A stretch of DNA of 64,000 bases, taken from NCBI GenBank assembly GCA_964626665.1, contig CAZVGK010000001.1, positions 141,914 to 205,913 on the forward strand, read 5' to 3'. Of this stretch, positions 1 through 64,000 are shown one piece after another. The translations under genes and the position numbers were made by a program. Below the pieces are notes generated by a model. The model saw only the letters and a list, made by a program, of their open reading frames with translations. It did not search any database and was not told where the DNA came from. Every line of letters begins with the position of its first letter. Positions within the stretch are counted from its first letter, which is position 1. Source of the stretch: an uncultured Gemmatimonadota bacterium. Lineage in GTDB: Bacteria; SM23-81; DAOVCL01.

Positions 1-1
1 G

Positions 2-943
2 GAGGCTTCACCTTCCCAGCTCACCCTAATCCTGCACCCCCCGCAGGGTGAGGGGGAGATGCGGTTGGATGTAAACCTCTCTCAGGTGGATTCCTTCCTG
101 AACAGGGTAGCCCTCCAATCACTTAAGGATGCCTATGGGCTGAAAGGGGGAAAGGGTGAGGTAACCGCTAAAACTGGAATGGACCCTGCTGATCAGCTTC
201 ATCTTAAACTTAGTTTAAAAAAGGGGGAAATCGTCGGGGAGATAATTACCCCCAATCCAAAGGTGAAGAGGATAGTTGAGCAAGCCTTACCTCAGGTGAA
301 AAAGATACTCAGTCATGTGGGCATTGAGATGGATGGTCTCAAGGTCTCCTCTTCCCTTGCGCAGGGCAAGTCATCTCGGCCAGCCCATTCCAAACCGGTG
401 GCCTCTAATCTTCATAGCTCTCCGGGGGAAGAGCCAAAGAACTTGAAGATAAGCTTCTCCTCTCAGCCAATAAAACTGCAGACCACCCCTATGCACCACC
501 AATCCCCAACCTCCCACCAGGTTAAGGATCTAAATAACCTCATAGAGCAGCTTATAGGAAAACTTAAGGTAAACCTGCAGCACGGGAGGTCGGAGGCTAT
601 GGTCTCCCTGAAGCCGGACTATCTGGGGCACCTGCAGATAAAGCTCACCCTGGACGGTAAAAGCATTGTAGGAAAGATACTTGTGGACAATCCCCTGGCC
701 AAGAGTCTCATCCAGAACTCCCTACCTCATCTGCGAAGTTCCCTGGTTAACCTGGGCATTCAGGTGGAACACCTTGATGTCTTCGTGGGAGAGAGGTTTC
801 CCTCCCCGCAGCAGAGGTCATCCCCTAAGGGCAAAAGATATCAACCCCGTTTCTCGCCGCAGCCTCTTCTGGGGGCAGAGGCCCTCTCACCACCGTTGGG
901 GGTGAATATGGCTGCTGGAGGGGGAGTGGACTATTTGGCTTAG
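2..943 (+). CDS. fliK: Flagellar hook-length control protein FliK, C-terminal part; reading frame is open to the window edge so the 5' end is probably outside the window
   Basis: C-terminal region (SLKPDYLGHLQIKLTLDGKSIVGKILVDNPLAKSLI) resembles the FliK Flg_hook domain; Pro/Ser-rich linker before it; no in-frame stop between position 2 and the ATG at 59; sits just upstream of flgD. Confidence 0.6.
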   Translation, partial: EASPSQLTLILHPPQGEGEMRLDVNLSQVDSFLNRVALQSLKDAYGLKGGKGEVTAKTGMDPADQLHLKLSLKKGEIVGEIITPNPKVKRIVEQALPQVKKILSHVGIEMDGLKVSSSLAQGKSSRPAHSKPVASNLHSSPGEEPKNLKISFSSQPIKLQTTPMHHQSPTSHQVKDLNNLIEQLIGKLKVNLQHGRSEAMVSLKPDYLGHLQIKLTLDGKSIVGKILVDNPLAKSLIQNSLPHLRSSLVNLGIQVEHLDVFVGERFPSPQQRSSPKGKRYQPRFSPQPLLGAEALSPPLGVNMAAGGGVDYLA

Positions 944-960
944 CCCCCCATAGAAGAGCG

Positions 961-1000
961 AAAACAATCAATTAGCAATGAACAATTATCAATGGAAAAG
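961..1000. repeat. Partial copy of the caattatcaat MITE-like repeat
   Basis: aaaacaatcaattagcaatgaacaattatcaatggaaaag matches the terminal modules of the elements at 8584-8670, 12831-12912 and 30049-30140. Confidence 0.55.
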
Positions 1001-1035
1001 GAAACTGCAGGATTTTCCCTCTTTCAAAAGAAAGA

Positions 1036-1090
1036 GGTGGTAGAACCCCGATTCTGCCACCTACCGCCGTCAGATGAGGGCATCTGACGG
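1036..1090. repeat. Pair of hairpin-forming palindromes (REP-like) in the fliK-flgD spacer
   Basis: ggtggtagaa-ccccga-ttctgccacc and ccgtcagatg-aggg-catctgacgg; same stem sequence family as 4455-4479 and 4646-4669. Confidence 0.6.
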
Positions 1091-1145
1091 CTCAGTCTAA
1101 ATTTCCATTTTCCATCACTCAGGGCTCTGCCCTAACGGCACAGGA

Positions 1146-1205
1146 AAGTTTCATTTTTAATTCTTAATTGCTTTTTTCCGTGAGCTTCCGTGGTAAACTG
1201 TTAGC
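1146..1205. repeat. Repeat that is the inverted copy of 32247-32312
   Basis: Reverse complement matches 32247-32312 closely (estimated by eye at about 90 percent, one 6-nt indel). Confidence 0.7.
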
Positions 1206-1247
1206 CCTCAACAATGAAACCCAAATTTAGAAAGGAGGTGAAAAGAG

Positions 1248-1910
1248 ATGAGCAGCGAAATCATTGCTCCCCTTAGTTCCACAGGCGATCAAACCTCTTA
1301 CTTTACGGGGGGCGCGACCCTGGGGAAGGAGGATTTCCTCAAGCTCCTGATCATACAGCTTCAATATCAGGATCCCCTAAGCCCTATGGAGAACACGGAC
1401 TTTATGGCTCAACTTGCCCAATTCAGTAGCTTGGAACAGCTCCAGAATGTAAACTCCAATCTCCAGGCGAACTTTCTCCTCACCCAATCCCTGAACAACT
1501 CCTTGGCCACTAACCTGATCGGGAAGAGGGTCATTGCCCAGGGCAACCAGGTTTACTTAGCGGGAGATGAGGGGGAGGAGATAACCTTTGCCCTGGCCGC
1601 CGACGCTGGGGTCACCGTAGAGGTCTACGATGCCGCTGGAAACCTGGTGAAGACTCTCAAGGGTGGTGCCCTCTCCTCCGGGAGAAACCAAATCCACTGG
1701 GACGGTAAGGACAGTGATGGCAACCAACTTCCCCCTGGCAACTACACCTACAAGCTTACGGCTACCGACTCCGATGGGAATTCGGTGGATGTAACCACCT
1801 ATAGCACAGGGCTGATCGGTGGGGTCAGGTTCCAGGACGGCAATGCCGTTCTCATAATGGGAGACCAGGAAATTAACCTCTCCGATATAGTGGAGATTCT
1901 TACTCCATAG
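1248..1910 (+). CDS. flgD: Flagellar hook capping/assembly protein FlgD
   Basis: N-terminal motif FLKLLIIQLQYQDPLSPMENTDFMAQLAQFSSLEQL typical of FlgD; C-terminal Ig-like region; AGGAGG RBS before the ATG. Confidence 0.85.
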   Translation: MSSEIIAPLSSTGDQTSYFTGGATLGKEDFLKLLIIQLQYQDPLSPMENTDFMAQLAQFSSLEQLQNVNSNLQANFLLTQSLNNSLATNLIGKRVIAQGNQVYLAGDEGEEITFALAADAGVTVEVYDAAGNLVKTLKGGALSSGRNQIHWDGKDSDGNQLPPGNYTYKLTATDSDGNSVDVTTYSTGLIGGVRFQDGNAVLIMGDQEINLSDIVEILTP

Positions 1911-1926
1911 GGAAGGAGGTGATGAG

Positions 1927-2313
1927 ATGGTCGATATAATCCACGGTGCTCCAGTTAACCCTTTAACTTCTCCCCCTTCACAGGGGAGGAGGCCCCAGCT
2001 ACCCAACAATTCTCAAGCCTTTCGCCAGATCCTCAGCAAAAAGATAGAAGAAGGGAACTACAATTTGAGATTCTCCTCCCATGCAATGCAGAGGCTGGTG
2101 GCCCGGGGCATAAACTTAACCTCTTATGACCTGAATAGGGTTGACGGCGCTGTGGAGAGGGCAAAAGCAAAGGGGGCCAAGGACTCGCTGGTTCTTCTTG
2201 GCGATCTGGCCTTTTTAGTGAGTGTGGAAAACAGAACAGTTATCACCGCCCTGGTGGGCTCCTCCCTGAGGGAGAAGATCTTTACCCACATTGATAGTGC
2301 GGTGATAGCTTAA
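1927..2313 (+). CDS. Small flagellar operon protein of the kind often found between flgD and flgE (TIGR02530-like), function unknown
   Basis: Position between flgD and flgE, size 128 aa, GGAGG RBS; assignment is by synteny and my memory of the family, not by a motif. Confidence 0.4.
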   Translation: MVDIIHGAPVNPLTSPPSQGRRPQLPNNSQAFRQILSKKIEEGNYNLRFSSHAMQRLVARGINLTSYDLNRVDGAVERAKAKGAKDSLVLLGDLAFLVSVENRTVITALVGSSLREKIFTHIDSAVIA

Positions 2314-2392
2314 AACTGGGCTGGACCCCCATAGGGGAAGCCCAGGGTTGCCGAACGACGGAGGCAACCCAGGAAAAAGGGGGTAATTTAAG

Positions 2393-4438
2393 ATGATGCA
2401 GTCACTCTATGCCGGTGTATCCGGATTGAAAAACCATTTAACCAGGATGGATGTCATCGGCAACAACATAGCCAATGTGAACACCATTGGCTTCAAGTCG
2501 GGAAGGGTAACCTTCAAGGAGGCAATGTCCGCCCTCCTGCGGGGGGCTACCAGGCCCTCGTTGGAGAGGGGAGGGGTCAACCCGATGCAGATTGGCTTGG
2601 GGATGGCCATAGGCTCAATTGACAACATCTTCACCCAGGGGAGCTTAGAGACCACAGGCATTATCACCGATCTGGCCCTGCAGGGCGATGGTTTCTTTGT
2701 CCTCAGGGACGGGGAAAAGAGGTATTTTACCCGAGCCGGGGCCTTCCGGGTGGACTCCTTAGGGAGAATGGTTAGCCCTGATGGTCTGATAGTTCAAGGG
2801 AAGATGGCCGATGCCTTAGGGGTGATCGGGTCGGGAACCGCAGTGGGCGATATCACCCTACCCTTTGGCCAGAAGACGGCAGCAAAGGCCACATCGGAGA
2901 TAGGCTTCACCTGTAATCTGGATTCGAGGGAGAGCCCTTTGAGCTCCATCTTTGACTCCAAATCCCTCTTGGCTATTGAGGAGGGAAGCAACGATATGAG
3001 CGGCCTCTATGCCAATGGAAATGCTAACAGCGCACTCGCCCTCACCCCGGGCGATACGGTAACGGTGCAGATAGGCGCCACATCTGTAACCTATACCTAT
3101 GTGGAAACAGACTCCGGAGCCACGGCTGATGACTTTCACACCATCAATGACCTCATAGCCGAGGTGAACAATGATTTTTCCGGCACGATTACCGCAAGCA
3201 TAGACTTGGATGGAGCCATAAACTTCACCAATGGTTCAGGTGGGGATATCACCCTCACCATCACCAGCTCCAATGCCACCCTACAGAGTAGCTTGGGAGC
3301 AGAAGGGGGAGTAAGCATTGCCAATGGGGGGTCTCACCTAAGCGATCAGTTCTCCCATACCTCGATGGGAGGTGATCTCTTGGTTAACCTCAGGGATTCC
3401 GAGGGGAATGGTCTGGAGATTGTAGCCACTGATGTGATCAACATCAGCGGCTCCATCGGGGGAACAGGGATTGGAGCCAGCAGCTTCACCGCTACCTCAT
3501 CAAGTACCCTGACCGATCTGGCTACTGCTATCGAGACTGCTTTTGACACCTCTGCCGCCGCGGGAGGTAGTGACATAGCGGAGGTAACCATCGACAGTGA
3601 TGGTTCTATCAGGGTGGGAACTGTGGCTGGAGCTCCTTCTCAGGTAACATCGGTTACCGTGAACTGCAGTGGAAAACCTGTCTTCAACACGGCGATGACC
3701 TTTATGCAGACTCAGCAGCCCACCACCGTTTCCCACTCCACCTCCATAACTGCATATGACAGCCAGGGGGGAACTCATATAATCACCTTCACCTTCACCA
3801 AGGATGCTACCGCGGAAAACATATGGGACTGGACGGCCTCGGTAGAGGAGCCAGCCACGATGATCAGCGGCTATTCGGGGAAGGTGGAATTCAATACTGA
3901 CGGCTCCCTGAAGAGCTTTAGCTATGATACGGGGAGCAGCTTCAAGTTCGCCCCAGGGACCGGTGCGGATAGCCCGGTGGAGATTAGCCTCAACCCAGGT
4001 GAGATGGGGGGTTTCACTGGCGTCACCCAGTTTGCCTCCCCCTCTACCACCATTGCCTCCAGCCAGGATGGATATGGAATGGGAACCCTGGACTCCATAT
4101 CCATAGGTGAAGATGGGACGATCACCGGCTCCTTCACCAACGGCGTGCTCCGTACCTTGGCCCAGATCTCCCTGGCTTCCTTTAAAAATCCTGAGGGGTT
4201 GAAGAAAGCAGGGGACAGCCTCTACCAGGAGACCACCAACTCCGGACTTCCTCTGATTGGATCAGCAGGAACCACCGTCCACGCCACCATCTCCTCCGGG
4301 GCCTTAGAGATGTCCAATGTGGACCTGGCTCAGGAGTTCGTCAATATGATCGTCGCTCAGAGGGGATTCCAGGCTAACGCCAGGATCATTACCACCAGCG
4401 ATGATATGCTGCGAGAGCTGGTCAACCTGAAGAGGTAA
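2393..4438 (+). CDS. flgE: Flagellar hook protein FlgE (long form with central insertion domains)
   Basis: N-terminal rod/hook domain (SLYAGVSGLKNHLTRMDVIGNNIANVNTIGFK) and C-terminal domain (DLAQEFVNMIVAQRGFQANARIITTSDDMLRELVNL); Ser/Thr/Gly-rich middle. Confidence 0.9.
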   Translation: MMQSLYAGVSGLKNHLTRMDVIGNNIANVNTIGFKSGRVTFKEAMSALLRGATRPSLERGGVNPMQIGLGMAIGSIDNIFTQGSLETTGIITDLALQGDGFFVLRDGEKRYFTRAGAFRVDSLGRMVSPDGLIVQGKMADALGVIGSGTAVGDITLPFGQKTAAKATSEIGFTCNLDSRESPLSSIFDSKSLLAIEEGSNDMSGLYANGNANSALALTPGDTVTVQIGATSVTYTYVETDSGATADDFHTINDLIAEVNNDFSGTITASIDLDGAINFTNGSGGDITLTITSSNATLQSSLGAEGGVSIANGGSHLSDQFSHTSMGGDLLVNLRDSEGNGLEIVATDVINISGSIGGTGIGASSFTATSSSTLTDLATAIETAFDTSAAAGGSDIAEVTIDSDGSIRVGTVAGAPSQVTSVTVNCSGKPVFNTAMTFMQTQQPTTVSHSTSITAYDSQGGTHIITFTFTKDATAENIWDWTASVEEPATMISGYSGKVEFNTDGSLKSFSYDTGSSFKFAPGTGADSPVEISLNPGEMGGFTGVTQFASPSTTIASSQDGYGMGTLDSISIGEDGTITGSFTNGVLRTLAQISLASFKNPEGLKKAGDSLYQETTNSGLPLIGSAGTTVHATISSGALEMSNVDLAQEFVNMIVAQRGFQANARIITTSDDMLRELVNLKR

Positions 4439-4454
4439 TAGTTAAAATGAAAGA

Positions 4455-4479
4455 GGCGGCAGAACTGGGTTCTGCCGCC
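4455..4479. repeat. Perfect palindromic hairpin immediately after the flgE stop
   Basis: ggcggcagaac-tgg-gttctgccgcc; no strong U-run, so REP-like rather than a classic terminator. Confidence 0.6.
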
Positions 4480-4645
4480 ATCCTCTCTTCCCGTCAGGTG
4501 AGGGCACCTACCTGCTCAGGGGTTAATTCTCCCCCACTGGCGGGAGGGTAGCCGCACTTTTAGATTGCGAAAGGACGCAGACTGAAGTCTGCAGCTACCG
4601 GCGGGACAATATAGTAGCTGAGCGGTCAGGTCCCCTGATTTGACC

Positions 4646-4669
4646 GTGGCAGAACAAGGGTTCTGCCAC
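4646..4669. repeat. Second copy of the GGCAGAAC / GTTCTGCC hairpin
   Basis: gtggcagaac-aagg-gttctgccac followed by ctcgttccatttt (compare ttccatttt after the 1036-1090 hairpins). Confidence 0.6.
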
Positions 4670-4727
4670 CTCGTTCCATTTTGTGCCCCCAGCAGCAAAG
4701 TCAAGCTTCGCTAAACTGTGAGGAAGG

Positions 4728-6251
4728 ATGAAGTTATTTTACATCTCCACCTTTCTATCCCTTGTCCTCTTGGTCTCATCCTGTGCCAAGAAGCCGACCA
4801 AGGAAGAGAATCATCCACCGGTAATCAGCGAGCTTAAAGCCAGCAAATTAGCCGTGGATTTCCAAACGGATGTGACCATCACCGCCCAGGTTACCGATCA
4901 GGATGAGGATGAGCTCAGTGCAACCTGGAGGGCTAACTGGGGAAACTTTAAGGCTAGCTCCCAGGATTCGGCCATCTGGACATCGCCTTCTTCCCCAGCT
5001 ATCGCCACCCTGACATTGGTGGTTTCCGATGGAAAGGGGGGAGGGGACAGGGACAGTCTGCAGATAGGGGTGAGGGACAACCCACCCCAAATAACCGGCC
5101 TCATCGCCCGTTCTCCCAACCTCACCTTGGGGGGAGAGACGGTCATCCTTTGCACTGCTTCTGATCCCGATGGGGATACACTCAGCTATGCCTGGGAAGG
5201 GTCTGGAGGGGCCTTCTCGTGGCTCCAGGGCGACTCCTGCGGCTGGGTAGCCCCCTCCCAGGAGGGAATCTATCAAATCACAGTAAAGGTTGTAGATGGG
5301 AAAGGGGGAGAGGTGGGAGACAGCCTCAGTATGAAGGTATATAGGGAGTCTGGATGTTGCTGGGTCTCCGATACCTTTCACGATCAGGTGGTGAAGGTCT
5401 CTCCGCAGGGGATAGTGCTCTTTCGGGTGACAGGCTTCTCCCAGCCCTTTGGTATGGCCGTCAACCCCTTAGAGGAAGCCTGTTGGGTGGCGGATACCTA
5501 CAATAACAGGGTGGTAAAGCTGGATTCTCAGGGAGGAAATGAGGCCATTGTAACAGGATTTCAGGCTCCAAAGGCCCTGTCCTGTTTCTATATTGAAGGG
5601 GCCTGTTGGATAACCGATTCCGGAGGAGATCAGGTGGTGAAGGTCTCTTATGATGGGCAAGAGCTGCTTAGGGTGGGAGGATTCCATTCTCCCCAATCAG
5701 TGGCCGTTGATCAGGCAAACGGAGGCTGTTGGGTGGCTGACACTGGGGGGGATCGGGTCGTTTGGCTCTCCGCAACGGCGCCCGATGGAGCATTGGTGGA
5801 TAGCCTTCCCTCTACGGATGCGCTGATTGTAGGGGGGATGGGTAGTCCGATAGCGGTCTCCGTGAGCAGATTTGATGGCTCCTGCTGGGTAGCGGAGAAG
5901 GACTCCAATAGGGTAGCGAAGATCTCCTCCCAAGGGCAGGTATTGCTGCGCATTCAGGACTTGCAGGCCCCTCAATCGGTAAGCGTAAACTCCCGGGATG
6001 GATGTTGTTGGGTGGCAGATACGGGAGCCAACCGGGTAGTTAAGTTCTCCCCTTCCGGCGATCTCCTCTTAGAGGTGAAGGATCAATTCCACCAGCCATA
6101 CTCCGTAGCGGTGAACCCTACCGATGGTTCTTGTTGGGTGGCAGACACCTATGGCTATCGGGTGGTAAAACTGTCATCTCAAGGTGATCTCCTCTACGCG
6201 ATAGGGGGTTTTACCGCTCCCCGGGCCATCTCAGTGAACCCCGGCCAATGA
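4728..6251 (+). CDS. Predicted lipoprotein: two Ig/PKD-like domains followed by a seven-bladed NHL/YVTN-type beta-propeller; function unknown
   Basis: Signal peptide with lipobox (LLVSSC); seven tandem blades each starting CW[VI][AST]D...R or Q V[VA]K; embedded between flgE and flbD-motAB with host-like codon usage. Confidence 0.7.
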   Translation: MKLFYISTFLSLVLLVSSCAKKPTKEENHPPVISELKASKLAVDFQTDVTITAQVTDQDEDELSATWRANWGNFKASSQDSAIWTSPSSPAIATLTLVVSDGKGGGDRDSLQIGVRDNPPQITGLIARSPNLTLGGETVILCTASDPDGDTLSYAWEGSGGAFSWLQGDSCGWVAPSQEGIYQITVKVVDGKGGEVGDSLSMKVYRESGCCWVSDTFHDQVVKVSPQGIVLFRVTGFSQPFGMAVNPLEEACWVADTYNNRVVKLDSQGGNEAIVTGFQAPKALSCFYIEGACWITDSGGDQVVKVSYDGQELLRVGGFHSPQSVAVDQANGGCWVADTGGDRVVWLSATAPDGALVDSLPSTDALIVGGMGSPIAVSVSRFDGSCWVAEKDSNRVAKISSQGQVLLRIQDLQAPQSVSVNSRDGCCWVADTGANRVVKFSPSGDLLLEVKDQFHQPYSVAVNPTDGSCWVADTYGYRVVKLSSQGDLLYAIGGFTAPRAISVNPGQ

Positions 6252-6448
6252 TCCATCTTAGCAGACTGAATGGAAAACCTTTGGTGATCAATGCGGAGTT
6301 GATAGAGCTCATCGAGAGAACGCCAGATACCATTCTCACCCTGACTACAGGGAGAAAGATAATGGTCAAGGAAGATGTTGCCGAGGTAGTGGAAAAGGTG
6401 AAAGAATATCTGAGGGAAGTTAGAATATGGACATTACCACCTTCATAG
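6248..6448 (+). CDS. flbD: Flagellar protein FlbD
   Basis: 66 aa; MIHLSRLNGKPLVINAELIELIERTPDTILTLTTGRKIMVKEDVAEVVEKV matches the FlbD pattern; directly upstream of motA. Confidence 0.8.
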   Translation: MIHLSRLNGKPLVINAELIELIERTPDTILTLTTGRKIMVKEDVAEVVEKVKEYLREVRIWTLPPS

Positions 6449-7221
6449 GAATCATCAGCGGGGTCTTCGTTCTGGTAGTGGCCATCTTTATGGGTGGGGG
6501 ACTGGCTATCTTTATCAACATCCCCTCTTTGATGGTGGTGGTAGGTGGAACCTTTGCCGCCACCCTGATTAATTTTCCCCTGCCGGAGATGCTCAGGTTG
6601 ATCAAGGTGGTGAAAAACGCCTTCCTGCACAAGGTGATCTCCCCGGTGGAGACGATCAATAAATTGGTTCACTTTGCGGAGATAGCGCGGAAGAACGGTA
6701 TGTTGGCCCTGGACAAAGAGCTGAAGGATATCGAGGATGCTTTCTTAAGGGAGGGGATGCAGTTGGCTGTGGATGGGATGGATCCGGAGCTGATCAGAAA
6801 TGTCTTAGAGGTGGAGAAGGCCTTTTTAGAGGAGAGACATACGGTAGGTCAGGGGATCTGTAAGGCTATAGGCAAATATGCCCCCGCTTTTGGTATGATG
6901 GGGACCCTGATCGGACTTATCCAAATGTTGAGAAGCCTTGATGATCCCTCGAAGATAGGGCCGGGGATGGCCGTGGCCCTGATCACCACCTTCTATGGGG
7001 CGATGATAGCCAACCTCCTCTTCCTCCCCTTGGCGGGAAAGCTGGAGACTCTCTCCCAGCAGGAGATGCTGCTCAAGGATTTGGCCATAGAGGGGATACT
7101 CGCCATCCAGGCCGGGGATAGCCCGCGTATAGTTGAACAGAAGCTACGGGCCTTCCTGGCCCCCCATCTGCGGGCGGGGATAAAGAGAAGAAAAGCGGGG
7201 GGGGAGGAAAGTGGCAATTAA
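6427..7221 (+). CDS. motA: Flagellar motor stator protein MotA
   Basis: MotA/TolQ/ExbB-type membrane protein (YAPAFGMMGTLIGLIQML); followed by motB. Confidence 0.85.
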   Translation: MDITTFIGIISGVFVLVVAIFMGGGLAIFINIPSLMVVVGGTFAATLINFPLPEMLRLIKVVKNAFLHKVISPVETINKLVHFAEIARKNGMLALDKELKDIEDAFLREGMQLAVDGMDPELIRNVLEVEKAFLEERHTVGQGICKAIGKYAPAFGMMGTLIGLIQMLRSLDDPSKIGPGMAVALITTFYGAMIANLLFLPLAGKLETLSQQEMLLKDLAIEGILAIQAGDSPRIVEQKLRAFLAPHLRAGIKRRKAGGEESGN

Positions 7222-7963
7222 GAGAAAGAAGAAAAAGGCAGAGGAGGGAGCACCTGAATGGATGGTCACTTATGGGGATCTGATGACCCTGTTGATGACC
7301 TTCTTCGTTCTGCTCTTCTCCTTCTCCTCCATTCAGGAGTCAAAGTTTAGAAATGCCATTGGTTCCCTGAAGGGTGCTCTTGGCGTGCTGTTAAAGAACC
7401 CCAAGGCAATGAGCCAGATAAAATCTGATTCCCATTTTCTCCCGCAGAGGGAAAAACGATTGATGGAAGCACTGAAAAAGGTGAGAAATCTTTCCCAGGA
7501 GGGAAAGTTCAAAGGGCAGATAAAGCTGATCAAAACAAAGAAGGGATGGTTGATCAGTATTTCCAATCCGGTGATGTTCGATATTGGCAAGGCCGACATA
7601 AAGCTTGGGCTCTATCCGGTCTTGGATATGATTGCCGATGTGATCAGGGCCAAACCGATGGAGGTGCGAGTAGTGGGCCATACCTGCGATCTTCCCATTC
7701 ACACCAGCCAGTTCCCTTCCAACTGGGAGCTTTCGACCACCAGGGCGGTAAATGTGGTAAAATACTTGGAATCCAAGGGTATCCCGGGGGCCAAATTCTC
7801 GGCTGAGGGAAGGTCTAAATACTCCCCCATTGTCCCTAACGACTCGGAGGAGCACAGAAGGTTAAATCGGAGGGTGGAGATATACCTCGATTCTATCAAT
7901 CCCCCGGTGGTGCCAGTAGAATCGATTAACCCTGTCCCATGGTCAGGAAAGGAGAAAAGTTAA
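7211..7963 (+). CDS. motB: Flagellar motor stator protein MotB (OmpA-like C-terminal domain), GTG start
   Basis: N-terminal TM helix, plug region, OmpA-like domain (VGHTCDLPIHTSQFPSNWELSTTRAVNVVKYL...RRVEI); GTG start with G-rich RBS. Confidence 0.85.
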   Translation: MAIKRKKKKAEEGAPEWMVTYGDLMTLLMTFFVLLFSFSSIQESKFRNAIGSLKGALGVLLKNPKAMSQIKSDSHFLPQREKRLMEALKKVRNLSQEGKFKGQIKLIKTKKGWLISISNPVMFDIGKADIKLGLYPVLDMIADVIRAKPMEVRVVGHTCDLPIHTSQFPSNWELSTTRAVNVVKYLESKGIPGAKFSAEGRSKYSPIVPNDSEEHRRLNRRVEIYLDSINPPVVPVESINPVPWSGKEKS

Positions 7964-8550
7964 TGGCAACCAAAAAGACGGAAACTGAAAAAGAGAAGAA
8001 GGGAAACTCACCTGCCGAAGTTCCTGAGGCTAAGGTAAAAAAGGGGGGAGAGGGGGACCAGCCAAAGAAGGGATTTATTCCCGGCAGAATGAAGCTAATC
8101 GCCCTTCCCCTGATTGTGGCGATTATATCCTGGGTGGTCATTACCAAGGTTATCTCCCCAAAGCTACTGGCCCAGAAGAAGGATTTAGAGAAGAAGAAGA
8201 CAGAGCTGAAAGAGGAACCACCCAAGGAGAAGCCAAAGGACGACATGGTCGGCCAGATCTACACCATTGAAAACATTATAGTTAACCCGGCAGATTCTAA
8301 CGGGGAGAGGTTCGTTAAGACTTCCATAGCCTTGGAGATGGAGCAAGCCAAACTTGCCGAAGAGCTCACCAAGAGGGATGTTCAACTACGGGACATATTG
8401 ATAGGCATCTTCACCAGCAAGACGGTAGAGGAAATCACTAACCCCGCCAAGAGGGAAAGTCTCAGACAAGAAATCAAGGGAAAGATAAACTCCCTTCTGG
8501 TAGGTGAAAAAATAAAGAATGTCTATTTCACGGATCTGGTAATCCAATAG
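7963..8550 (+). CDS. fliL: Flagellar basal-body-associated protein FliL
   Basis: Single TM helix plus C-terminal FliL-type domain (IYTIENIIVNPADSNGERFVKTSIALEM); start moved to the internal ATG at 7963, which has an AGGAAAGGAG RBS. Confidence 0.8.
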   Translation: MATKKTETEKEKKGNSPAEVPEAKVKKGGEGDQPKKGFIPGRMKLIALPLIVAIISWVVITKVISPKLLAQKKDLEKKKTELKEEPPKEKPKDDMVGQIYTIENIIVNPADSNGERFVKTSIALEMEQAKLAEELTKRDVQLRDILIGIFTSKTVEEITNPAKRESLRQEIKGKINSLLVGEKIKNVYFTDLVIQ

Positions 8551-8564
8551 GTAACACTTACCAC

Positions 8565-8710
8565 GGAATGGACCTTCATCAATGATCAATTAACAATTAG
8601 CAATGGTCAATTAGCAAGTCTTAAAGAGGGAAAATCCTGAAGTGTCAATTTCCATTGATCATTGATTATTTCTGTGCCAGTCCGTGGCTATCGGTGGTGA
8701 ACAATTATTC
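8565..8710. repeat. Composite MITE-like intergenic repeat in the fliL-fliM spacer
   Basis: ccacggaa ... caattaacaattagcaatggtcaattagcaagtcttaaagagggaaaatcctgaagtgtcaatttccattgatcattg ... tttctgtgccagtccgtggctatcggtggtg. Confidence 0.7.
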
Positions 8711-8725
8711 CAATAGGAAGGAACA

Positions 8726-9730
8726 ATGCCGGGTATCTTATCCCAGGAGGAGATAGACCAATTAGTTTCATCGGTGTCTGAGGGCAAAGGTCAGGGGAGA
8801 AGGCCCCCTGGCGCTGAAAAGGAGGCGATCCCCTATGACTTCCGCCAGCAGAACATAATTCCTAAGGGGTCTTTGCACGCCTTCCAGATAGTCCACAGCG
8901 ATTTTGCCAAATCCTTGAGTGGCTTTCTCCTGAGGAGCGTAAAGACCGAACTAATCGTGAACTTGGCCACTGTCAACACCATTCCCTTAGGGGAGTTTAT
9001 AAAATCGCGGGAGAATCCCACTTATCTAAATTTAGTAAGGCTGAAACCCTTTGAGGGCAACCTGATTATAGATTCCTCTCCTAACTTGGTCTTCCTTCTT
9101 GTTGACCTCCTCTTCGGGGGGACGGGCAGTCCTCCTTCTACAAACGGGTTAATTACCCATATGGAAAGGAAGTTCATGCGGAAACTGATGGAAGGTATGC
9201 TCGAGGAGTTCAAAACCACCTGGGAGAAGATAACCCTCTTTCATCCTAAGATCGAAGAGGAGGAAACCGACCCCTCAATTGTGGGCTCACCATCTAACCT
9301 GGAGAACGCAATGATGGTCATCTACGAATTGAGCCTGGAAAAGGGATCAGAAACCCACCACCTCCTGAGTTTTTGTTATAGCGCTAAACTCCTCAAATCC
9401 CTGGTGGCCGTTCTGGGCCAGAAGAGAGGGGGAGAGGAGAGGGAAGTCCCTCCGCAAGAGCGGGATCAATCGGGGAAATTGAGGAAGAGCTTGGGTCAAG
9501 TGGAGGTCCCGGTGGAGGCAAAGTTGGGTGAGGCCCACCTGACCATTAGGGATATGATTGACCTGCAGGCAGGGGACATCATCAGGCTGAGCAACTATGT
9601 GGGTGGAGATCTAACGGTTGAGGTGAAGGGAAAGCCAAAGTTTCTTGCCCGTCCTGGGGCTTACCGGGGCAAGGCGGCCGTAGTGGTTACCTCAACCCTG
9701 AAGGAAGGAGTGGTGAAAGATGGCGAGTAA
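8726..9730 (+). CDS. fliM: Flagellar motor switch protein FliM
   Basis: N-terminal CheY-P binding motif (ILSQEEIDQLV), middle FliM domain, C-terminal FliN-like domain. Confidence 0.9.
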   Translation: MPGILSQEEIDQLVSSVSEGKGQGRRPPGAEKEAIPYDFRQQNIIPKGSLHAFQIVHSDFAKSLSGFLLRSVKTELIVNLATVNTIPLGEFIKSRENPTYLNLVRLKPFEGNLIIDSSPNLVFLLVDLLFGGTGSPPSTNGLITHMERKFMRKLMEGMLEEFKTTWEKITLFHPKIEEEETDPSIVGSPSNLENAMMVIYELSLEKGSETHHLLSFCYSAKLLKSLVAVLGQKRGGEEREVPPQERDQSGKLRKSLGQVEVPVEAKLGEAHLTIRDMIDLQAGDIIRLSNYVGGDLTVEVKGKPKFLARPGAYRGKAAVVVTSTLKEGVVKDGE

Positions 9731-10361
9731 AAAAGAGAAAGTGAGCCCACCTCCCCCGGAGGAGAAGCAGAGTAAAGAGGAGAAGGGAATTCCAGAGGTG
9801 GACGAAAATTTAGAGGAAAAGGATAAAAGCCAGAGGGAAGAGAAAACCCCTGAGGTAGCTGAAAATTTAGCGGGAGATCAGGAGGAAACTTCTGCTGGTG
9901 GAGGGGAGCAGGGTGGGGAACCTCTGGGAGAAGAACCAGGAGATGAGAGCAAAGCCTCCGGAGAGCAACCGGATCCTGATGCCAACTTAGAATGGCCAGA
10001 GGAGGATACCTCCTCTGGTGAAGAGTCAGCCCCCCAGGAGGAGGTGGCAGTTCAGGATGTCCAATTTGACCAGATTAAGCCCCAACAATCAAGTGGCCAA
10101 CCCAACAATATAGACATCCTCCTGGATGTTGACCTTCCCATCTCCGTGCAATTAGGAAAGACAACAATGACCATCCAGGAGCTCTTGGAAGTTGGCCCCG
10201 GTTCAGTGATCGAGCTGGACAAAATGGTGGGGAACCCAGTGGAGATCCTGGCTAACAACAAGACCATAGCCCAGGGAGAGGTAGTAGTTGTTGACGAAAA
10301 CTTTGGGGTGAAAATAACCTCCCTGATCAGCGCGGAAGAGAGGATAAAAAGCCTGAGATGA
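9720..10361 (+). CDS. fliN: Flagellar motor switch protein FliN/FliY with acidic N-terminal extension
   Basis: C-terminal SpoA/FliN domain (LDVDLPISVQLGKTTMTIQELLEVGPGSVIELDKMVGNPVEILANNKTIAQGEVVVVDENFGVKI). Confidence 0.85.
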   Translation: MASKKEKVSPPPPEEKQSKEEKGIPEVDENLEEKDKSQREEKTPEVAENLAGDQEETSAGGGEQGGEPLGEEPGDESKASGEQPDPDANLEWPEEDTSSGEESAPQEEVAVQDVQFDQIKPQQSSGQPNNIDILLDVDLPISVQLGKTTMTIQELLEVGPGSVIELDKMVGNPVEILANNKTIAQGEVVVVDENFGVKITSLISAEERIKSLR

Positions 10362-10906
10362 GGTTCCTCTTCCTGATAAGCTCCGTCCTAAATCCTCAGG
10401 GGCCTCCCCTTCCTCTCTCCTATCAGGATCCAACCCCCCTCTCCTCCGTGGGTTTCTGGGGCCTGGCGGGTAAAACCATTGGTTCACTCTTCCTTGTGCT
10501 GGGTTTAATTGTTTTGCTCATCTTTTTCCTCAAAAAACTCCACTTCCACAGCCCCTTCTCCAATGCCCGCTCTGGGATGATGAAGGTTATCTCTCACCAA
10601 ACTCTCCTCCCGAAAAGGGCCCTCTACTTGGTAAAGGTGGCTGATAAGTTCTTGGTTTTAGGGGTAACATCCTCGGAGATAAGTCTGATTACCGAACTGG
10701 AGAATGGGTTGGATGCCGATTTCGGATCTTCCCATCATCCCAGCGAATTTTCCCAACAGTTGGATAGTTTCCTCTCCAAATTCAAGGGTGGGGAGCCATC
10801 CCCGAAGAGGATGATATCCCTTCAATCAGACTTTCAGGGCAATCTAAGGAAGATACAGGAAAGAATAGGGAAACTGGAGAGGTTGGTCAACTCCAATTTG
10901 CAGTAG
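10358..10906 (+). CDS. Probable FliO/FliZ-like flagellar export protein (single-pass membrane protein)
   Basis: Position between fliN and fliP; one hydrophobic helix (IGSLFLVLGLIVLLIFFL); no sharper motif, start codon uncertain. Confidence 0.4.
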   Translation: MRFLFLISSVLNPQGPPLPLSYQDPTPLSSVGFWGLAGKTIGSLFLVLGLIVLLIFFLKKLHFHSPFSNARSGMMKVISHQTLLPKRALYLVKVADKFLVLGVTSSEISLITELENGLDADFGSSHHPSEFSQQLDSFLSKFKGGEPSPKRMISLQSDFQGNLRKIQERIGKLERLVNSNLQ

Positions 10907-10980
10907 CGCGGTGGCCAACCCCTGTTCTGCTGGGATCAGATCGGGGGGCTGACCACTCTGCCATCAAGGAGGTTTAAATC

Positions 10981-11754
10981 TTGAGAGATCAAAATTCATG
11001 GAAGAAGTTTAGATCGATCCTCCTGAGGAGGTTCCTTCCGCTGATCCTCCTGCTGTTTTTTTTCTCACCCCAGGCAAAGGCCTTTTCCTTTCCTCAGCTT
11101 CCGTTAGGGGGAGGGGGGACCCCCCAGAATGTCTCCACTGCCATAGAGATACTTCTCCTCCTCACCGTCATCTCCCTGGCCCCTGCCATCCTGGTCACCT
11201 TGACCTCCTTCACCCGCATTATTGTCGTTTTCTCCCTGTTGAGACGCTCTATGGGAACTATGCAGATGCCCCCCAACCAGGTGATGATCGGCCTGGCCCT
11301 TTTTCTCACCCTATTTGTAATGGCCCCCGTCTTCAATCAGATAAATGATCAGGCACTTAAACCATTTTTAGCCGAGAAGATAAGCCAACAGGAAGCCTAT
11401 GATCGCGGGATCCAGCCGCTGAGAGATTTTATGCTCAACCAAACAAGGGAGAAGGATCTGGCCCTCTTTGCCCATTTCGCTAAAATTGAGAGACCTAAGG
11501 GACCCTCTGACGTCCCTACCTATGTTATCATTCCCGCATTCATCATCAGTGAGCTGAAGACGGCCTTTCAGATGGGGTTTCTTATCTATTTGCCTTTTCT
11601 GATCATCGATATGGTGGTGGCCAGTGTGCTTATGTCAATGGGGATGTTGATGCTCCCCCCGATAATGATCTCCTTACCCTTTAAGATCCTCCTCTTTGTG
11701 ATGGTGGATGGATGGAATTTGGTGGTGAGATCATTGATAATGAGCTTTCACTAA
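10981..11754 (+). CDS. fliP: Flagellar export apparatus protein FliP (TTG start)
   Basis: Signal-peptide-like N-terminus and conserved FliP core ([25 protein letters not shown]); AGGAGG 8 nt upstream of the TTG. Confidence 0.9.
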
Positions 11755-11765
11755 AAGGATAAGGG

Positions 11766-12035
11766 ATGAGCCCAGAGACCTTTCTCTCCCTCTTTCGGGA
11801 GACCTTAATCACCACTCTTCTGGTGTCTGCACCTATGCTCCTTTCCGGGCTTTTGGTCGGGCTTTTAGTCAGCATATTTCAGGCGGTAACCTCAATTCAC
11901 GAGATGACCCTGACCTTTATCCCCAAGATCCTGGCGGTGGCCCTAGCCTTGCTCATTTTTCTTCCCTGGATGATAGCCAAACTGTTAGATTTTGCCTCTC
12001 ATCTCTTCATTAACCTCCTTTCCTATATCGGCTAA
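11766..12035 (+). CDS. fliQ: Flagellar export apparatus protein FliQ
   Basis: 89 aa, two TM helices, between fliP and fliR. Confidence 0.85.
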   Translation: MSPETFLSLFRETLITTLLVSAPMLLSGLLVGLLVSIFQAVTSIHEMTLTFIPKILAVALALLIFLPWMIAKLLDFASHLFINLLSYIG

Positions 12036-12037
12036 AT

Positions 12038-12817
12038 ATGAACCTCTCCTCCTTGGATCACCGTTCCCTTCTGGCCTTTAGCCTACTCTTTATTAGGGTG
12101 CTAGGGTTGATATTTGCGGCCCCCTTCTTTGGCAACACGGCCATCCCCAAGAGAACGAAGGTGGGGCTCTCTCTGGTCTTGGCCGGTCTCCTCCTCCCTT
12201 TTATTCCCTTTCCACCACCGGTCCCGGATGGTCCACTGCCCATAGCCCTTGCTGTAATTAAGGAACTTCTTATTGGCGTTATTTTGGGGTTTTCCGTCTT
12301 TCTGCTCTTTGAAGCCGTAGTCTTCTTCGGCCAGGTGGTTAGCTACCAGATGGGGTTTGCTATCGTCTCCTCCATTGATCCGGAATCCCAGCAAAGGGTC
12401 CCTATCATCGGAAAGTTTGAATACCTTTTGGTCTTTCTGGTCTTCCTAGCGGTGAACGGACACCACCTCCTCCTCTCCGGCCTCTACTCCAGCCTGCGGG
12501 TTATCCCCCTGGGGGAGGCATCCCTAAACTCCTCCCTCCTCCCCTTTATGATCGGTTCTACCAAAGGGGTATTTGCCATAGCCCTCAAGTTGGGGGCTCC
12601 TGTTATAGCTGCCCTTCTCTTCAGTGATTTAATAATGGGCCTGATGGCCAGGGCTATCCCTCAAATGAATGTTTTTATCATCGGTTATCCCATCAGGATC
12701 GGGGTTGGTTTTCTGGCCCTGGCCTTTGGCATCCCCCTTCTGGTGGGCAACCTGCATCAGCTTTTTCGGGGTTTGGGGGGGGAGATCGCTACCCTGCTCA
12801 GGATTTTAGCCCCCTGA
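12038..12817 (+). CDS. fliR: Flagellar export apparatus protein FliR
   Basis: 259 aa polytopic membrane protein immediately after fliQ. Confidence 0.85.
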   Translation: MNLSSLDHRSLLAFSLLFIRVLGLIFAAPFFGNTAIPKRTKVGLSLVLAGLLLPFIPFPPPVPDGPLPIALAVIKELLIGVILGFSVFLLFEAVVFFGQVVSYQMGFAIVSSIDPESQQRVPIIGKFEYLLVFLVFLAVNGHHLLLSGLYSSLRVIPLGEASLNSSLLPFMIGSTKGVFAIALKLGAPVIAALLFSDLIMGLMARAIPQMNVFIIGYPIRIGVGFLALAFGIPLLVGNLHQLFRGLGGEIATLLRILAP

Positions 12818-12825
12818 GTAGAGGC

Positions 12826-12920
12826 TTATACAATTATCAATTAGCAAGTTAAAATGAAATGAAGACCGAAGTGTCACTTTCCATTGATAATTGATAATTG
12901 ATCATGACCATTTCTTAGCG
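12826..12920. repeat. MITE-like intergenic repeat in the fliR-flhB spacer
   Basis: caattatcaattagcaagttaaaatgaa...gtgtcactttccattgataattgataattg...accatttcttagcggtgg; terminal inverted repeats caattatcaatt / aattgataattg. Confidence 0.7.
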
Positions 12921-12945
12921 GTGGACTTGAGCGCAAAGGAGAAAT

Positions 12946-14016
12946 ATGACCGAGGACTCCTTTCAGGAAAAGACTGAGAAGGCAACCCCCCGTCGGAGAC
13001 AAAAGGCCCGGGAAAGGGGGAATGTAGCTAAGAGCACCGAGTTGAACTCTGCCCTCATCCTCTTGGCCAGTCTTGCTGCTCTGGGATTTTTGGCCGCTGG
13101 TATGAGCAGAAGATTGATGGCTCTCTCTCGCTTCTTCCTCTCCCAGGGTTTTGCTATACAACTCAACCAGGTCAATCTCTATTCCTACTTTTGCTTTGTT
13201 CTCAAGGCAATTTTTACCTTATTTGCTCCCTTTCTCTTGGTGGTCGCCATCGCCGGGGTAGCTTCTAACCTGGCTCAGGTTGGTTTTCTCTTTACCCTGG
13301 AGCCCCTGAAACCAAAGCTAAGTACCCTCAATCCGCTGTCCGGGTTCAAGAGGCTTTTCTCCCTTAAGGGGCTCTTTGAACTACCCAAGGCGGTCTTCAA
13401 GCTAATTATTATCGGAATAATCAGTTATCTCACCATTAAGGGTAAGCTAACTCAATTCTTTCTCCTCTCTCAAATGGGATTAAATGCGATGTTAAAGGTT
13501 ATTGGGAAGGTTGCTTTACTCTTGGGGGTGAGGGTCTCCCTGGCGTTTCTCGTCCTGGCGGCAATTGACTATGCCTTTCAAAAGTGGGACTATGAAAAAA
13601 AGCTAAGGATGACCAAAGATGAGGTGAAAGAGGAGAGAAAGCAGTATGAGGGTGATCCATTGATCAAGGGAAGGATAAGGAGCGTGCAGAGGGAACTGGC
13701 TCGGAGGAGGATGATGAAGGAGATTCCCAAGGCCGATGTGATCATCACTAACCCTACTACCTTGGCGGTGGCCCTCAGGTATGATCCCGAAAAGATGTCT
13801 GCTCCTCAGGTGGTGGCCAAGGGGGCGAGGCTCCTGGCCCAGAAGATTATGGAATTGGCCAGGAAACATAATGTCCCCATAGTAGAGAACAGGAGGTTGG
13901 CCAGGCTGCTCTACAGAAAGGTCAAGGTTGGAGAGGAGGTACCTGTCGCCCTCTATCAGGCAGTGGCTGAGGTTCTTTCCTACATTTATAAGTTGAAGAA
14001 TAAGGTGATAGGCTAA
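12946..14016 (+). CDS. flhB: Flagellar export switch protein FlhB
   Basis: N-terminal MTEDSFQEKTEKATPRRRQKARERGNVAKS; autocleavage-type NPTT motif; GGAG RBS. Confidence 0.9.
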   Translation: MTEDSFQEKTEKATPRRRQKARERGNVAKSTELNSALILLASLAALGFLAAGMSRRLMALSRFFLSQGFAIQLNQVNLYSYFCFVLKAIFTLFAPFLLVVAIAGVASNLAQVGFLFTLEPLKPKLSTLNPLSGFKRLFSLKGLFELPKAVFKLIIIGIISYLTIKGKLTQFFLLSQMGLNAMLKVIGKVALLLGVRVSLAFLVLAAIDYAFQKWDYEKKLRMTKDEVKEERKQYEGDPLIKGRIRSVQRELARRRMMKEIPKADVIITNPTTLAVALRYDPEKMSAPQVVAKGARLLAQKIMELARKHNVPIVENRRLARLLYRKVKVGEEVPVALYQAVAEVLSYIYKLKNKVIG

Positions 14017-14163
14017 TAAAGCTTCGAATCTGTACAGATGGGGCTGCACGCTCTTTGTGGATGTTATCATCCACAAAGAGACTCCTTGCAAGCCCATGGT
14101 TACCAGAATGAAATATCGTCTCAAAGTTTAGTCACCTTAGCGAAGATAAGGCAACAGAAACCA

Positions 14164-16245
14164 ATGAGTAAACACCTTCCAGAAAATAGTTTTGTCTCCC
14201 AGCTAGCCAAGAGGGGAGATACCATTGCAGCCATTGGGGTGATTGTGGTTATTACCCTGATTGTCATCCCTTTACCCCCTCACCTGTTGGATGTTCTCCT
14301 CACCTTCAACATCGCCTTCTCCTTGATCATCATCCTGGTTTCTATGTATACCCTAAAGCCCCTTGACTTCTCCGTATTCCCCTCCCTTTTGTTGGTGGTC
14401 ACCCTCTTTCGGTTGGGCCTCAATGTATCTACCACCAGGCTTATCCTGTTGAAGGCCTATGCCGGAGATGTGATATTGGCCTTTGGCAATTTTGTGGTGG
14501 GGGGGAATTATGTGGTGGGGATAGTTATCTTCCTGGTGATAGTGGTTATTCAGTTTGTTGTTATTACCAAAGGAGCCACCAGGATAGCAGAGGTGGCGGC
14601 CAGGTTTACTTTGGATGCTATGCCGGGAAAGCAGATGGCCATTGATGCTGACCTCAATGCCGGCCTGATCGATGATGAAGAGGCCAGGAAGAGAAGGATG
14701 GAGATAGCCAGGGAGGCCAATTTCTATGGGGCAATGGATGGGGCATCTAAGTTCGTCAGGGGGGACGCAATTGCTGGCATCATCATCACTACGATCAATA
14801 TACTTGGCGGCCTGGTTATTGGAGTGCTCCAGAGGGGGATGCCCCTACCCACTGCCCTGCATACTTATACCTTGCTCACCGTTGGTGATGGGCTGGTGGC
14901 CCAGATCCCGGCCCTGGTTGTCTCCACTGCGGCGGGTATAATCGTCACCCGAGCTGCTGCTGAGGCGGATATGGGGGCCGATATAGTCAAACAATTGTTA
15001 GTGCAGCCAAAGCCCATTGCCCTGGTGGCCATCACCCTTCTTTTTGTGGGGTTGGTCCCTGGTTTGCCCATGGTCCCGTTCTTCATCCTTTCCGCAGCAG
15101 CGGGGGGCATTGCCTACTTCTCCCGCCAGGCGCAGAGAAGGTCGGAGGAGTTGCCCCCTCCAGAGGCTGACCTCCAACCACCCAAGGGGGGGATCGAGGA
15201 TATCAAACAGCTACTCCACATAGACCCTATGGAACTGGAGATAGGTTATGGGCTAATCCCCTTAGTGGACAAGGAACAGGGTGGTGATCTTCTCGATCGG
15301 GTCTCTATGATTCGCCGCCGCTCCGCCCTGGAATTGGGAATTATCGTTCCTCCCATTAGGATAAGGGATAATGTGGCCCTGGAGCCTGACTCCTATCTAA
15401 TTAAGATTAAGGGGACGGAGGTAACCAAAGGGAAGCTAAGGGGGGGGGCTCTCTTAGCTATGAACCCTGGCCTGGCTAAAGGTGAGATAGAGGGCACGCC
15501 CACATCTGAGCCGGTTTTTGGCCTTCCCGCCTACTGGATCGAGCCTTCCCAGAAGGGGAAGGCGGAGAGGATGGGCTACACCGTTGTTGAGCCTCCGGCG
15601 GTAGTGGCTACCCACCTATCCGAGGTGATCAGATCCCATGCCGATGAGCTGCTTGGTAGGCAGGATGTGCAGAACCTGGTAGATGGGATAAAGGAGAGCC
15701 ATCCGGCCGTGGTGGAGGAGCTTATCCCTAAGGTGATGGGAATAGGAGGGGTGCAGAAGGTCCTCCAGAGGTTGTTAAAGGAGCGAATAAGCATTAGGGA
15801 CCTGGTGACTATATTGGAGACTCTGGCAGATTATGGGCCCATGGTCAGGGATATAGACCAACTGACCGAATATGTAAGGCAATCCCTTTCCCGTTCCATC
15901 TGCAAACAGTTCTCCGATGAGCAGGGGGAGATAAAGTGTCTTACCCTGGATCCTAAGTTGGAGCAGATTCTCTCTGATTCCATTAAAAGGTCGGAGACAG
16001 GGGCAACCCTGGCCTTGGAGCCGGGAATCGTCCGTAAGCTCTTCGATAGCATATCCGCTAAGCTGGAGAAGTTTGCCCCGATCAATCAGCAGCCTGTAAT
16101 CCTCTGCCCGGCAAGCATAAGGGTCCACCTCCGCAGACTAATGGAAGGAATCCTGCCCAATTTGGTTGTTCTCTCCTATAAGGAGATTGCCCCTTCCATA
16201 AAGGTAAACTCCATAGGGATGATAGGACTGGAAGATGAGAGTTAA
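14164..16245 (+). CDS. flhA: Flagellar export apparatus protein FlhA
   Basis: FHIPEP family membrane domain and cytoplasmic domain; start placed at the internal ATG (MSKHLPENSF...), the 14038 start in the ORF track looks like an upstream over-extension. Confidence 0.9.
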   Translation: MSKHLPENSFVSQLAKRGDTIAAIGVIVVITLIVIPLPPHLLDVLLTFNIAFSLIIILVSMYTLKPLDFSVFPSLLLVVTLFRLGLNVSTTRLILLKAYAGDVILAFGNFVVGGNYVVGIVIFLVIVVIQFVVITKGATRIAEVAARFTLDAMPGKQMAIDADLNAGLIDDEEARKRRMEIAREANFYGAMDGASKFVRGDAIAGIIITTINILGGLVIGVLQRGMPLPTALHTYTLLTVGDGLVAQIPALVVSTAAGIIVTRAAAEADMGADIVKQLLVQPKPIALVAITLLFVGLVPGLPMVPFFILSAAAGGIAYFSRQAQRRSEELPPPEADLQPPKGGIEDIKQLLHIDPMELEIGYGLIPLVDKEQGGDLLDRVSMIRRRSALELGIIVPPIRIRDNVALEPDSYLIKIKGTEVTKGKLRGGALLAMNPGLAKGEIEGTPTSEPVFGLPAYWIEPSQKGKAERMGYTVVEPPAVVATHLSEVIRSHADELLGRQDVQNLVDGIKESHPAVVEELIPKVMGIGGVQKVLQRLLKERISIRDLVTILETLADYGPMVRDIDQLTEYVRQSLSRSICKQFSDEQGEIKCLTLDPKLEQILSDSIKRSETGATLALEPGIVRKLFDSISAKLEKFAPINQQPVILCPASIRVHLRRLMEGILPNLVVLSYKEIAPSIKVNSIGMIGLEDES

Positions 16246-17275
16246 GGTGTTTTCCGCCCCCTCAGTGAGGGAAGCGCTGAACAGGATAAAGGACGAACTT
16301 GGCTCCCAAGCGGTTATCCTGAAAACAGAGCAAGTGAAGGGGAAAGTAGAGATAACTGCAGCCACTGATGTCGATTATCCACCCCTACAGAGGCAAAGGG
16401 GTAGGGTAGAGGGGATATACGATGTCTTAGATGAGCTCAGGGAGAAGGTTGACGTCATCTCCCAGACCTTGGTTTCCTCCCCTTTTCTCCCTCGCTCTCC
16501 CCTTTCCCAGCTCTGGTTTGTGCTCTTGGGGCGAAGGATAGGGGAGGAGACTTCCCTCCAACTAATCAAAAACCTGAAGAAAGACCTCTTTTCCGGGGGA
16601 GATGAGGAGGTGTTGTGGGATGAGCTCATCTCCCAACTGAGTTTGTTCCTCCCCTCGGAGGAGATTGGGGAAAGGCCAAAGGGGCCAGCCGTCGTCGCCC
16701 TCGTTGGACCCACCGGAGTAGGGAAGACCACAACTATCTCTAAATTAGCAGTTAACTTCTCAACTCTGCAGAGGAAGAAGGTTGCCCTTATCAGCATAGA
16801 CAACTTCCGCCCGGCAGCAGGGGAGGAATTAGCCGAGATTGCTCAGAGCTTGGGAATCCCCTTGGAGCTGGCCAAGACTCCAGGGAGTATGGGAAAACTG
16901 CTGAGGGGTTTTCGGGATAGGGATTTCGTCTTTGTAGATACCGCAGGCCATAGCTATCTGGATACCCAGCAGATTTCAGAGTTGAAATCCTTTCTCCAGC
17001 GGCTGCCCTTGCCAGAGATCCATCTCGTCCTTTCCTCTGCGACTAAGCCGGAGGACAACCTTGAGGCCTGGAGGAGATTTCACCCTATACCCATCCACAA
17101 GCTCCTCTTTACCAAGCTTGATGAGACCACCTCCCCAGGGGGGATAATGGAGACCATTTTTAAGGCAAAGAGGCCGGTCTCCTACCTGACCAATGGACAG
17201 AGGATACCAGAGGATTTATGGGAAGCAGAAAGCAGAACGTTAGCCGAGATAGTTATGGGAGAGAGGACCTTATGA
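16235..17275 (+). CDS. flhF: Flagellar biosynthesis GTPase FlhF (SRP-type)
   Basis: GTPase motifs ALVGPTGVGKTTT, DTAGHS, TKLDET. Confidence 0.85.
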   Translation: MRVKVFSAPSVREALNRIKDELGSQAVILKTEQVKGKVEITAATDVDYPPLQRQRGRVEGIYDVLDELREKVDVISQTLVSSPFLPRSPLSQLWFVLLGRRIGEETSLQLIKNLKKDLFSGGDEEVLWDELISQLSLFLPSEEIGERPKGPAVVALVGPTGVGKTTTISKLAVNFSTLQRKKVALISIDNFRPAAGEELAEIAQSLGIPLELAKTPGSMGKLLRGFRDRDFVFVDTAGHSYLDTQQISELKSFLQRLPLPEIHLVLSSATKPEDNLEAWRRFHPIPIHKLLFTKLDETTSPGGIMETIFKAKRPVSYLTNGQRIPEDLWEAESRTLAEIVMGERTL

Positions 17276-18033
17276 GAAAAATCCCTTATATGATAAGCTT
17301 TCCCAGTGGAAAAGGGGGGGTGGGGAAAACCAATTTGGTGGCCAGTTTAGCAGTAGCCCTCTCCCAAAAGGGGAAGAGGGTAATGATCTTGGATGGGGAT
17401 TTGGGTTTGGCCAATGTGGACCTCCTCTTTGGGGTGAATCCATCTTTTACTCTCCAACATGTTCTCTTGGGGAGAAAGGATTTGCCGGAAATTATTGTAG
17501 ATGGTCCCCAGGGGGTGCAGATCATTCCAGCCAGTTCGGGGGTGGATGACCTCCTTAGACTGGAGGAAAGGGAGATGAAGAGGTTGATCAAGGAGTTCCG
17601 GCTCTTAGGTCAGAGCACAGATTTTCTCCTCATAGACACCCCCCCCGGCCTGAGTCCCAATGTGCTGAATTTTGTTTTGGCCTCTGATCTGGCCATAGTC
17701 ATTACCACCCCGGAGGTTACATCCATAACGGACGCCTATGCTACCATAAAGGTCATCTCCCTGCGACAGCCCACCCCGCAACTGCCCTTAGTAGTTAATA
17801 TGGTCGGGGGAAAGAGGGAGGCATCCGAGGTGGTAGAGAGGATTGGACTGGTGGCTGCCAGGTTCCTTAAGGTTCAGGTAGAGAATTTGGGGTTTATCCC
17901 CTCTGATCAATCGGTCCCCCGATCAGTGGCTAAGCAATTGCCATTTTACCTGGCTTTCCCGCATTCTCCCGCCTCCCAGGGGGTTGCCACCCTGGCCCAG
18001 AGGTTGATAAAGCGGGAACCCTTTGGTGAATGA
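17272..18033 (+). CDS. flhG: Flagellar number regulator FlhG/FleN (MinD-type ATPase)
   Basis: Deviant Walker A SGKGGVGKT; start chosen at the ATG overlapping the flhF stop (ATGA); the ORF track start at 17218 is the alternative. Confidence 0.8.
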   Translation: MRKIPYMISFPSGKGGVGKTNLVASLAVALSQKGKRVMILDGDLGLANVDLLFGVNPSFTLQHVLLGRKDLPEIIVDGPQGVQIIPASSGVDDLLRLEEREMKRLIKEFRLLGQSTDFLLIDTPPGLSPNVLNFVLASDLAIVITTPEVTSITDAYATIKVISLRQPTPQLPLVVNMVGGKREASEVVERIGLVAARFLKVQVENLGFIPSDQSVPRSVAKQLPFYLAFPHSPASQGVATLAQRLIKREPFGE

Positions 18034-18263
18034 ACCAGATAATCAACAGATTGGCCAAAGCCGTTGCCTTCTCCTTGGCTGCGGTTACCGTCATCTGCGG
18101 CCTTATCTTTGATGTTGGGATAGTAAGGATATTGGTGCGCACCTTAGCAGTTTATCTCTTCTTTTTCTATGAAATCAGATTTTTGGGGAGGATAATAGGG
18201 AGGATGATAGTCTCCGCGCTGGCCGAAGGGGAGACAACCCCAGAGGAGGAGGTGCAGAGCTAA
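18030..18263 (+). CDS. Hypothetical small membrane protein (77 aa) between flhG and fliA
   Basis: ORF only; two hydrophobic segments; translationally coupled position. Confidence 0.3.
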   Translation: MNQIINRLAKAVAFSLAAVTVICGLIFDVGIVRILVRTLAVYLFFFYEIRFLGRIIGRMIVSALAEGETTPEEEVQS

Positions 18264-18269
18264 TAGAAG

Positions 18270-18998
18270 ATGGATAACTCTCAAAGGGAAAAGTTACTCT
18301 TGAAGTATGCCCATCTGGTTAAGTATGTGGTAAACCGGATGTTGATTAGTATCCCTCCCTGTTTGGAGAAGGATGATCTGATCAGTGCCGGAACGATTGG
18401 TCTGTTGGAAGCAATTGAGAAGTATGACTCGGGGAAGGGGATAAACTTCGAGACCTATGCCATTTACCGCATCCGAGGGGCGATATTGGATGAGCTGAGG
18501 TCTGTTAACTGGGCACCCAGAACAGTTCAGGAGAAGGCACGGGAACTGGAGAGGGCCTATCGCCATTTGGAGCAGAGGTGGGGAAGGATGGCCACAGATG
18601 AGGAGATAACCCAGGAGTTAGGGATAACCCAGGAAGAACTTTATCGCAGGTTGGATGAGGCCCGGGGGATATCTACCCTCTCTCTGGAGCAATTTCAGTA
18701 CTCCCCTAATGGAGGAGGACAAGTAACCCTCTTAGATAGTTTGAGCAGCAGCTCCCCCTCTCCTCTGGCGGATACGGAAAGGGTGGAATTGAGGGAGGCC
18801 CTGGCCAATGTCCTCGCCACATTGCCCGAAAAGGAGAGGATGGTGATGACCCTTTACTACTATGAGGAGTTAACCCTCAAGGAGATTGGGGATGTGCTTC
18901 ACCTATCCGAGTCAAGGGTTTGTCAAATCCATACTAAGGTGATCATCAAACTGCGCGTAAGGTTGAGAAAGGTTTTAGAACCAGCAGGGGCCTCTTGA
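18270..18998 (+). CDS. fliA: Flagellar sigma factor FliA (sigma-28)
   Basis: Sigma-70 family regions 2-4; region 4 HTH (LTLKEIGDVLHLSESRVCQIHTKVIIKLR); downstream of flhFG. Confidence 0.85.
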   Translation: MDNSQREKLLLKYAHLVKYVVNRMLISIPPCLEKDDLISAGTIGLLEAIEKYDSGKGINFETYAIYRIRGAILDELRSVNWAPRTVQEKARELERAYRHLEQRWGRMATDEEITQELGITQEELYRRLDEARGISTLSLEQFQYSPNGGGQVTLLDSLSSSSPSPLADTERVELREALANVLATLPEKERMVMTLYYYEELTLKEIGDVLHLSESRVCQIHTKVIIKLRVRLRKVLEPAGAS

Positions 18999-19093
18999 GA
19001 GGTGGGAAGCTGCAAATTTTAAAGTGTAAGAGCAAAAATTACCTTTGTTTCCATCCCCATTAAAGCAACATCTTTCCTTTTACTTTGCCTTTT

Positions 19094-19165
19094 TCAATTC
19101 TCAATCTCTGGCTGCAAAACTTGACACAAATTTTAAGAAGTTGCCTTATGAAACCAGCTAAAGCT
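19094..19165. repeat. Intergenic repeat downstream of fliA, related to 62758-62815
   Basis: caatctctggctgcaaaac...ttatgaaaccagcta. Confidence 0.5.
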
Positions 19166-19175
19166 TAGAAGAGAG

Positions 19176-19424
19176 ATGGCTGAATCGATAGATTTTCCTA
19201 AAGACCTTCCGGAACCGGGAAATATCAACCGGGTCCAGGGGGTAGGACACCGCCCCAACGAATCGGAGAAGAGGAAATTTGCTCAGCTCTTAGAGAAGGA
19301 TGAGGAGAAGAAAAAGAAAAAGAAGGAGCACCTTCCCCCTGCGCCGCAGGGCGAGAAGGGTGAACCCCCTAAAAAGGGTTCTTCAGCAAATGGGCGGGGG
19401 AAATTCATCGATGTGACCGTTTGA
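19176..19424 (+). CDS. Hypothetical Lys/Glu-rich protein (82 aa)
   Basis: ORF only; low-complexity charged sequence; follows fliA. Confidence 0.3.
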   Translation: MAESIDFPKDLPEPGNINRVQGVGHRPNESEKRKFAQLLEKDEEKKKKKKEHLPPAPQGEKGEPPKKGSSANGRGKFIDVTV

Positions 19425-20557
19425 TGATGAGAGCTGAGAAGCTGAGGGGCAAGCCCTTATTCTACATAGCAGAACGACCTGGTGAGGATCTCCTCGCGGG
19501 CCTAAGGCCGGGTGCGGTTCTCCGAGGGAGGGTAGTGAGGATACTTCCTCCTGATAAGGCCATAGTTAGAATAAGGGGGTTAAACCTTGTGGCCGAAAAC
19601 CACAGCGGGCTAAAGAAAGGGGATCGTTTTCGGGCCGGGGTGAAGAAGATGGGCCTCCCTTTGGCCTTGACCCTTTTGGAGGAGAATCCCCCTGATGAAA
19701 TCTCCTCCCGCCTAAAGGAAATCGGCATCCAGCCCACCCCTCTAAACAGGGCTTTGGCACAGGCCCTATTGGCCAACGATTTTCCCTTAAACAGAGAGGA
19801 AATGGAAAGTTTTCTTTCCTTATGGAAGAGCGTTTCTTCTGGGTTGGGGGAGGATTCAGTTAGGATAAAAACTGTCATCCTTTTCAAAAAGCTGCAAGCT
19901 GCACCTTCCCCTGAGATGCTTGAGGCCCTTAAGGGGGAGAAGCTTCTTATGGGGAAGAAGATAGATGAGGCCATCCGCTTTTTTCCTCAGCTTGGTGAGG
20001 CCCTAAGCCATCTTCCCGTCCTCCCTGGTGACCCCCAATTTCCCGCCAGGGTGCAGAAGCTTCCTCAGGAGGAGGATGATGTTATAAGAAAGGCTCTACC
20101 TTTGTTGCAGGTGTCCCCGGCGAAGGTTACCCCTCAATTGAAGGATTTCATCAGGGATGTGGGCTATATCAGGGATTTGCAGTTCCTATCTGATAGCTCA
20201 AAGGTTATGACCTATCGGCAGATTCCTATCCAAGAGGGGGATAGGGTGCAAACCCTGCAGTTAAAGATCGAGGGGAAAGGCCGCTCGGTGTGGTTAAGGC
20301 TTTTAGGGGAGATCAGGAAGGGAGGGCGGGTTGAGCTAGTGGTTCACTTAGATGGCCAGAGGGTCCTTTTAAAGGTCTGGGCGGAAAAGGAAAGAGCCGG
20401 TTCCCTCTTTGAGGGAAAATTGCGGGAATTAGAGGAAAAGATAAAAGGCCTGGGCCTTAAGCTGGCCACCCCCCTTATCTGGCAGCAGAAGATCTCCCTC
20501 TCCCCTCTTTCGTTTCTCATCTCCTCTGGGGAGGGGGCCGTAGATCTCAAAGGGTGA
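19421..20557 (+). CDS. Hypothetical protein (378 aa), possibly flagellum-associated by context
   Basis: ORF with start overlapping the previous stop; no motif recognised. Confidence 0.4.
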   Translation: MMMRAEKLRGKPLFYIAERPGEDLLAGLRPGAVLRGRVVRILPPDKAIVRIRGLNLVAENHSGLKKGDRFRAGVKKMGLPLALTLLEENPPDEISSRLKEIGIQPTPLNRALAQALLANDFPLNREEMESFLSLWKSVSSGLGEDSVRIKTVILFKKLQAAPSPEMLEALKGEKLLMGKKIDEAIRFFPQLGEALSHLPVLPGDPQFPARVQKLPQEEDDVIRKALPLLQVSPAKVTPQLKDFIRDVGYIRDLQFLSDSSKVMTYRQIPIQEGDRVQTLQLKIEGKGRSVWLRLLGEIRKGGRVELVVHLDGQRVLLKVWAEKERAGSLFEGKLRELEEKIKGLGLKLATPLIWQQKISLSPLSFLISSGEGAVDLKG

Positions 20558-20568
20558 GGGGAAATTTG

Positions 20569-20633
20569 CAATTATCAATTAACAATGAGCAATTAAGAAA
20601 TCCCCCCTATACAATGGAAAAAGAGCAGAAAGA
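20569..20633. repeat. Partial copy of the caattatcaat repeat upstream of the DUF342-like gene
   Basis: caattatcaattaacaatgagcaattaagaaa...acaatggaaaaag. Confidence 0.5.
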
Positions 20634-20711
20634 AGATAGCATCCTTTATAGACTGGCCGCTGAGCTTGTCTCCTATCTCTATGACCTCGATCCGGAGGAG
20701 GAGGAATAAAA

Positions 20712-21575
20712 GTGGGGCAGACGAAGGTTATCGCAGGGGACATCGATCGGATGAGCGGAGATCTCTCCTTTGAGGGTTCCCTCAGGGTGGAGGGGAGTAT
20801 CAAGCGGGGACAGCGACTGAAGATCTCCGGAGACCTTCTGGTGGAGGGGGAGATTGAGGATGCGGAGGTGGAAACCGGTGGGATGATCACCGTTCAGGGA
20901 GGGATTACGGGAGAGGGTAAGGGGGTGATCTTGGCCTCCGGAGGGGTGAGAGCGAAGTATATAAATAATCAAACTGTAATCAGCCACAGTTTAGTGGAGG
21001 TGAGTGAGGAGATCAGGCAGGCCATCATAAAGGCCGATCAAATGGTGCTGGTTACCCAGGGGAGGGGTTGGATAGTAGGGGGCACAATTACTGCGGGGAG
21101 GGAGGTAAGGGCCAGGAACATTGGCAGTCGCTATGCTACTCCCACTATCATTAAGGTGGGTTTTCTCCCCGAGGTGTGGGATAAGTTGGATGGATTGAGG
21201 AGAAAGATAGCGATGAAGGAGAGGATAAGGACCCAGATGGGGAAGGAGCTGAGCTACCTGCGAAAGCTCAAGAAGCAGGAAGGAAAACTTCCCCCCAGGA
21301 AGGAGGAGCTACTTCAAGAGATAGACTTTCTCCATGGAATCTACCGGGACCAGCTTAAGGAGATGAAGGAGGAGTGGGATTTTTTGGAGAATCACCTCCA
21401 GGAGCTAACCGTGGGTCAGGTGACAGTGGAGGAGATGATCTTCCCCGGGGTGGTCATTAATATCTTAAACTCTCAACGAAAATTAGAGGAAGTCAAAAGG
21501 GGGGTTATCTTCAAAAAGGATAAGGATGAGGTAATTGACTTACCCTGGGAAGTTGGCAATTCCAAGGGCAAGTGA
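20712..21575 (+). CDS. FapA/DUF342-like protein (beta-helical repeats plus coiled-coil tail), GTG start
   Basis: Gly-rich repeats (GDLLVEGEIEDAEVETGGMITVQGGITGEGKGVILASGGVRAKYI) followed by a charged helical region; GGAGGAGGAGG RBS. Confidence 0.4.
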   Translation: MGQTKVIAGDIDRMSGDLSFEGSLRVEGSIKRGQRLKISGDLLVEGEIEDAEVETGGMITVQGGITGEGKGVILASGGVRAKYINNQTVISHSLVEVSEEIRQAIIKADQMVLVTQGRGWIVGGTITAGREVRARNIGSRYATPTIIKVGFLPEVWDKLDGLRRKIAMKERIRTQMGKELSYLRKLKKQEGKLPPRKEELLQEIDFLHGIYRDQLKEMKEEWDFLENHLQELTVGQVTVEEMIFPGVVINILNSQRKLEEVKRGVIFKKDKDEVIDLPWEVGNSKGK

Positions 21576-21764
21576 GAAGTGAAAAAGGGCCACATTTTTA
21601 TTTTTGACTTTTCGCAAGTGAAAAGGCAGTTGATGCTTATTGTCCTCTCAGATATCGGTAAGTCCAGAGTAAAGATCCGACCCCATCTTAACCGAGTTGA
21701 TTTCCTTTCTTTGACCTTACCTGTTAGACCCCCAAAAATGGGGGACGGTGGTGCAGAGAGTGCA

Positions 21765-22310
21765 TTAGCTCTTCCATTTATTTGAGATCCTTTCCCCGAT
21801 AAGACTTATCTCTTTCTTACTTACAACCCTGTTGATACATGAAGTAGTCACCCCTAAATGACGGGCAACTTCTGCTCCACTCATCCCTAACTTCTTTAAG
21901 GCCAATTGAGCAACTATAAACCTTCTATACCTATTTTGGGCTTCCTTTGTCCCTTCTCCAAATCTGGCCAATACCTCTTCTACTCTCTGTCATGACCTTT
22001 CTATCTTCCCCATTAAGGCTGAATGACCACACCAGGGATACCGATCAAGCTCTTCTAAGTTCTTCACCAATCCTGCTCGATATGGACATATCTGGTAAGC
22101 TCTAACAAAAAAGGGGTTTCTTCACATAGAATTGATTTATATCGGTTTTGAAAGAGGTATCCCTGCCTATTATTGAAGCTTACGGCGTATCCAGTCATCA
22201 GTTTCCTCATAGCCGAAGATAGAGATGTAACCCTGTGCGAATCAGGAGATGAAAATGGTTGGGAATCAAAGCCCAAGCATATATCTGCCCCATCGTCCCC
22301 TATGCTGTCT
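21765..22310 (-). pseudogene. Degraded IS200/IS605-family or RAYT-like (Y1 HuH) transposase, broken by frameshifts and in-frame stops
   Basis: Three reading frames on the - strand give consecutive pieces: ...IYAWALIPNHFHLLIRT (HuH motif), MRKLMTGYAVSFNNRQGYLFQNRYKSIL..., VKNLEELDRYPWCGHSALMGKIE, and a C-terminal HTH-like tail; no intact ORF. Confidence 0.55.
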
Positions 22311-22456
22311 GATAAGTATCTTCAAGAATATAGACTTTCACCTTTCAGATGAAAAAAGGGGATTAAACTCAATTTTTAAAAGCTCTTTATTTTAAATATC
22401 TGGTGATAATCTTGTGAAATCTCGTGGTTTCTTAACGCATAATCTGGGTTAAAGTT

Positions 22457-23671
22457 TTATCCTCTCTCTTGAATTTCAGGGGGGATTTGGCCGGGTTTTT
22501 TTATCCTTTTAATCAGGGCAGGGATTACCTGGAAGAGATCGCCCACTATAGCATAGGTGGCCACTTTGAAGATGGGGGCCTCTGGGTCCTTGTTTATGGC
22601 CACGATCACCTTTGCTGACTGCATGCCCACCAGATGTTGGATGGCCCCTGATATGCCGCAGGCTATATAGAGTTGCGGACAGACGGTCTTTCCGGTCTGA
22701 CCAACCTGATGGGAGTAGGGGATCCAACCGGCATCAACCGCGGCCCGGGAGGCCCCTACAGCTCCCCCTAAGGCTCTGGCCAACTCCTCTATCAGGTCAA
22801 ATTTAGAGGGATCACCTAAGCCCCTTCCCCCGGAGACGATGATGTCGGCCTCGGCTATGTTGATCGTCTCCCCCTCCTCCTTGACCACCTTGAGGAGCTT
22901 GCTGCGGGAGGGAAGCTCCTTCGGTTTAAACTCCTTGCGGATTAGTTGGCCCTCCCTCTTCTGGTCAACTGATCCTGCCCTCATTACCTTAGGTCTCACC
23001 GTGGCCATCTGGGGGCGGTGATGGGGGCAGGTGATGGTGGCCATAATATTCCCCCCAAATGCAGGACGGGTCTGGAGGAGAAGGCCGTTTTCCGGGTCGA
23101 TCTCCAGTCCCGTGCAGTCCGCGGTTAGACCCGTCTTTAATTTAGTGGCCACCCGGGGGATGAGGGATCTCCCCAAGCTAGTCCCCCCTCCGAGGACTAT
23201 CTCCGGTCGGTACTCCCGGATGAGGGCGACCAAGGCCTGGGTATAGGGCTCCACCAGAAAGTCCTCCAATTGAGGTGAGTCAACCAGGTAGACCCGGTCT
23301 GCCCCCCACTGGATCAGCTCCGCAGCCTTATCCTCTACCCCCCAGCCAAGCAGGACGGCGGATAGCTCGTCCCCTCTGGCCTGGGCGAGCCTTCTGCCCT
23401 CACCCAGAAGCTCAAAGCTTACCGGATTTAATTTCCCCTCTCTTTGCTCGGCGAAGATCCAAATCCCGGAATAGCCTCTTTCAGCCGGAAGCTCGCTCTT
23501 CCCCCTAATGAGGATGGCATTGAACTTGCAGGAGTCAACACAGGCTCCACAGAGAGTGCATCCCTGGCCGATAACGGCTAAGCCCTCGACCATCTCGATG
23601 GCTCCATAGGGGCAGACCCCCACGCAGGCTCCACATCCCACACACCTTTCTTGAATGACCTCTATGTTCAT
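22457..23671 (-). CDS. etfA: Electron transfer flavoprotein alpha subunit with N-terminal 2x[4Fe-4S] ferredoxin domain
   Basis: Two CxxCxxCxxxC(P) motifs, then ETF-alpha FAD-binding C-terminus ([33 protein letters not shown]); start set at internal ATG (MNIEV...). Confidence 0.85.
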
Positions 23672-23681
23672 AATATTTAAA

Positions 23682-23711
23682 AAAATAAGGGCCTCGGCTC
23701 TGGGACCCTTA
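23682..23711 (-). terminator. Candidate intrinsic terminator hairpin downstream of the rplQ-containing transcript
   Basis: Perfect 8-bp stem (aataaggg / cccttatt) with 14-nt loop, followed by a T-run on the - strand; abuts the etfA start. Confidence 0.35.
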
Positions 23712-23847
23712 TTTTTCACCTTGTTACAGTTTACAGGGATCAGTAGTCATGCGGTTATCGGAGCCTAGTTATCAGTTGTCACAGATTTCCTCCGCTCCCC
23801 GTCAACTGCCCTCTGATCCCTTGGGGTTGATCCCCGGGACTGTTATT

Positions 23848-24171
23848 CTATCCCTTGATTGCCTTTCTTAGCTTATACCGGATTTGGTCCATCTCATCCT
23901 TGGTAATCTTTTTGTCCTTAAGGGCCTTCCTAATGTATTTTACGACCTCGCGGACCTCTTCCTTCCTTACTCTCTTTTTTTTGAGGGCGGCCCTAAACTT
24001 CCGGAAAAGGGGCTTTACCCCTGTCCTGTCATAATTGGGGGGGAGGGACTGCTCGACCTTCACCTCCAATCCCTTAAACCCGTATTCTAACAGTCTCCCC
24101 TTGAGAAGGATTACGGCCAAAAGGATTAGCAAGGCCACGCCCAAGATGGAGAGCAAACAGCCCTTCCTCAT
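23848..24171 (-). CDS. Hypothetical small membrane-anchored basic protein (107 aa)
   Basis: ORF immediately downstream of rplQ; N-terminal hydrophobic helix, Lys/Arg-rich tail. Confidence 0.35.
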   Translation of the reverse strand: MRKGCLLSILGVALLILLAVILLKGRLLEYGFKGLEVKVEQSLPPNYDRTGVKPLFRKFRAALKKKRVRKEEVREVVKYIRKALKDKKITKDEMDQIRYKLRKAIKG

Positions 24172-24575
24172 TTCTTTTCTGTTTTCCCAGCAGGTTTCTC
24201 AGGTTCAACCTTCTCCACCCCCTCCTTGACCAATTGCAGGAGGGAGAGGGAAGCGCCATCCCCAGGACGGAAGCCGAGCTTGATCCTTCTCGTGCAGCCT
24301 CCGTTCCTCTCCCCATACCTCAGAGCGATATCATCAAATAGCTTAGCTATTATTGATTTATGCGGAAGCGTCCTCAGGGCAATTCTTCGGGAATGGAGGT
24401 CACCCTTCTTGCCCAAGCTGATTAGCTTCTCGGCCAACCTCTGGGCCTCCTTTGCCTTGACACTGGTAGTAGTTATGCTCTCGTGGAGGAAGAGGGAAGA
24501 GACCAGATTCCGCAGCGTTGCCCCTCGGTGGGCAGGATTTCTGCCCAGATGGTTGCCCTTCTTTAGGTGTCTCAA
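24168..24575 (-). CDS. rplQ: 50S ribosomal protein L17
   Basis: MRHLKKGNHLGRNPAHRGATLRNLVSSLFLHESITTT; follows rpoA. Confidence 0.9.
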   Translation of the reverse strand: MRHLKKGNHLGRNPAHRGATLRNLVSSLFLHESITTTSVKAKEAQRLAEKLISLGKKGDLHSRRIALRTLPHKSIIAKLFDDIALRYGERNGGCTRRIKLGFRPGDGASLSLLQLVKEGVEKVEPEKPAGKTEKK

Positions 24576-25555
24576 GATTTCTCCCCCTCCAGATAAGGCG
24601 AGACATCCATGCCAAAGGAGAGACCAAATTCGGCTAAGACCCTCTGTAGCTCGGAGAGGGATTTACGTCCAAAATTCCTGTATTTGAGCATCTCTGACTC
24701 TGTCTTTTGTACGAGATCATTTAAGGTGACTATATTGGCTGCCCGCAGACAATTGTTTGATCTCACGGATAGCTCTAATTCCTCTACCTTCATCTTGAGC
24801 AGGTTTCTTACCCGCAAGACCTCTTTGTTTACCTTAGTCTCCTCTACCTCCTCAAACTTGGTGGGGTGAAGTATGAATAGCTCCACATGCTCCTTTAATA
24901 TCTGGGCCGCATAGCTGAGGGCCTCCCCTGGGGTGATGCTCCCGTCCGTGCGGATCTGCAGGGTAAGCTTTTCAAAGTCTACCCGGTGGCCCACCCTGGT
25001 GCTATCCACTTGATAGTTGACCTTGGTCACCGGGGTGAAGATGGAATCGAGGTAGATAGTGCCAAATGGGTGATTCTGCTTTTTGTTCTGCTCAGCGGTA
25101 ACATAGCCTCTGCCAAAGCCAACTTCTATCTCACCCTTGATTTGAGCTCCATCATTTAAGGTGGCCAACCTGTGGTCAGGGTTTAGGATGAGGAAGTTCC
25201 CCCCCCCATCGATATCACCCGCTTTAAACTCTCCCTTACCCGATTTCTCAATGCCCACCATAACCGGTTTGTCCGCTAAGAACTTTATCCTTACCTCCTT
25301 TAGATTAAGCACTATTTCTGGGATATCCTCTACTACACCGGGAATGGTGGAATATTCATGAGGGACCCCTTCGACCCGGAGGGCGGTTATCGCTGCCCCT
25401 TGCAGAGAGGAGAGGAGAACCCGGCGGAGGGAATTCCCTAAGGTGATCCCAAAACCCCTCTCTAAGGGTTCGATGATGAACTTGCTGTAAACATCTGTCG
25501 CTGATTCTTCTTCTGCTACTAAGCTTTTGGGAAGTTGCAGGCTTGTCCACTTCAT
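24572..25555 (-). CDS. rpoA: DNA-directed RNA polymerase alpha subunit
   Basis: Conserved N-terminal assembly domain (IEPLERGFGITLGNSLRRVLLSSLQGAAI) and C-terminal domain (SVRSNNCLRAANIVTLNDL). Confidence 0.95.
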   Translation of the reverse strand: MKWTSLQLPKSLVAEEESATDVYSKFIIEPLERGFGITLGNSLRRVLLSSLQGAAITALRVEGVPHEYSTIPGVVEDIPEIVLNLKEVRIKFLADKPVMVGIEKSGKGEFKAGDIDGGGNFLILNPDHRLATLNDGAQIKGEIEVGFGRGYVTAEQNKKQNHPFGTIYLDSIFTPVTKVNYQVDSTRVGHRVDFEKLTLQIRTDGSITPGEALSYAAQILKEHVELFILHPTKFEEVEETKVNKEVLRVRNLLKMKVEELELSVRSNNCLRAANIVTLNDLVQKTESEMLKYRNFGRKSLSELQRVLAEFGLSFGMDVSPYLEGEKS

Positions 25556-25575
25556 CTAAAGATACTTCCTCCTTC

Positions 25576-26205
25576 TCACTTAGAATAGAGCTCCACAATC
25601 AATTTTTCGGTGATCGGCTCAGGTATCTGCTCTCTGGTGGGGAGGTCTAGGACCTCACCCTCCAACTTGGCCTTGTCTATCCTCAGCCAGCTCAGCTTAC
25701 CAAGCCTATCTGCGGCCTTCAGAGAGTCATGGATTATGGCTAAATCCCGGCTCTTCTCCCTTACCTTTACCACATCCTTTGGCTTTACTTGGTAGGAGGG
25801 GATGTTCACCTTCCTCTCGTTCACCTGGAAGTGGCTATGCCTCACCAACTGCCTGGCTGTTTTTCGAGAGGGGGCAAAACCGAGCCGGTAGACGGTGTTG
25901 TCTAACCGGGATTCTAAGGCCCGCAGAAGGTTCTCCCCGGTGATACCCTTTTTCCTTTCAGCCTTTTGGAAGTAGTTTCTGAACTGTTTCTCCATTATTC
26001 CATAGATCCTCCGCACCTTCTGCTTCTCCCTTAATTGAAGGCCGTACTCAGACATCCGGCGACGGCGGAGGACCCCATGTTGTCCGGGAAATGATTCCTT
26101 TTTCTCCAGGGCACACTTATCCGTGTAACACCGATCGCCCTTCAGAAAGAGTTTGGTCTTCTCCCGGCGACAGAGCTTGCAAACGGGGCCCTTGTATCTA
26201 GCCAT
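25576..26205 (-). CDS. rpsD: 30S ribosomal protein S4
   Basis: [31 protein letters not shown]. Confidence 0.95.
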
Positions 26206-26208
26206 CTC

Positions 26209-26604
26209 TTATACCCTCCTTCGCTTGGGAGGACGACAACCATTATGAGGAATGGGAGTAACATCCCTTATCGCTGTAATATTCAACCCGGCAGCCTGCA
26301 GGGATCTGATGGCGGCCTCCCTCCCGGATCCTGGCCCCTTCACTCTGACCTCCAAACTCTTCATCCCTCTATCCATTGCCCCTTTAGCAGAGGCCGTAGC
26401 CGCCTGCCCGGCCGCAAATGGGGTGCTCTTCTTAGAACCTTTAAAACCCGCCCTCCCCGCCGAGGCCCAGGATATAACCTTCCCTTGGGTATCGGTAATG
26501 GTTATTATCGTGTTGTTAAAGGTTGCCTGAATGTGAGCCACCCCTGATACCTCCACCCTCCCCTTTTTTCTTTTGGGCCTTCCTTTCGCTTTCTTATCTG
26601 CCAA
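26209..26604 (-). CDS. rpsK: 30S ribosomal protein S11
   Basis: [18 protein letters not shown]...[18 protein letters not shown]. Confidence 0.95.
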
Positions 26605-26620
26605 TTTTCACACCCCCTGA

Positions 26621-26992
26621 TTACCTTTTCCTTTTGGCTCCAATAGTTTTGCGGGAGCTCCTTCTCGTGCGGGAATTGGTTTTCGTCCTCTGGCCCCTCA
26701 CCGGAAGGTTCCTCCTGTGTCTAAATCCGCGATAAGAGCCGATTTCCATCAACCTCTTTATATTCATAGTCACCTCTGCTCTCCTGCTCCCTTCCACCTT
26801 GTAATCCGACTCTATAACCGACCTCAGCTTGGAGACTTCCTCCTCGCTGAGCTTGTTCACTCTAGTATCAGGAGAGACCCCGGTTTTCTTCAATATTTTA
26901 CTTGCAGAGGAGCGGCCTATACCATAAATATAAGTAAGGGCAATCTCTATCCTCTTGTCCTTTGGCAAATCAACGCCTGCTATCCTGGCCAA
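26621..26992 (-). CDS. rpsM: 30S ribosomal protein S13
   Basis: [26 protein letters not shown]. Confidence 0.95.
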
Positions 26993-27007
26993 CCTTAAAC
27001 CTCCTTT

Positions 27008-27142
27008 TTAACCTACCCTTCTGGGCTTACCCCTTTGTCTCTGTTTGTGACGGGGGTTTGAGCAGATGACCCGGAGGACCCCCTTCCTTCTAATTACCTT
27101 ACAGTGTTTGCAGAGGGGTTTTATGGAAACTTTGACTTTCAT
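27008..27142 (-). CDS. rpmJ: 50S ribosomal protein L36 (44 aa, below the ORF-track size cutoff)
   Basis: Hand translation of the - strand gives [44 protein letters not shown] with the C-x2-C...C-x4-H zinc ribbon; lies between infA and rpsM. Confidence 0.85.
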
Positions 27143-27357
27143 TTGTACCTGTAGGTTATCCTTCCTCGATTTAGGTCATAGGGGGAGAGTTCCACAGCCA
27201 CCCTATCTCCTGGGAGTATCTTGATATAATGCATCCTCATCTTCCCGGAGATGTGGGCTAAAACCCGGTGGCCATTTTTTAACTCCACCCTGAAAGTGGC
27301 ATTGGGAAGGGGCTCAATCACTACCCCGTCAACCTTTATCGTCTCCTGTTTAGCCAT
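27139..27357 (-). CDS. infA: Translation initiation factor IF-1
   Basis: [53 protein letters not shown]; start set at MAKQE. Confidence 0.9.
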
Positions 27358-28003
27358 CCCTGGCCTCAAGCTTTTCCGTTATTTCCTCAAAGACCGCCGT
27401 GGCATCTCCATCTCCCTCTACATCTATTAAGATCCCCTGAGCTCGGTAATACTCCTGCAACTCCTTTATCTCCTTAGCATAGATGGAGAGCCTTTTCTTG
27501 ATGGTTTGCGGGCGATCGTCTTCCCTTTGATAGAGCTCCCCCCCGCAGCGATCACAGATACCATCCGATTTTGGAGGGGCGGTGATTAAGTTATAGACGG
27601 CTCCACAGGATGAACAGACCCTCCGATTGGAGAGCCGACGCAGGATAACCTCCTGAGAAACCTCTATATCAATGACCCCAGTGAGAGTCCAATCCATATC
27701 CCTGCCTATTGCCTCTAACCCTTCGGCCTGGGCCAGGTCGCGGGGAAAACCATCTAAGATGAACCCTTCTGTACAGTCTTCTCCATGGAGTCTTAGCTTG
27801 ACCAACTCCATCATAATCTCATCAGGGACAAGTTCTCCCTTATCCCAAAACCTCTTGGCTTTCTTCCCCCAAGAAGAACCATCCCTCACAGCAGACCTCA
27901 ATATCTCCCCCGTAGAGATGTGGGGTATTCCATATTCCTGGCTGAGCATCTCTGCCTCAACGCCTTTCCCTGCCCCGGGTGGTCCCAAGATTACCAATCT
28001 CAT
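27350..28003 (-). CDS. adk: Adenylate kinase (zinc-lid type)
   Basis: P-loop GPPGAGKG; lid CSSCG...CDRCG. Confidence 0.9.
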
Positions 28004-29310
28004 CTCCTCCCCTTTATCTTCCCCTTCTTCATAAATCCATCATAATGCCTCATTACCAGATGAGACTCCACCTGTTTTAGGGTATCTAAGGCCACCCCCA
28101 CGATGATCAGAACGGAGGTTCCTCCAAAGAAGAAGGAGACATCCATTGACTGCATTAGAAAAAAGGGTAGGATGGCAATCGCGGCAAAGGAGAGGGCCCC
28201 AGGGAGGGTGATGCGGGTGAGTATTCTGTCTATGTAGTCTGCCGTCCTCTTCCCTGGCCGCACACCAGGGATGAAACCGCCATACCTCTTCATATTGTCT
28301 GCCAATTCCACCGGATTGAAGACGATGGCCGTGTAGAAGTAAGCGAAGAATACTATCAAGAGGGCATAGACGATGGAGTAAACAGCAGCACCAGGTGTAA
28401 ACCAGTTAGCAATTCCAGTTAATAACTCGCTCTTAGGGAAAAAAGTGGTGATGGTGCGGGGGGCAAACATCAGGGACTGGGCGAAGATGATGGGAATTAT
28501 CCCCGCGGCGTTCATATTAAGGGGGATGTGAGTGGACTGTCCACCATAGATCTTTCTCCCCACCACCCTTTTGGCATACTGCACCGGTATCCTCCTCTGT
28601 GCCTGGGTAATGATAACAACAAAGCTTATAACGGCCACCATAATGGCCAGGACCATCAACCCCTGAAAGGGAGAACGGGTGCCAGCGGCTAACTGCCTGC
28701 CTTCGTTGAGCACCGATCCCGGAAGCCTGGCTAATATCCCCACATAGATGATTAACGAGATCCCATTGCCAATCCCCTTCTCGGTCATCTGTTCCCCAAT
28801 CCACATAAGAAAGATGGTCCCTGTGGTCAGGGTAAGCATAGTCAAAAGTCTAAAACCAATCCCCGGGTGAACTACCGCAGAGATCCCCTCTGAGGTGACG
28901 ATGCTCTCCAAAAATATGCTCGCCCCATAGGATTGAAGGATACAGATGAGGATGGTGCCATACCTGGTGTACTGGGTTATCTTTCTCCTGCCCTCCTCCC
29001 CCTCTTTGTGCAGCTTCTGAAAGTAGGGGACGACAGCCCCTAAGAGTTGCATAATGATGGAGGAGGTGATGTAGGGCATTATCCCCAGGCCAAAGATGGC
29101 AGCGTTCTTAAAGGCTCCCCCAGCAAATATGTCGTAGAGGCCAAAGAGAGTTCCCTGAGCCTGGGCAAAGAAGCTTTTTAAAACCCCCATATCTATACCC
29201 GGAGTGGGAACATGGCAGCCAATTCGGTAAACAACAAGGAGGCCAATGGTAAAGAGAATCCTTTTCCTTAATTCGGGGATTTTGAATGTGTTTTGAAATG
29301 TCTGAAACAT
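28000..29310 (-). CDS. secY: Preprotein translocase subunit SecY
   Basis: 436 aa polytopic membrane protein in the canonical position after rplO. Confidence 0.9.
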   Translation of the reverse strand: MFQTFQNTFKIPELRKRILFTIGLLVVYRIGCHVPTPGIDMGVLKSFFAQAQGTLFGLYDIFAGGAFKNAAIFGLGIMPYITSSIIMQLLGAVVPYFQKLHKEGEEGRRKITQYTRYGTILICILQSYGASIFLESIVTSEGISAVVHPGIGFRLLTMLTLTTGTIFLMWIGEQMTEKGIGNGISLIIYVGILARLPGSVLNEGRQLAAGTRSPFQGLMVLAIMVAVISFVVIITQAQRRIPVQYAKRVVGRKIYGGQSTHIPLNMNAAGIIPIIFAQSLMFAPRTITTFFPKSELLTGIANWFTPGAAVYSIVYALLIVFFAYFYTAIVFNPVELADNMKRYGGFIPGVRPGKRTADYIDRILTRITLPGALSFAAIAILPFFLMQSMDVSFFFGGTSVLIIVGVALDTLKQVESHLVMRHYDGFMKKGKIKGRR

Positions 29311-29311
29311 C

Positions 29312-29770
29312 TCAGATTACCTCCGTGGTTCCCCCACTTGCCTCTATCTTTTCCTTGGCCGATCTACTGAATGCCTGAGCCCGGATGATCAGGGCTCCTT
29401 CCACCTGACCTTCGCCTAAAACCTTTAAGGGGATGGCTGTCCTCTTGATCAAACCATCTTTCTTTAAAAGGATTGGATCAATGACCTGGGAATCGGCATA
29501 TCTGCTCAGTTGCTTGAGGTTAACCACCTGATAGCGGACCGGGAAATGGTGCATCATAACAGATTTCTTCCCCCTCTTCATTCCCCTTTTAGGTACCCTT
29601 CTCTCCAGAGGCATCTGTCCCCCCTCAAACCAGGCCTTTGACTTGGAGCCGGATCTGGATCTTTGCCCTTTCTCCCCCCGACCGCTGGTTTTCCCCAGGC
29701 CTGAGCCAGGTCCCCTACCCACCCTTTTTCTCCTCTTCTTTGCCCCTGATGGCGGTCTAATCTGCATCAT
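29312..29770 (-). CDS. rplO: 50S ribosomal protein L15
   Basis: [22 protein letters not shown]. Confidence 0.9.
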
Positions 29771-29966
29771 TACAAAACTCCTCGACGGCTACCAAATGGC
29801 TTACCTTCCTCAGCATCCCCCTTATTTGCGGGGTATCCAGATGGGTCACTGTGTGATTTAACCTTTTAATCCCCAAAGCCTTAATGGTTAATTTCTGTCT
29901 GAGTGGATACCCGATCGCACTCTTTCTCTGAGTTATCTTCAATTTTTTGGCCATCCAATCTCCCAA
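29757..29966 (-). CDS. rpmD: 50S ribosomal protein L30
   Basis: [33 protein letters not shown]. Confidence 0.85.
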
Positions 29967-29999
29967 GAAAAAAATGACGGTTCACCACTGATTACTGAT

Positions 30000-30150
30000 C
30001 CCTGTTTTTCTGTGCATAGTCCGTGGTTATCTGTGGTAAATTATTACTCAATTAACGATTAGCAAGTTAAAATGAAGCCAGAAAATCCTGAGATGCGGGC
30101 CATTTTCCATTGATAATTGTTCATTGACCATTTCTTGGTCTGTCCGTGGT
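30000..30150. repeat. Composite AT-rich intergenic repeat (MITE-like) in the rpsE-rpmD spacer
   Basis: Contains ctgtttttctgtgcatagtccgtggttatctgtggt, then caattaacgattagcaagttaaaatgaa...gaaaatcctga...ttccattgataattg...accatttcttgg...tccgtggtg; related copies at 8565-8710 and 12826-12920. Confidence 0.7.
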
Positions 30151-30155
30151 GAGAA

Positions 30156-30662
30156 TTACGAAAAAAGCTCCTGCAGGGTTATCCCCCTCAGATTGGCCAC
30201 CATCTTGCCATCCCTGAGCCGCAAAAGGCCATTCATCGTGGCCTTAACCACATTATGGGGGTTAGAGGAGCCCAAGGATTTGGTAAGCACATTCTCCACT
30301 CCAGCCACCTCTAATACCGCCCTCACCGGCCCTCCGGCTATAACCCCTGTCCCTGGGGTCGCCGGCTTCATCAGCACTCTGCCTGCTCCAAACCTGCCTA
30401 AGATGGCATGGGGGATGGTTCCCCGGACAAGGGGGATCCTGATCATAGTCTTCCGGGCTGCCTCTGTGGCCTTTTTGATGGCCGCGGCAACCTCTTTGGC
30501 TTTGCCCAACCCTACTCCCACACTTCCCTGCCCATCGCCCACCGCCACCAACGCATTGAAACCAAACCTTCTCCCTCCTTTAACCACCTTGGCCACCCGA
30601 TTTAAGTAGATGAGCTTCTCCTCAAGTTCAATGCCCTCTTCCTCTTCCCTTTTGCCCTTCAA
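30156..30662 (-). CDS. rpsE: 30S ribosomal protein S5
   Basis: [35 protein letters not shown]. Confidence 0.95.
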
Positions 30663-30676
30663 ATTTTTCTCCCTTT

Positions 30677-31057
30677 CTAAAATCTTAATCCCCCTTCCCT
30701 GGCTCCCTCAGCGAGGGCCTTTACCCTTCCATGGTATTTATAGCCCCCGCGGTCGAAGACCACCTTCTCCACCCCTTTCTCCTTTAATTGCCCCGCTAAA
30801 ACCTGACCTAATAGCTTGGCCTTGGCTACCTTACCAGCCAAACCCTTGGCCTGTGGCGAGAGGGTGGGGGAGATGGTGGAGAGGAAGAGTATGGTTTTCT
30901 GAGCTTGGTCGTCGATGATCTGGGCATAGATCTGGCGTAGGCTCCGGTGGACGCTCAATCTGGGGCGCTCGGGGGTGCCCCAGACCCTCTTCCTTACCCT
31001 TCTCTTTCTCCTCTTCCAGGAGAGGATCTTTTTCCTGCTCTTGTCCGTGATTCCCAT
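30677..31057 (-). CDS. rplR: 50S ribosomal protein L18
   Basis: [20 protein letters not shown]. Confidence 0.9.
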
Positions 31058-31062
31058 AATCC

Positions 31063-31626
31063 TTAAGCTGCTGTTTTTCCGGCTTTCCGCCGTACCTTTT
31101 CCCCTTTGTATCTAATTCCCTTGCCTTTATAGGGGTCAGGTGGTTGAAATGATCTGAGCTTGGCAGCGATTTGACCCACCAGCTCCTTGTCAATGCCTTT
31201 AACGGTAATCGTCTCCACCACATCCTCCCGCCCCGCCCTAGCCATTAGCTGTACCTCAAGGTTTATCCCCTCAGGAGGTTCAAAGAGAATGGGGTGACAG
31301 TAACCCAACTGGAAGTTGAGCTTGCGGCCGATGAGATCGGCTTTGTAACCAACCCCGATAATCTGTAAGACTTTTTCAAACCCCCGGGATACGCCCTCCA
31401 CCATATTGGCCACCAGGGTTCTGGTCAGGCCATGAAGGGAGCGGTAAAACTTGGTATCAGAAGTACATCGGATGTGGAGCTTCCCCTCCTTCTCCTCCAC
31501 CTGGAGTCCTGCATGGATGCTCCTCTTCAGGATTCCCAGAGGGCCCTTTACCTTTAATATGTCCCCTTTTATCTCTACCTCCACCCCCTGCGGAAGGGGG
31601 ATGGGAGCTTTACCGACCCGCGACAA
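31063..31626 (-). CDS. rplF: 50S ribosomal protein L6
   Basis: [31 protein letters not shown]. Confidence 0.95.
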
Positions 31627-31635
31627 TCTTCCCTC

Positions 31636-32034
31636 CTACCATATATAACAGAGAACCTCCCCCCCAACTTCCTCTTTTCTGCAGAGTTTGTCCTGCAAAA
31701 TTCCCTTAGAGGTGGAAAGGATTGCTGTTCCCAAGCCATTTTGTACCCGGGGGACCTTATCCCTTCTTACATAGATCCTTAACCCCGGTTTGCTTATTCT
31801 CTTGAGGCCAGATATTACCGGGAGACCGTCAGGGGTATACCTCAGATAGATCCGCAACTTCCCCCGCCCCTCTTCCTCTAATTTCTTATAGTCAGCTATG
31901 TACTTCTCCTCCAAGAGAATCTGGGTTAGCTTCTCCTTAATTCTCGATGAGGGAAGTTCCACCGTGGCCAATCTGGCCTGGAGGCCATTTCTGATTCTGG
32001 TCAGCATATCTGCTATGGGATCTGTCATAGTCAT
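31636..32034 (-). CDS. rpsH: 30S ribosomal protein S8
   Basis: DPIADMLTRIRNG. Confidence 0.95.
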   Translation of the reverse strand: MTMTDPIADMLTRIRNGLQARLATVELPSSRIKEKLTQILLEEKYIADYKKLEEEGRGKLRIYLRYTPDGLPVISGLKRISKPGLRIYVRRDKVPRVQNGLGTAILSTSKGILQDKLCRKEEVGGEVLCYIW

Positions 32035-32046
32035 CGGCTTATCCCT

Positions 32047-32232
32047 TTACCAACTTGCCTTGGCCACGCCAGGGATTTCCCCGCGCAGGGCCAACTCCCG
32101 GAAGCATATTCTGCAGAGCCCAAATTTCCTCATATAGGCCCGGGAACGGCCGCAACGGGGACATCTGTTGTACTTTCTCACCTTGAACTTGGGTTCTCTC
32201 TTCGCTTTTACCTTTAAGGACTTCTTGGCCAA
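32047..32232 (-). CDS. rpsN: 30S ribosomal protein S14, zinc-binding type Z (61 aa)
   Basis: [20 protein letters not shown] zinc ribbon; position between rplE and rpsH. Confidence 0.9.
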
Positions 32233-32246
32233 TCCTTCTCCTTTCG

Positions 32247-32395
32247 TAACAGTTTACCACGGAATCTCACGGAAAAAAGCAATTAAGAATTGAAAATTAA
32301 AAATGAAACTTATGCTGGCCCCTCCTGATCTCTGAAGACTGATCTCTGTTTTTCTGTGCTAGTCCGTGGTCATCCGTGGTGAAATATTCTCTCCT
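32247..32395. repeat. Intergenic repeat block in the rplE-rpsZ spacer
   Basis: 32247-32312 is the near-exact reverse complement of 1146-1205; 32345-32390 matches the ctgtttttctgtgc-tagtccgtggt block at 30000-30043. Confidence 0.7.
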
Positions 32396-32397
32396 TT

Positions 32398-32937
32398 CTA
32401 CCTTCTGAGGGGCATACCCATCGCTCCTAAAAGCTCCAAGGCCTCTTCATCCGTTTTGGCCGTGGTGGCAATGGTAATGTCCATTCCTCTCAGTTTCTCC
32501 ACCTTATCGTAGTTTATCTCTGGGAAGATGACCTGTTCCTTAATTCCCAAGGTATAATTCCCCCGGCCATCAAAGGATTTTACGGGAAGCCCCCTAAAAT
32601 CCCTGATCCGAGGTATGGCTACATTAACCAATCTGTCCCAGAATTCATACATTCTCTCTCCGCGCAGGGTCACCTTGCACCCAATGGCCATTCCCGCCCT
32701 TAGCCGGAAGTTGGAGATGGATTTTTTAGCCCTGGTGATTACCGGCCTCTGCCCGGCAATCATAGTCAGATCATCCACGGCCGCATCCAGGAGCTTCGGG
32801 TTCTGAATGGCATCCCCTACTCCCATATTTATCACTATCTTCTCTAACTTAGGGGTCTGCAAGGGGTTCTTGTAGCCGAACTTCTTGCTTAAAAGGGGAA
32901 TTACCTCTTTGTTGTAATATTCCTTTAACCTGGCCAT
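32398..32937 (-). CDS. rplE: 50S ribosomal protein L5
   Basis: [43 protein letters not shown]; start set at MARLKEYY. Confidence 0.9.
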
Positions 32938-32938
32938 A

Positions 32939-33250
32939 TTAACCCAAAAGCTCCCCACACCGTTTGCAGTATCTACCCTTGCTTCCATCAGGAAGGACCC
33001 TGATGCCCATCTTTACCCCGCGGGCACAGTTGTTGCACCAGACCAGCACATTGGAGGCATTAATGGGGCCCTCCTTCGTTAAGATTCCCCCTTGTTGCCT
33101 TGTCTGGGTGGGTTTAGTGTGTCGTTTGACGAAGTTAACCCCTTCCACAATCAAGGCTCCCTTTTTGTGAAAGACCTTGAGAACTTTGCCGGTTTTTCCC
33201 TTATACTCACCCTCAGTGACTACTACTGTGTCTCCTTTTTTGGCCTTCAT
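32939..33250 (-). CDS. rplX: 50S ribosomal protein L24 with an apparent C-terminal Cys4 zinc ribbon
   Basis: KOW region [26 protein letters not shown]; C-terminus VWCNNCARG...[10 protein letters not shown]. Confidence 0.85.
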
Positions 33251-33615
33251 ATAACCTCAGGGGCTAAAGATACGATCTTCATAAACTCCTTTTCCCGCAA
33301 CTCCCGGGCTACAGGACCAAAGATCCTGGTTCCCTTGGGCTCCCTCTGATCATCGATCAAGACAGCGGCATTATCGCCAAACCTGATGTAAGAGCCATCA
33401 TCCCTTCTCAGTTCCTTCTTTGTCCTGACCACCACTGCCTTGACCACATCCCCTTTCTTAATCGGACTGCCGGGTAGGGCACTTTTTACGGAAACGACTA
33501 TTATATCGCCAATAGAGCCAAACCTGCGGCGAGAACCCCCTAAAATTCTCAGACATTGGATCGTCCTGGCTCCGGAGTTGTCGGCCACATTTAGTTTAGT
33601 GTACTCCTGGATCAT
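33247..33615 (-). CDS. rplN: 50S ribosomal protein L14
   Basis: [27 protein letters not shown]. Confidence 0.95.
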
Positions 33616-33895
33616 CTCCCTTTGCCTCCAAAATCCTCCCCTTCTGCAGGATCTCCACCACCCGCCACCTTTTCTCCTTGCTCAGTGGCTTGGTTTCCAT
33701 AACCTTTACCAGGTCTCCCACCTGGCATAAATTCCCCTCATCATGGGCCTTAAACCTTGAGGTTTTCTTAATTGTCTTGCCATAAAGGGGATGTTTAAGC
33801 AACCTCTCCACAGCCACCACCACGGTCTTATCCATGCCATTCCGCATTACCCGGCCCACCATCGTCTTCCTTCTCCCTCGGTTACTCCCGGACAT
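33596..33895 (-). CDS. rpsQ: 30S ribosomal protein S17
   Basis: [40 protein letters not shown]; exact start uncertain. Confidence 0.85.
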
Positions 33896-34115
33896 CGCTC
33901 TTCTCCTTGCTGGCCAGTGCCCGTATGCCCAAGTGATCCTCTTGCAGGATAGTCCTCACCCGGGCCAGATCCCTTCTGGCCATCCTTAACCTAAGGGGAT
34001 TTTCCAGTTTCCCCATAAAATTCTGGATCCTCAGGTTAAAGATCTCCTCCTGTAAGTCCCTCTCCCACTGGAGGACCTCATCCTTGGTCAGCTCCCGGAT
34101 CTTCTCTGGTTTCAT
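33882..34115 (-). CDS. rpmC: 50S ribosomal protein L29
   Basis: 77 aa helical protein; position between rplP and rpsQ. Confidence 0.85.
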
Positions 34116-34528
34116 AGGACTCCCTCTTGGGTGAGAAGCCTGGTCTTAATGGGCAATTTATAGGCGGCCAATTGCAGGGCCTCCTTGGCCAGATCCTTAG
34201 GGACACCTCCCAACTCAAAGAGAATCCTCCCCGGCTTGACCACTGCCACCCAGTATTCCGGTGAGCCCTTTCCTTTGCCCATTCTGGTTTCCGCGGGTTT
34301 GACAGTAACGGGTTTATCAGGGAAGATCCTAGTCCAGACTTTTCCCCCTCTTTTCACCTTTCTGGTCATCGCCACCCTGGCTGCCTCTATCTGCCGATTG
34401 GTTATCCAGGCCGGTTCCAGGGCCTGAATGGCGTATTCGCCGAAGTTTATCTCTGAGCCCCGATAGGACTTGCCCTTCATCCGGCCCCTCTGTTGTTTTC
34501 TAAATTTTACCCTTTTGGGCATTAACAT
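34112..34528 (-). CDS. rplP: 50S ribosomal protein L16
   Basis: [19 protein letters not shown]. Confidence 0.95.
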
Positions 34529-34555
34529 CCTATTGCCTCCTGACCAACCTCTCCT

Positions 34556-35206
34556 CTATAAAGCGGGTACGGCTCCCTTTTCAGGTAAGATCTCCCCTTT
34601 GTAAATCCAGATCTTGACCCCTATGCAACCATAGGTTGTATGAGCAGTGGCTTCACCGTAGTCAATGTCTGCCCTCAAGGTATGCAAAGGGACCCTCCCC
34701 TCCTTGTACTCCTCCTTGCGGGACATCTCTGCCCCCCCTATGCGCCCCTTGCAGGCTATCCTAAATCCGGCTGCTCCCATTCTCATTGCCGAAGTCACGG
34801 CCTTTTTCATCGCTCGGCGGAAGAACACCCTTCCCTCTAATTGGCGGGCTATGTTCTCGGAGACTAGCTGGGCGTCCAGCTCCGGTCGTTTGATCTCCAG
34901 TATATTGAGCATCATTTCCCTTTTCACTAGGTGTTGGAGCTCCCCCTTCAATTTCTCTACCTCCACCCCCTTACGGCCAATGACTACTCCCGGACGGGCG
35001 GTGTGCAGGTTTATGGTAACCTTTTTTGGGGTGCGGGTAATCTCCACTGAGGAAACCTCAGCATTTTTTAGTCGTCGTTTGATGTAGGCCCTGATCATTA
35101 AGTCCTCTTGTAAAAGCTGCGGGAAATCCCTCTTGGCGAACCAATTCGACTGCCAGCTTTTAATAACTTTCAACCTGAATCCTATGGGGTGAGTCTTCTG
35201 TCCCAA
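34556..35206 (-). CDS. rpsC: 30S ribosomal protein S3
   Basis: [24 protein letters not shown]; KH domain. Confidence 0.95.
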
Positions 35207-35291
35207 ATAAGTCCTCCTTTAAGTTAACCGTAATGTAAAAATGTTGGTTTACAGGATCTTTGTTTGTCTTGTCTATAAAAAAGGTGTTTAG

Positions 35292-35642
35292 CTAATCCCT
35301 GGTATCAGAGACCACTACGGTGATGTGGCTTGTCCTTCTCCTTATCCGCACTACCCTGCCCATTGTCTGGGGGCGAAACCTCTTCATAGTTGGTCCCTCA
35401 TCGGCCGTTGCCTTCTTAATAAACAGATCCTCAACGCTCAACTTTGAACTGCCCTCTATGTTGATGGCATTGGCTACAGCGGACTTTATCACCTTCTCCA
35501 AAAACCTGGAGGGCCGTTTTGGGGTAAACTGCAATATCTGGAGGGCGGAATTCACATCCTTCCCCCTGACCAGGTTTGTATACCTGCGGAGTTTATGGGG
35601 GGAAATTCTCTGATATTTTGCTACTGCAGTTGCTTCCATCAC
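35292..35642 (-). CDS. rplV: 50S ribosomal protein L22
   Basis: [38 protein letters not shown]. Confidence 0.9.
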
Positions 35643-35926
35643 CTTGGTGCCGTCGATCGTTCCGTTATCCTCCCACTGTGTCCCCGGAAGATTCGAGTGG
35701 GAGCGAACTCACCTAACTTGTGGCCCACCAAATTCTCGGAGATGTATACCGGCATAAATTTGTTGCCGTTGTGGATGGCTAAGGTGTGGCCGACGAAATC
35801 TGGGGTTATTGTTGAGCGTCGCGACCAGGTTTTGATTACCTTCTTCTGCCCGGTCTCATTGAGAAGTTTGATCTTCTTTAAGAGTTTAGCGTCAACATAG
35901 GGGCCCTTTTTCACCGATCTGGGCAT
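35639..35926 (-). CDS. rpsS: 30S ribosomal protein S19
   Basis: [19 protein letters not shown]. Confidence 0.95.
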
Positions 35927-35928
35927 TT

Positions 35929-36750
35929 TTAACCTCTCCTTCTGACTATGAGCTTATCCGAGGCCTTCTTCTTCCTTGTTTTATATCCCTTAGTGGCCAC
36001 TCCCCAGGGGGTGGTGGGATGCCTTCCTCCCGAGCTTTTCCCCTCACCTCCACCCATAGGGTGGTCAACGGGGTTCATGGCAACACCTCTGACTTTTGGG
36101 CGACGGCCCAGCCAACGGGTCTTTCCTGCCGTGCCAAAGGAGATCTTTTCGTGGTCTGGATTGCCTACCGTCCCAATGGTGGCTCCACATTGAGAGGGAA
36201 AGTTCCTTACTTCCCCGGAGGGAAGCCGCAACTGCACCCGTCTCCCTTCCTTGGCGACCACCTGGGCCCCCGCGCCTGCCCCCCGGACAATTTGCCCTCC
36301 CTTCCCTGGTTTGAGCTCCACATTGTGCACTATGGTGCCTAGGGGAACTCTTATTAGGGGAAGAAAATTGCCCACTCTGATCTCGGCCTGGGGTCCGGAG
36401 CTGATGCTGTCTCCTGGCTTGAGCCCTAGGGGGGCAATTATGTATCTCTTCTCCCCGTCCGCATAATTGAGCAAGGCTATCCTTGCCGAGCGGTTGGGAT
36501 CATACTCAATGGAGGCCACCTTGGCTGGGATACCGAACTTGTCCCTTCTGAAGTCGATGATCCGATAGCGCCTCTTGTGCCCTCCCCCGCGATGTCGCAT
36601 GGTTATCCTTCCCCTGTTGTTCCTCCCTCCCTTTTTCTTCAGGGGACGGAGAAGCGGCTTCTCCGGTTGGGTCCTGGTCAACTCCTCAAATGTGGGGGAG
36701 GTCTTAAACCTCATCCCTGAGGTGATTGGATTTAGCTTCTTAATGGCCAT
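35929..36750 (-). CDS. rplB: 50S ribosomal protein L2
   Basis: [25 protein letters not shown]...; conserved C-terminal GGGEGK. Confidence 0.95.
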
Positions 36751-36839
36751 AACTTCTTTCTCAATTTAAGCGTTTCGCTAAAGCCTTAAACACGAATTCC
36801 ACAAATATACAAATAGCACGAACTACAATTCTTGTAAAT

Positions 36840-36900
36840 TCCCAGGGGATCTGTTTTTAGGGATCCTCACTCTTAATTCACATTTCTGTTTTTCTCTGAG
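36840..36900. repeat. Short AT-rich repeat in the rplB upstream spacer, shared with 43105-43150
   Basis: aggatcctcactcttaattcacatttctgtttttctctgagggatcc here versus aggatcctcattcttaattcaaaattcttaattgcc at 43110-43146. Confidence 0.5.
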
Positions 36901-37025
36901 GGATCCCACTAATCAGCAGTCAGCTCCCCCCAATTTCCAATTTTCGCCCTTACGAGTATCGACTCTTCTATTCATGTAGATTCGTTTATTCGTGTCATTT
37001 GTGTTCTAAAGCTTCTACTTTGGCC

Positions 37026-40000
37026 TTATTTGAGTAACACCATTTTTCTGGTAAGCGAGAAATCTCCTGCTTGAAAACGGCAAAAATAGATACCACTTGT
37101 CACCTCTTTTCCACTCCGATCCTTGCCATCCCAGTAAGTTTTGTAATACCCACTTGACTTATCCTCATCCACCAGAGTTTTCACTAATTGCCCTTTTATA
37201 TTATAGATCTTGAGGGTCACATAGGTGTTTCCCGCGAGTCCGTAATTGATCTCCGTGATTAGGTTAAAAGGATTAGGGTAGTTCTGGGAGAGGGTAAACA
37301 CAGATGGCACTGGAGATTCGTTGCACGAGGGTACGGACTTTTTATCCTCTCGAACATAATGGCCGGTGGTGACCAGGACGAAATCCCTCTCATAATCACT
37401 CAACTGCTTGGGGGCAGAAAAGGCCAGCCTCACCTCTTGCCCAGGAATCAACTCGGCATAGACTCCATCTGGCTGCAAAAGGGACTTCAGGACAGAACCA
37501 TTTGCTGAGTGAAGGGCCTTAGCCAGTGGACAACTCCGAATCTTTAAGGACACATCTTCAGCCCCAACCAGCCCAATAAAATCTAAATCATAAGGTATCT
37601 GCCAAAGGAGACGCACCTCTACCTCTCTCCCCTCAGATACTCTCCATGGCAACTCTACCAACTCCGTATACTTGTTCTCCCTATAACTGATTCCCAATAC
37701 TGTCTGAGATTTGGGGAAATCATCTCCAATAATCAACATAGGTTCCGCTTTGGGACGCCTTTTGCTCTGGTCTTTAGCAACCGTTCCACCTATGACCAAG
37801 GCCACTTTCCTAATCCCTTTAACCTGGCCGAAATTAACCGTGAGCTCATCCCCTCCTCTCCCCCTGAAAACCAGACCATCCGCCGCTGAAACATATTTTG
37901 AGAATTCTCCACCCAAAGAATCAACAGCAGATATTGGGCCAGTCAGCTTCTTGTAACCCAATATCTTTCCCGATGTGCTAACTGCAACCTTAACTTCAGA
38001 TGGATGCTCCACCGCCATAAGCTGTAGCTGATCGATCCAGGAGTGTTCATTTTCAAATTCGCGAAGCTCAAGATAGTAGTTTCCGTCTTCAGGGACAAGG
38101 GGTTGTTGAAGCTGGTAGTAATCGCTTATGTCCTTACCCTCATTCTCCAGCAGTTCAGCAAGAGGTAGAAGGTTATTGTCCTCTACACTCTTCTCTCCAT
38201 CCCAGGTAAACACATAGGGACAACCATTGTAGGGCGAATGATGATGATAAAAAGCTCCCATATCTGCCCTTGTCCCATCAGGATCCTTTGGACTAAGGGG
38301 ATAACCTGTATCTATGCAAGGTGAACCCGCTTGTAGGTGATAATCACCATTGGCAGAATTTAAGAACATTGGATCAGCAGATATATCTTCTCTACCTACT
38401 GCACAACCCTGGTAGTTAACGCCATTACCCCATAGGTCATTGTAAGATATGTTTGGGAAAAGATCAACATCACTATAAATACCATAATCGCTATTACTGG
38501 TGATTATGGTATTTGTAATAGTCAGATAGCAGTTATCAATGCATCGAATACCCGTGTTATTACCAGGGATCGTGTTGTTGATAATATTTGGACAGCATTG
38601 TAGTGTGCATTGAACAGCAATATTATTATTAGTGAGCAAATTCCTCTCAATATCGGGGGAGGCAGAAAACATACAACCTATCCCAAAATGTGACATATCG
38701 GTAATGGTATTACTACGGATTTTGCAGAGATGAGATGATGACCCCCAGCAGAGGATACCATAGGTATCATCACCGTTGCCAAGGATTGAGTTGTTACTAA
38801 TAGTTAGATAGTTAGAAGTAGGTGAGCAGGCTAATCCCTCGTTTTCAACAGTAATCTTATTGTGGGAAATCTCCCCCCACCCATTAGCGACAACAGCATA
38901 TTGACAGTGACTTATCTCGCTGTTGCTTATGGTGGCAAATGAATTGAACCAGACCCCTTGATAGGCGTCTTTTATGGCGCAAAAATTTAAAGTTAAATTA
39001 CCACCATCGCCAATATGGGTGGATATCCCTCCCCAATCTGAGATAGAAGGGGCCGAAGTATTTGATGAACAAAAGGTAATTTCGTAGTCATCTACCCCGA
39101 TAGCCCTTAATGCCCCATCCACCAAAAGCTCACATTTATCTGGATAAAGCCCTATATTTTGGACATCACTATTTGCCGAGAAGTAAACAGTAACCCCAGG
39201 GTCTATAGTGAGGAGGGCTCCATCATCCACAGTTACATCGCCATATACATAGATGTCCCCTGACCAGGTGGTGTTTTCAGTAATATGTCCATGAACTCCA
39301 CATGCAAGTTCGGTTTCATAAGGTATGTTGTTGTGTTTAGTAACTGTAACCTTCAACTCATCATAGGTGGAAAAAGAGGTGTTGAAGGTCGCCTCTCCGT
39401 TAGCATCGGTATATTGGATTTCGTGATAGTCCTCACTCTCTTTCCATAGACATACCAAGGCATCCGGAACACCAGCATTGATAGTAATACTGCTGGGGCC
39501 GATCTGATAGAAGCAGGGATGGGAGACGGCAAGAGGTTGAGGCACCCCTGTCCAGATCCGCAGGGCCGGATCCCCAAGGACATGGAAATCCTCGAACTCA
39601 ACCCTGGTTACCTCGGGGGTAGGTGCCCATTTTGAAGGATATCCTGCCCCACCTGTGAGGACATATTTGTCGAACATCCAGAACTTGCCGTAGTTCAGGA
39701 TCGCACCCAACCGGTCTGTCGGGCTACCGATCTGTGTGCCGCAGTACCCGGGGTCGAAGTCGTCCCAGATGGCGTCGTAGAACCCCTTGCAAAGCTCATC
39801 GTTATACCCGCTGTAGCTGATCCTGGTCGAGCCGATGAAGCCCACAACCCCCTTCCCCTGGGCCTTCAACAGTGCCTCTCCCAGGCAATCCGTGATCAGA
39901 TAATCGGGGGAGTCCAGATCGGTCTCCCCATCGAACCATCCGGTCCGGCAATTAATGCTGAACATCACCGGGAGCTTATCACCGTTACCCAGGCTGGGAA

Positions 40001-41471
40001 TATCCTCGGTGACGAACCACGGCTTATTCCAACCATTGTAGCCACCAGATGGGGCATTATAGGAGTCTCCGTGATCCCGATGATTGACTAAGAAACATCC
40101 CTGGTTGATCGCATCGATCACGTCCTGGGTGGTGCCATCGAAGGTCAGATGCCCCGGGATGGGATCTCCATTGTGGTAGTACTGAGGGGTTGACCCTATT
40201 GAGCAGGTGTAAACCCTCTGACGGTCATACCCCTCGCCCTCTAAGAAATCCTGGACCACCTCAGAGGTGTAAATGAAAAACCTGTCCTCCCGGCCATCAG
40301 GTTTGAAGTCCTCGAAATGGCCCGCCAACAGAACCCGGTTGAACCACTCCGAGCTTGTTGTATACGGATCCCGCTCATACCCCAGGATCTTGTCCACGAC
40401 TATCCCGATATCCGACTCATCCACCGGCAACCTCCCCACCAGGATATCGGGGAAATCGACCAACTGAGTGTCAGGTGGGTCGTTCTCTGTATCGACTGTG
40501 GCGTAGTAGAGATCAGTCCCGACCTTTTCGTCTCCAAATGGATGAGGATACTTGTAATGGACTGGTAGAAGATCTGCATCGCCGACCAGAAGGAGAAAAG
40601 ATGGGGCCGGATCCCAGGTGTCATAGGCAACCTGGACATAATCGGCGATCTGGTCAGCCGTGGGATCACCCCCTAACTCCGAGAGCTTGACGACTCTGGT
40701 CTTGAGTCCTGTCCGCTGCCTCCATTCAGCTAAAGGCAGGATCTCATCGTAAAGGTCGTCATGCACCATGATCAGGTAGTCCGCCCCGTCGCCACCCTTC
40801 CCCTTCCCCCCACCCACTGGTTCGTAGTTGAGGGCCAGCCTGTTGAGCATAGACCGAAAATGGGGGGAATCCTTGGGGCTGGCCACGGATCCGGCACCAC
40901 TCACGCTCACCCTGAGCTCGGGATAGACCCTCAACTGCCCGGTAACAGGATTGTGCTGCACCGGGTAGAGGATGACCAGGACAAGCCTATGACCCCGAAG
41001 TACCCTGGGAAAGCTGAGGGCGACTATGTTCTTCGGGTAAAAGCCGTCCTCGGAATATAGGGAGTCATCCCTGACGAACTCGGTCGTGTCGTCCCACTCG
41101 ATCCGTGGCTCCTGGGCCGGATAGACCAGATACCCATCCAGGATCTGACTGGTCGAGTCGATGATGGTGACCGTGGGCTCGACCCCGGGCTCGATCTCCA
41201 TCAGTATGGCCACGGTGGGGAGCTCTGGCCGGCCGATCTCGGCGATATGCCCGCCGCCGGAAAACCTCAGCAGTTGATAGGTATCCCCCTCGGCCTCCAT
41301 GTCGTGGCTGATCAGACCATATGTCTCCAGCTCGATGATTTCCGAGCCAGAAAGGGTAATCTGCGGCCTGGTCGGAGTGGTCGCATCCCCAAAGGAGACC
41401 CACATTCCGTAACCAGCGCTGGGGACAAATCCCAGCAAGGCCACCACTATAAGAAAACGAATCGCCTTCAT
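37026..41471 (-). CDS. Secreted multidomain gingipain-like cysteine peptidase (family C25 fold) with parallel beta-helix repeats and a Por/T9SS-type C-terminal sorting domain
   Basis: Signal peptide; His region VNHRDHGDS and Cys region LPVMFSINCRTGWFDG with ...LGDPALRIWTGVP, resembling the gingipain catalytic domain; Asn/Gly/Ile-rich beta-helix repeats; C-terminus LSQNYPNPFN...IYNIKGQLVKTLVD...GIYFCRFQAGDFSLTRKMVLLK. Confidence 0.75.
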   Translation of the reverse strand: MKAIRFLIVVALLGFVPSAGYGMWVSFGDATTPTRPQITLSGSEIIELETYGLISHDMEAEGDTYQLLRFSGGGHIAEIGRPELPTVAILMEIEPGVEPTVTIIDSTSQILDGYLVYPAQEPRIEWDDTTEFVRDDSLYSEDGFYPKNIVALSFPRVLRGHRLVLVILYPVQHNPVTGQLRVYPELRVSVSGAGSVASPKDSPHFRSMLNRLALNYEPVGGGKGKGGDGADYLIMVHDDLYDEILPLAEWRQRTGLKTRVVKLSELGGDPTADQIADYVQVAYDTWDPAPSFLLLVGDADLLPVHYKYPHPFGDEKVGTDLYYATVDTENDPPDTQLVDFPDILVGRLPVDESDIGIVVDKILGYERDPYTTSSEWFNRVLLAGHFEDFKPDGREDRFFIYTSEVVQDFLEGEGYDRQRVYTCSIGSTPQYYHNGDPIPGHLTFDGTTQDVIDAINQGCFLVNHRDHGDSYNAPSGGYNGWNKPWFVTEDIPSLGNGDKLPVMFSINCRTGWFDGETDLDSPDYLITDCLGEALLKAQGKGVVGFIGSTRISYSGYNDELCKGFYDAIWDDFDPGYCGTQIGSPTDRLGAILNYGKFWMFDKYVLTGGAGYPSKWAPTPEVTRVEFEDFHVLGDPALRIWTGVPQPLAVSHPCFYQIGPSSITINAGVPDALVCLWKESEDYHEIQYTDANGEATFNTSFSTYDELKVTVTKHNNIPYETELACGVHGHITENTTWSGDIYVYGDVTVDDGALLTIDPGVTVYFSANSDVQNIGLYPDKCELLVDGALRAIGVDDYEITFCSSNTSAPSISDWGGISTHIGDGGNLTLNFCAIKDAYQGVWFNSFATISNSEISHCQYAVVANGWGEISHNKITVENEGLACSPTSNYLTISNNSILGNGDDTYGILCWGSSSHLCKIRSNTITDMSHFGIGCMFSASPDIERNLLTNNNIAVQCTLQCCPNIINNTIPGNNTGIRCIDNCYLTITNTIITSNSDYGIYSDVDLFPNISYNDLWGNGVNYQGCAVGREDISADPMFLNSANGDYHLQAGSPCIDTGYPLSPKDPDGTRADMGAFYHHHSPYNGCPYVFTWDGEKSVEDNNLLPLAELLENEGKDISDYYQLQQPLVPEDGNYYLELREFENEHSWIDQLQLMAVEHPSEVKVAVSTSGKILGYKKLTGPISAVDSLGGEFSKYVSAADGLVFRGRGGDELTVNFGQVKGIRKVALVIGGTVAKDQSKRRPKAEPMLIIGDDFPKSQTVLGISYRENKYTELVELPWRVSEGREVEVRLLWQIPYDLDFIGLVGAEDVSLKIRSCPLAKALHSANGSVLKSLLQPDGVYAELIPGQEVRLAFSAPKQLSDYERDFVLVTTGHYVREDKKSVPSCNESPVPSVFTLSQNYPNPFNLITEINYGLAGNTYVTLKIYNIKGQLVKTLVDEDKSSGYYKTYWDGKDRSGKEVTSGIYFCRFQAGDFSLTRKMVLLK

Positions 41472-41488
41472 CCTAACCTCCTTGACTT

Positions 41489-42703
41489 TTATCTCACCAA
41501 CATCAACTTCCTCACATTGGTGAGGGCTCTCCCTCTTCTGTTCTCAGCCCGCAACAGGCAAAGATATATCCCACTTGGTACTTCCTTCCCTCCCCCATCC
41601 CTCCCATCCCAGATCACCCGATGCTCTCCAGGTGGCTGTGGGCCATCCACCAGTGTCCGCACCACCTGTCCCAAGATGTTGTAGACCCTCAAGGTGGTTG
41701 GAACTGACCACTGACCACTGACCACTGGGGAAGGGAGGTGGTAGGGGATGACGGTACCCGAATTGAACGGGTTCGGATAGTTCTGGCCCAGGGCGAAAAA
41801 CCCTGGAACGATGGCCTTATCCTCAGATGGAACCCAATTGTGTGGCCTTGACCTGGGGTTTCTGACCCCATCGACCTCCCCAAATTGAGGACCTGTCGGC
41901 TCCGTGGAGGTGGTGGTGCAATCACCGTCGCCGATCGTGTCCACAGGAAAGCCAAGGGTGGTGTCGATATTCCCCTCACACTGCAGGTAGTTGCCGTCCA
42001 GGAAGCCCCCTCCCATGATGGTGTGGGATCCAAAGTTCCAACCGATGGTGAATATAATGTCGTTCTCCAACAACAAAGGATTGCTCGGTTCCAACCCAAA
42101 GAGCGCTCCTCCTCCTCCCGACCTCAAAAAGCAATATTCGATCACTGGAAAGGAAGAACTGTCACAGGCGACCAAAAACCCCCCCGTCTCAACCTGACTG
42201 CTCGTCCACATCAGCTTGCAGTGGGAGATGGTGGGAGAGGCGTTAGATATCTGGATCATTATACCCTCGGCACTGCTGGTGTGCTCCACCACACAGTACC
42301 TAAGAATGCACTCCGAATCCACACAGGTATCGTTAAATTTTATCCCCCCCCAGGCAGTCCAAGGCCACTCTTCACCATCGTCGGTGAAGCTAATCATCAC
42401 ATCTGGCTTCCCGCAGGCCTCTAAGGCCCCGTTGATGGTCAACCCAATAGCCTCCTCGAACTTCAACACCATCCCCGGATCTATGACCAGCTTGTCGTTG
42501 GCCGAGATGGTTAGGTTCCCACTTATCAGATAATACCCCTCATCCCGCCAGGTGACATCATCGGTAAGCTCGTCCACCATCTGCATGGTGTAAACCGTCC
42601 CATCCCCAGGGGAAACCCAATCGGCCCAGGCCAAAAGGGGGAAACACCAGATGATGCTGATAAAGACGATTAAACTCCTCCATTCTCTCATCCTCACCTC
42701 CAA
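41489..42703 (-). CDS. Secreted protein with Por/T9SS-type C-terminal sorting domain; central domain not assigned
   Basis: Signal peptide; C-terminus ALGQNYPNPFN...LRVYNILGQVVRTLVDGPQPPGEHRVIWDGRDGGGKEVPSGIYLC. Confidence 0.65.
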   Translation of the reverse strand: MEVRMREWRSLIVFISIIWCFPLLAWADWVSPGDGTVYTMQMVDELTDDVTWRDEGYYLISGNLTISANDKLVIDPGMVLKFEEAIGLTINGALEACGKPDVMISFTDDGEEWPWTAWGGIKFNDTCVDSECILRYCVVEHTSSAEGIMIQISNASPTISHCKLMWTSSQVETGGFLVACDSSSFPVIEYCFLRSGGGGALFGLEPSNPLLLENDIIFTIGWNFGSHTIMGGGFLDGNYLQCEGNIDTTLGFPVDTIGDGDCTTTSTEPTGPQFGEVDGVRNPRSRPHNWVPSEDKAIVPGFFALGQNYPNPFNSGTVIPYHLPSPVVSGQWSVPTTLRVYNILGQVVRTLVDGPQPPGEHRVIWDGRDGGGKEVPSGIYLCLLRAENRRGRALTNVRKLMLVR

Positions 42704-42790
42704 TTCCTTACCTCACCAATATCAACTTCCTCACGTTGGTGAGAGCTCTTCCTCTTCTGTAATATAGGGACACTTCCCAATAATTGTTAA
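42704..42790. repeat. Duplicate of the 404-aa gene 3' end plus junction (ghost of a CTD gene 3' end)
   Basis: 42691-42790 aligns with 41461-41560 (…ctcaccaaYatcaacttcctcacRttggtgagRgctctYcctcttctg…); on the - strand it would encode ...RALTNVRKLILVR-stop. Confidence 0.6.
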
Positions 42791-42935
42791 GTCCTCAAGC
42801 ACTATCGTCCCCTCTGTCTCCCTCGCTTATCTTTTCACCTTTGTACCAAATCTCTATAAGCCTTTGTCTTTCGTATTTTCGATCTCTGAATTCTTTTTGC
42901 CCACTCCTGTAGATTCTTTTATCCGCGTCACCTGT

Positions 42936-42959
42936 CCCGCACTTATGCATAAGTGCGGG
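42936..42959. repeat. Perfect 24-nt palindrome in the rplW-CTD gene spacer
   Basis: cccgcacttatgca|tgcataagtgcggg. Confidence 0.5.
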
Positions 42960-43104
42960 GTGAATATTCCAAAGCTCTACAGGTCAAGGGTTCTTAGGGC
43001 TTAAGCTCCTTCGCCGGACTTGGATAGAAGGGGCCTCAAAAGGCCCTTAACCTTGCACTAAAGTGCGGCAGAATGGACATTCCTCTAAGTTCCCAAAGGT
43101 CAGA

Positions 43105-43150
43105 GATCGGTCTTTAAGGATCCTCATTCTTAATTCAAAATTCTTAATTG
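43105..43150. repeat. Short AT-rich repeat downstream of rplW, shared with 36840-36900
   Basis: aggatcctcattcttaattcaaaattcttaattgcc; the ttcttaattg module also occurs at 1160-1180 and, inverted, at 32275-32295. Confidence 0.5.
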
Positions 43151-43153
43151 CCT

Positions 43154-43444
43154 TTACCCCCCCTCAAAGATGCTGATGATGTCTCCTTCCTTTAGTTTGA
43201 CAATAGCCTTCTTCCAATTTGACCGCCTGCCCTCGTATCTTCCCATTCTCTTCGGTTTCCCCTTCATGAGCATAGTCTTTACATCCAGGACATTCACCCG
43301 AAAGAGCTTCTCCACTGCCCACTTCACCTCTATCTTGTTAGCCCTTCTATCGACCACAAAGGCATATTGATTGCTCGCTTCCTTGAGATTGTTGCTCTTC
43401 TCCGTGATATAAGGCCTTTTGATGATTGTGCGGGGGTCTCTCAT
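43154..43444 (-). CDS. rplW: 50S ribosomal protein L23
   Basis: IIKRPYITEKSNNLKEASNQYAFVVDRRANKIEVKWAVEKLFRVNV. Confidence 0.9.
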   Translation of the reverse strand: MRDPRTIIKRPYITEKSNNLKEASNQYAFVVDRRANKIEVKWAVEKLFRVNVLDVKTMLMKGKPKRMGRYEGRRSNWKKAIVKLKEGDIISIFEGG

Positions 43445-44067
43445 GATAAAGCCTCCTTAAGGGTCGAAATGGCCTCTGGGGTGATAAGGAGGAAATCTGA
43501 ATTTAATATCTCATAGGCATTGGTATTCATAGCCGTTCGTAACTTTAAGCCCGCGAGGTTAGAGGTTGCCCGGAGAAGGTTGTGGTCAGCAGAGACCACC
43601 AGCAAAAGGCCCTTCTTCCCCTTTAACCCTAATCTTTCCAAGAAGGAGGCGAAGGCCTTTGTCTTTGGCGACTCCAGTTTTACCTCATCTAATCCCCAGA
43701 CTGCACCCCTTTGGGCCAGGGAGGAAAGGGCGGATTTGAGGGCTAACCGCCTCATTTTTTTGGGAATTTCCTTGTGCCTGGGGTGAGGAGAAGGACCAAA
43801 GGTTTTGCCCCCACCCACCCAGAGGGGAGAGTTGGAGCTTCCTGCCCTTGCCCTTCCGGTGCCCTTCTGTCTCCAGGGCTTGGCCCCTCCCCCCTTCATT
43901 TGGGAGCGGCCTTTAGCCATTGCTGTCCCCTGGCCCTGGTTATAGGAGTAGGCCTTAAGGTAGGCATAAAGGGCCCCTTGGTTAGGGGCGATCTCAAAGA
44001 CCTCTTTGGGGAGCTTCAAACTACCTATCTCTTCCCCGTTAAGGGAGTAGTGGGGGATCTCTTTCAT
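43441..44067 (-). CDS. rplD: 50S ribosomal protein L4
   Basis: GGGAKPWRQKGTGRARAGSSNSPLWVGGGKTFGP. Confidence 0.95.
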   Translation of the reverse strand: MKEIPHYSLNGEEIGSLKLPKEVFEIAPNQGALYAYLKAYSYNQGQGTAMAKGRSQMKGGGAKPWRQKGTGRARAGSSNSPLWVGGGKTFGPSPHPRHKEIPKKMRRLALKSALSSLAQRGAVWGLDEVKLESPKTKAFASFLERLGLKGKKGLLLVVSADHNLLRATSNLAGLKLRTAMNTNAYEILNSDFLLITPEAISTLKEALS

Positions 44068-44687
44068 CCTTGAACCTTTCTGACAATGAGGTAGCTCTGG
44101 GGTGGCCCGGGAAGAGATCCCTTGATGGCCAATAGATTCTTTTCAGGGATGAGCTTAACTAAGACTGAATTGCGCACAGTTACCCTTCTCCCTCCAGTCT
44201 TCCCCGCCATCTTTGTCCCCTTATAGACCCGGGAGGGACTGGAGGAGGCACCGATGGAACCTGGCGCCCGATGCCTGTCTGACTGCCCATGAGTCTTTGG
44301 CCCTCCCCGAAAGCCATATTTTTTCACTACGCCCATAAACCCCTTCCCCTTGGATATTCCCACCACATCCACGGTCTCCCCTGGGGAAAAGATATCCGCT
44401 TTTATCTCGGTTCCCACTTTCATCTCCTCCCCCCAGTCCTTAAATTCCCGCAATATCCGATAGCTGGTTACCCCGGCCCCTTTGAAATGGCCCAAGAGGG
44501 GTTTGGTTACCTTCTTCTCCTTGATGGGCTCAAAGCCCAATTGCAGGGCGCTGTAGTCGTCCCTCTCCGGGGTCTTTACCTGCACGACTTGGCAGGGGCC
44601 AGCCTCGACCAAGGTCACTGGTAGGGATTTTCCGTCCTCTCCGAAGATGGTGGTCATCCCCAATTTTTTGCCGATTATTCCCCTCAT
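44064..44687 (-). CDS. rplC: 50S ribosomal protein L3
   Basis: MRGIIGKKLGMTTIFGEDG...; FRGGPKTHGQSDRHRAPGSIG. Confidence 0.95.
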   Translation of the reverse strand: MRGIIGKKLGMTTIFGEDGKSLPVTLVEAGPCQVVQVKTPERDDYSALQLGFEPIKEKKVTKPLLGHFKGAGVTSYRILREFKDWGEEMKVGTEIKADIFSPGETVDVVGISKGKGFMGVVKKYGFRGGPKTHGQSDRHRAPGSIGASSSPSRVYKGTKMAGKTGGRRVTVRNSVLVKLIPEKNLLAIKGSLPGPPQSYLIVRKVQG

Positions 44688-44690
44688 CGC

Positions 44691-44999
44691 TCAGACTCTT
44701 ATCTCCACATCCACTCCGGCAGGAAGGTCTAACCTCATCAAGGAGTCTACCGTCTGAGGAGTGGTATCTTCAATGTCTATAAGCCTTTTGTGGATTCTGG
44801 TCTCAAATTGCTCCCGGGATTTTTTGTCCACATGGGGGGAGCGTAAAACAGTATAGATGGACCGCTTGGTGGGTAGAGGTATGGGACCTAAGACCTTGGC
44901 CCCTGCCCTCTTAGCTGCCCTGACGATCTCACCGGTTGAGCGGTCAAGCATCACATGATCATAGGCTTTTAGCCTAATTCTTATCTTCTGGCCTGGCAC
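44691..44999 (-). CDS. rpsJ: 30S ribosomal protein S10 (GTG start)
   Basis: [43 protein letters not shown]; GGAGG RBS. Confidence 0.95.
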
Positions 45000-45041
45000 C
45001 TATTAACCTCCTCTTTCTTGAGACTGAAACTCATCAAGATA

Positions 45042-46934
45042 CTATTTGAGAAGCGCCATCTTTTTAGCAACTTTAACATCCCCAGCTTGGATTTTATAAA
45101 AATAAACCCCACTTGCCACCTCTTGCCCATTGTCGTCTCTTCCTCCCCAACAGATATTATACCGGCCGGCTCTTTGTCTCTCATCTACTAAGGTTTTAAC
45201 CTTCTGTCCTAAGAGATTGTAAACAACCAAACTCACCTGGGCATCCATCGGAAGTTCATAGCCTATCTCGGTCTCCGGGTTGAAAGGATTGGGGAAATTC
45301 TGGGCCACAAAAAACTCCTTTGGCAATTTTTCGTCTTCATTGGGTTCTACAAACACTTCGACTGAGTAAGACGCCTCCATAACCCCCCAGATGTTATAGA
45401 CCTCGATGGTTATTGTGCTGTCCCAAACTTCATCCATAGGATCTTCGTAACTAAAGGTGAAGCCTGTCACTTGGTCATTAGGCGGATAACCTCCAAAGTC
45501 AGTTGGATGAATGGTTATCCCATTATGTGTGGGGTTGTCGTCCCCACAGTTGTGTTGGTCATCATAGTCCACATACTTATCATAACTCCATCCTCCTGTG
45601 CCCGAGCCGTATACCCGCACCCTATTCAGATCAAGTTCGTTCCCAGGCACTGTCACCCAAAAAGAGGCTCTCGGCGAATGGGAGCTAACACCCCATATGG
45701 TCATATTTTCAGTATCTGTATGGGGCAAAACATTCATCGGGTTCCTTAAGTAAGAAAAGGCGGTTCCACCCAGGTAATCCTCAGCATGTAAGTGATCAAG
45801 CCCAATATGCCTAATCCCTCCAATTCTGGTCAGTCCAGCAAAAACACTATCTCCAAAATTTACACTGGGATTTACATGCACATATTCCATACGCTGATTT
45901 GGAATCACAGCATCTCTAATCCTAACCGACTGGCTGCCTATGTGATCAACAACACCGGTAAAAACAGCGTAAACATCATCCTCTGTCGCAGGATTATCAT
46001 CATCATCAATGTCAAGTCCGCCATGCCAATCAAAGGTAGTGTCATTCCCAGAGATTAGGATTCTCGGCCCAAAGGGACTGGTTAAACTATGAAGGGGTGT
46101 GGTGTTTCGAGACAAAGGCCAGTAATAATTCTCCGTTCTAATTCTCAGAATAACATCGTCAACAAATGCGCCTTTATGTGTCTGAGTGCCATCGCTTTCG
46201 AAAGCAAACGCTATCCAAACTTGAGGGTGACCACAAACATTACCTATGTCAGGGACATTGGTCAGATCGAAGTTTTCAAAGCGCCAGACATCCCCTCCAT
46301 CGCCATAGGCCGCATAACCTGAGAAATTTGTGCCATCGATTGATGCAAGTCGAGAGAACATATCAGCTTCGTACATCGTACGACACCAATAATAAAAGTG
46401 CAGCTCCGCATCGGTGACGTTGCCAACACTAAGGTCGCAAGGACCCCAAATCATAAAGGTGAGAACATTATTGGCATAATCATCAAACTCTGGATCAAGG
46501 CCATTTACCCCATCCCGGCAACACCATGCACTATATTTTCCTGAATGAGGATTATAGTCATCTTTACCCCATAAATGACCGGTGGGATTGCCTGTGTGCC
46601 CAACATCTCGGCGGCTCCAAGCATATCTGGGAAAAGACGATTCGAAATCTTCGGTCATAATGTTAACCCAATGTGGCAGAAGGAGGGCATCATTCCCATC
46701 TTTGATGTTTCCATTCTGGCTGTTTCCCATATGTATAATGCGTACACTTTCTGAAAGTTCTGAATTTTTGCCACAAGAAACCAATGCTTTATCTCCATCC
46801 AGCAATTGATAGTGAATCTTCTGCGAGCTGACAAATTCCCCGATTTCAACTTTAGCTAAAGCAACGGTAGCACCTATTAGAGGAAACCCTATTATAAAAG
46901 AAGCACATATTCCTAATTTCCAATGAACCTGCAT
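45042..46934 (-). CDS. Secreted protein with a possible M23-like metallopeptidase region and a Por/T9SS-type C-terminal sorting domain
   Basis: Signal peptide; HGGLDI and LDHLHAE resemble the M23 HxxxD and HxH motifs (tentative); C-terminus FFVAQNFPNPFN...VYNLLGQKVKTLVD...GVYFYKIQAGDVKVAKKMALLK; AT-rich third codon positions. Confidence 0.6.
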   Translation of the reverse strand: MQVHWKLGICASFIIGFPLIGATVALAKVEIGEFVSSQKIHYQLLDGDKALVSCGKNSELSESVRIIHMGNSQNGNIKDGNDALLLPHWVNIMTEDFESSFPRYAWSRRDVGHTGNPTGHLWGKDDYNPHSGKYSAWCCRDGVNGLDPEFDDYANNVLTFMIWGPCDLSVGNVTDAELHFYYWCRTMYEADMFSRLASIDGTNFSGYAAYGDGGDVWRFENFDLTNVPDIGNVCGHPQVWIAFAFESDGTQTHKGAFVDDVILRIRTENYYWPLSRNTTPLHSLTSPFGPRILISGNDTTFDWHGGLDIDDDDNPATEDDVYAVFTGVVDHIGSQSVRIRDAVIPNQRMEYVHVNPSVNFGDSVFAGLTRIGGIRHIGLDHLHAEDYLGGTAFSYLRNPMNVLPHTDTENMTIWGVSSHSPRASFWVTVPGNELDLNRVRVYGSGTGGWSYDKYVDYDDQHNCGDDNPTHNGITIHPTDFGGYPPNDQVTGFTFSYEDPMDEVWDSTITIEVYNIWGVMEASYSVEVFVEPNEDEKLPKEFFVAQNFPNPFNPETEIGYELPMDAQVSLVVYNLLGQKVKTLVDERQRAGRYNICWGGRDDNGQEVASGVYFYKIQAGDVKVAKKMALLK

Positions 46935-46952
46935 AACTCCCCCTACTCTAAG

Positions 46953-48353
46953 TCAAAGACTAGCCTTAACTTTTTGAACCACTTTTCTTCCCCTATCCAA
47001 AATGATGAAAGACCTCATCCCATTTTCGTAACTCATCATAGGGAGGATGCGAACTGTGTCATAAGACTTCTTGCATATTTCACCTGTTTCTAAACTAAAG
47101 ATAACGGCAACCTCCTCAAATTTTAAGCTAACTCTCTCCCTTCTGCGCATCGTAGTAACAAAGCTCTTGTTAATGGTAGATGCGCAACATTGATGCCAAT
47201 AACTATTCCAGTCTTTCCCTAAAACTTTTCTCCATCTTCTTTTTCCAGTAAGAAGATCAAAGATATCTATCGTAGATGGAGGCCCACTTTCGGCAAGGAG
47301 ACTCTTAGAGTCGTCAATAAAACAGAACCAGTTTAATCCTCCTACTTTTTCTATCCGCCTTTCGGGCCCCATTGCTGCCTCTATCGTCACAAAGTCTTTG
47401 CTGTTCCACAATATATCCCCTTCATTGCTTAATACTACCAGTCTCCTCTCCCCGCCGCTTCTCTCTTCACCCGGAAGATTGGAATAGTCCACCGCAATGG
47501 CCATAAACTTCCCACTTTCACTCACCTCAAGTTGCGGTATTTCTGTTGGATTAAAAAACAATCTAAAGTGAAGGGGATCTCCTAATCTTTCACCAATATC
47601 AATTTCCCACTTCGTTTTTAAATTCTTTACATTAAAAAGAAGCAACTTGACATAAGGCCTTTCCAGGTTGTATCCCTTGAAATAGACGACTTCGCTGTCA
47701 TTTAAAAATGTGGCCACCCAATTAAATTCCGTGCGTATAATTTTAGAACCTCTCTCAATGGATTCCTTCCCTTTGTCCCACCATAACTCCTCACCAGTTC
47801 TATTATCAAAAACCCTGAAATATCCACCCCACCTTTCGACACCGCTTTTGTGAGTTGTTATGGCATAGTCACCTTTGGGCGATAAGGTGAGTCCTGGTGC
47901 AAAAAGAGGAGTCTCCCACTTGAGATTGCCATCCTTGTCGTAACTCTTCGTAATCACCCACTCACATCCGGCACGAGAATTTATGATTACTTCTCCCCCT
48001 TCCGCTGAGATCGACACATTATCCACTCCACCATAATATTCGCCACGTTCATCTGGCTTCAGGTCAAATCTCTTCTCCCACAAAATATTTCCATTAGGCC
48101 CCAAATAGTAAACAACACTGCAAAGGCCTTCCCTCTTATCAAAAATATCTGTCAGAACAACTATGTTCTCATTGCCAACCTGGATGTCTCGTATCTTGCC
48201 TCCAAATTCCCTTTCCCAAATCAGCTTTGAGTTGGGGAATAAGCCCTTTGCCGGCGATTCCGCTATGGCACTGCCTACCCACATCATCAACAACGCCAAT
48301 ACAGAGAGAGCCAGAACCCTCAGGATTCCTTTTCTCAACACTTGCTTCCCCAT
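46953..48353 (-). CDS. Hypothetical secreted or membrane-anchored protein (466 aa), possibly beta-propeller-like
   Basis: N-terminal signal/anchor (LRVLALSVLALLMMWVGSAIA); Trp/Gly-rich repeats; AT-rich codon usage like the neighbouring 630-aa gene; 18 bp upstream of it. Confidence 0.55.
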   Translation of the reverse strand: MGKQVLRKGILRVLALSVLALLMMWVGSAIAESPAKGLFPNSKLIWEREFGGKIRDIQVGNENIVVLTDIFDKREGLCSVVYYLGPNGNILWEKRFDLKPDERGEYYGGVDNVSISAEGGEVIINSRAGCEWVITKSYDKDGNLKWETPLFAPGLTLSPKGDYAITTHKSGVERWGGYFRVFDNRTGEELWWDKGKESIERGSKIIRTEFNWVATFLNDSEVVYFKGYNLERPYVKLLLFNVKNLKTKWEIDIGERLGDPLHFRLFFNPTEIPQLEVSESGKFMAIAVDYSNLPGEERSGGERRLVVLSNEGDILWNSKDFVTIEAAMGPERRIEKVGGLNWFCFIDDSKSLLAESGPPSTIDIFDLLTGKRRWRKVLGKDWNSYWHQCCASTINKSFVTTMRRRERVSLKFEEVAVIFSLETGEICKKSYDTVRILPMMSYENGMRSFIILDRGRKVVQKVKASL

Positions 48354-48449
48354 TTTAAAGCCTCCAAATTAGAGATATACCCTCCCATAGTAACCACCAA
48401 AATTTCTCCTAAACCTCACCCCTTTCCTTTGAGGAAAACAGAAATACTC

Positions 48450-49655
48450 CTATTTTATAACCTCTGCTACGACCCCTGCTCCCACGGTTCTTCCCCCCTC
48501 CCTGATGGCAAACCGTAGCTCCTTCTCCATCGCTATCGGCGTGATTAGCTCCCCCTCTATGGTCACATTATCCCCGGGCATGACCATCTCTACCCCCTCC
48601 GGTAGCTTTACCACCCCAGTCACATCCGTGGTGCGAAAATAAAACTGCGGCCTATACCCACCGAAGAAAGGTGTATGCCTACCCCCTTCCTCCTTCGTCA
48701 ATACATAGACCTCACCCTTAAACTTGGTATGCGGGGTGATCGACCCCGGGGCTGCTATTACCATCCCCCTCTCTAACTCATCCCTGTTTACCCCCCGCAA
48801 CAGCAAACCCACATTGTCCCCAGCCTCTGCCCGATCCAGGATCTTCCGAAACATCTCTACCCCAGTCACTACCGTCTTCTTCGTTTCCCTGATCCCTACC
48901 CTCTCCACCGCATTCCCTACCTTCACCGTCCCCCTCTCTACCCTCCCTGTCCCTACTGTCCCTCGCCCAGTAATGGAAAATACATCCTCCACAGACAGCA
49001 AGAAGGGCTTATCCAAATCCCTCTTCGGCTGAGGTATATACTTGTCCACCGCATCCATTAGCTCATAGATGCTCTTGAAGGCCTCACTCTCCTTCACCTC
49101 AGGGTTGGCTGCTGCCTCCATCGCCCGCAGGGCACTTCCCCTGATCACCGGCACCTCATCCCCCGGGAAGCTATACTCCGTGAGCAACTCCCTGACCTCT
49201 AACTCTACCAAATCCAATAGCTCAGGATCATCTACCTGATCTACCTTGTTCATATAGACTACTATATAGGGCACCCCTACCTGCCTGGCCAAAAGGATGT
49301 GCTCCCTGGTCTGGGGCATCGGCCCATCAGCAGCGGATACCACCAGGATGGCCCCATCCATCTGCGCCGCCCCGGTGATCATATTCTTCACATAATCGGC
49401 ATGCCCCGGACAGTCTATGTGCGCATAATGCCTGGCGGCGGTCTCATACTCCACATGGGCTATCGCTATGGTTAACCCCCGCTCCTTCTCCTCAGGAGCA
49501 TTGTCTATAGAATCAAATGTCCGGGCCTCCGCCAGGCCCTTCCTATGCAAGATCATGGTAATCGCCGCGGTCAAAGTGGTCTTCCCATGATCCACATGCC
49601 CAATAGTCCCTATGTTTATGTGCGGCTTCGTGCGCTCAAACTTCTTCTTCGCCAT
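48450..49655 (-). CDS. tuf: Elongation factor Tu
   Basis: [15 protein letters not shown]...DCPGHADY... Confidence 0.97.
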
Positions 49656-49671
49656 CTATCTATTCCTCCTT

Positions 49672-51765
49672 TTAAAACCTTCTTCCCCTTAGCCGGGAGA
49701 TGATCTCCTCGGCTATAGGTTTGGGAACCTTGGCATAACGGGAAAAATGCATTGAATGTAATGCCCTCCCCTGGGTAAGTGACCTGAGATCCGTGGCATA
49801 GCCAAACATCTCGGAAAGGGGAAGGCTGGCCTCTATCACTCGATTCTCCCCCCTAGTGGTAATTCCCTCTATCTTTCCCCTCTTGGAATTTAAATTCCCC
49901 ATTACATTGCCCAGATAGCTCTCCGGCACCACTACCTCCAAGGAGACGATGGGCTCTAAGAGAACAGGGGAGGCCCGCAAGGCTGCCTGGCGAAAGGCCA
50001 TAGAGGCCGCTATCCTAAAGGCAAGCTCTGAGGAGTCCACATCATGATAGGAACCTCCAATCAGCTCAACCTCAACATCCTCTACTGGATAGCCGGCTAG
50101 AACCCCGTTGCGCATGGTTTCCTTCAATCCTTTCTCTGTGGCCTTAATGTATTCCTTGGGGATGAAAACCCCCTGGAGGGCAGTCTGAAAGGAAAATCCT
50201 TCCCCAGATTCCCGCGGGGAGAGCCTAATGATGACATGCCCATATTGGCCTCTTCCCCCGGTCTGTCTGATGAACTTCCCTTCCCCTTCCCCCACTTGGA
50301 TAATGGTCTCCCGGTAAGCCACCTGTGGATTTCCCACCCTGGCCCGCACCTTGAACTCCCTGAGCATCCGTTCGGTGATCACCTCCAAATGCAACTCCCC
50401 CATACCCGAAATTATGGTCTGCCCCGTCTCCTTGTTCATCTCAACCGTAAAGGTGGGATCCTCCTCGCTTAACCTTCTGAGGGCCAAATCGAGCTGATCC
50501 TGATCGGCTTTTGTGCGAGGCTCTATGGCCACGGAGATGACCGGCTTGGGAAATTCCATCTTCTCCAGGAGGATGGGGCGCTCCACAGCGGAGAGGGTGT
50601 CTCCGGTAGTGACCTTTTTGAGGCCTACTAAGGCGGCAATCTCTCCGGCGACAAGCTCCTGGCGGTCCTGACTTCGATTTGCATGCATCAGGAGAATCCT
50701 TCCTACCCTCTCTCGTTTACCAGTGGAGACATTGAGAACCACTGAACCGGCTTTTAACCTCCCCGAATATGACCGCACAAAGGCCAACTTCCCCGCCTGG
50801 GTGCCTGCCATTATCTTAAAGACTAAAGCGGAAAAGGGCTCATTTGGGGAGGCCTTCCTTTGCTCTTCCTCTTCCGTGTAGGGGTTTGTCCCGGTTACCG
50901 GCGGCATATCAAGGGGGGAGGGAAGATAATCAACTATACCATCCAAGAGCCTCTGTACCCCTTGATTTCTGAAAGCTGCCCCACAGAGCACGGGAATGAT
51001 CTCCCCCTTTAAAGTGGCCTTCCTCAGAGGAGAGATGATTTCGTTGGCCTTGATTTCCTCCCCCTCTAGGAATTTCTCCAAGAGCCGATCATCGTATTCG
51101 GAGAGGGCTTCCAGCAGGTTTTCCCGTGATTGGACCGCGGCTTCCCTTAGCTCGGGGGGAATGGGAAGATCATCGTAGGTGGCCCCCAAATTCTCCTGGT
51201 GATAAAAGCGGGCGGTCATCGTGACCAAATCCACCATTCCCCGAAAGGAATCTCCCTGGCCTATGGGAATTTGGGTGGGAATCGCATTAGCCCTAAGTCT
51301 TTCCCTGATCATCTCCACTGCCTTTTCGAAGTCTGTCCCCACCCTGTCTAACTTGTTGATAAAGACGATGCGAGGGACCTTGTACTTGTTGGCCTGCCTC
51401 CAAACGGTCTCCGACTGGGGCTCCACTCCGGCCACACCACAGAAGATGATTATTGCTCCATCTAGAATTCTCAGAGAACGTTCTACTTCAACTGTAAAAT
51501 CAACATGCCCAGGCGTGTCGATAATGTTTATCCGATGGCCATTCCAGAAGCAGGTGGTGGCTGCAGAGGTAATAGTAATTCCCCGCTGTTTCTCCTGTTC
51601 CATCCAATCCATAGTGGCCGCCCCATCGTCTACCTCCCCCATCCTGTGCACTTTCCCGGTGTAGTAGAGGATCCTCTCGGTGGTCGTCGTCTTCCCCGCA
51701 TCTATATGGGCCATCAATCCTATATTGCGTGTCTTTTCTAAGGGGTAATTCCTTATCTGCTCCAT
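49672..51765 (-). CDS. fusA: Elongation factor G
   Basis: [26 protein letters not shown]...DTPGHVDF. Confidence 0.97.
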
Positions 51766-51799
51766 AAATTGCCTCGAAAATCAGGGCGCCCTCCATTCC

Positions 51800-52270
51800 T
51801 TACCACCTGTAATGGGCAAAGGCCCTATTAGCCTCAGCCATTTTGTGAGTAACCTCTTTTTTCTTGATGGCTCCTCCCTCCCCGCGGAAGGCGGCCACCA
51901 ACTCTGCAGCCAACTTCTCAGCCATGCTCTTCCCCGGACGCTCCTGGGCATAGGAGATCAGCCATCTAATGGCCAACGCCGTCCGCCGTTGGGGCCTTAC
52001 TTCGATGGGGACCTGATAGGTGGCCCCACCAACCCGGCGGGACTTTACCTCTAAAACCGGTTTGACATTGTTCAAGGCCTTATTAAAGATGTCCAATCCC
52101 CTTTCCCCCCCCTTCTCCTGAGCCAGATCCAATGCCCGATAGAGTATCCTCTCCGCCAATCCCCGCTTCCCTCCCTCCATCAGACAGTTGATGAACTTGT
52201 TGACCAAAGAGTTGTTGTATTTGGGATCGGGAGCTATCTCCCTCTTGGTTACCTTTCTCCTTCTGGGCAT
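51800..52270 (-). CDS. rpsG: 30S ribosomal protein S7
   Basis: [31 protein letters not shown]. Confidence 0.95.
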
Positions 52271-52276
52271 GGCAGT

Positions 52277-52648
52277 TTATTTTCCCCTCTTTGTCCCGTA
52301 TTTAGATCTTCCCTGTTTTCTATCCTCTACCCCACTGGTGTCCAGGGTACCCCGGATAATATGGTACCTGATGCCGGGTAGATCCTTGACCCTTCCTCCC
52401 CTTACCAGGACAATGGAGTGTTCTTGGAGGTTATGCCCTTCACCCGGTATATAAGCGGTTACCTCCACCCCTGAGGTTAGCCTAACCCTGGCTACCTTTC
52501 GTAGGGCGGAGTTTGGCTTTTTGGGGGTAGAGGTATAGACCCTGGTACAAACTCCTCTTCGCTGAGGGGAACCCTTGAGACCAGGCATGACCCCCTTTGT
52601 CCGGCTCCTCGCTCTGCCTTTTCTAATCATTTGGTTGATAGTGGGCAC
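52277..52648 (-). CDS. rpsL: 30S ribosomal protein S12
   Basis: [13 protein letters not shown]...[11 protein letters not shown]. Confidence 0.97.
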
Positions 52649-52713
52649 ATCTCCTCCTTAAGAATTTAAAAATGGGGTATAAAAGTTTCAATGTAATAAT
52701 AAAATTTTCGGAG

Positions 52714-55700
52714 TCAAGCTTTTTCTACCAACTCCAAATTATTTTCCTCCCCTTTCTCCCTTCTTTGATTCACCCGGAGCTTTCTGTATCTCTCCAGCCC
52801 GGTCCCTGCAGGGATGAGATGGCCCATAATGACATTCTCCTTAAGGCCTAAAAGCTCGTCCCTTTTCCCCATAATTGCCGCTTTAGAGAGGACCCTGGTC
52901 GTCTCCTGAAAGGAGGCAGCGGAGACGAAGCTATCTGTGCTTAAGGCTGCCTTTGTTATCCCTAAGAGGAGGGGTTGGAAGGTCGCCGGTTCCCCACCTT
53001 CCTTCATTACCCGAGCGTTCTCCTCCTGGAACCTGAACTTGTCCACCTGTTCCCCCTCCAAGAATTCGGTATCCCCTGGATCCTCCACCTTAATCTTACG
53101 GAGCATCTGTCTCACGATGACCTCCACATGCTTGTCATTTATTCTCACCCCTTGCAGCCTGTACACCTCCTGGACCTCATTGACCAGGTATTCTTGCACC
53201 GCCTTTGATCCCTTTATTCTGAGGATATCTCGGGGATCGATGGGGCCCTCGCAGAGCTTCTCACCGGCCTTAACCCGGTCCCCCTCATGCACCCGGAAGT
53301 GTTTCCCTAGGGGGATTAGATACTCCTTCACCTCCTCATTCTCTCCCTCTACCAGCACCTGTCTGGCTCCCCTGATGAGCTTGCCAAACTTTACTCTTCC
53401 ATCAATCTCACTGACCACTGCTGGGTTCTTGGGGTGGCGGGCCTCGAAGAGCTCGGCCACCCGGGGGAGGCCGCCGGTAATGTCCCTGGTCTTGCTGATC
53501 TCCTTGGGGATCTTGACCAGAGGGTCCCCGGCTCCCACCATACCCTCATCGTTGACCATCAGATGGGACCCCGTGGGAACAGAATAGCTGGCTATGCTCT
53601 TTCCGCTCTTGTCTAAGATGGCGATATAGGGGTGTAACAGCTTTTCCCTGTCCTCGACCACCACCTTTTGGCGGAGGCCAGTGGTCTCATCCAGCTCTTC
53701 CTTGACGGTAATGCCCCGCACCAGGTCGGAGAAGGAGACCTTTCCTCCCTTTTCGACGAGGATAGAGATAGAATATGGATCCCATTCAAAGAGGGTGTCT
53801 CCCCTCTTTACCCTTTCTCCATCCTTAACCCGTAAGATGGCTCCATAGGGGAGGGAATATTTGCCCCTTTCCCTGCCCTCCTCGTCCAGGAGATATATCT
53901 CCCCCTGACGGTTAAGGACGACCAGTCCCCCTTCCCTCTCCACTAAGTCAAGGTTTTTAAATCTAATTTGGGCGTCCAGTTTGGCCGACATCTTGGACTG
54001 GGCCGCTATTCTCCCGGCAGTTCCCCCTATATGAAATGTTCTCAAGGTGAGCTGGGTTCCAGGCTCGCCAATGCTCTGGGCAGCCATTACCCCCACTGCT
54101 TCGCCCAATTCCGCCATTCTCCCCGTGGCTAAGTTGCGACCGTAACATTTGGCACACACCCCCTTGTGGGCCTCACAGGTGAGGACCGACCTGATCATCA
54201 GCGATTCTATGCCGTTCTCCTCGATGATGGTTGCCTTTTCCTCGTCGATTTCCTCTCCAGCCTTTACTAAGAGCTCGTCGGTCAGTGGACTGTAGACATC
54301 CTCCAGGGCTACTCTCCCCAATATCCTATCCTTTAAGGATTCGATTACCTCCTCCGCCTCCTTCAGGGCGGAGATCTCTAAGCCCAAGATGGTGCCACAG
54401 TCCTCCTCGGTGATGATTACATCCTGGGCCACATCGACCAGCCTTCTGGTGAGATAGCCGGCATCAGCGGTTTTCAGGGCCGTATCTGCCAATCCCTTCC
54501 GGGCGCCATGGGTGGAGACGAAGAACTCCAATACAGAGAGCCCCTCCTTGAAGTTTGAGGTTATAGGTGACTCGATTATCTCCCCCACGCCACCGGTGAT
54601 CTTCCTCTGGGGTTTGGTCATCAGACCCCTCATTCCGGAGAGCTGCCTAATCTGATCCTGGCTGCCCCGGGCCCCGGATTCGGCCATCATAAAGATGGGG
54701 TTAAAGCCACCTTGGTCCTTTTCCATCTCCTTGAGCATGACCGCGGCCACCTCATTGGTGGTGCGCGTCCAGATATCGATGACCTTGTTATACCTTTCCC
54801 CATCCGTAATTATCCCCTTTTCATACTGCTTTTGGATTTGCTCCACCTTCTGGAAGGCCTGAGCAACCAACTCCTTCTTCTGGGGGGGAATGACGAAGTC
54901 ATCGATCCCCACGGTGAGACCGCTGCGGGTGGCGTAATCGAAGCCCATCTGTTTCACTTTGTCCAGGAAACCAGTAGTTTTCTTGTTTCCCAATAACCTA
55001 TGGATCTGATAGACGATCTCCTCCATCTCCTTTTTATTCAAACACTTGTTAATATAACCCAACTCGGGGGGAACTATCTCATTGAAGATCACCCTTCCAG
55101 GGGTGGTCTCTATTATTTGAGAATCTATCCTTAGCTTGATCTTTGTGTGTAACCCTAACTGGCCGGCATCGAGGGCCACCAAAGCCTCGTCCGGATTGGA
55201 GAAGGCTCTTGGCTTCACCTGCTCATTAGGACTCTCTTTGGTCAGGTAGTGCAGGCCTAAAACCATATCCTGGCTAGGGATGGCCAGGGGCCTTCCATTG
55301 GCGGGGGAAAGGATGTTGTTTACCGAATTCATCAGCACAGCCGCCTCCAATTGGGCCTCAAAGCTCAGGGGTACATGGACGGCCATTTGATCCCCATCGA
55401 AATCGGCATTAAATGCTGCGCAGACCAAGGGGTGGAGCTTGATGGCCTTCCCCTCCACCAGCACGGGTTGAAACCCTTGAATGCCCAAGCGATGTAAGGT
55501 GGGAGCCCGATTTAGCAGGATGGGGTGATTCTCGATGATCTCCTCTAATGTATCCCAAACCTGGGGATGTTCCCTCTCCACCAGCCTCTTGGCGCTCTTA
55601 ATGGTTTGGACCAGTCCCTTCTCCTCTAATTTGCTGATGATGAATGGTTTAAACAGCTCTAAGGCCATCGTTTTGGGTAATCCGCACTGGTGGAGCTTTA

Positions 55701-56769
55701 GTTTAGGGCCGATGACGATCACCGAACGACCGGAGTAGTCAACCCTTTTGCCCAACAGGTTTTGGCGGAACCTCCCCCTCTTTCCCTTTAAAAGATCGGA
55801 GAGGGAACGCAAAGGCCTCTTAGATCTTCCCCTTACTGATGATGCCCGCCTGCCGTTATCTAAGAGGGCATCCACCGCTTCCTGTAACATCCTCTTCTCA
55901 TTCTTCAGGATCACCGAAGGGGCCCTCATCTCGATCAATTTCTTTAGCCGGTTATTCCTGTTGATCACCCGGCGATAAAGATCGTTGAGGTCGCTGGTGG
56001 CAAACCTTCCTCCCTCCAAGGGGACAAGGGGCCTCAAGTCAGGCGGAATGACCGGAAGGACCTCCAGCATCATCCATTCAGGCCGATTAACCGATTGCCT
56101 GAAGGCCTCCACAACCCGTAATCTTTTTAGAAGGGATTTCTTCTGCTGTTCAGAGGTCTCTACCTTTAGCTTGGCCCGTAGCTCCGCAGAGAGCTCCACC
56201 ACATCAATTTTGCTTAAGAGGTCCTTTATAGCTTCCCCTCCCATCTTGGCTACACACTCTTTCCCCTCCTCCTGCAACTCCACCCATTCTGCCTCTGAAA
56301 GGAGCTCCTTTGGCTTGGCACCACTGTCTCCTGGCTCAATGACTACATAGGACTCGTAATAAAGCACCCTCTCCAATTCCCTAATGGACATATCCAGGAG
56401 ATGGCCTATATAACTGGGCACGGACTTGAAATACCAGATATGGGAAACGGGCACGGCCAGCTCTATATGCCCCATCCTCTCCCTTCTCACCTTGGAGAGG
56501 GTTACCTCCACTCCGCAGCGATCGCAGATTACCCCCTTGTATCTGGCCCGCTTATATTTGCCACAATGGCACTCAAAATCCTTCACCGGGCCGAATATCC
56601 GCTCGCAGAAGAGACCATCCCTCTCCGGCTTGAAGGTGCGATAGTTTATCGTCTCCGGACTGGTTACCTCCCCATAGGACCAGCTTCTTATCGTCTCCGG
56701 GGAGGCCAAGCCTATCCTGATGGCCGAAAAGTCCGTGGGTTTCTTGGGCTCTGGCTGGGCAAATTCCAC
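52714..56769 (-). CDS. rpoC: DNA-directed RNA polymerase beta' subunit
   Basis: Zinc-binding CHCGKYKR...CDRCGV; catalytic NADFDGD. Confidence 0.97.
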
Positions 56770-56781
56770 TAAGCTCGCCTC

Positions 56782-59700
56782 CTAATTTTCCTCCTCTAAC
56801 TTGACATCCAAGCAGAGGCTCTGAAGTTCTTTGACCAATACATTAAAGGACTCCGGTATCCCTGGCTCAGAGGCATTTTCCCCCTTGACAATGGCCTCGT
56901 AGATCCGGGAACGGCCGGTAACATCGTCTGATTTGATGGTGAGCATCTCCTGCAGGCTGTAAGCCGCCCCATAGGCCTCCAAGGCCCAAACCTCCATCTC
57001 CCCAAACCTCTGACCACCAAACTGTGCCTTTCCCCCTAAGGGTTGTTGGGTAACCAGGGAGTAGGGACCTATGGAGCGTGCATGGATCTTGTCATCAACT
57101 AGGTGCCAAAGCTTCATCATATACATATAACCCACTGTAATCTTAGAGGAGAAGGACTCACCGGTGAGGCCGTTGTAGAGGGTCGTCTTTCCATCTGAGG
57201 GAAGACCTGCCTCCTTTAAGGCATCCTTTACCTCTTCTATCTCTGCCCCAGCGAAGACCGGGTTTTCTACCCAAAAGCCCTGTTTCCCGGCAGCCCACCC
57301 CAGGTGGGTTTCCATAACCTGACCCACATTCATCCGGGAGGGAACCCCTAAGGGATTGAGCACCATATCCACTGGGGTTCCATCCGCCAGATAAGGCATA
57401 TCCTCCACAGGGAGGATCTTGGCCACCACCCCCTTATTCCCATGCCGGCCAGCCATCTTGTCTCCCATGGAGAGCCTCCTTTTGGTGGCCACCCAAACCT
57501 TTACCAGCTTGAGCACACCGGGGGGGAGCTCATCCCCCCGGAGTATCTTCTCGAGCTCCGTCTCCAGCCTGTTCCGGTTAAATTCGATAAAGCGAGCACC
57601 AGTGCGCAGGATGTCTCCTGCCTTTCTGTTTCTCTCCTGGTTGCTGGTCAAGGGGAGATCAAAGGGGATGAGGTCGAAGCAGACCCTCTCCAAGTCCTTG
57701 TTCTTGTATCTTGTCCCCTTTTTGATCACCGCCTGGCCATCCTTCCCCGGAAAGTCACTCACGGCGACCCCTCCAGAAAGGAGAGGTATTAACCTTTCAT
57801 CCCTTCTTCTTTTTATATCGGATATGAGCCAATCAAACCTTGACTTAACCTCCTTGCTCTCCTTTTCCTCCTTACTCCTGGCCTCCGGAGTGTGTTCTTT
57901 GCGGGAGAAGACCTTTGTGGCGGTGACTATCCCTTTCATTCCCGGGGGAGTCTTAAGGGAGGCATCCCGCACATCGCCCGCCTTCTCCCCAAATATGGCC
58001 CGCAGTAGCCTTTCCTCCGGGGAAATCTCCGTCTCGCCTTTGGGGGTTATCTTTCCCACCAGGATGTCCCCGGCATCCACCTCTGATCCCACAACTATTA
58101 TCCCTTCCGTGTCGAGGTTTCGCAAGGCATCCTCACCCACATTGGGTATCTCCCTGGTCAGCTCCTCTGGGCCTCTCTTGGTATCCCTCACCTGGAGCTC
58201 AAACTCCTGGATATGTACCGAGGTGTAGGTGTCCTTCCCCAATAGCCTCTCACTCACCACCACCGCATCCTCATAGTTGTATCCCTCCCAGGGCAGAAAG
58301 GCCACCAAAACATTGGATCCCAGGGCAAGTTCCCCCCGGTCGGTGGCCATCCCATCGGCGATGACCTCCCCCTTTTCCACCCACTCCCCCTTTTGCACCA
58401 ATGGCCTCTGATTTATGCAGGTATCTTGATTTGATCTATTGAATTTTCTTAGCTTATATTCGGTTATCCCAAAGAGACCCGCTTCCCCCAGCAGATCTCC
58501 CTCCGGCCGGATTACTATTCTATCCGCACTTACGGACTCCACCCAACCGCTTTCCTTAGCCACAATTGCCCTTCCGCTGTCGCGAGCAACTTTTCCCTCC
58601 ACTCCCGTTCCTACCAGCGGAGCCTGTGGAAAGAGCAAAGGAACCGCCTGCCTCTGCATATTGGAGCCCATTAGGGCTCGGTTGGCATCGTCGTGTTCTA
58701 AGAAGGGGATGAGGGAGGCGGAGACGCTCACTAGTTGGGCCGGGGAGACATCCATATAGTCTATCTCCTCCGGGCTGACCAGGGAAAATTCCCCCTTCTT
58801 CCTGGCCTTGATTTTGGAAGTAAGGAACTCCCTCTGGGGTGATAATTTGGCATTTGCCTGAGCTATGGTATACCTGTCCTCCTCCTCGGCGCTGAGGTAT
58901 TCTACCTTATCGGTCACCCTCCCCTTCTCCACCTTCCAGTAAGGGGTAACCAGGAAGCCATATTCGTCCACCTGAGCATAGGTGGTCAAGGAGGTGATCA
59001 GTCCGATGTTTGGACCCTCTGGGGTCTCAATTGGACAGATGCGGCCATAATGGGTGCGGTGCACATCCCGTACCTCGAACCCCGCCCTTTCCCGGGATAG
59101 TCCACCAGGCCCCAAGGCGCTCAACCGGCGCTTGTTGGTTAATTCGGCCAAGGGGTTGGTCTGATCCAGGAACTGGGAGAGCTGAGAGGTGCCGAAGAAG
59201 GCCTCCACAACTGAGGAAACCGTCTTGGCATTTACCAGGTCTCGGGGGGTAATCGCCTCCGCCTCCCGCCGGCTCATCCTCTCCCTAATTGCCCTAGCCA
59301 TTCTGGTGAGTCCGATGCTAAAGGTGTTGGCTAGCTGTTCACCCACCCCTTTCAGCCTGCGGTTCCCTAAATGGTCTATATCGTCAAAGTGGCCATTGCC
59401 CAACTTCGCTTCCATCAGTGCTCTGACCATACAGACCACGTCATCTGGATGGAGCCCGATGTGATCCAAAGGAAGGTCTAATCCCAGCCTATTATTCATC
59501 CTGTATCTGCCCACCAACCCCAAGTTAAACCTCTGGGGGCTAAAACAGAGCCTCTCTAAAAAGGATTTTGCCGTCTCTATATTCGGCGCCTCCCCTCCCC
59601 GCATAAAGCTATAAATGTAGTAAAGGGCCTCTTCGGTGGACTTCGTCTGATCCCTCTTCATGGTGTTTCTGATGGGATCTGCTTCCCTCTTCTCTCGCAG

Positions 59701-60546
59701 CGATAAGACCTCCACTTCACCTATCCCCGCATCCGGCAATCTCGCCCCATCCTCCTCCTTAATCCTTTGGCCAGTCTCTAAGAGGATTTCCCCCGTATCC
59801 TGGTTGATCACATCCTGCGCGCAGATCTTTCCGAGGAGCGCATCCTTCTTGGCCAACTTTAGCTTCTTGGTTGAGTAGAAGAGCTTGAATATCTCCTCAT
59901 CCCTGGAATAACCAATGGCCCGGAGAAATGTGGTTACAGGTATCTTCCTTCTGTGGTTGATGTAGACATAAAGGGTGTCATTTATGTCCAAGAGAAACTC
60001 CATCCAGGACCCCTGATAGGGGATGATGCGGGAGGAGAACATCCTCTTGCCATTTGGGTGAACAATGGACTCGAAGAATGGGCCCGGTGAGCGGTGCAGT
60101 TGGCTAACCACGACCCTCTCTGCCCCGTTGACGATGAATGTTCCCTTTTCGGTCATCAAAGGGAGCTCCCCTAAATAGACCTCCTGTTCGATTACCTCCC
60201 TTACTGGCCTTTCCTTTGTGGTTGGATCCTTTACCAGGAGCCGCAGCACCGCCTTAAGGGGAGCACCATAGGTCACATTCCTTTCCTTACACTCATCCAC
60301 CGTATGTTTCGGTTCTCCTGTCCCATATCTGACAAACTCCAGGCTGTAGATATGGTGGATGTCTTGGATGGGAAAGATATTGCGGAAGACTCCTTCCAAT
60401 CCCTTCTTCTCCCTCTTTCCCGGGGGGAGATTGGCCTGGAGGAAGGATTCGAAGGAGGCAAGCTGAAGCTGCAAAAAATGGAGCATCGGAGCTGCACCCG
60501 GCAGTTTGTTGTAGCTACGGCGATTAATCCTTTCTTTCCTGGGCAC
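56782..60546 (-). CDS. rpoB: DNA-directed RNA polymerase beta subunit
   Basis: 1254 aa; conserved beta-subunit blocks; position between rplL and rpoC. Confidence 0.97.
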   Translation of the reverse strand: MPRKERINRRSYNKLPGAAPMLHFLQLQLASFESFLQANLPPGKREKKGLEGVFRNIFPIQDIHHIYSLEFVRYGTGEPKHTVDECKERNVTYGAPLKAVLRLLVKDPTTKERPVREVIEQEVYLGELPLMTEKGTFIVNGAERVVVSQLHRSPGPFFESIVHPNGKRMFSSRIIPYQGSWMEFLLDINDTLYVYINHRRKIPVTTFLRAIGYSRDEEIFKLFYSTKKLKLAKKDALLGKICAQDVINQDTGEILLETGQRIKEEDGARLPDAGIGEVEVLSLREKREADPIRNTMKRDQTKSTEEALYYIYSFMRGGEAPNIETAKSFLERLCFSPQRFNLGLVGRYRMNNRLGLDLPLDHIGLHPDDVVCMVRALMEAKLGNGHFDDIDHLGNRRLKGVGEQLANTFSIGLTRMARAIRERMSRREAEAITPRDLVNAKTVSSVVEAFFGTSQLSQFLDQTNPLAELTNKRRLSALGPGGLSRERAGFEVRDVHRTHYGRICPIETPEGPNIGLITSLTTYAQVDEYGFLVTPYWKVEKGRVTDKVEYLSAEEEDRYTIAQANAKLSPQREFLTSKIKARKKGEFSLVSPEEIDYMDVSPAQLVSVSASLIPFLEHDDANRALMGSNMQRQAVPLLFPQAPLVGTGVEGKVARDSGRAIVAKESGWVESVSADRIVIRPEGDLLGEAGLFGITEYKLRKFNRSNQDTCINQRPLVQKGEWVEKGEVIADGMATDRGELALGSNVLVAFLPWEGYNYEDAVVVSERLLGKDTYTSVHIQEFELQVRDTKRGPEELTREIPNVGEDALRNLDTEGIIVVGSEVDAGDILVGKITPKGETEISPEERLLRAIFGEKAGDVRDASLKTPPGMKGIVTATKVFSRKEHTPEARSKEEKESKEVKSRFDWLISDIKRRRDERLIPLLSGGVAVSDFPGKDGQAVIKKGTRYKNKDLERVCFDLIPFDLPLTSNQERNRKAGDILRTGARFIEFNRNRLETELEKILRGDELPPGVLKLVKVWVATKRRLSMGDKMAGRHGNKGVVAKILPVEDMPYLADGTPVDMVLNPLGVPSRMNVGQVMETHLGWAAGKQGFWVENPVFAGAEIEEVKDALKEAGLPSDGKTTLYNGLTGESFSSKITVGYMYMMKLWHLVDDKIHARSIGPYSLVTQQPLGGKAQFGGQRFGEMEVWALEAYGAAYSLQEMLTIKSDDVTGRSRIYEAIVKGENASEPGIPESFNVLVKELQSLCLDVKLEEEN

Positions 60547-60562
60547 TTACTGGGACCTCCTT

Positions 60563-60994
60563 TTACTTAAGCTCTACTGAGGCTCCCACCTCCTCAAGCT
60601 TCGCCTTTAGTTCCTTGGCCTCCTCCTTGGTAACCCCCTCCTTGACCGGTTTGGGGGCCTTGTCCACCAGTTCCTTGGCCTCTTTAAGCCCCAGCCCAGT
60701 AGAGGCGCGCACCACCTTTATTACCTGGATTTTCTTATCGCCAATGGAGGAGAGCACCACATCGAATTCTGTTTTCTCCTCGGGGGCCTCCTCCGCGGCT
60801 AGGCCTTGGGCTGGGCCTGCAGCCTGCGCCACCGGAGGAGCGGCAGTAACCCCAAATTTCTCCTGGAGCTTATCCACCAGGTCAGATAGCTCCAATACAG
60901 TCAGCTTCTCAATTGCTTCTAAAACCGCCCCGATCGGGTCCTTCTTCTTGGACGACTTCTTTACCGGAGCCTTTTTGGCAACAGCTTCAGCCAT
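60563..60994 (-). CDS. rplL: 50S ribosomal protein L7/L12 with a Lys-rich N-terminal extension
   Basis: C-terminal domain [56 protein letters not shown]; AGGAGGG RBS before the ATG at 60994. Confidence 0.9.
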
Positions 60995-61514
60995 TTTTAC
61001 CCTCCTTTAGAGACTGAATAGCCACTAATGTCCCCACCAAATTGCGGATTATCCCCTGTAGGGTTCCAGTCAATCCGGCAATGGGAGAACCGATCGTCGA
61101 GAGCAGCCTACTCAGGAGGATATCCCTGGGTGGCAACCCTTGCACCCTCTCTGCTAAGGAGGGGCCACCAATTTCCCCTTCAAAGAGAATGCCCTTTATT
61201 TTCGGTTTCTCCTTCTCCCGGGCGAATTCCGCCAATGCCCTGGCCGGCTCAATGGAGTCTGCACTGCTGGTTACCAGGGCAGTTGGCCCCTGCAGATAAG
61301 TCAGTAGGCCCTCCAATTCAGCCTGGCGGACGGCAATTCTGGCCAGGGTGTTCTTCACCACTCTGAAATTGACCGCTCTTGCCCTTAAATTCCGCCGTAG
61401 TTGGTTCATATCATCGACCTTTAGGCCGCTAAAATCTGCCAGAACCACAGACTGGCTAGCGGAGAGCATGCCGGTCAAATCATCTACTATAGCTTTTTTC
61501 TCCTTTTTGGCCAT
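60987..61514 (-). CDS. rplJ: 50S ribosomal protein L10
   Basis: 175 aa; position between rplA and rplL. Confidence 0.9.
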
Positions 61515-62221
61515 TAGGCCTCCCGCAAAACTATCCTTATATCCGCCACATCTACCTTAATTCCTATCCCCATTGTAGAGGAGACAGTTGCTGTTTTCAA
61601 ATACTGGCCTTTAGCCGCTGGGGGTCGCGCTCCCATCACCGAGGCCAACAGGGCTTTGACATTCTCCAGCAGCGCCTCCTGGGAAAAGGAGGCTTTGCCA
61701 ATGGGGGCATGGAGATTCCCGGCTTTGTCCACCCGGTATTCTATCTTCCCCCCCTTGGCATCCTTTACTGCCTTGGCCACATCAAGGGTAACGGTTCCTG
61801 ACTTGGGGTTGGGCATCAGACCCCTGGGGCCTAATATCCTTCCTAATTTGCCCACAGTTCCCATCATATCTGGTGTAGCGATAATCACGTCGACATCCGT
61901 CCATCCTCCGGCCAACTTCTCGATATACTCATCTGAGCCCACCCAATCTGTCCCTGCCGCTTCCGCCTCCTTCTCCTTCTCCCCTCTGGTGAGGACCAGA
62001 ACCCTTACCTCCCTACCTGTTCCGTTGGGTAGAACCACGGTCCCGCGCACCATCTGATCGGCCTTTCGCGGGTCAACGCCTAACCTGAGGGCAACCTCTA
62101 CCGTCTCATCAAAACGGGAGTTGGCGGTATCCTTTACCATTTGCAAGGCCTGCCCCAAGGGAATTTTTTGATCCTTTTCCACCTTCTCTCGGGAGGCCTG
62201 ATATCTTTTACCCCTCTTCAT
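61514..62221 (-). CDS. rplA: 50S ribosomal protein L1
   Basis: [29 protein letters not shown]... Confidence 0.95.
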
Positions 62222-62645
62222 CTACAACCTCCAAGCCCATACTTCTTGCTGTCCCCTCTACCTGTCTCATTGCCGCCTCTATTTCGGTGGCATTCAGATC
62301 CACGAGTTTTAGCTCTGCTATTTCTTTAACCTGCTTGCGGCTGACTTTCCCTACCTTGTTGCGATTGGGCTCCGGGGATCCTTTCTCTATCCCTGCTGCC
62401 TTAGCCAGCAGGACCGCAGCGGGAGGGGTTTTGGTAATGAAGGTAAATGTTCTGTCGGCATAGATGGTTAAAACCACAGGGATGATCAACCCCTCTTGTT
62501 TCGCTGTTTGGGAGTTAAATGCCTTGCAGAACTCCATGATGTTTACCCCATACTGTCCCAAGGCTGGCCCCACAGGGGGGGCAGGATTGGCTTTGCCCGC
62601 GGGTATCTGTAGCTTAACTGTACCTAATATCTTCTTCTTGGCCAA
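62208..62645 (-). CDS. rplK: 50S ribosomal protein L11
   Basis: [34 protein letters not shown]. Confidence 0.95.
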
Positions 62646-62757
62646 TATCTTCCCCTTTACGAAGCTGCGCCTTCCCGTTTAGGGTAAACTTGCTGACGAT
62701 TGGAAGAACTAGGTTGGGCGAAGCTTAAAATTGTAAATTGCAAAAGTCAAAACTATC

Positions 62758-62815
62758 TTATTTTTCAATGGCTGGCTGCAAACATTCGGCCTTCCGATGA
62801 AACCAGCTAGATACT
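62758..62815. repeat. Intergenic repeat in the nusG-rplK spacer, related to 19094-19165
   Basis: Shared blocks caatggctggctgcaaaca / caatctctggctgcaaaac and gatgaaaccagcta / tatgaaaccagcta on the same strand. Confidence 0.5.
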
Positions 62816-63334
62816 TTGCACTTGGAGGAAGTCGAGCTCCACAGGAGTGGAACGGCCAAATATGCTGACCAGCACCTTGACCCTTCCCCTCTCCGGATTC
62901 ACCTCGCTGACCACCCCGGAGAAATCGGTAAAGGGACCATCCGTAACCTTGATGGCATCGCCCACCTTAAAGGGAACCTCTATCTTTTCCCCTTGCTGGT
63001 GGCTGACCTGCTCAAAGATCCTTTCTACCTCCACTTGAGGTAAGGGTTGGGGCTTACCCTTGGCCCCCACGAAGTTAGTAATCCCTGGAGTGCTGACTAC
63101 TAAATGGCTGGTCTCCTTGTCTAAGTCCATCTCCACGAGGACATAACTGGGGAGGAACTTCTTCGTAGTTACCATCCTTTTCCCCTTCTTCATCTCCACC
63201 ACCTGTTCGGTGGGGACTAAAACCTTCCCTATCCTTTCCTGGAGCCCCTGCGCGGCAATTGCCTTTTCCAAGCTCTTCTTCACCCTCTGTTCATGTCCAG
63301 AAAGGGTATGGACAACATACCACATCTTCTTCAT
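62807..63334 (-). CDS. nusG: Transcription termination/antitermination factor NusG
   Basis: MWYVVHTLSGHEQRVKKSLE (NGN domain) and C-terminal KOW. Confidence 0.95.
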   Translation of the reverse strand: MKKMWYVVHTLSGHEQRVKKSLEKAIAAQGLQERIGKVLVPTEQVVEMKKGKRMVTTKKFLPSYVLVEMDLDKETSHLVVSTPGITNFVGAKGKPQPLPQVEVERIFEQVSHQQGEKIEVPFKVGDAIKVTDGPFTDFSGVVSEVNPERGRVKVLVSIFGRSTPVELDFLQVQSI

Positions 63335-63519
63335 CTGCCCAAGACAAGATTGGCCAGGTTGGAGAGACCGAGATCTACCGCCCCAATGAAGATGGCCAGG
63401 AGTAAGGAGACGACAACTACCACGATGGTGGAGGTGATCACCTCCTCCCTGGTGGACCAGGTGATTTTCCCCATCTCCAGCTTGACCTCTTTTAGGAATT
63501 TCCTGATTTTCTCTATCAT
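63331..63519 (-). CDS. secE: Preprotein translocase subunit SecE
   Basis: Short single-TM protein (KITWSTREEVITSTIVVVVVSLLLAIFIGAVD); start set at MIEKIR so it does not overlap the tRNA. Confidence 0.8.
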   Translation of the reverse strand: MIEKIRKFLKEVKLEMGKITWSTREEVITSTIVVVVVSLLLAIFIGAVDLGLSNLANLVLGR

Positions 63520-63525
63520 AATAGC

Positions 63526-63602
63526 TGGCAGGCCTGGAGGGATTCGAACCCCCAACTTCCGGTTTTGGAGACCGGCGCTCTAGCCGTTAGAGCTACAGGC
63601 CT
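63526..63602 (-). tRNA. tRNA-Trp (anticodon CCA), CCA end encoded
   Basis: Hand-folded cloverleaf: acceptor AGGCCTG/CAGGCCT, D-stem GCTC/GAGC, anticodon stem CCGGT/ACCGG with loop CTCCAAA, T-arm GGGGG-TTCGAAT-CCCTC. Confidence 0.9.
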
Positions 63603-63608
63603 GCGATT

Positions 63609-63758
63609 TTACCTTGTCTCCCGGTGAATGGTATGTTTCTTACAGAACTTGCAATATTTTTTAAAGCTTAGCCTATCCGGATGTTTCCTCTTGTTCTTCG
63701 TAGTGGTATAATTTCTCCGCTTACACTCCGTGCAGGCCAAGGTAACTATTTCTCTCAT
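63609..63758 (-). CDS. rpmG: 50S ribosomal protein L33 (49 aa, below the ORF-track size cutoff)
   Basis: Hand translation: [49 protein letters not shown] with C-x2-C...C-x2-C zinc ribbon; start ATG overlaps the tuf copy 2 stop (ATGA). Confidence 0.85.
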
Positions 63759-64000
63759 TTTATGACCTCAGCTACGACCCCTGCTCCCACGGTTCTTCCC
63801 CCCTCCCTGATGGCAAACCGCAACTCTTTTTCCATGGCGATGGGCGTGATCAGCTCCCCCTCTATGGTCACATTATCCCCAGGCATGACCATCTCTACCC
63901 CCTCCGGTAGCTTTACCACCCCAGTCACATCCGTGGTGCGAAAATAAAACTGCGGCCTATACCCACCGAAGAAAGGTGTATGCCTACCCCCTTCCTCCTT
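63755..64000 (-). CDS. tuf: Elongation factor Tu, second copy (3' portion only; continues beyond the window)
   Basis: 63766-64000 is nearly identical to the 3' end of tuf at 48451-48690, with a few synonymous differences and a different stop codon. Confidence 0.9.

Follow-up and report, generated by a model that had tools for sequence, protein, structure and literature searches.

The palindromic hairpins in two flagellar spacers of the window (the whole 64,000-nucleotide stretch of DNA that was analysed) are most probably copies of a lineage-specific REP family that is organised like REPINs and BIMEs and has inserted into these spacers. The family is an ordinary kind of element, a REP/BIME-like "junk-or-helper" DNA, dispersed between the genes of the window's organism and of related, Zixibacteria-like uncultured bacteria. 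Its unit is a doublet of about 60-70 nt comprising two related palindromes of opposite polarity, hairpin A and hairpin B.

Hairpin copies in the window

A preliminary description of this DNA reported three copies of the palindrome GGYGGCAGAAC/GTTCTGCCRCC, at 1036-1061, 4455-4479 and 4646-4669, and direct reading and a pattern search both bear these out above chance. With one mismatch allowed, the arm matches seven times in the window against 1.57 +/- 1.16 in shuffled sequences, a count reached in 0/100 shuffles, and the hairpin arms account for six of the seven matches. A second palindrome, placed by the same description near 1067-1090, is equally real (1066-1091, with a perfect 11-bp stem). 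Missed by that first reading was that each B palindrome of the window has an A-type partner, at 1066-1091, 4491-4514 (degenerate) and 4623-4646. The features are as follows.

944..1247, no strand: fliK-flgD spacer, 304 nt
1034..1063, minus strand: hairpin B copy 1, plus strand reading GAGGTGGTAGAAC-cccg-ATTCTGCCACCT; core at 1036-1061, GGTGGTAGAAC-cccg-ATTCTGCCACC, with one mismatch per arm
1066..1091, minus strand: hairpin A copy 1, GCCGTCAGATG-aggg-CATCTGACGGC
1120..1134, no strand: hairpin C-like module, CAGGGCTCTGCCCTA
4439..4727, no strand: flgE-lipoprotein spacer, 289 nt
4455..4479, minus strand: hairpin B copy 2, GGCGGCAGAAC-tgg-GTTCTGCCGCC, perfect 11-bp stem, 3-nt loop
4491..4514, minus strand: degenerate hairpin A, partner of B copy 2, CCGTCAGGTG-aggg-CACCTACCTG
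4623..4646, plus strand: hairpin A, partner of B copy 3, CGGTCAGGTC-ccct-GATTTGACCG, with G.T pairs
4646..4672, plus strand: hairpin B copy 3 (core 4645/6-4669/70), GTGGCAGAAC-aagg-GTTCTGCCAC plus the conserved 3' CTC

The fliK-flgD spacer combines an AT-rich CAATTA array, B, A, C and a 55-nt TCCGTG module into a mosaic of repeats. B copy 1 is 'forward' on the minus strand, where it shows the G-rich loop, the 3' CTC and the T-rich tail; A copy 1 joins it in an A-B doublet of the same orientation. The C-like module is not significant within the window when taken alone; CAGGGCTCTGCCCTG-type hairpins recur adjoining A/B units at other loci (L079, L085). In the flgE-lipoprotein spacer, two A-B doublets lie in inverted orientation on either side of a non-repeated middle. 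B copy 2 begins 17 nt past the flgE stop codon, and its unit is read as forward on the minus strand because of its flanks, a purine tract 5' and hairpin A 3' on the plus strand. The degenerate A of this unit is kept in perfect form, CACCTGACGG, in the orthologous locus L059. B copy 3, with a conserved GCTGAG lead-in before its A partner, is forward on the plus strand and therefore inverted relative to copy 2, as it is to copy 1. A short motif said to follow two of the palindromes, TTCCATTTT, does occur exactly twice in the window (1103-1111 and 4674-4682), but 1.1 occurrences are expected by chance; since it is not above chance and its positions are non-equivalent relative to element orientation, it was left out of the element.

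Architecture and structure of the repeat unit

Hairpin A is GCCGTCAGAT-CCCY-ATCTGACGGC (consensus G-C-S-GTCAGAT-S, loop CCCY) and hairpin B is GTGGCAGAAC-NGGG-GTTCTGCCAC-CTC, with an NGGG loop and an almost invariant 3' CTC. The two are diverged versions of one motif, G-K-CAGA-W-C, and B follows A at a distance of 3-18 nt. Of 56 pairs of adjacent hairpins in the family loci, 39 run from A (C-loop) to B (G-loop), or are the reverse complement of this, at that spacing. The unit common to non-orthologous loci spans 60-110 nt, and a subfamily of ~110 nt has a conserved 5' extension. Stem pairing is kept through compensatory changes, and selection acts on the structure: hairpin A has 95.5% of its cells paired, five of 11 pairs have changed on both sides, and the observed covariation score was reached by 0/500 shuffles. 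Folding z-scores were -5.6 and -4.6.

Distribution beyond the window

Strict matches numbered ten, on nine contigs, in the MAG JAOZPP01 and three in the Zixibacteria MAG DAOVCL01; the strict pattern thus yields no more than about 10 copies per MAG. A metagenome scan returned 61 stretches, of which about 45 are distinct family loci. Relaxed matching over 534 kb of family loci identified 157 distinct hairpins in 111 clusters, or roughly one extra cluster per 11 kb when the hit by which each locus was selected is not counted. The hairpins are intergenic in all cases, and mosaic clusters with other repeat modules are frequent. For 31 hairpins both neighbours are called genes. Where these two run in the same direction, the hairpin shares their strand in 12 cases and is on the opposite one in 11; six hairpins lie between convergent genes and two between divergent genes.

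The REP-like character proposed in the preliminary description thus holds for a family that is multi-copy in at least three related genomes and about 45 metagenome loci and is always intergenic. Its organisation is also that of REPs, BIMEs and REPINs, with both orientations, mostly inverted A-B doublets, and presence or absence in the orthologous spacers of relatives. The flagellar association is incidental; genes adjoining the hairpins elsewhere have no flagellar relation. The 133 neighbouring ORFs include FlgD_ig (16), Por_Secre_tail (10; T9SS-type cargo) and sigma-54 activators (5).

Flagellar spacers in orthologous operons

In L099 (FlgE 86% identical) both spacers are hairpin-free, at 75 nt (fliK-flgD) and 78 nt (flgE-lipoprotein). 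In L100 (84%) the fliK-flgD spacer has 49 nt and no hairpin, and the 148-nt flgE-lipoprotein spacer has one B. The more distant L101 (54%) has spacers of 60 nt (fliK-flgD) and 64 nt, both without hairpins. L059 shares the window-like architecture, with a flgE-lipoprotein spacer of about 310 nt and a half-deleted B in the fliK-flgD spacer. Given this presence and absence at the same spacers of close orthologues, the hairpins are inserted, dispensable repeats and not flagellar regulators, and the operon can do without the insertions that its two spacers carry in the window. The empty-site orthologues are too diverged to delimit a target-site duplication or a clean edge of the insertions.

Between the window and L059, the two spacers are 90.6% and 83.1% identical and the coding sequences 74-87%. 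The spacers are conserved at least as well as the adjoining coding DNA, which could also mean host function rather than selfish maintenance. Furthermore, some GC-rich hairpin lies just past the flgE stop codon in every orthologue. Several hairpins are indeed present in the flgE-lipoprotein spacer, as first described, but the dedicated structured RNA suggested for 4439-4727 is not supported, because there is no Rfam match, the L099 spacer is short and hairpin-free, and orientation is random with respect to transcription.

A decayed Y1 transposase and the search for a partner enzyme

The preliminary description linked the hairpins to a degraded RAYT/IS200-like gene in the window.

21742..21763, plus strand: cognate terminal repeat of the pseudogene's family, 22-bp GGGACGGTGGTGCAGAGAGTGC, single copy in the window
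21765..22310, minus strand: decayed Y1 (HUH) transposase gene of a roughly 330-aa family (Y1 + DnaA_C-HTH)

This is a genuine decayed Y1/IS200-like pseudogene, frameshifted, N-terminally truncated and internally deleted. Its Pfam Y1_Tnp score is 24 bits, for a cutoff of 23, and NCBIfam REP_Tyr_transpos gives 46 bits, for a cutoff of 80. Inverted copies of GGGACGGTGGTGCAGARAGTGC border its intact homologues, and the same 22-mer abuts the pseudogene at 21742-21763. The gene is a Y1 transposase associated with TIRs (a TIRYT, as PMC3733652 uses the term) and not a REP-flanked RAYT. It is part of another element, one that has terminal repeats of its own, and is not the gene of the mobilising enzyme. 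As a partner of the hairpins it was rejected, its own 22-bp end GGGACGGTGGTGCAGAGAGTGC being unrelated to them, and the proposed RAYT link fails for this gene, whose intact homologues are flanked by a sequence (GGGACGGTGGTGCAGARAGTGC) unrelated to the palindrome. The pseudogene's TIR and hairpin B may share at most a short GGTGG..CAGA resemblance.

Intact transposase genes flanked by the same palindrome were looked for in about 530 kb of family loci, and none was found. A tblastn search with six Y1 proteins against the family loci collected by then returned nothing adjoining any hairpin, and a Y1-domain HMM run over all ORFs of 60 aa or more from those loci likewise gave nothing. Y1_Tnp was absent from the 25 most frequent Pfam families among the 133 neighbouring ORFs, and the ten ORFs bracketed by hairpin clusters were all ordinary genes. 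The mobilising enzyme is therefore one that we purely infer.

Proposed mechanism and alternative explanations

The units would spread, or would once have spread, as single-stranded hairpins. A hairpin-recognising Y1/HUH (RAYT-like) enzyme encoded elsewhere in the genome may handle them in trans, with the asymmetric G-rich loop and 3' CTC supplying strand-specific recognition. Where transcribed, the very stable stems could serve as 3'-end protectors or partial terminators, such as directly after flgE.

That the A-B doublet is instead a host-functional RNA (a terminator, a cassette that stabilises mRNA 3' ends or the 3' end of an sRNA gene in multiple copies) is improbable. Its sequence conservation would then come from recognition by an RNA-binding protein or RNase. 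Stabilisation of upstream mRNA by REPs is known (PMC3733652), forward B is often trailed by CTC plus a T-rich tail (e.g., CTCGCTTTTGAGG, CTCGTTTTTGAG, CTCTTTCTTTTG), and a simple terminator scan flags copies 1 and 2 on the minus strand; the conserved 5' extension of the ~110-nt subfamily, the spacer conservation between the window and L059 and the recurrent GC-rich hairpin past flgE agree with such a function. However, the T-rich tail is found in only about a third of copies, orientation to flanking genes is random (12 against 11), and two of the three window units face against the operon. The bias of G.T over A.C mismatches is weak and inconsistent (34:17 in B, 21:27 in A), Rfam gives no match, and a close relative whose genes are in the same order lacks the elements in its orthologous spacers. 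It is less probable still that 4445-4690 is a classical MITE, one ~245-bp non-autonomous, IS-derived element with roughly 70-bp TIRs moved by a DDE transposase, with 1034-1091 as a solo end. Copies 2 and 3 are mutually inverted together with their A partners, their outer ends agree (AAAATGAAAGAGGCGGCAGAAC and the reverse complement AAAATGGAACGAGGTGGCAGAAC), and the whole spacer folds far better than shuffles, but the spacer middle (4516-4614) is unrepeated elsewhere in the data and only the 60-70-nt doublet recurs. Doublets elsewhere are single, in direct tandem (L020) or variably spaced, L100 has just one B at the same site, and neither target-site duplications nor a transposase were seen in the sampled loci.

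A near-perfect, highly conserved 10+4+10 palindrome could also be an operator of a dimeric transcription factor, marking a regulon of, for example, flagellar or secreted-protein genes, and the FlgD_ig, Por_Secre_tail and sigma-54 activator neighbours (16, 10 and 5 of 133) would suit this. Such a role is very unlikely given that six copies sit in promoterless gaps between convergent genes and that the orthologous promoters or spacers of close relatives are without hairpins. Moreover, covariation in hairpin A preserves pairing and not sequence, the asymmetry of loop and 3' CTC and the fixed A-B polarity are unexpected for a double-stranded operator, and the spacing, as read from the sequence, misfits a sigma-54 promoter. 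Inverted pairs of a DNA uptake sequence (DUS) are barely conceivable and already disfavoured. The Neisseria DUS is GCCGTCTGAA, and DUS often form inverted pairs behind genes; this habit and the resemblance of the hairpin A arm, GCCGTCAGAT, are the whole support. Against it, the window has no single arms, GGCAGAAC and CCGTCAGAT occurring only within hairpins, and shorter cores are at chance frequency there.

Comparison with known systems

Correia/NEMIS-type MITEs and other small palindromic terminator repeats are likewise intergenic, structured and strain-variable, with hairpins at gene ends. However, such elements are of defined length and come with terminal inverted repeats and TA target duplications; the window family shows none of these. 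The likeness to TIRtrons and TIRYTs (Di Nocera et al. 2013, PMC3733652) concerns the pseudogene at 21765-22310 and not the hairpins: it lies in the Y1/HUH transposase, the inverted terminal repeats flanking intact homologues, and the start of these repeats, GGGG-rich GGGGACGG..., close to the published GGGGWSAS. As with TIRtrons, gene-less miniature TIR pairs exist for the pseudogene family (L060, L082); unlike intact TIRYTs, the window copy is decayed and has one TIR left.

The hairpins themselves fit the organisation of REPs, BIMEs and REPINs (PMC2817692, PMC3116915, PMC3733652). With the REP/BIME elements of Enterobacteria and Pseudomonas/Stenotrophomonas (Nunvar et al. 2010, PMC2817692; Di Nocera et al. 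2013, PMC3733652) they share palindromes of 24-27 nt, a strictly extragenic location, many dispersed copies, clusters of alternating orientation with other modules, a commoner occurrence between convergent than divergent genes, compensatory changes and differing presence between close relatives. Published REPs include some with a GT(A/G)G head, such as GTGGCGAGGG..., and hairpin B starts GTGG like some Pseudomonas REPs. However, published REPs have an unpaired GTAG or CGTC tag at one end, which the window hairpins do not; in B, GTGG lies within the stem, as does CGTC in A, and the tag that is conserved and unpaired is the 3' CTC. The stems are perfect 10-11-bp helices, whereas E. coli REPs typically have a bulge or mismatch; no RAYT flanked by the window family's repeats was found, and the host is an uncultured FCB-group/Zixibacteria-like bacterium rather than a proteobacterium.

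Like REPINs (Bertels and Rainey 2011, PMC3116915), the family forms doublets of related inverted palindromes with a preferred short spacing (39/56 adjacent pairs), and singlets and degraded partners occur; examples are a half-deleted B (L059) and a degenerate A (4491-4514). Unlike REPINs, it has no associated RAYT known, and each half is a strong hairpin, so that the doublet is predicted to fold as two local stem-loops and not as one long hairpin. The halves have also diverged into distinct A and B types, in which the family is nearer to the Y and Z units of E. coli BIMEs.

Palindromes of the Flagellar Operon

Two intergenic spacers of the flagellar operon, the 304-nt fliK-flgD spacer and the 289-nt flgE-lipoprotein spacer, hold palindromes that recur as a doublet of two hairpins, here called A and B. 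The three B palindromes reported in the preliminary description were confirmed at their positions by direct reading and pattern search, as was its second palindrome (hairpin A), at 1066-1091. Genes and hairpins are arranged as follows.

59-943, plus strand, fliK
1036-1061, hairpin B copy 1, GGTGGTAGAAC-cccg-ATTCTGCCACC
1066-1091, hairpin A, GCCGTCAGATG/CATCTGACGGC
1248-1910, plus strand, flgD
1927-2313, plus strand, small flagellar ORF
2393-4438, plus strand, flgE
4455-4479, hairpin B copy 2, GGCGGCAGAAC-tgg-GTTCTGCCGCC
4646-4669, hairpin B copy 3, GTGGCAGAAC-aagg-GTTCTGCCAC
4728-6251, plus strand, NHL/PKD lipoprotein gene
After the 4728-6251 lipoprotein gene, plus strand, flbD, motA, motB, fliL, fliM onward

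The flagellar genes are followed by a ribosomal-protein/rpoBC/tuf region on the minus strand. The window sequence is present both in a JGI metagenome contig and in an NCBI assembly. The NHL/PKD lipoprotein gene is an odd passenger for a flagellar operon; it lies between flgE and flbD in the window and in three orthologous operons from other contigs (L059, L099 and L100), and is missing from a 54%-identity relative (L101), in which flbD directly follows flgE.

Allowing at most one mismatch, the 11-mer arm of B has seven matches in the window against 1.57 expected, a count reached by none of 100 shuffles, and six of the seven are hairpin arms. A looser search for hairpins with the core K-CAG-R-W-S/S-W-Y-CTG-M returned three in the window, compared with 0.125 in shuffles, all inside the two spacers. 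Compared with shuffled sequence, these spacers also fold much more stably (z = -5.6 for DNA, -4.6 for RNA), with local stem-loops predominating. The hairpins measure 24 nt (B; 27 nt with a 3' CTC) and 26 nt (A), with stems of 10-11 bp and loops of 3-4 nt, within the size range of the short stem-loop-forming palindromes known as REPs (about 20-40 nt).

A (GTCAGAT/ATCTGAC) and B (GGCAGAAC/GTTCTGCC) are variants of one motif, and each B has an A-type partner, at 1066-1091, 4491-4514 (degenerate) and 4623-4646. With orientation set by the G-rich loop and 3' CTC of B, the forward unit consists of A (loop CCCY), 3 to 18 nt, B (loop NGGG) and CTC. On this definition the minus strand carries copies 1 and 2 in the forward sense and the plus strand copy 3, so the flgE spacer contains two doublets face to face. 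Among 18 A hairpins from different loci, whose 26-mers were chosen for good pairing, 95.5% of positions pair; both sides have changed in 5 of the 11 pairs, notably C:G to G:C and the reverse at positions 3/24 and 11/16. No shuffle of 500 reached the covariation score, and slid controls collapsed. Counts of G.T against A.C mismatches, taken as a sign of strand-specific folding, showed a weak bias that differed between the hairpins (34:17 for B, 21:27 for A). The preliminary description had also placed a TTCCATTTT motif after two of the copies. It is present at 1103 and 4674, at no more than chance frequency and at non-equivalent positions, and was not seen in other loci; it is therefore not supported as part of the element.

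A Dispersed Family of Inverted Doublets

A scan of 185,579 species-representative genomes with the pattern GYGGCAGAACNNNNGTTCTGCCRC returned 29 stretches, including 10 matches on nine contigs of the related MAG JAOZPP01 and three in the Zixibacteria MAG DAOVCL01. All of these 13 share the A partner, the CTC and a GCTGAG lead-in; the remaining matches are single, unrelated terminator-like hairpins from assorted taxa. A second scan, of a metagenome collection with GTGGCAGAACNNNNGTTCTGCCAC, returned 61 stretches representing about 45 distinct family loci, mostly from the window's own sample series and two others. Viral contigs gave no match to the hairpin pattern, and a phage origin was rejected on that count.

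Relaxed matching over 534 kb of family loci identified 157 distinct hairpins (69 A and 88 B) in 111 clusters. About 49 clusters lie beyond the match by which each locus was selected, or roughly one per 11 kb, a biased estimate. Extrapolation of this density, which carries the bias of the selected loci, suggests roughly 100-300 copies per genome; for REPs, more than 100 is usual. Non-orthologous loci share only B (about 27 nt), the A-B doublet (60-70 nt) or, in one subfamily with a 5' extension, about 110 nt. Near-identical 66-bp units were found at unrelated loci of one MAG (L010/L028, 95%).

The arrangement of the hairpins has a clear polarity. Among 56 adjacent pairs, 39 are either A(C-loop)-B(G-loop) (21) or its reverse complement (18), spaced 3-18 nt apart with modes at 3 nt and 10-18 nt; inverted doublets and alternating clusters with preferred spacing are the hallmark of REPINs and BIMEs. 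Direct tandems (L020) and A-A-B clusters also occur, and clusters are mosaic in L014, L020, L023, L033 and L038. All of about 55 instances examined are intergenic. Where a gene was called on both sides (n = 31), 23 flanking pairs are co-directional (12 on the same strand as the hairpin, 11 on the opposite one) and convergent pairs outnumber divergent ones (6 vs. 2), in keeping with the preference of REPs for sites after genes or between convergent genes. A conserved unpaired motif, the 3' CTC, accompanies nearly all forward-oriented B copies. REPs are defined by an unpaired GTAG (GT[A/G]G) or CGTC end tag (PMC3733652, PMC2817692), and neither is unpaired here: GTGG in B and CGTC in A lie inside the paired stem.

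Several copies (L019, L023, L070, L085 and L072) lie within about 150 nt of contig ends, consistent with repeats breaking metagenome assemblies. No association with flagellar genes was seen among the neighbours of family loci outside the window. The 133 hairpin-adjacent ORFs, at clusters of L020, L024, L030, L033, L055, L079 and others, include 16 matches to FlgD_ig, 10 to Por_Secre_tail and five sigma-54 activators. The FlgD_ig matches accompany a secretion C-terminal sorting domain (Por_Secre_tail/CHU_C), and the 25 families most often matched by these ORFs do not include PF03963, the N-terminal family of FlgD. The Por_Secre_tail matches are T9SS-type C-terminal sorting domains in proteins ending in ...KLVLLR. 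These counts, taken without a genome background, may just reflect long spacers around such genes.

Gain and Loss in Orthologous Spacers

FlgE homologues form a group of 81-88% identity, followed by a gap to about 54%. L059, a closer relative, was found by the metagenome scan.

Hairpins in orthologous flagellar spacers (hairpin C, a further hairpin module near A and B)
Locus; identity; fliK-flgD spacer; spacer downstream of flgE
Window; reference; 304 nt, B, A, C; 289 nt, two A-B doublets
L059; flgE DNA 86.8%; window's mosaic, 5' arm of B replaced; about 310 nt, same two doublets
L099; FlgE 86%; 75 nt, no hairpin; 78 nt, no hairpin
L100; FlgE 84%; 49 nt, no hairpin; 148 nt, one B about 20 nt after the stop
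L101; FlgE 54%; 60 nt, no hairpin; 64 nt, no hairpin, no lipoprotein gene

The gene order of L099 is identical to that of the window, lipoprotein gene included. Spacers with and without elements thus occur in genomes with 84-90% identical FlgE, an insertion polymorphism which indicates that elements have been gained, lost and eroded over a short evolutionary scale. Hairpin-free orthologous spacers further indicate that the flagellar operon works without them. No target-site duplication was recognisable and no insertion boundary definable, the spacers of the empty-site orthologues being too diverged.

Where present, the repeats are constrained or homogenised. The two spacers of the window and L059 are 90.6% and 83.1% identical, compared with 86.8% for flgE, 81.7% for the small ORF, 80.7% for the lipoprotein gene, 78.1% for flgD and 74.1% for fliK. 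The loop of B copy 2 (4466-4468) reads CTGGG in the window and CCCTG in L059, between identical stems, which looks like a loop flip or conversion from an opposite-orientation copy, not a point mutation.

Neighbouring Repeat Modules

The intergenic regions that hold the hairpins also hold a CAGGGCTCTGCCCTG hairpin, TCCGTG direct-repeat arrays and AT-rich CAATTA arrays, a mosaic arrangement of modules like that of BIMEs. A 55-nt module, TTTCATTTTTAATTCTTAATTGCTTTTTTCCGTGAGCTTCCGTGGTAAACTGTTA, occurs at 1149-1203 and, inverted and 95% identical, at 32247-32301. One copy is upstream of flgD and the other, on the opposite strand, upstream of the gene for ribosomal protein S14; each is directed toward its gene. 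Related repeat sites lie at 8678-8706, 30017-30045 and 32360-32388. The direct repeat at its core, TCCGTG-N4-5-TCCGTG(GT), occurs three times in the window against 0.01 expected and is frequent in family loci (nine times in L072, six in L092), often beside hairpin B. The 55-nt module is missing from the short fliK-flgD spacers of L099 and L100. It may serve as a promoter or as a cassette bound by protein, or be a further mobile module.

The CAATTA-type heptad arrays (e.g., CAATTATCAATTAGCAA) are a third repeat family within the same mosaics, present in both orientations in intergenic regions of the flagellar and ribosomal clusters.

CAATTA-type arrays in the window
965-1003
8575-8628
12826-12905
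20564-20596
30044-30137
32275-32307
43124-43155

A 51-nt stretch (974-1024) is 84% complementary to 8623-8673. Two longer direct repeats were also observed. One, of 249 nt and 95% identity, lies at 48447-48695 and 63752-64000, where the window end cuts the second copy; the first overlaps the 3' end of a 401-aa ORF (48450-49655, minus strand) read as EF-Tu from genomic context, and the repeat would fit a tuf duplication. The other, of 53 nt and 91% identity (41489-41541 and 42708-42760), has one copy from the 3' end of ORF 41489-42703 (minus strand) and one just beyond the ORF start, which suggests tandem paralogues or a repeated C-terminal or terminator segment.

The Transposase Remnant and the Search for a Partner Enzyme

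A minus-strand pseudogene at 21765-22310 holds pieces of a Y1/HUH transposase in three frames, among them a C-terminal HTH and the segments ...YAWALIPNHFHLL... and ...GYLFQNRYKS.... Against Pfam Y1_Tnp the score is 24 bits; against NCBIfam REP_Tyr_transpos it is 46 bits, short of that model's cutoff of 80. The gene belongs to a very large family of about 330-aa proteins (>7,700 matches), a few of which have a precomputed match to DnaA_C (PF08299). Three intact homologues, 63-76% identical over the best aligned part, were fetched with their flanks. In two of them GGGGACG(G/T)TGGTGCAGARAGTGC lies upstream, with the reverse complement of this repeat just past the stop; the third (L035) has the upstream repeat, and its contig ends at the stop. 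The homologues are thus flanked by inverted GGGGACGGTGGTGCAG..., and the identical 22-mer has a single window copy (21742-21763) adjoining the pseudogene 3' end; the terminal repeat kept by the remnant reads GGGGACGGTGGTGCAGAGAGTGC. These ends place the gene with the TIRYT/TIRtron elements, whose terminal inverted repeats (TIRs) have a GGGGWSAS-type motif and are unrelated to REPs (Di Nocera et al., PMC3733652), the fit of GGGGACGG to that motif being approximate.

The preliminary description had mentioned this gene, as a degraded RAYT/IS200-like one, in connection with the hairpins. That link fails, since its family has its own 22-bp terminal inverted repeats and the intact homologues are flanked by GGGACGGTGGTGCAGARAGTGC, not by A or B; flanks of unrelated sequence were the very observation that had been named as counting against it. 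A likeness between the TIR (GGTGGTGCAGA) and hairpin B (GGTGGCAGAA) requires a 2-nt gap, and the resemblance is unproven. Gene-less inverted TIR pairs about 100 nt apart, in L060 (6618/6720) and L082 (1408/1510), resemble miniature TIR elements.

In about 530 kb sampled, no Y1 gene adjoins A or B, the arrangement expected of a REPtron. Neither tblastn with six Y1 proteins against all loci then collected nor a home-made Y1-domain HMM run on ORFs of at least 60 aa from the same loci found anything adjoining a hairpin, and the 25 Pfam families most often matched by the 133 nearest ORFs do not include Y1_Tnp. None of the ten ORFs with hairpin clusters on either side is a transposase: eight belong to ordinary families (TauE, nucleotidyltransferase, TPR, ADH, SH3, secreted proteins and others) and two have no Pfam match. 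The one weak match, in L083 (about 3058-3382), 2 kb from a hairpin, is another decayed TIR-type Y1 gene; this Y1+HTH gene (about 2900-3450) has different ends, GGGGTCAACCCTCAGAAAATAGAT. RAYTs are normally single-copy (PMC5581495), and a RAYT may for this reason lie elsewhere in the source genome.

Role and Spread of the Doublets

The doublet has spread among related genomes as well as within them. The mechanism would resemble that of TnpA(REP) and IS200/IS605: the doublet would form hairpins in single-stranded DNA, and a Y1/HUH-type enzyme acting in trans would recognise the strand through the G-rich loop and the 3' CTC. A secondary effect on transcripts is plausible because B starts 17 nt past the stop of flgE, a GC-rich hairpin of some kind occupies this place in every orthologue, and a T-rich tail is present on about a third of forward copies. 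That a terminator, stabiliser or sRNA function is the primary role of the doublets is unlikely all the same: the doublets are oriented at random with respect to transcription, L099 lacks the elements, and two of the three units in the window run antisense to the operon. The preliminary description had further suggested a dedicated structured RNA in the flgE-lipoprotein spacer, which was not borne out; Rfam at the gathering threshold matched only a tRNA (63529-63602) in the window, and the two spacers gave only chance-level matches (E >= 0.1, far below cutoffs).

A classical MITE of about 245 bp is improbable, as the 60-110-nt doublet recurs and the 245-bp unit does not; no IS sharing the hairpin ends was found in the sampled loci. 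An operator regulon for a transcription factor is very improbable, and a DNA-uptake-sequence pair can be practically dismissed, given that the arms never occur singly in the window. None of these four readings fits random orientation together with doublet polarity, convergent-gene sites, polymorphism between orthologues and the lack of single arms. A sigma-54 promoter reading of TGGCA...TTCTGC, considered because sigma-54 activators are among the neighbours, was rejected from the sequence, the GG-to-GC spacing being 16-17 nt, not 12. Integron attC-like core sites (RYYYAAC/GTTRRRY) do not, on inspection, fit GCAGAAC/GTTCTGC.

The doublets are best read as mobile REP-like repeats, and the hairpin family as an ordinary element class in an under-studied lineage. 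For annotation, the long spacers of this flagellar operon represent inserted repeats, selfish or neutral, and not regulatory RNAs under conservation; the transposase remnant in the window has no relation to them. In practice, such repeats break metagenome assemblies and could serve as strain-typing markers for the host group. It is doubtful, though conceivable, that the family is a REP-like superfamily beyond the GTAG/CGTC tag classes, native to an uncultured FCB-group/Zixibacteria-like lineage, conserved above the level of adjacent coding DNA and without a RAYT beside any sampled copy. If a cognate RAYT is also lacking genome-wide, some other hairpin-specific enzyme, as yet undescribed, may move the doublets, or the host may keep modular cassettes (hairpin, TCCGTG array, AT-rich array) that set transcript boundaries in long operons such as the flagellar one. 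Identification of the mobilising enzyme would widen the known host range and recognition rules of hairpin-processing Y1/HUH enzymes.

Comparison with Known Systems

Most described REP/REPIN families are proteobacterial, and the present one adds a family from a poorly studied uncultured lineage. It is unusual in its two diverged half-units and in its tag: REPs carry an unpaired GTAG or CGTC, whereas the hairpin family has an unpaired 3' CTC, with GTGG and CGTC within the stems. In REP-RAYT systems the RAYT is flanked by the repeats, an arrangement not found for this family in the sampled loci. With neither of these two defining features observed, the family is filed as REP/BIME-like and not as a proven REP-RAYT system. 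The REP-like character proposed in the preliminary description is nonetheless supported by extragenic copies, inverted doublets, mosaic clusters and stem maintenance. With REPs, BIMEs and REPINs the family shares short extragenic palindromes in many dispersed copies (PMC2817692, PMC3116915, PMC3733652), their inverted doublets and mosaic clusters, the compensatory maintenance of stems, and differences between close relatives.

Follow-up and report, generated by a model that had tools for sequence, protein, structure and literature searches.

Matching segments in the flagellar and spc operons

The 64-kb window (the whole stretch of DNA that was analysed) carries two closely matching non-coding segments, one in the flagellar operon and one in the spc operon. 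The first (1146-1205) has fliK (59-943) on one side and flgD (1248-1910, Pfam FlgD) on the other; the second (32247-32312) is flanked by two minus-strand genes, rplE (32398-32988) and rpsZ (32044-32229, TTG start, Ribosomal_S14). The gene context given in the initial annotation was thus correct. That annotation had also described the reverse complement of the first as matching the second almost base for base apart from a 6-nt indel. Pairwise alignment bore out the match, with 57 of 58 aligned bases the same and a single mismatch (GAGCTT vs GAGATT); the indel, however, proved to be 7 nt (AATTTTC), which is one unit of the heptamer repeat described below. Weaker similarity continues for ~10 nt beyond the match (GGCACAGGAAAG vs GGCCAGCATAAG). 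A repeat search of the window recovered the pair as an inverted repeat (55 nt, 95%), and the longest exact inverted match was 26 nt; when the window was simulated 20 times with a first-order Markov model, the longest was 15-19 nt. A second related block, reported at 30000-30043 and 32345-32390, was also genuine: the repeat search returned two plus-strand stretches (30017-30045 with 32360-32388, and 29986-30014 with 32330-32358), each 86% identical. The exact 14-mer CTGTTTTTCTGTGC occurs at positions 30002 and 32346 only, while TCCGTGGT occurs 10 times where 1.04 occurrences are expected. The two pairs represent two different ends of one MITE-like family, and 1146-1205 and 32247-32312 are in all likelihood copies of this family, which occupies several gene junctions.

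Anatomy of the element family

At least six copies or remnants of the family lie in the window, all in intergenic spacers. Three copies are full (8552-8708, 29975-30159 and 32246-32389), and their inverted ends read GTAAnnnTTnACCACGGA followed by CACGGA units phased at 10 bp. Most copies have a core of CAATTAn heptamer repeats. Two types of end can be distinguished, type 1 (TTTTCCGTGAG-ATTCCGTGGTRAAC) and type 2 (CTGTTTTTCTGTGC-TAGTCCGTGGT-ATC-GTGGTGAA). Copy A (1138-1205, plus strand) is one-ended, with an internal AATTnTT heptamer arm and a type-1 end (TTTTTTCCGTGAGCTTCCGTGGTAAACTGTTA) directed toward the flgD start at 1248. The same fliK-flgD spacer holds a core fragment of another family member, a heptamer arm of CAATnAn repeats (965-1003, plus strand); heptamer arms elsewhere (8623-8673, 12870-12905 and 30103-30137) are 81-86% complementary to it. 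Copy B (8552-8708, plus strand, 157 nt) fills the fliL-fliM junction and runs from a left end (TAACACTTACCACGGAAT) through a heptamer hairpin core to a type-2 end (TTTCTGTGCCAGTCCGTGGCTATCGGTGGTGAACAATTAT). Copy C (12826-12925, plus strand), at the fliR-flhB junction, has a heptamer hairpin core and degenerate ends, and copy D (20549-20600, plus strand) is a remnant consisting of one heptamer arm. Copy E (29975-30159, minus strand, 185 nt), at the rpsE-rpmD junction, is a composite in which a ~70-nt mini-element (29975-30045, with its type-2 end at 30000-30045) adjoins a heptamer-hairpin element (30046-30159). Copy F (32246-32389, minus strand, 144 nt), at the rplE-rpsZ junction, has a type-1 end (32246-32312) facing rpsZ, a type-2 end (32345-32389) adjoining the rplE stop, and a core with a single heptamer arm around a non-repeat middle. 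An A/F-type heptamer arm remnant (TCATTCTTAATTCAAAATTCTTAATTGCC; 43124-43155, plus strand, 32 nt), 84% complementary to 32275-32306, adjoins the rplW stop codon, and a weak match at 36870-36899 (TTTCTGTTTTTCTCTGA; plus strand, 76% identity, 2 mismatches) is possibly a degenerate type-2 end.

The full elements are 144-185 nt long and have no listed open reading frame of at least 80 amino acids inside them; the spacers that hold elements are A+T-rich (35-43% G+C). Terminal inverted repeats with (G)TAA termini (ACCACGGA...TCCGTGGT) are present in B, E and F, and the ends pair in centroid folds, including that of copy B. Many MITEs are reported to form very stable hairpins; F and E differ from these in that, as RNA, neither folds more stably than its shuffled versions (F, z = -0.2; E, z = +0.4). 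An Rfam search of the window gave one match at the gathering threshold, a tRNA at 63529-63602, and chance-level matches only within 29900-32450. A consensus scan of the elements found no sigma-70-type promoter or terminator signals. Copies can be nested or mosaic, as seen when copy E is compared with its ortholog in assembly L019 and at the fliL-fliM site of L201.

Short-read contigs break inside the element modules, as expected for multi-copy sequence, and the family explains both assembly breaks in these genomes and the majority of the oversized, A+T-rich spacers of two compact, conserved operon sets. Because repeats do break short-read assemblies here, the repeated segments might be suspected of being an assembly or chimera artefact; we give this next to no credence, since identical sequence appears in independent assemblies from different samples and orthologs are found in the assemblies of other species.

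Duplicated targets at gene junctions

Target-site duplications of 8-9 bp adjoin the ends of all three full copies, and at each gene junction a stop codon or a ribosome-binding site is restored by them. Copy B is flanked by a 9/9 direct repeat (TCCAATAGG, 8543-8551 and 8709-8717) that holds the fliL stop codon. Copy F likewise has a 9/9 direct repeat on either side (TCTCCTTTC, 32237-32245 and 32390-32398); read on the gene strand (GAAAGGAGA), it is a duplicated rpsZ ribosome-binding site. The flanks of copy E (GAAAAAAA at 29967-29974 and GAAAAAAG at 30160-30167) match at 7/8 positions, and here the rpsE stop codon (30156-30158) is supplied by the GTAA terminus of the element. For the window copies, duplication lengths of 8 and 9 bp fit equally well. 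No convincing duplication was found at copy A; the candidate pair GCCCTAAC / GCCCTCAAC is present in the window and absent from L201. Because the duplication and the GTAA terminus together restore stop codon and ribosome-binding site, the operons stay intact, which explains how insertions are tolerated between rplE and rpsZ, between rpsE and rpmD, and among flagellar genes.

A family of non-autonomous transposons (MITEs) is, with good probability, the best explanation of these elements. Judging from the insertion footprints, they would be short non-coding DNA transposons; full elements are 140-190 bp long. Their imperfect terminal inverted repeats begin with (G)TAAnnnTTnACCACGGA, after which come one or two more CACGGA/CACAGA units at 10-bp spacing, which may serve as transposase-binding sites, and the A+T-rich CAATTAn core of most copies can form an inner hairpin. 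A transposase acting in trans would insert the elements with a staggered 8-9-bp cut, leaving the target-site duplications; the surviving copies are located exactly at gene junctions. Gain or loss of heptamer units by slippage would explain the 7-nt indel between the matching segments of A and F.

Filled and empty sites in relatives

The copies recur at matching sites in sister species, and more distant relatives have compact, empty junctions. Copy A is present at the orthologous site in L201, L227 and L228 and at the contig starts of L202 and L229, whose FlgD proteins are 76-81% identical to that of the window. The fliK-flgD spacer measures 304 nt in the window; in L201 and L228 it is about 275-297 nt long, and in L226, L203 and L204, where copy A is absent, 47-75 nt. 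An element also occupies the fliL-fliM junction (the site of copy B) in L201, L203 and L204, and the ortholog of copy E in L019, a Zixibacteria assembly, lacks the nested 45-nt type-2 piece. Copy F is found at the orthologous site in L121 (RplE 91%), with 124 matches and 20 mismatches, and the rplE-rpsZ junction is 168 nt in the window and 172 nt in L121. The same junction is empty, at 11 nt, in L122, and measures 11-40 nt across L122 and nearly all other relatives. Removing copy F together with one copy of its duplication leaves a junction of 12 nt, like that of L122.

Since A is orthologous in L201, L227 and L228, and F in L121, both insertions predate those species splits. Copies A and F are thus old. 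The initial annotation had read the matching segments as a mark of recent repeat spread: spread did happen, as the segments belong to a dispersed repeat family, but its recency is contradicted by the orthologous copies in related species. The near-identity of A and F reflects unusually slow divergence or homogenisation rather than a fresh copy.

No inversion seen between copies A and F

Copies A and F lie in opposite orientation on the chromosome, and the initial annotation had proposed such segments as substrates for inversion. Opposite orientation was confirmed; their longest uninterrupted identity, however, is only 26 nt, and no rearrangement was seen. A length of 26 nt is close to the minimum for RecA-dependent exchange in E. 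coli. No alternative neighbourhood was found in 24 contigs with identical FlgD, and the three that were fetched were base-identical to the window across the site; thus no inversion between A and F was seen, with the proviso that these are short-read contigs that break at repeats, so that rare variants could be missed. Exchange between A and F would leave each of the flagellar and spc operons with the downstream half of the other.

That A and F are a recently duplicated, inverted pair and an active substrate for a 31-kb inversion, as first proposed, therefore appears very unlikely. The pair is indeed inverted and 57/58 identical, and the family is dispersed, but sister species have orthologs of both copies, exact identity is short, all 24 contigs show one arrangement with three from different samples matching the window, and an exchange would join the distal genes of spc to the flagellar operon and vice versa. 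The apparent rearrangement hotspot is instead explained by the MITE family.

Distribution across phyla and likeness to known elements

Elements with the same kind of ends occur in other phyla. In the Desulfobacterota assemblies L073, L065 and L056, GTAA...TTAC ends are accompanied by flanking 8-bp repeats that match at 7/8 positions, and in L102 the repeats are approximate; these duplications fit 8 bp abutting GTAA...TTAC. In total, 18 matches in 14 loci carry the GTAA...TTAC terminus, 13 with the same register, and they include Planctomycetota, Nitrospirota and Nitrospinota. The decamer motif is present in many more phyla than this end type. Among 135 cross-phylum matches to the decamer pattern, 100 have a third unit in phase, an inverted partner or both, compared with 0-2 at control positions. 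An end type with no known transposase is present in several phyla, and a looser decamer-hairpin group in many more. Loci from Rhodanobacteraceae contain near-perfect 70-nt hairpins with a REPIN-like look.

No transposase with matching ends, and no parent insertion sequence, was found in the window, 117 genome loci and 19 viral loci; plasmids, too, gave no match and no parent with the same ends, all within a small search space. Because no transposase was found, we infer mobility from footprints only. The termini offer one lead to a parent. Ends starting GTAA are seen in F (GTAACAGTTT), E (GTAATTCTCA) and, counting the G, B (GTAACACTT), as well as in Desulfobacterota (GTAATAGTT / GTAAAAGTT); some ends read ATAA or AGAA. 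In the ISBst12 group of the IS66 family, too, the terminal repeats start with GTAA, and the direct repeats are 8 bp long (PMC11946415). ISDge4 has ends reading GTAACTGCTCAGCA and an 8-bp repeat (PMC12898284), and the copy F end GTAACAGTTTACCA matches its end at 10/14 positions. Classical IS66 ends read GTAAGCG, which those of the window elements do not, and none of the copies had an IS66-type transposase beside it, nor did any protein recur in their vicinity. GTAA termini and 8-bp duplications may point to an IS66/ISBst12-type parent, as a lead only.

Two other origins for the repeats were weighed. REP/REPIN-type palindromes spread by a single-copy RAYT (an IS200/IS605-like tyrosine transposase), not by a DDE enzyme of the cut-and-paste or copy-paste kind, would fit short, mosaic, intergenic palindromic units with no linked transposase, and the Rhodanobacteraceae hairpins resemble them; REP, BIME and REPIN units also persist at operon junctions. 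REPs, however, are RAYT-dependent and lack target-site duplications, and the 8-9-bp duplications flanking B, F, E and the Desulfobacterota elements are not made by the single-strand Y1 mechanism. Moreover, the GTAG-type REP head is absent, the two ends of an element differ from each other, the core consists of A+T-rich heptamers rather than a G+C-rich stem, and no RAYT was seen. With duplications present and spacers A+T-rich, we consider this origin highly improbable. The second possibility, that the 10-bp-phased repeats are operator sites for a regulator of flagellar and ribosomal genes (e.g., a winged-helix response regulator), accords with TCCGTG units that are strictly 10-bp phased and upstream of genes. 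We find it extremely improbable, given that arrays lie on both strands relative to genes, some facing 3' ends (the left end of B and the type-2 ends of E and F), that insertion footprints are present, that neighbour genes in many phyla are unrelated, and that the arrays are absent from the same junctions in relatives.

Several known systems come close to the family. Correia elements (CREE) of Neisseria duplicate TA, whereas the window elements have 8-9-bp duplications, share no sequence similarity with them and reside in a host of a different phylum. Cyanobacterial STRRs are tandem 7-nt repeats in non-coding DNA whose length changes in 7-nt steps. The heptamer here, in contrast to STRR and to the MITE Nezha, is CAATTAn, forms the core of a MITE, and belongs to a flagellated Zixibacteria-like bacterium. 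Nezha shares filled and empty sites between close relatives (PMC3184786). Correia elements share inverted repeats, a length of about 100-150 bp and the lack of a known transposase; they number hundreds of copies, often between co-transcribed genes, and can include regulatory sites and RNase III targets (PMC10969869). Chunjie of Geobacter uraniireducens Rf4 is described by Chen et al. 2008, as cited in reviews (PMC3184786, PMC10969869), as a 178-235-bp, A+T-rich, non-coding MITE with terminal inverted repeats, 9-bp direct repeats and many full and partial intergenic copies, and as known for inserting inside an operon without destroying it. Its host is a deltaproteobacterium, a group where the present end type is also common. 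Chunjie is described as folding very stably (about -98 to -130 kcal/mol), whereas the window elements do not beat shuffles, and the review passages on it mention neither a heptamer core nor decamer-phased ends; the comparison made here is of general features.

Conservation above synonymous sites

The insertions have persisted through speciation, and orthologous element copies are 79-97% identical, compared with 52-75% at fourfold (synonymous) sites of the flanking genes (P about 1e-6 for copy A). Within the fliK-flgD spacer, the sequence outside copy A is as conserved as copy A itself. Decaying selfish DNA would not be expected to be more conserved than synonymous sites. Because the copies are more conserved than synonymous sites, these comparisons suggest constraint or homogenisation: A and F, both older than the divergence of the window species from its sister species, have since changed far less than synonymous sites, presumably through selection or through gene conversion among family members.

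One possible but rather improbable explanation is that the elements, or at any rate their type-1 end module, now serve as co-opted cis-acting elements in operons, such as a site for mRNA processing or stability or a start point inside the operon, with purifying selection keeping the copies alike; this is compatible with a MITE origin. It draws on orthologous copies that are 86-97% identical against 52-75% at fourfold sites, and on the resemblance of GTGGTAAACT to an extended -10 box, but the -11 position varies between orthologs (GGTAAAC vs GGTGAAC), the scan described above found neither promoter nor terminator, and the folding of F and E is equally unremarkable. One end of A, B, E and F, and of their orthologs, faces the ribosome-binding site of the next gene at a distance of 10-45 nt, but any two-ended element has one end facing the downstream gene. 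Furthermore, the remaining fliK-flgD spacer is conserved to the same degree, and gene conversion in a large family could mimic the pattern. If the conservation does reflect function, these copies would illustrate how MITEs can be domesticated within core operons. We regard as doubtful the broader proposal that the TCCGTG-N4-TCCGTGGTRAA module, seen in assemblies of >15 phyla, marks a very widely distributed element superfamily with an unrecognised transposase, whose flagellar and spc copies were domesticated in the Zixibacteria clade as intra-operon cis-elements and held near-invariant by selection. Between species and between paralogous sites, the copies of this clade are 91-98% identical, compared with about 65-72% synonymous identity.

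The repeat pair belongs to a set of composite elements

The initial annotation described two nearly identical non-coding segments in opposite orientation, upstream of flgD and between rplE and rpsZ. Pairwise alignment confirmed this pair, with 57 of 58 aligned bases identical (one mismatch) between the reverse complement of 1146-1205 and 32247-32312. An indel was also found as described, although it measures 7 nt (AATTTTC) and not 6 nt. A repeat search of the window recovered the same pair as an inverted repeat (55 nt, 95%), and exact inverted matches in the window reached up to 26 nt, versus 15-19 nt in 20 Markov simulations. The gene context was as annotated: the first segment lies in the fliK-flgD spacer (+ strand) and the second in the rplE-rpsZ spacer (- strand). 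The operons run divergently, so the segments share one orientation with respect to the gene that follows and end 17-43 nt before its start codon. The second block that had been reported is likewise real, with 29986-30045 and 32330-32388 being ~86% identical in direct orientation.

Reading all window spacers longer than 60 nt revealed a composite element in at least six places. Its outer modules are made of 10-bp-phased units (TTTCTGTGCC-AGTCCGTGGC-TATCGGTGGT-GAA or TTTTCCGTGAG-ATTCCGTGGT-AAA), while its core consists of tandem CAATTAn heptamers, with an inner hairpin in most copies. The motif TCCGTGGT occurs 10 times in the window, versus 1.04 expected. Alignment of the ends distinguished two types, and full elements carry one of each in inverted orientation: type-1 (TTGCTTTTTTCCGTGAGATTCCGTGGTRAACTGTTAC) corresponds to the inverted pair and type-2 (CTGTTTTTCTGTGCTAGTCCGTGGTNATCNGTGGTGAA) to the direct one. 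Copies B (8552-8708, fliL-fliM junction), F (32246-32389, rplE-rpsZ junction) and E (29975-30159, rpsE-rpmD junction) are full elements, E consisting of two elements placed end to end. Copy A (1138-1205, fliK-flgD spacer) is a fragment with a single end, and remnants are found at 965-1003, 12826-12925, 20549-20600 and 43124-43155. Heptamer copy number varies among orthologs (1 or 2 units), which fits slippage and accounts for the 7-nt indel.

Insertion footprints coincide with gene junctions

Copy B has TCCAATAGG on either side, copy F is flanked by GAAAGGAGA (gene strand), and the flanks of copy E are GAAAAAAA and GAAAAAAG. What was duplicated is in each case a gene junction: the copy B repeat includes the stop codon of fliL and lies ahead of the ribosome-binding site of fliM, and the copy F repeat corresponds to that of rpsZ. 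At copy E, the TAA stop codon of rpsE derives from the element's GTAA terminus, in the window (30156-30158) as well as in L019, a related assembly labeled Candidatus Zixiibacteriota (6215-6217). Without the insertion, the rpsE frame would continue into the rpmD start. For copy A, a candidate target duplication (GCCCTAAC / GCCCTCAAC) was rejected because it is missing from L201, a contig of a related species.

Removal of copy F together with one copy of its duplication leaves a 12-nt rplE-rpsZ junction. Empty junctions at this site are closely similar, measuring 11 nt in the relative L122 (RplE 77%) and 12-40 nt in nearly all other relatives recovered. The fliK-flgD spacer is filled in the window (304 nt) and in relatives L201 and L228 (about 275-297 nt), while it is only 47-75 nt long and the module is absent in L226, L203 and L204. 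The repeats have inverted ends and target duplications, lack coding sequence, occur as several copies and show both filled and empty sites, which are the features that define a MITE. They probably constitute a MITE family without a name, an ordinary explanation for a real repeat pair. The target duplications contradict an origin as REP/REPIN sequences, and the presence of the repeats in independent assemblies and orthologs contradicts an assembly artefact.

We also considered whether the elements are structured RNAs, and rejected this reading on three grounds. The elements occur in both orientations relative to genes. Rfam searches returned nothing relevant in the whole window at the gathering threshold or in 29900-32450 at a permissive E-value. 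RNA folds of copies F and E were no better than those of shuffled sequences, and that of copy B was modestly better (z = -1.5); the whole fliK-flgD spacer scored z = -3.5, which is due to unrelated hairpins at 1036-1096. A promoter or operator array was rejected as well, since the arrays also face the 3' ends of genes and the -11 position of a putative extended -10 box differs among orthologs, and since consensus scans for sigma-70 promoters and intrinsic terminators found no signal within the elements. On inspection by eye, TGGTAAACTGTTAC did not qualify as a sigma-54 site (spacing one off, -12 GC absent). A DnaA-box reading of TTATCCGTG was discarded because its final three bases are unlike those of TTATCCACA.

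Copies are shared with related species

The pair had been read as a mark of recent repeat spread. This was not borne out, because orthologous copies occupy the same sites in related species and the copies are thus old. The flgD-upstream module is orthologous in L201 (FlgD 81%) and in L227 and L228 (77%), and contigs L202 and L229 begin in this module. The rplE-rpsZ element is present at the same site and with the same length in the relative L121 (RplE 91%), and L019 (RpsE 90%) has an ortholog of the rpsE-rpmD element that lacks a 45-nt nested piece. At the fliL-fliM junction, all four relatives examined carry an element whose inner content is variable and partly nested.

Between the window and L121, copy F shows 124 matches and 20 mismatches (86%; type-1 module 54/59, type-2 end 40/47, middle 30/38), and fourfold-site identity in rplE, rplX and rpsZ is 0.63-0.68. 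Copy A is identical at 56/58 positions in L201 (fourfold sites of flgD and flgE, 0.70-0.73) and at 53/58 in L228 (about 0.70). For a module of such length, the probability of at least 57/59 identical positions at p = 0.72 is ~1e-6. Window copy F and L201 copy A, which are paralogs in different species, are identical at 63/66 positions. This unexpectedly strong conservation fits either purifying selection or gene-conversion homogenization in a large family with a constrained consensus. It would also favor co-option as a cis-element, which we consider rather unlikely, on top of a MITE origin; the remainder of the fliK-flgD spacer is likewise well conserved, so the module is not uniquely constrained.

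The inverted arrangement and assembly breaks

The pair is inverted on the chromosome; recombination between its members would put the gene run starting with rpsZ-rpsH after fliK and the run starting with flgD-flgE after rplE. The suggestion that the pair serves as an inversion substrate found no support: all 24 contigs examined with identical FlgD share the same neighbors, and the rearranged neighborhood was not seen among them. Over 1-4910, contigs L001-L003 (three samples) match the window at every base. Uninterrupted identity within the pair is at most 26 nt, close to the minimum that RecA-mediated exchange requires in E. coli. Short-read Logan contigs stop inside modules (L205 is exactly window 32285-30103, and L003 begins at 1150), and contigs of related species (L202, L229) also begin or end exactly inside modules. 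These ends indicate that the modules are multi-copy in the genome and that the elements fragment assemblies of this clade; they also mean that rare inversion variants could escape short-read data.

Related ends occur in many phyla

A scan with TCCGTGNNNWTCNGTGGTRAA in one genome per species matched at least 117 stretches, a count that itself means little because ~280 chance matches are estimated in 596 Gb. However, 100/135 of the matches listed had a third decamer in phase, an inverted partner at most 250 nt away, or both, versus 0-2 at control positions. Hosts among the matches listed include Verrucomicrobiota, Planctomycetota, Acidobacteriota, Nitrospirota, Nitrospinota, Desulfobacterota, Bacteroidota, Cloacimonadota, Calditrichia, WOR-3, Kiritimatiellaeota, Chloroflexota, Cyanobacteria, Firmicutes, and Alpha-, Beta- and Gammaproteobacteria. 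At least 18 matches at 14 loci have the window-type terminus GTGGTRAAnnnTTAC and pairs of ~130-230 nt, 13 of them in the same register, in Desulfobacterota, Planctomycetota, Nitrospirota and Nitrospinota. Within this subset, 8-bp flanking repeats agree at 7/8 positions in L073, L065 and L056, with an approximate fit in L102. We regard this subset as the same family as the window elements; the other matches make up a looser set of decamer-phased hairpins, possibly but not necessarily transposons.

Clustering of ORFs inward of 136 ends, clustering of all ORFs of at least 250 aa in the 117 listed loci, and searches of viral contigs and by plasmid BLAST yielded no transposase candidate. A search for long-range inverted partners found one 4-kb pair, merely around pyrG and other housekeeping genes. 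In this deltaproteobacterial assembly (L051, 2659-6760), two ~120-nt decamer-repeat elements lie inverted around the segment, which holds an apparently frameshifted pyrG and an unknown gene in a composite-transposon-like layout with no transposase. Searches of the literature for the sequence strings matched primers only.

Two general traits recall published descriptions of the IS66 family: the ends start with GTAA, and the duplications may span 8 bp, with those of the window copies fitting 8 or 9 bp equally well. IS66 elements have a "terminal IR starting with GTAAGCG" and "8-bp DRs" (PMC11946415), and ISDge4 of the ISBst12 group has ends GTAACTGCTCAGCA and an 8-bp repeat (PMC12898284). The copy F end GTAACAGTTTACCA matches the ISDge4 end at 10/14 positions. 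This resemblance is a lead, not an assignment to that family.

The Geobacter MITE Chunjie is A+T-rich and 178-235 bp long, with 21-bp inverted ends and 9-bp direct repeats, and has inserted into an operon without disrupting it (PMC3184786, PMC10969869). Compared by description only, it is the closest described analog of the window elements. Correia elements, which are co-transcribed and without known transposase, are a functional analog; however, they duplicate TA, unlike the 8-9-bp flanking repeats seen here. The heptamer core recalls cyanobacterial STRR repeats. Three features keep the family of some residual interest: it has inserted into the most conserved operon junctions, it has persisted and stayed conserved in several species, and its end motif is widespread with no known transposase.

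Other repeats and insertions in the window

The 289-nt spacer between flgE and an NHL-repeat gene (4439-4727) is built of hairpins (GGCGGCAGAAC..GTTCTGCCGCC, CCGTCAGGTGAGGGCACCT.., GCAGACTGAAGTCTGC, GTGGCAGAAC..GTTCTGCCAC) and, judged by eye, is strongly conserved in L227 and L228. Its two-hairpin module recurs in the fliK-flgD spacer at 1036-1096, where it drives the fold score. This module has no Rfam match, and is possibly a second repeat family or a structured RNA.

The S10 ribosomal-protein operon is interrupted by four genes (37026-42703 and 45042-48353), one pair separating rplW from rplB and the other rpsJ from the putative tuf, and G+C falls to 0.43 at 46-48 kb. Three of the products, a C25 peptidase of 1481 aa and proteins of 404 and 630 aa, carry FlgD_ig / type IX secretion sorting-type domains at their C termini; the fourth (466 aa) has only a sub-threshold PQQ_2 match. 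Similar segments with ~10-nt phasing, at 36980-37012 (GTAGATTCGTTTATTCGTGTCATTTGTG) and 42908-42935 (GTAGATTCTTTTATCCGCGTCACCTGTC), lie in spacers flanking the inserted secretion-tail genes and could be degenerate forms related to the decamer ends.

Positions 48447-48695 and 63752-64000 form a 249-nt direct repeat with 95% identity. The first copy covers the 3' end of a 401-aa ORF (48450-49655), taken to be a putative tuf from its position beside a fusA-like ORF, and the second continues past the window end; the repeat may reflect a duplicated tuf gene. Around the 404-aa gene, a 53-nt direct repeat (91%; 41489-41541 and 42708-42760) may be the leftover 3' end of a neighboring paralog.

What the first reader, a model, noticed from the sequence alone, without database searches (positions are those of the whole stretch)
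4728..6251. Seven-bladed beta-propeller lipoprotein embedded between flgE and flbD-motAB
A 507-aa lipoprotein (lipobox LVSSC) with two Ig/PKD-like domains and seven blades of a CWVAD...RVVK repeat sits inside the flagellar operon, directly upstream of flbD-motA-motB, with host-like codon usage and a tight operon position. Known periplasmic motor accessories (Vibrio MotX/MotY/FlgT, spirochete collar proteins, Campylobacter PflA/PflB) are lineage-specific, and I do not recognise this architecture among them. It is a candidate new periplasmic stator scaffold or hook-associated component.
Basis: partly seen in the sequence, partly recalled or inferred. Interest (0 to 1): 0.65.

Follow-up and report, generated by a model that had tools for sequence, protein, structure and literature searches.

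The report
Propeller lipoprotein inserted in flagellar operon
A Zixibacteria genome carries a lipid-anchored protein (two Ig-like domains plus a seven-bladed propeller) wedged between its flagellar hook and stator genes; it is probably an optional, lineage-specific add-on to the flagellar motor, because it is conserved in six related assemblies but has decayed to a pseudogene in a seventh.

Summary
Window 4728-6251(+) encodes a 507-aa protein with a lipoprotein signal (LVSSC), two Ig-like domains and a seven-bladed NHL/PknD-type propeller (AlphaFold pLDDT 93.7). It lies between flgE and flbD-motA-motB. Its stop overlaps the flbD start (ATGA), and its codon usage is host-like.

The flgE-X-flbD arrangement recurs in six Candidatus Zixiibacteriota-lineage assemblies (73-98% identity). 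dN/dS is 0.14-0.16, similar to FlgD. The nearest outgroup has flgE directly followed by flbD, so X is an insertion into an ancestral junction.

In one close relative (L170) X is a pseudogene, with frameshifts, a stop codon and deletion of Ig2 plus the propeller. flgD, flgE, flbD, motA and motB are intact there, so X is apparently dispensable.

A related clade (36-38% identity) sits at the tail of another flagellar cluster, next to a TPR/AMIN protein. About 150 other homologue loci have no flagellar genes nearby.

X matches no known flagellar family and shows no sign of a catalytic site.

Best reading, with confidence about 0.45: a non-enzymatic, optional periplasmic motor accessory recruited from a family of envelope binding propellers. 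The main rival is an envelope protein that is merely co-expressed with motility. This is a moderate lead and is unproven.

The parts
4728..6251 (+). X: CDS for a 507-aa lipoprotein with two Ig-like domains and a 7-bladed NHL-type propeller (stop codon included)
   Evidence: ORF; Pfam hits; AlphaFold2 model
4728..4784 (+). Signal peptide and lipobox (residues 1-19, ...LVSS-C19)
   Evidence: Read directly from the sequence. A lipobox is conserved in all 12 homologues. The model shows a helix at residues 7-16.
4785..4820 (+). Post-cysteine tether AKKPTKEENHPP (residues 20-31). It is predicted to be disordered, yet residues 19-31 are 85% invariant among orthologues.
   Evidence: Low pLDDT; conservation. 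It does not fit the Bacteroidota surface-export signal C-X-K-(D/E)2 (PMC5080379).
4821..5075 (+). Ig-like domain 1 (residues ~32-116)
   Evidence: Beta-sandwich in the model; sub-threshold Cadherin_5 hit
5076..5345 (+). Ig-like domain 2 (residues ~117-206), Big_9/PKD type
   Evidence: Big_9 1.3e-10, PKD 2.9e-6 and K319L-like_PKD 1.7e-6; model
5346..6248 (+). Seven-bladed NHL/PknD-type beta-propeller (residues 207-507). Blades start at residues 211, 252, 293, 334, 386, 427 and 469. Blade 4 carries an insertion of about 11 residues.
   Evidence: Vgb_lyase 7.3e-20 and NHL 5.6e-12; 28 strands in the model; blade table; PknD 1rwi 5.7e-19
6248..6251 (+). ATGA overlap of the X stop codon and the flbD start codon (translational coupling)
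   Evidence: The overlap is conserved in L001, L002, L003 and L086, and is retained in the L170 remnant.
4720..4727 (+). Purine-rich Shine-Dalgarno-like GAGGAAGG directly before the X start codon
   Evidence: The AGGAA/AGAAG-type motif is conserved in the orthologue spacers.
4455..4479 (+). GC-rich hairpin directly after the flgE stop (GGCGGCAGAAC-TGG-GTTCTGCCGCC). It probably acts as an mRNA processing, attenuation or stability element that sets expression of X and the downstream genes.
   Evidence: conserved in 4-5 of 6 related loci
4646..4669 (+). Second copy of the hairpin. It bounds a ~190-nt structured insert that is present only in the window and L086.
   Evidence: fold z-score -5.0; no Rfam family
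2393..4438 (+). flgE (hook protein), the upstream neighbour
   Evidence: Pfam
6248..6448 (+). flbD, the downstream neighbour, coupled to X
   Evidence: Pfam FlbD 4.5e-26
6427..7963 (+). motA-motB stator genes
   Evidence: Pfam MotA_ExbB, MotB_plug and OmpA
7939..8550 (+). fliL
   Evidence: Pfam FliL 1.9e-23

Best explanation
X is a lineage-specific, non-essential accessory protein of the flagellar apparatus in a small clade of Zixibacteria.

Shown:
- X is an intact gene under purifying selection.
- It was inserted into the ancestral flgE-flbD junction.
- It is translationally coupled to flbD, on the same strand and in line with the hook gene upstream and the stator genes downstream.
- It encodes a lipobox signal, two Ig-like domains and a seven-bladed NHL/PknD-type propeller with no recognisable catalytic site.

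Inferred:
- After Sec export and lipidation at Cys19, X is tethered to a membrane facing the periplasm, most likely the inner leaflet of the outer membrane.
- The two Ig-like domains act as a stalk of roughly 8 nm.
- The propeller serves as a protein- or glycan-binding platform. It docks on a periplasmic part of the motor (the MotB OmpA-like domain or peptidoglycan, the FliL ring, or the P/L-ring region) to position or stabilise it.
- This is comparable in logic to Vibrio, Campylobacter and spirochete scaffolds, and to TolB binding the OmpA-like protein Pal next to the MotAB-like TolQR.
- X improves motor performance rather than enabling it, which is why it can be lost.
For: - The arrangement flgE-X-flbD-motA-motB-fliL occurs in the window and in P0001, L086, L003/L007, L002 and L001/L008, at 73-98% identity.
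- The ATGA stop/start overlap with flbD is conserved in all of them.
- dN/dS is 0.14-0.16 with no indels over 507 codons. That is the same range as FlgD (0.14-0.18) and FliL (0.12-0.16).
- Codon usage is host-like.
- The outgroup L171 has flgE, a 64-nt gap, then flbD, so X is an insertion.
- A sister-group clade (P0011 and L009/SM23_31, 36-38% identity, same architecture) lies at the end of a flagellar cluster, co-directional and overlapping with a TPR/AMIN periplasmic protein. TPR proteins are the recurrent stator scaffolds (bioRxiv 10.64898/2026.05.29.728556).
- There is a precedent for a propeller-containing motor accessory. Borrelia FlcD/Bb0236 was mapped in contact with FliL and FlbB (PMC11750108).
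- A catalytic role is unlikely. The blades are highly similar to each other (45%). There are only 4 His, none invariant among homologues. The invariant residues are structural G/P/W plus the repeat-motif D, K and R. The NCBIfam Vgb models score 32.5 and 18.7 bits against a cutoff of 600.
- The organism encodes T9SS cargo, so it has an outer membrane.
- The post-Cys sequence does not fit the Bacteroidota surface-export signal.
Against: - In L170 (FlgE 81% and MotA 87% identical to the window's), X is a pseudogene. It has two 1-nt deletions after the ATG, TGG->TGA at W71, a 1-nt deletion near codon 105, and codons ~128-491 deleted. FlgD, FlgE, FlbD, MotA and MotB are intact there. So X is not required for the flagellum in that lineage.
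- The clade carrying X is narrow.
- The same-architecture subfamily also contains members with no flagellar neighbours: P0016, and the P0030/Delongbacteria group, which is paired with an unrelated 491-aa protein.
- The wider family is anchored by SLH, T9SS or pilin modules and is non-flagellar.
- Fold search finds no flagellar protein.
- There is no direct evidence for localisation or a binding partner.
- The 289-nt structured spacer with hairpins after flgE could mean lower or separate expression.
Confidence: 0.45

Rival explanations
1. X is an envelope binding protein (an adhesin, sensor or matrix/glycan binder) that is only co-expressed with motility. It was inserted into the flagellar operon and uses its promoter, but it is not part of the motor. 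It acts elsewhere in the periplasm or at the cell surface, for example in surface sensing or attachment while swimming.
For: - The family is a modular, displayed binding propeller fused to SLH, T9SS C-terminal domains, pilin N-termini and PKD domains, and it is almost always non-flagellar.
- The closest structures are the PknD sensor domain and an archaeal S-layer propeller with PKD domains.
- X was lost in L170 without loss of the flagellar genes.
- Sister subclades are not flagellum-linked.
- The highly conserved post-Cys linker could be a sorting signal of unknown kind.
Against: - Two different clades sit inside two different flagellar operon positions, one of them with a TPR/AMIN partner.
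- The ATGA coupling to flbD is strictly conserved.
- The linker does not fit the known FCB-group surface-export signal.
Confidence: 0.3
2. X is an enzyme of the Vgb-lyase, lactonase or PAL-like propeller type. It would modify peptidoglycan, a flagellar glycan or another envelope polymer to help the rod and hook pass through the wall.
For: - The Pfam Vgb_lyase model scores 71.4 bits, above its cutoff of 50, and there are weak SGL and Phytase-like hits.
- Like Vgb, X has seven blades.
- No FlgJ-type muramidase is visible in the part of the cluster that was examined.
Against: - The Vgb match comes from the repeat itself. The aligned stretches cover only a few blades.
- The NCBIfam Vgb(A) and Vgb(B) models score 18.7 and 32.5 bits against a cutoff of 600.
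- X has only 4 His, none conserved, and no asymmetric cluster of invariant polar residues. The blades are near-identical repeats, as in the non-enzymatic PknD sensor.
Confidence: 0.08
3. X is a selectively neutral passenger gene on its way to being lost, with no current function.
For: X is a pseudogene in L170. The 98%-identical variant P0001 carries an in-frame 7-aa deletion at the blade 2/3 boundary.
Against: - dN/dS is 0.14-0.16 against dS of 0.8-1.3.
- There are no indels or stops in five lineages.
- Conservation is even across all three domains.
Confidence: 0.05

Closest known systems
PknD extracellular sensor domain of Mycobacterium tuberculosis (PDB 1RWI) and the 'Pizza' designs derived from it
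   Same: It has NHL-type four-stranded blades with the motif G-x-[VW]-[YW]-V-[AT]-D-x-x-N-x-R-V-V-K-L. Identity is about 30% (phmmer 5.7e-19; Foldseek hit). It is extracytoplasmic and has no known catalysis.
   Different: PknD has six blades, not seven. It is attached to a transmembrane Ser/Thr kinase rather than a lipid anchor and Ig-like stalk. It has no flagellar context.
Virginiamycin B lyase (Vgb; Pfam PF24684; PDB 2Z2N and 2QC5)
   Same: It is a seven-bladed propeller. The Pfam family model scores above its gathering cutoff (71.4 vs 50 bits), and Foldseek gives TM 0.72 normalised to the target.
   Different: Vgb is a cytoplasmic Mg-dependent enzyme. X has a lipoprotein signal and Ig-like domains, scores far below the NCBIfam Vgb cutoffs, and shows no conserved His/Glu cluster.
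Borrelia burgdorferi collar protein FlcD (Bb0236)
   Same: It is a lineage-specific periplasmic motor accessory that contains a beta-propeller domain. It was mapped next to FliL and FlbB, close to the stators (PMC11750108). X may work in a similar way.
   Different: FlcD is required for collar assembly and motility, whereas X is dispensable in at least one lineage. FlcD belongs to a 16-fold spirochete collar for which Zixibacteria have no evidence.
TolB-Pal in the TolQRA system
   Same: TolB is a periplasmic beta-propeller encoded beside a MotAB-family stator (TolQR). Its propeller binds an OmpA-like peptidoglycan-binding protein, Pal. The analogous target for X would be the OmpA-like domain of MotB (established knowledge; reviews PMC7391070 and PMC8928145 were listed).
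   Different: TolB is a six-bladed PD40 propeller with a different N-terminal domain and is not lipidated. X gave no PD40 or TolB profile hit. This is an analogy only.
Lineage-specific motor scaffolds of Vibrio and Campylobacter (MotX/MotY, FlgT, lipoprotein FlgP, PflA/PflB/PflC/PflD)
   Same: They are lineage-specific periplasmic proteins, some of them lipoproteins, that build rings or cages around the stators (PMC7990780 and PMC12222027, listed).
   Different: They use different folds (SLR/TPR, OmpA-like, beta-sandwich, HtrA-like). No profile match to X was found. Those components are generally needed for motility, or for high torque.
Archaeal S-layer YVTN propeller with PKD domains (PDB 1L0Q)
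   Same: It combines a seven-bladed propeller with a PKD Ig-like domain for envelope display. It was the best full-architecture fold match (TM 0.53 normalised to the query).
   Different: The domain order is reversed. It is archaeal, has no lipid anchor and has no motility link.

Membership tests
NHL-repeat beta-propeller (Pfam PF01436 and related propeller families) | Tandem repeats of about 40 residues that match the NHL profile above the gathering score | tested here: met
   NHL scores 45.5 bits against a cutoff of 20 (E 5.6e-12). There are seven repeats of 39-52 residues.
NHL-repeat beta-propeller (Pfam PF01436 and related propeller families) | Closed propeller of four-stranded blades (classically six blades) | tested here: met
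   The AlphaFold2 model has 28 strands, i.e. 7 blades, at pLDDT >95. Seven blades rather than six matches Vgb and YVTN-type propellers.
Virginiamycin B lyase (Vgb) | Full-length match to the curated Vgb(A)/Vgb(B) models | tested here: not met
   NF000096 scores 32.5 bits and NF000022 scores 18.7 bits, against cutoffs of 600. The Pfam PF24684 family-level hit is above its cutoff (71.4 vs 50) but is driven by the repeats.
Virginiamycin B lyase (Vgb) | Conserved His/Glu metal-binding catalytic site (residue identities recalled from the literature, not verified here) | tested here: inconclusive
   X has only 4 His (residues 29, 218, 320, 455), and none is invariant in the 12-sequence alignment. 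A direct residue-to-residue alignment with Vgb across the active site was not obtained.
Bacterial lipoprotein (SPase II substrate) | N-terminal positive residue, hydrophobic stretch, and lipobox [LVI][ASTVI][GAS]C | tested here: met
   MK-LFYISTFLSLVLL-VSS-C19. The equivalent Cys is conserved in 11 of 12 homologues. Actual lipidation cannot be tested here.
Bacteroidota surface-exposed lipoproteins (LES-dependent) | C-X-K-(D/E)2-X at positions +2 to +6, with net negative charge (PMC5080379) | tested here: not met
   X has C-A-K-K-P-T-K-E-E-N. The acidic pair is at +8/+9 and the net charge is +1. Whether the rule applies to Zixibacteria is unknown.
Known flagellar accessory families (FlgT, FlgP, FlgO, MotX, MotY, PflA/B, FliL, FlbB, FapA and others) | Profile match to the family model | tested here: not met
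   No flagellar family appears among the Pfam hits (E<=0.01) or the NCBIfam hits (E<=1) for X. No flagellar protein appears in the PDB sequence search or fold search.
Spirochete collar protein FlcD/Bb0236 | Sequence or structural homology to Bb0236, and location in the collar | not testable with these tools
   Only the published description of a beta-propeller domain is available (PMC11750108). No sequence or model was accessible.
TolB | TolB N-terminal domain plus a six-bladed PD40 propeller | tested here: not met
   There are no TolB_N or PD40 hits. X has seven NHL-type blades.
Flagellar gene (operational definition: conserved in a flagellar operon and co-inherited with it) | Conserved operon position across relatives | tested here: met
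   Six assemblies have flgE-X-flbD. A second clade sits in another flagellar cluster.
Flagellar gene (operational definition: conserved in a flagellar operon and co-inherited with it) | Retained wherever the flagellar genes are retained | tested here: not met
   X is a pseudogene in L170, where flgD, flgE, flbD, motA and motB are intact. It is absent from the outgroup L171.

The most novel reading that the evidence does not exclude
X, together with its sister clade that is paired with a TPR/AMIN protein at the tail of another flagellar cluster, defines a previously unrecognised class of motor component in FCB-group bacteria. It would be a lipid-anchored NHL-propeller scaffold that grips the OmpA-like domain of MotB (or FliL) from the outer-membrane side. 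That would make it a flagellar counterpart of TolB-Pal, and the first NHL-propeller lipoprotein in any flagellar motor.
Probability: 0.2. Interest if true: 0.65.

Novelty: new variant of a known kind. Interest (0 to 1): 0.4.

Why it matters
Flagellar motors have diversified by repeatedly adding lineage-specific periplasmic scaffolds, and nearly all known examples come from cultured Proteobacteria, Campylobacterota and spirochetes.

If X is a motor accessory, it would show the same process in an uncultured FCB-group phylum, using a different building block: an NHL propeller on an Ig-like stalk with a lipid anchor. It would also provide a natural gain, maintenance and loss series, from an outgroup without X, through six lineages with X, to one lineage with a pseudogene. 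That series could be used for comparative cryo-ET or metatranscriptomics.

If X is not a motor accessory, it is simply one more envelope NHL-propeller protein that landed in an operon.

Tried and rejected
- MotA-based search for outgroups. The nearest MotA relatives (60-64% identity) sit in a different arrangement (fliC-fliS-fliD-flgM-flbD-motA-motB-motB2), so they say nothing about the flgE-flbD junction. A FlgE-based search was used instead.
- The first phylogeny script timed out. It was redone with a faster distance method. Support for the same-architecture group is weak: 13 of 50 bootstrap replicates give exactly that set, and most others give near-identical sets.
- The L009 TPR/AMIN partner and the Delongbacteria 491-aa partner are not detectably related to each other, and neither has a homologue in the window.
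- An Rfam scan of the flgE-X spacer found nothing significant.
- No paralogue of X exists in the window.
- Co-folding X with MotB or FliL was considered but not attempted.
- P0007, the closest non-orthologue (41% identity), lies on a 3.5-kb contig whose upstream side is missing, so its context is uninformative.
- A literature search for 'NHL repeat' with 'flagellar motor' found nothing relevant, and no paper on Zixibacteria flagella was found.
Full report
OBSERVATION. The ORF is real and lies exactly where stated: window 4728..6251(+), 507 aa. Its N-terminus, MKLFYISTFLSLVLLVSSC, is a lipoprotein signal with Cys19 as the lipidated residue. All 12 full-length homologues that I aligned have an equivalent lipobox. 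Pfam places Big_9/PKD/K319L-PKD on residues ~134-200 and gives a sub-threshold cadherin-like Ig hit on residues 28-115. It also gives Vgb_lyase (71.4 bits, cutoff 50), NHL (45.5 bits, cutoff 20) and SGL on residues 238-488.

An AlphaFold2 model built on an 87-sequence alignment is confident (mean pLDDT 93.7, pTM 0.81). It shows a signal helix, a disordered tether (residues 17-30), two beta-sandwiches, and then 28 strands, which is seven four-stranded blades. The repeat CW[VI][STA][DE]...[RQ]V[VA]K begins at residues 211, 252, 293, 334, 386, 427 and 469. The blades are 45% identical to each other on average, and blade 4 carries an insertion of about 11 residues.

The neighbours are FliK, FlgD, a PF12611 'Flagellar_put' protein and FlgE upstream, and FlbD, MotA, MotB, FliL, FliM, FliN, FliO, FliP and FliQ downstream. 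FlhF, FlhG, FliA and FapA lie further on. Codon usage is host-like (RSCU r = 0.84, GC3 0.61). Upstream there is a 289-nt structured spacer after flgE.

WHAT FAMILY IT BELONGS TO. The closest solved sequences are the PknD extracellular sensor propeller (1RWI, E 5.7e-19, about 30% identity) and the 'Pizza' designs derived from it. Vgb lyase follows at E 7e-10. Foldseek against the PDB returns the same set, plus an archaeal S-layer YVTN propeller with PKD domains (1L0Q) and seven-bladed designer propellers. No flagellar protein appears.

NCBIfam gives only far-sub-threshold hits. For example, ScyF scores 63 bits against a cutoff of 350, and Vgb(B) scores 32.5 against 600. The homologue search found 513 relatives. 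Five are orthologues (73-98% identity), and identity then drops sharply to <=41% for a heterogeneous family. In that family the propeller is fused to SLH domains, PKD arrays, T9SS sorting domains or type IV pilin N-termini. The propeller is therefore a modular binding domain displayed on the envelope, and X is the lipid-anchored version.

Nothing points to catalysis. X has four histidines, none conserved. The residues that are invariant across the 12 homologues are G, P and W plus the repeat-motif D, K and R. The blades are near-copies of one another.

ORGANISM. The orthologous loci in the species-representative genome set are titled Candidatus Zixiibacteriota MAG (L007, 78% identity) and 'bacterium' (L008). 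Zixiibacteriota is a phylum of the FCB group. The window also encodes T9SS cargo, including a C25 peptidase with a Por_Secre_tail domain. From this I infer a diderm cell with an outer membrane.

IS THE POSITION CONSERVED? Yes, within a narrow clade. The arrangement flgE-X-flbD-motA-motB-fliL is present in L001/L008 (73%), L002 (75%), L003/L007 (78%), L086 (80%), P0001 (98%) and the window. The ATGA overlap with flbD is identical in all of them.

Pairwise dN/dS for X is 0.14-0.16, at dS of 0.8-1.3, with no indels over 507 codons. For comparison, FlgD is 0.14-0.18, FliL 0.12-0.16, FlgE 0.09-0.11 and MotA 0.05-0.085. Invariant positions are spread evenly over Ig1 (56%), Ig2 (57%) and the propeller (61%). 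The predicted-disordered stretch after the lipidated Cys, C-x-KKPTKEEN-x-PP, is 85% invariant. X is therefore a functional, constrained gene and not decaying cargo.

IS IT AN INSERTION, AND IS IT REQUIRED? The clade is isolated. MotA drops from 87-95% to <=64% identity, and FlgE from 81-100% to 54%. In the nearest FlgE outgroup (L171), flgE is followed after 64 nt by flbD-fliL-fliM, with no X. From established knowledge, this is also the canonical order in spirochetes and Firmicutes. X was therefore inserted into an ancestral flgE-flbD junction.

The most informative locus is L170 (GCA_975905635.1), whose FlgE is 81% and MotA 87% identical to the window's. There, a 672-nt gap separates flgE from flbD, and the gap holds a remnant of X. 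Codons 3-127 are recognisable (63% identity) but carry lesions:
- two 1-nt deletions directly after the ATG;
- TGG->TGA at W71;
- a 1-nt deletion near codon 105.

Codons ~128-491, which cover Ig2 and the whole propeller, are deleted. Only the last 16 codons survive, still abutting the flbD ATGA. FlgD, the PF12611 protein, FlgE, FlbD, MotA and MotB in L170 align end to end with the window's proteins and contain no stops.

So the insertion predates this split, and X was later lost in one lineage that kept its hook and stator genes. I cannot exclude an intact second copy elsewhere in that MAG. A 98%-identical variant (P0001) also carries an in-frame 7-residue deletion at the blade 2/3 boundary.

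IS THERE OTHER EVIDENCE FOR A FLAGELLAR LINK? Yes, one independent piece. P0011 (38% identity, on a 200-kb contig) and L009/L087 (bacterium SM23_31, 36%) have the same architecture of lipobox, two Ig-like domains and seven blades. They lie at the end of a flagellar cluster with the order flhB-flhA-flhF-flhG-(small ORF)-fliA-(small ORF)-HDOD-GAF-TPR/AMIN protein-X'. All genes are co-directional, and in P0011 the last genes overlap. TPR proteins are the recurrent periplasmic stator scaffolds (PflB, FlcA, FlcE; bioRxiv 10.64898/2026.05.29.728556).

In a neighbour-joining tree of 82 propellers, the 15 proteins with this architecture group together, though with weak support. X's clade is sister to the rest. 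Other members of that group are not next to flagellar genes. P0016 sits among metabolic genes. The P0030/Delongbacteria group (L005, L006, L012-L015, L088) is instead paired with a conserved 491-aa protein that has no Pfam match and is unrelated to the TPR protein. Among about 160 fetched homologue loci, only the two clades above have flagellar genes within 10 kb. The few 'FlgD' hits elsewhere probably reflect FlgD_ig-type Ig domains of T9SS-type proteins.

TOPOLOGY. This part is inference. X has a lipobox, an 11-residue tether, and no acidic residue immediately after the Cys. The Bacteroidota surface-export signal is C-X-K-(D/E)2-X, is position-critical and needs a net negative charge (PMC5080379). 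X has C-A-K-K-P-T-K-E-E-N, with a net charge of +1, so it does not fit. That mildly favours a periplasm-facing lipoprotein, but the rule has not been tested in Zixibacteria. The strong conservation of the tether shows that it has some function, either in sorting or as a contact.

MECHANISM. My best-supported reading, at about 0.45 confidence, is that X is an optional, lineage-specific periplasmic accessory of the flagellar apparatus. It is made together with FlbD, MotA, MotB and FliL. It is lipid-anchored, probably to the outer membrane, and projects a non-enzymatic seven-bladed binding platform on a two-Ig stalk. It docks on a periplasmic motor element, with the MotB OmpA-like domain or peptidoglycan, FliL, or the P/L-ring region as candidates.

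The gene-level facts are shown: insertion, coupling, constraint, architecture, and a second flagellar-linked clade. Localisation, binding partner and effect on the motor are inferred. The loss in L170 argues that X improves motor performance rather than enabling it.

The rivals are:
- An envelope binder that is merely co-expressed with motility (0.30). This is supported by the family's general biology and by the loss in L170.
- A propeller enzyme acting on wall or glycan (0.08). The sequence evidence disfavours it.
- A neutral passenger gene (0.05). The dN/dS values contradict it.

COMPARISON WITH KNOWN SYSTEMS. By descent, X is an NHL/PknD-type propeller. The membership tests for NHL and for a lipoprotein are met. 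The tests for Vgb lyase (curated models), TolB and every profiled flagellar family are not met.

By possible function, the nearest precedent is Borrelia FlcD/Bb0236. [quoted passage not shown] Homology to it could not be tested. The lipoprotein and TPR scaffolds of Vibrio and Campylobacter (PMC7990780 and PMC12222027, listed) are analogous in logic but differ in fold. TolB-Pal beside TolQR is an attractive mechanistic analogy and nothing more. No paper linking NHL repeats to flagellar motors, or describing Zixibacteria flagella, was found. Public sources give the protein no name.

VERDICT. X is a genuine, constrained insertion into a flagellar operon, confined to a narrow clade, with a recognisable but generic fold. 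It is a plausible new type of motor accessory that is demonstrably dispensable in one relative. Novelty: a new variant of a known kind (lineage-specific periplasmic flagellar accessories), conditional on the unproven flagellar role. Otherwise it is just a new member of the NHL-propeller envelope proteins. Interest is about 0.4: a worthwhile lead with a useful natural gain/loss series, but in an uncultured organism and without direct functional evidence.

Noticed in passing
window 4439-4727 (hairpins at 4455-4479 and 4646-4669); also 1039-1058: A GC-rich hairpin (GGYGGCAGAAC-N3/4-GTTCTGCCRCC) follows the flgE stop in most orthologous loci. In the window and L086, a ~190-nt highly structured insert (whole spacer -127 kcal/mol, z = -5.0) lies between two copies of the hairpin. 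It matches no Rfam family. A related hairpin follows fliK. This could be a REP/MITE-like element or an mRNA processing or stability signal that sets the FlgE-to-downstream expression ratio.
   Followed up: partly
L170 3025-3696 (GCA_975905635.1, CDLKUW010000006.1): A pseudogene remnant of X lies between intact flgE and flbD. It has frameshifts, a W71 stop, and a deletion of codons ~128-491. The last 16 codons and the ATGA junction with flbD are preserved, which suggests that the 3' end of X carries the flbD translation-initiation signals.
   Followed up: yes
window 45042-46934(-) and 46953-48353(-): Two adjacent ORFs have strongly atypical codon usage (GC3 0.41-0.44, RSCU r 0.16-0.18, against 0.6-0.9 for all other genes except the 201-nt flbD, r 0.34). 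One is a 630-aa protein with a FlgD_ig/Por_Secre_tail T9SS sorting domain. The other is a 466-aa protein with a weak BamB/PQQ-like propeller hit. They lie next to tuf in the rpoBC/fusA/tuf cluster and are probably a horizontally acquired insert.
   Followed up: partly
window 37026-41471(-) and 41489-42703(-): A 1481-aa C25 (gingipain-like) peptidase carries a beta-helix region and a T9SS C-terminal sorting domain, and a neighbouring 404-aa protein carries a FlgD_ig domain. This indicates that the Zixibacterium has a type IX secretion system and hence an outer membrane.
   Followed up: partly
P0001 (98% identical orthologue, JGI, 12-kb contig): It has an in-frame 7-residue deletion (FYIEGAC) that removes the boundary between blades 2 and 3 of the propeller. 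This may be a tolerated variant, an early step of decay, or an assembly artefact.
   Followed up: no
L009 2882-4492 and the neighbour of P0011: A 536-560-aa periplasmic protein with an AMIN domain, TPR repeats and a weak DUF6115-like C-terminus lies immediately upstream of the X-like gene, at the tail of a fliA-HDOD-GAF flagellar cluster. It is a candidate TPR-type motor scaffold partner in that lineage. No homologue is present in the window.
   Followed up: partly
L005 8482-9957, L006, L012-L015, L088: In the Delongbacteria-type clade, the X-like lipoprotein is always preceded by a conserved 491-aa protein with no Pfam match (35-100% identity among loci). This is a two-gene module of unknown function with no flagellar genes nearby.
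   Followed up: partly
L167, L168, L169: The closest MotA relatives outside the clade (60-64% identity) sit in the arrangement fliC-fliS-fliD-(flgM)-flbD-motA-motB-motB2-HD/HDOD. This includes two tandem MotB paralogues after one MotA.
   Followed up: no
window 18030-21575: After flhG the cluster continues with a 77-aa ORF, fliA, an 82-aa ORF, a 378-aa protein with only a weak FliK-like C-terminal hit, and FapA. The 378-aa protein may be a second hook-length-control-like or otherwise uncharacterised flagellar protein.
   Followed up: no
X residues 210/211, 252, 293, 334, 386, 426/427, 469 (window 5355-6134): Every blade begins with a Cys (the CW motif). This Cys is also in the consensus of the wider 87-sequence family (DGSCWVAD). 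It would give seven equivalent cysteines, one at the start of the first strand of each blade (my inference: near the central channel). Their redox state or any metal binding is unknown.
   Followed up: no
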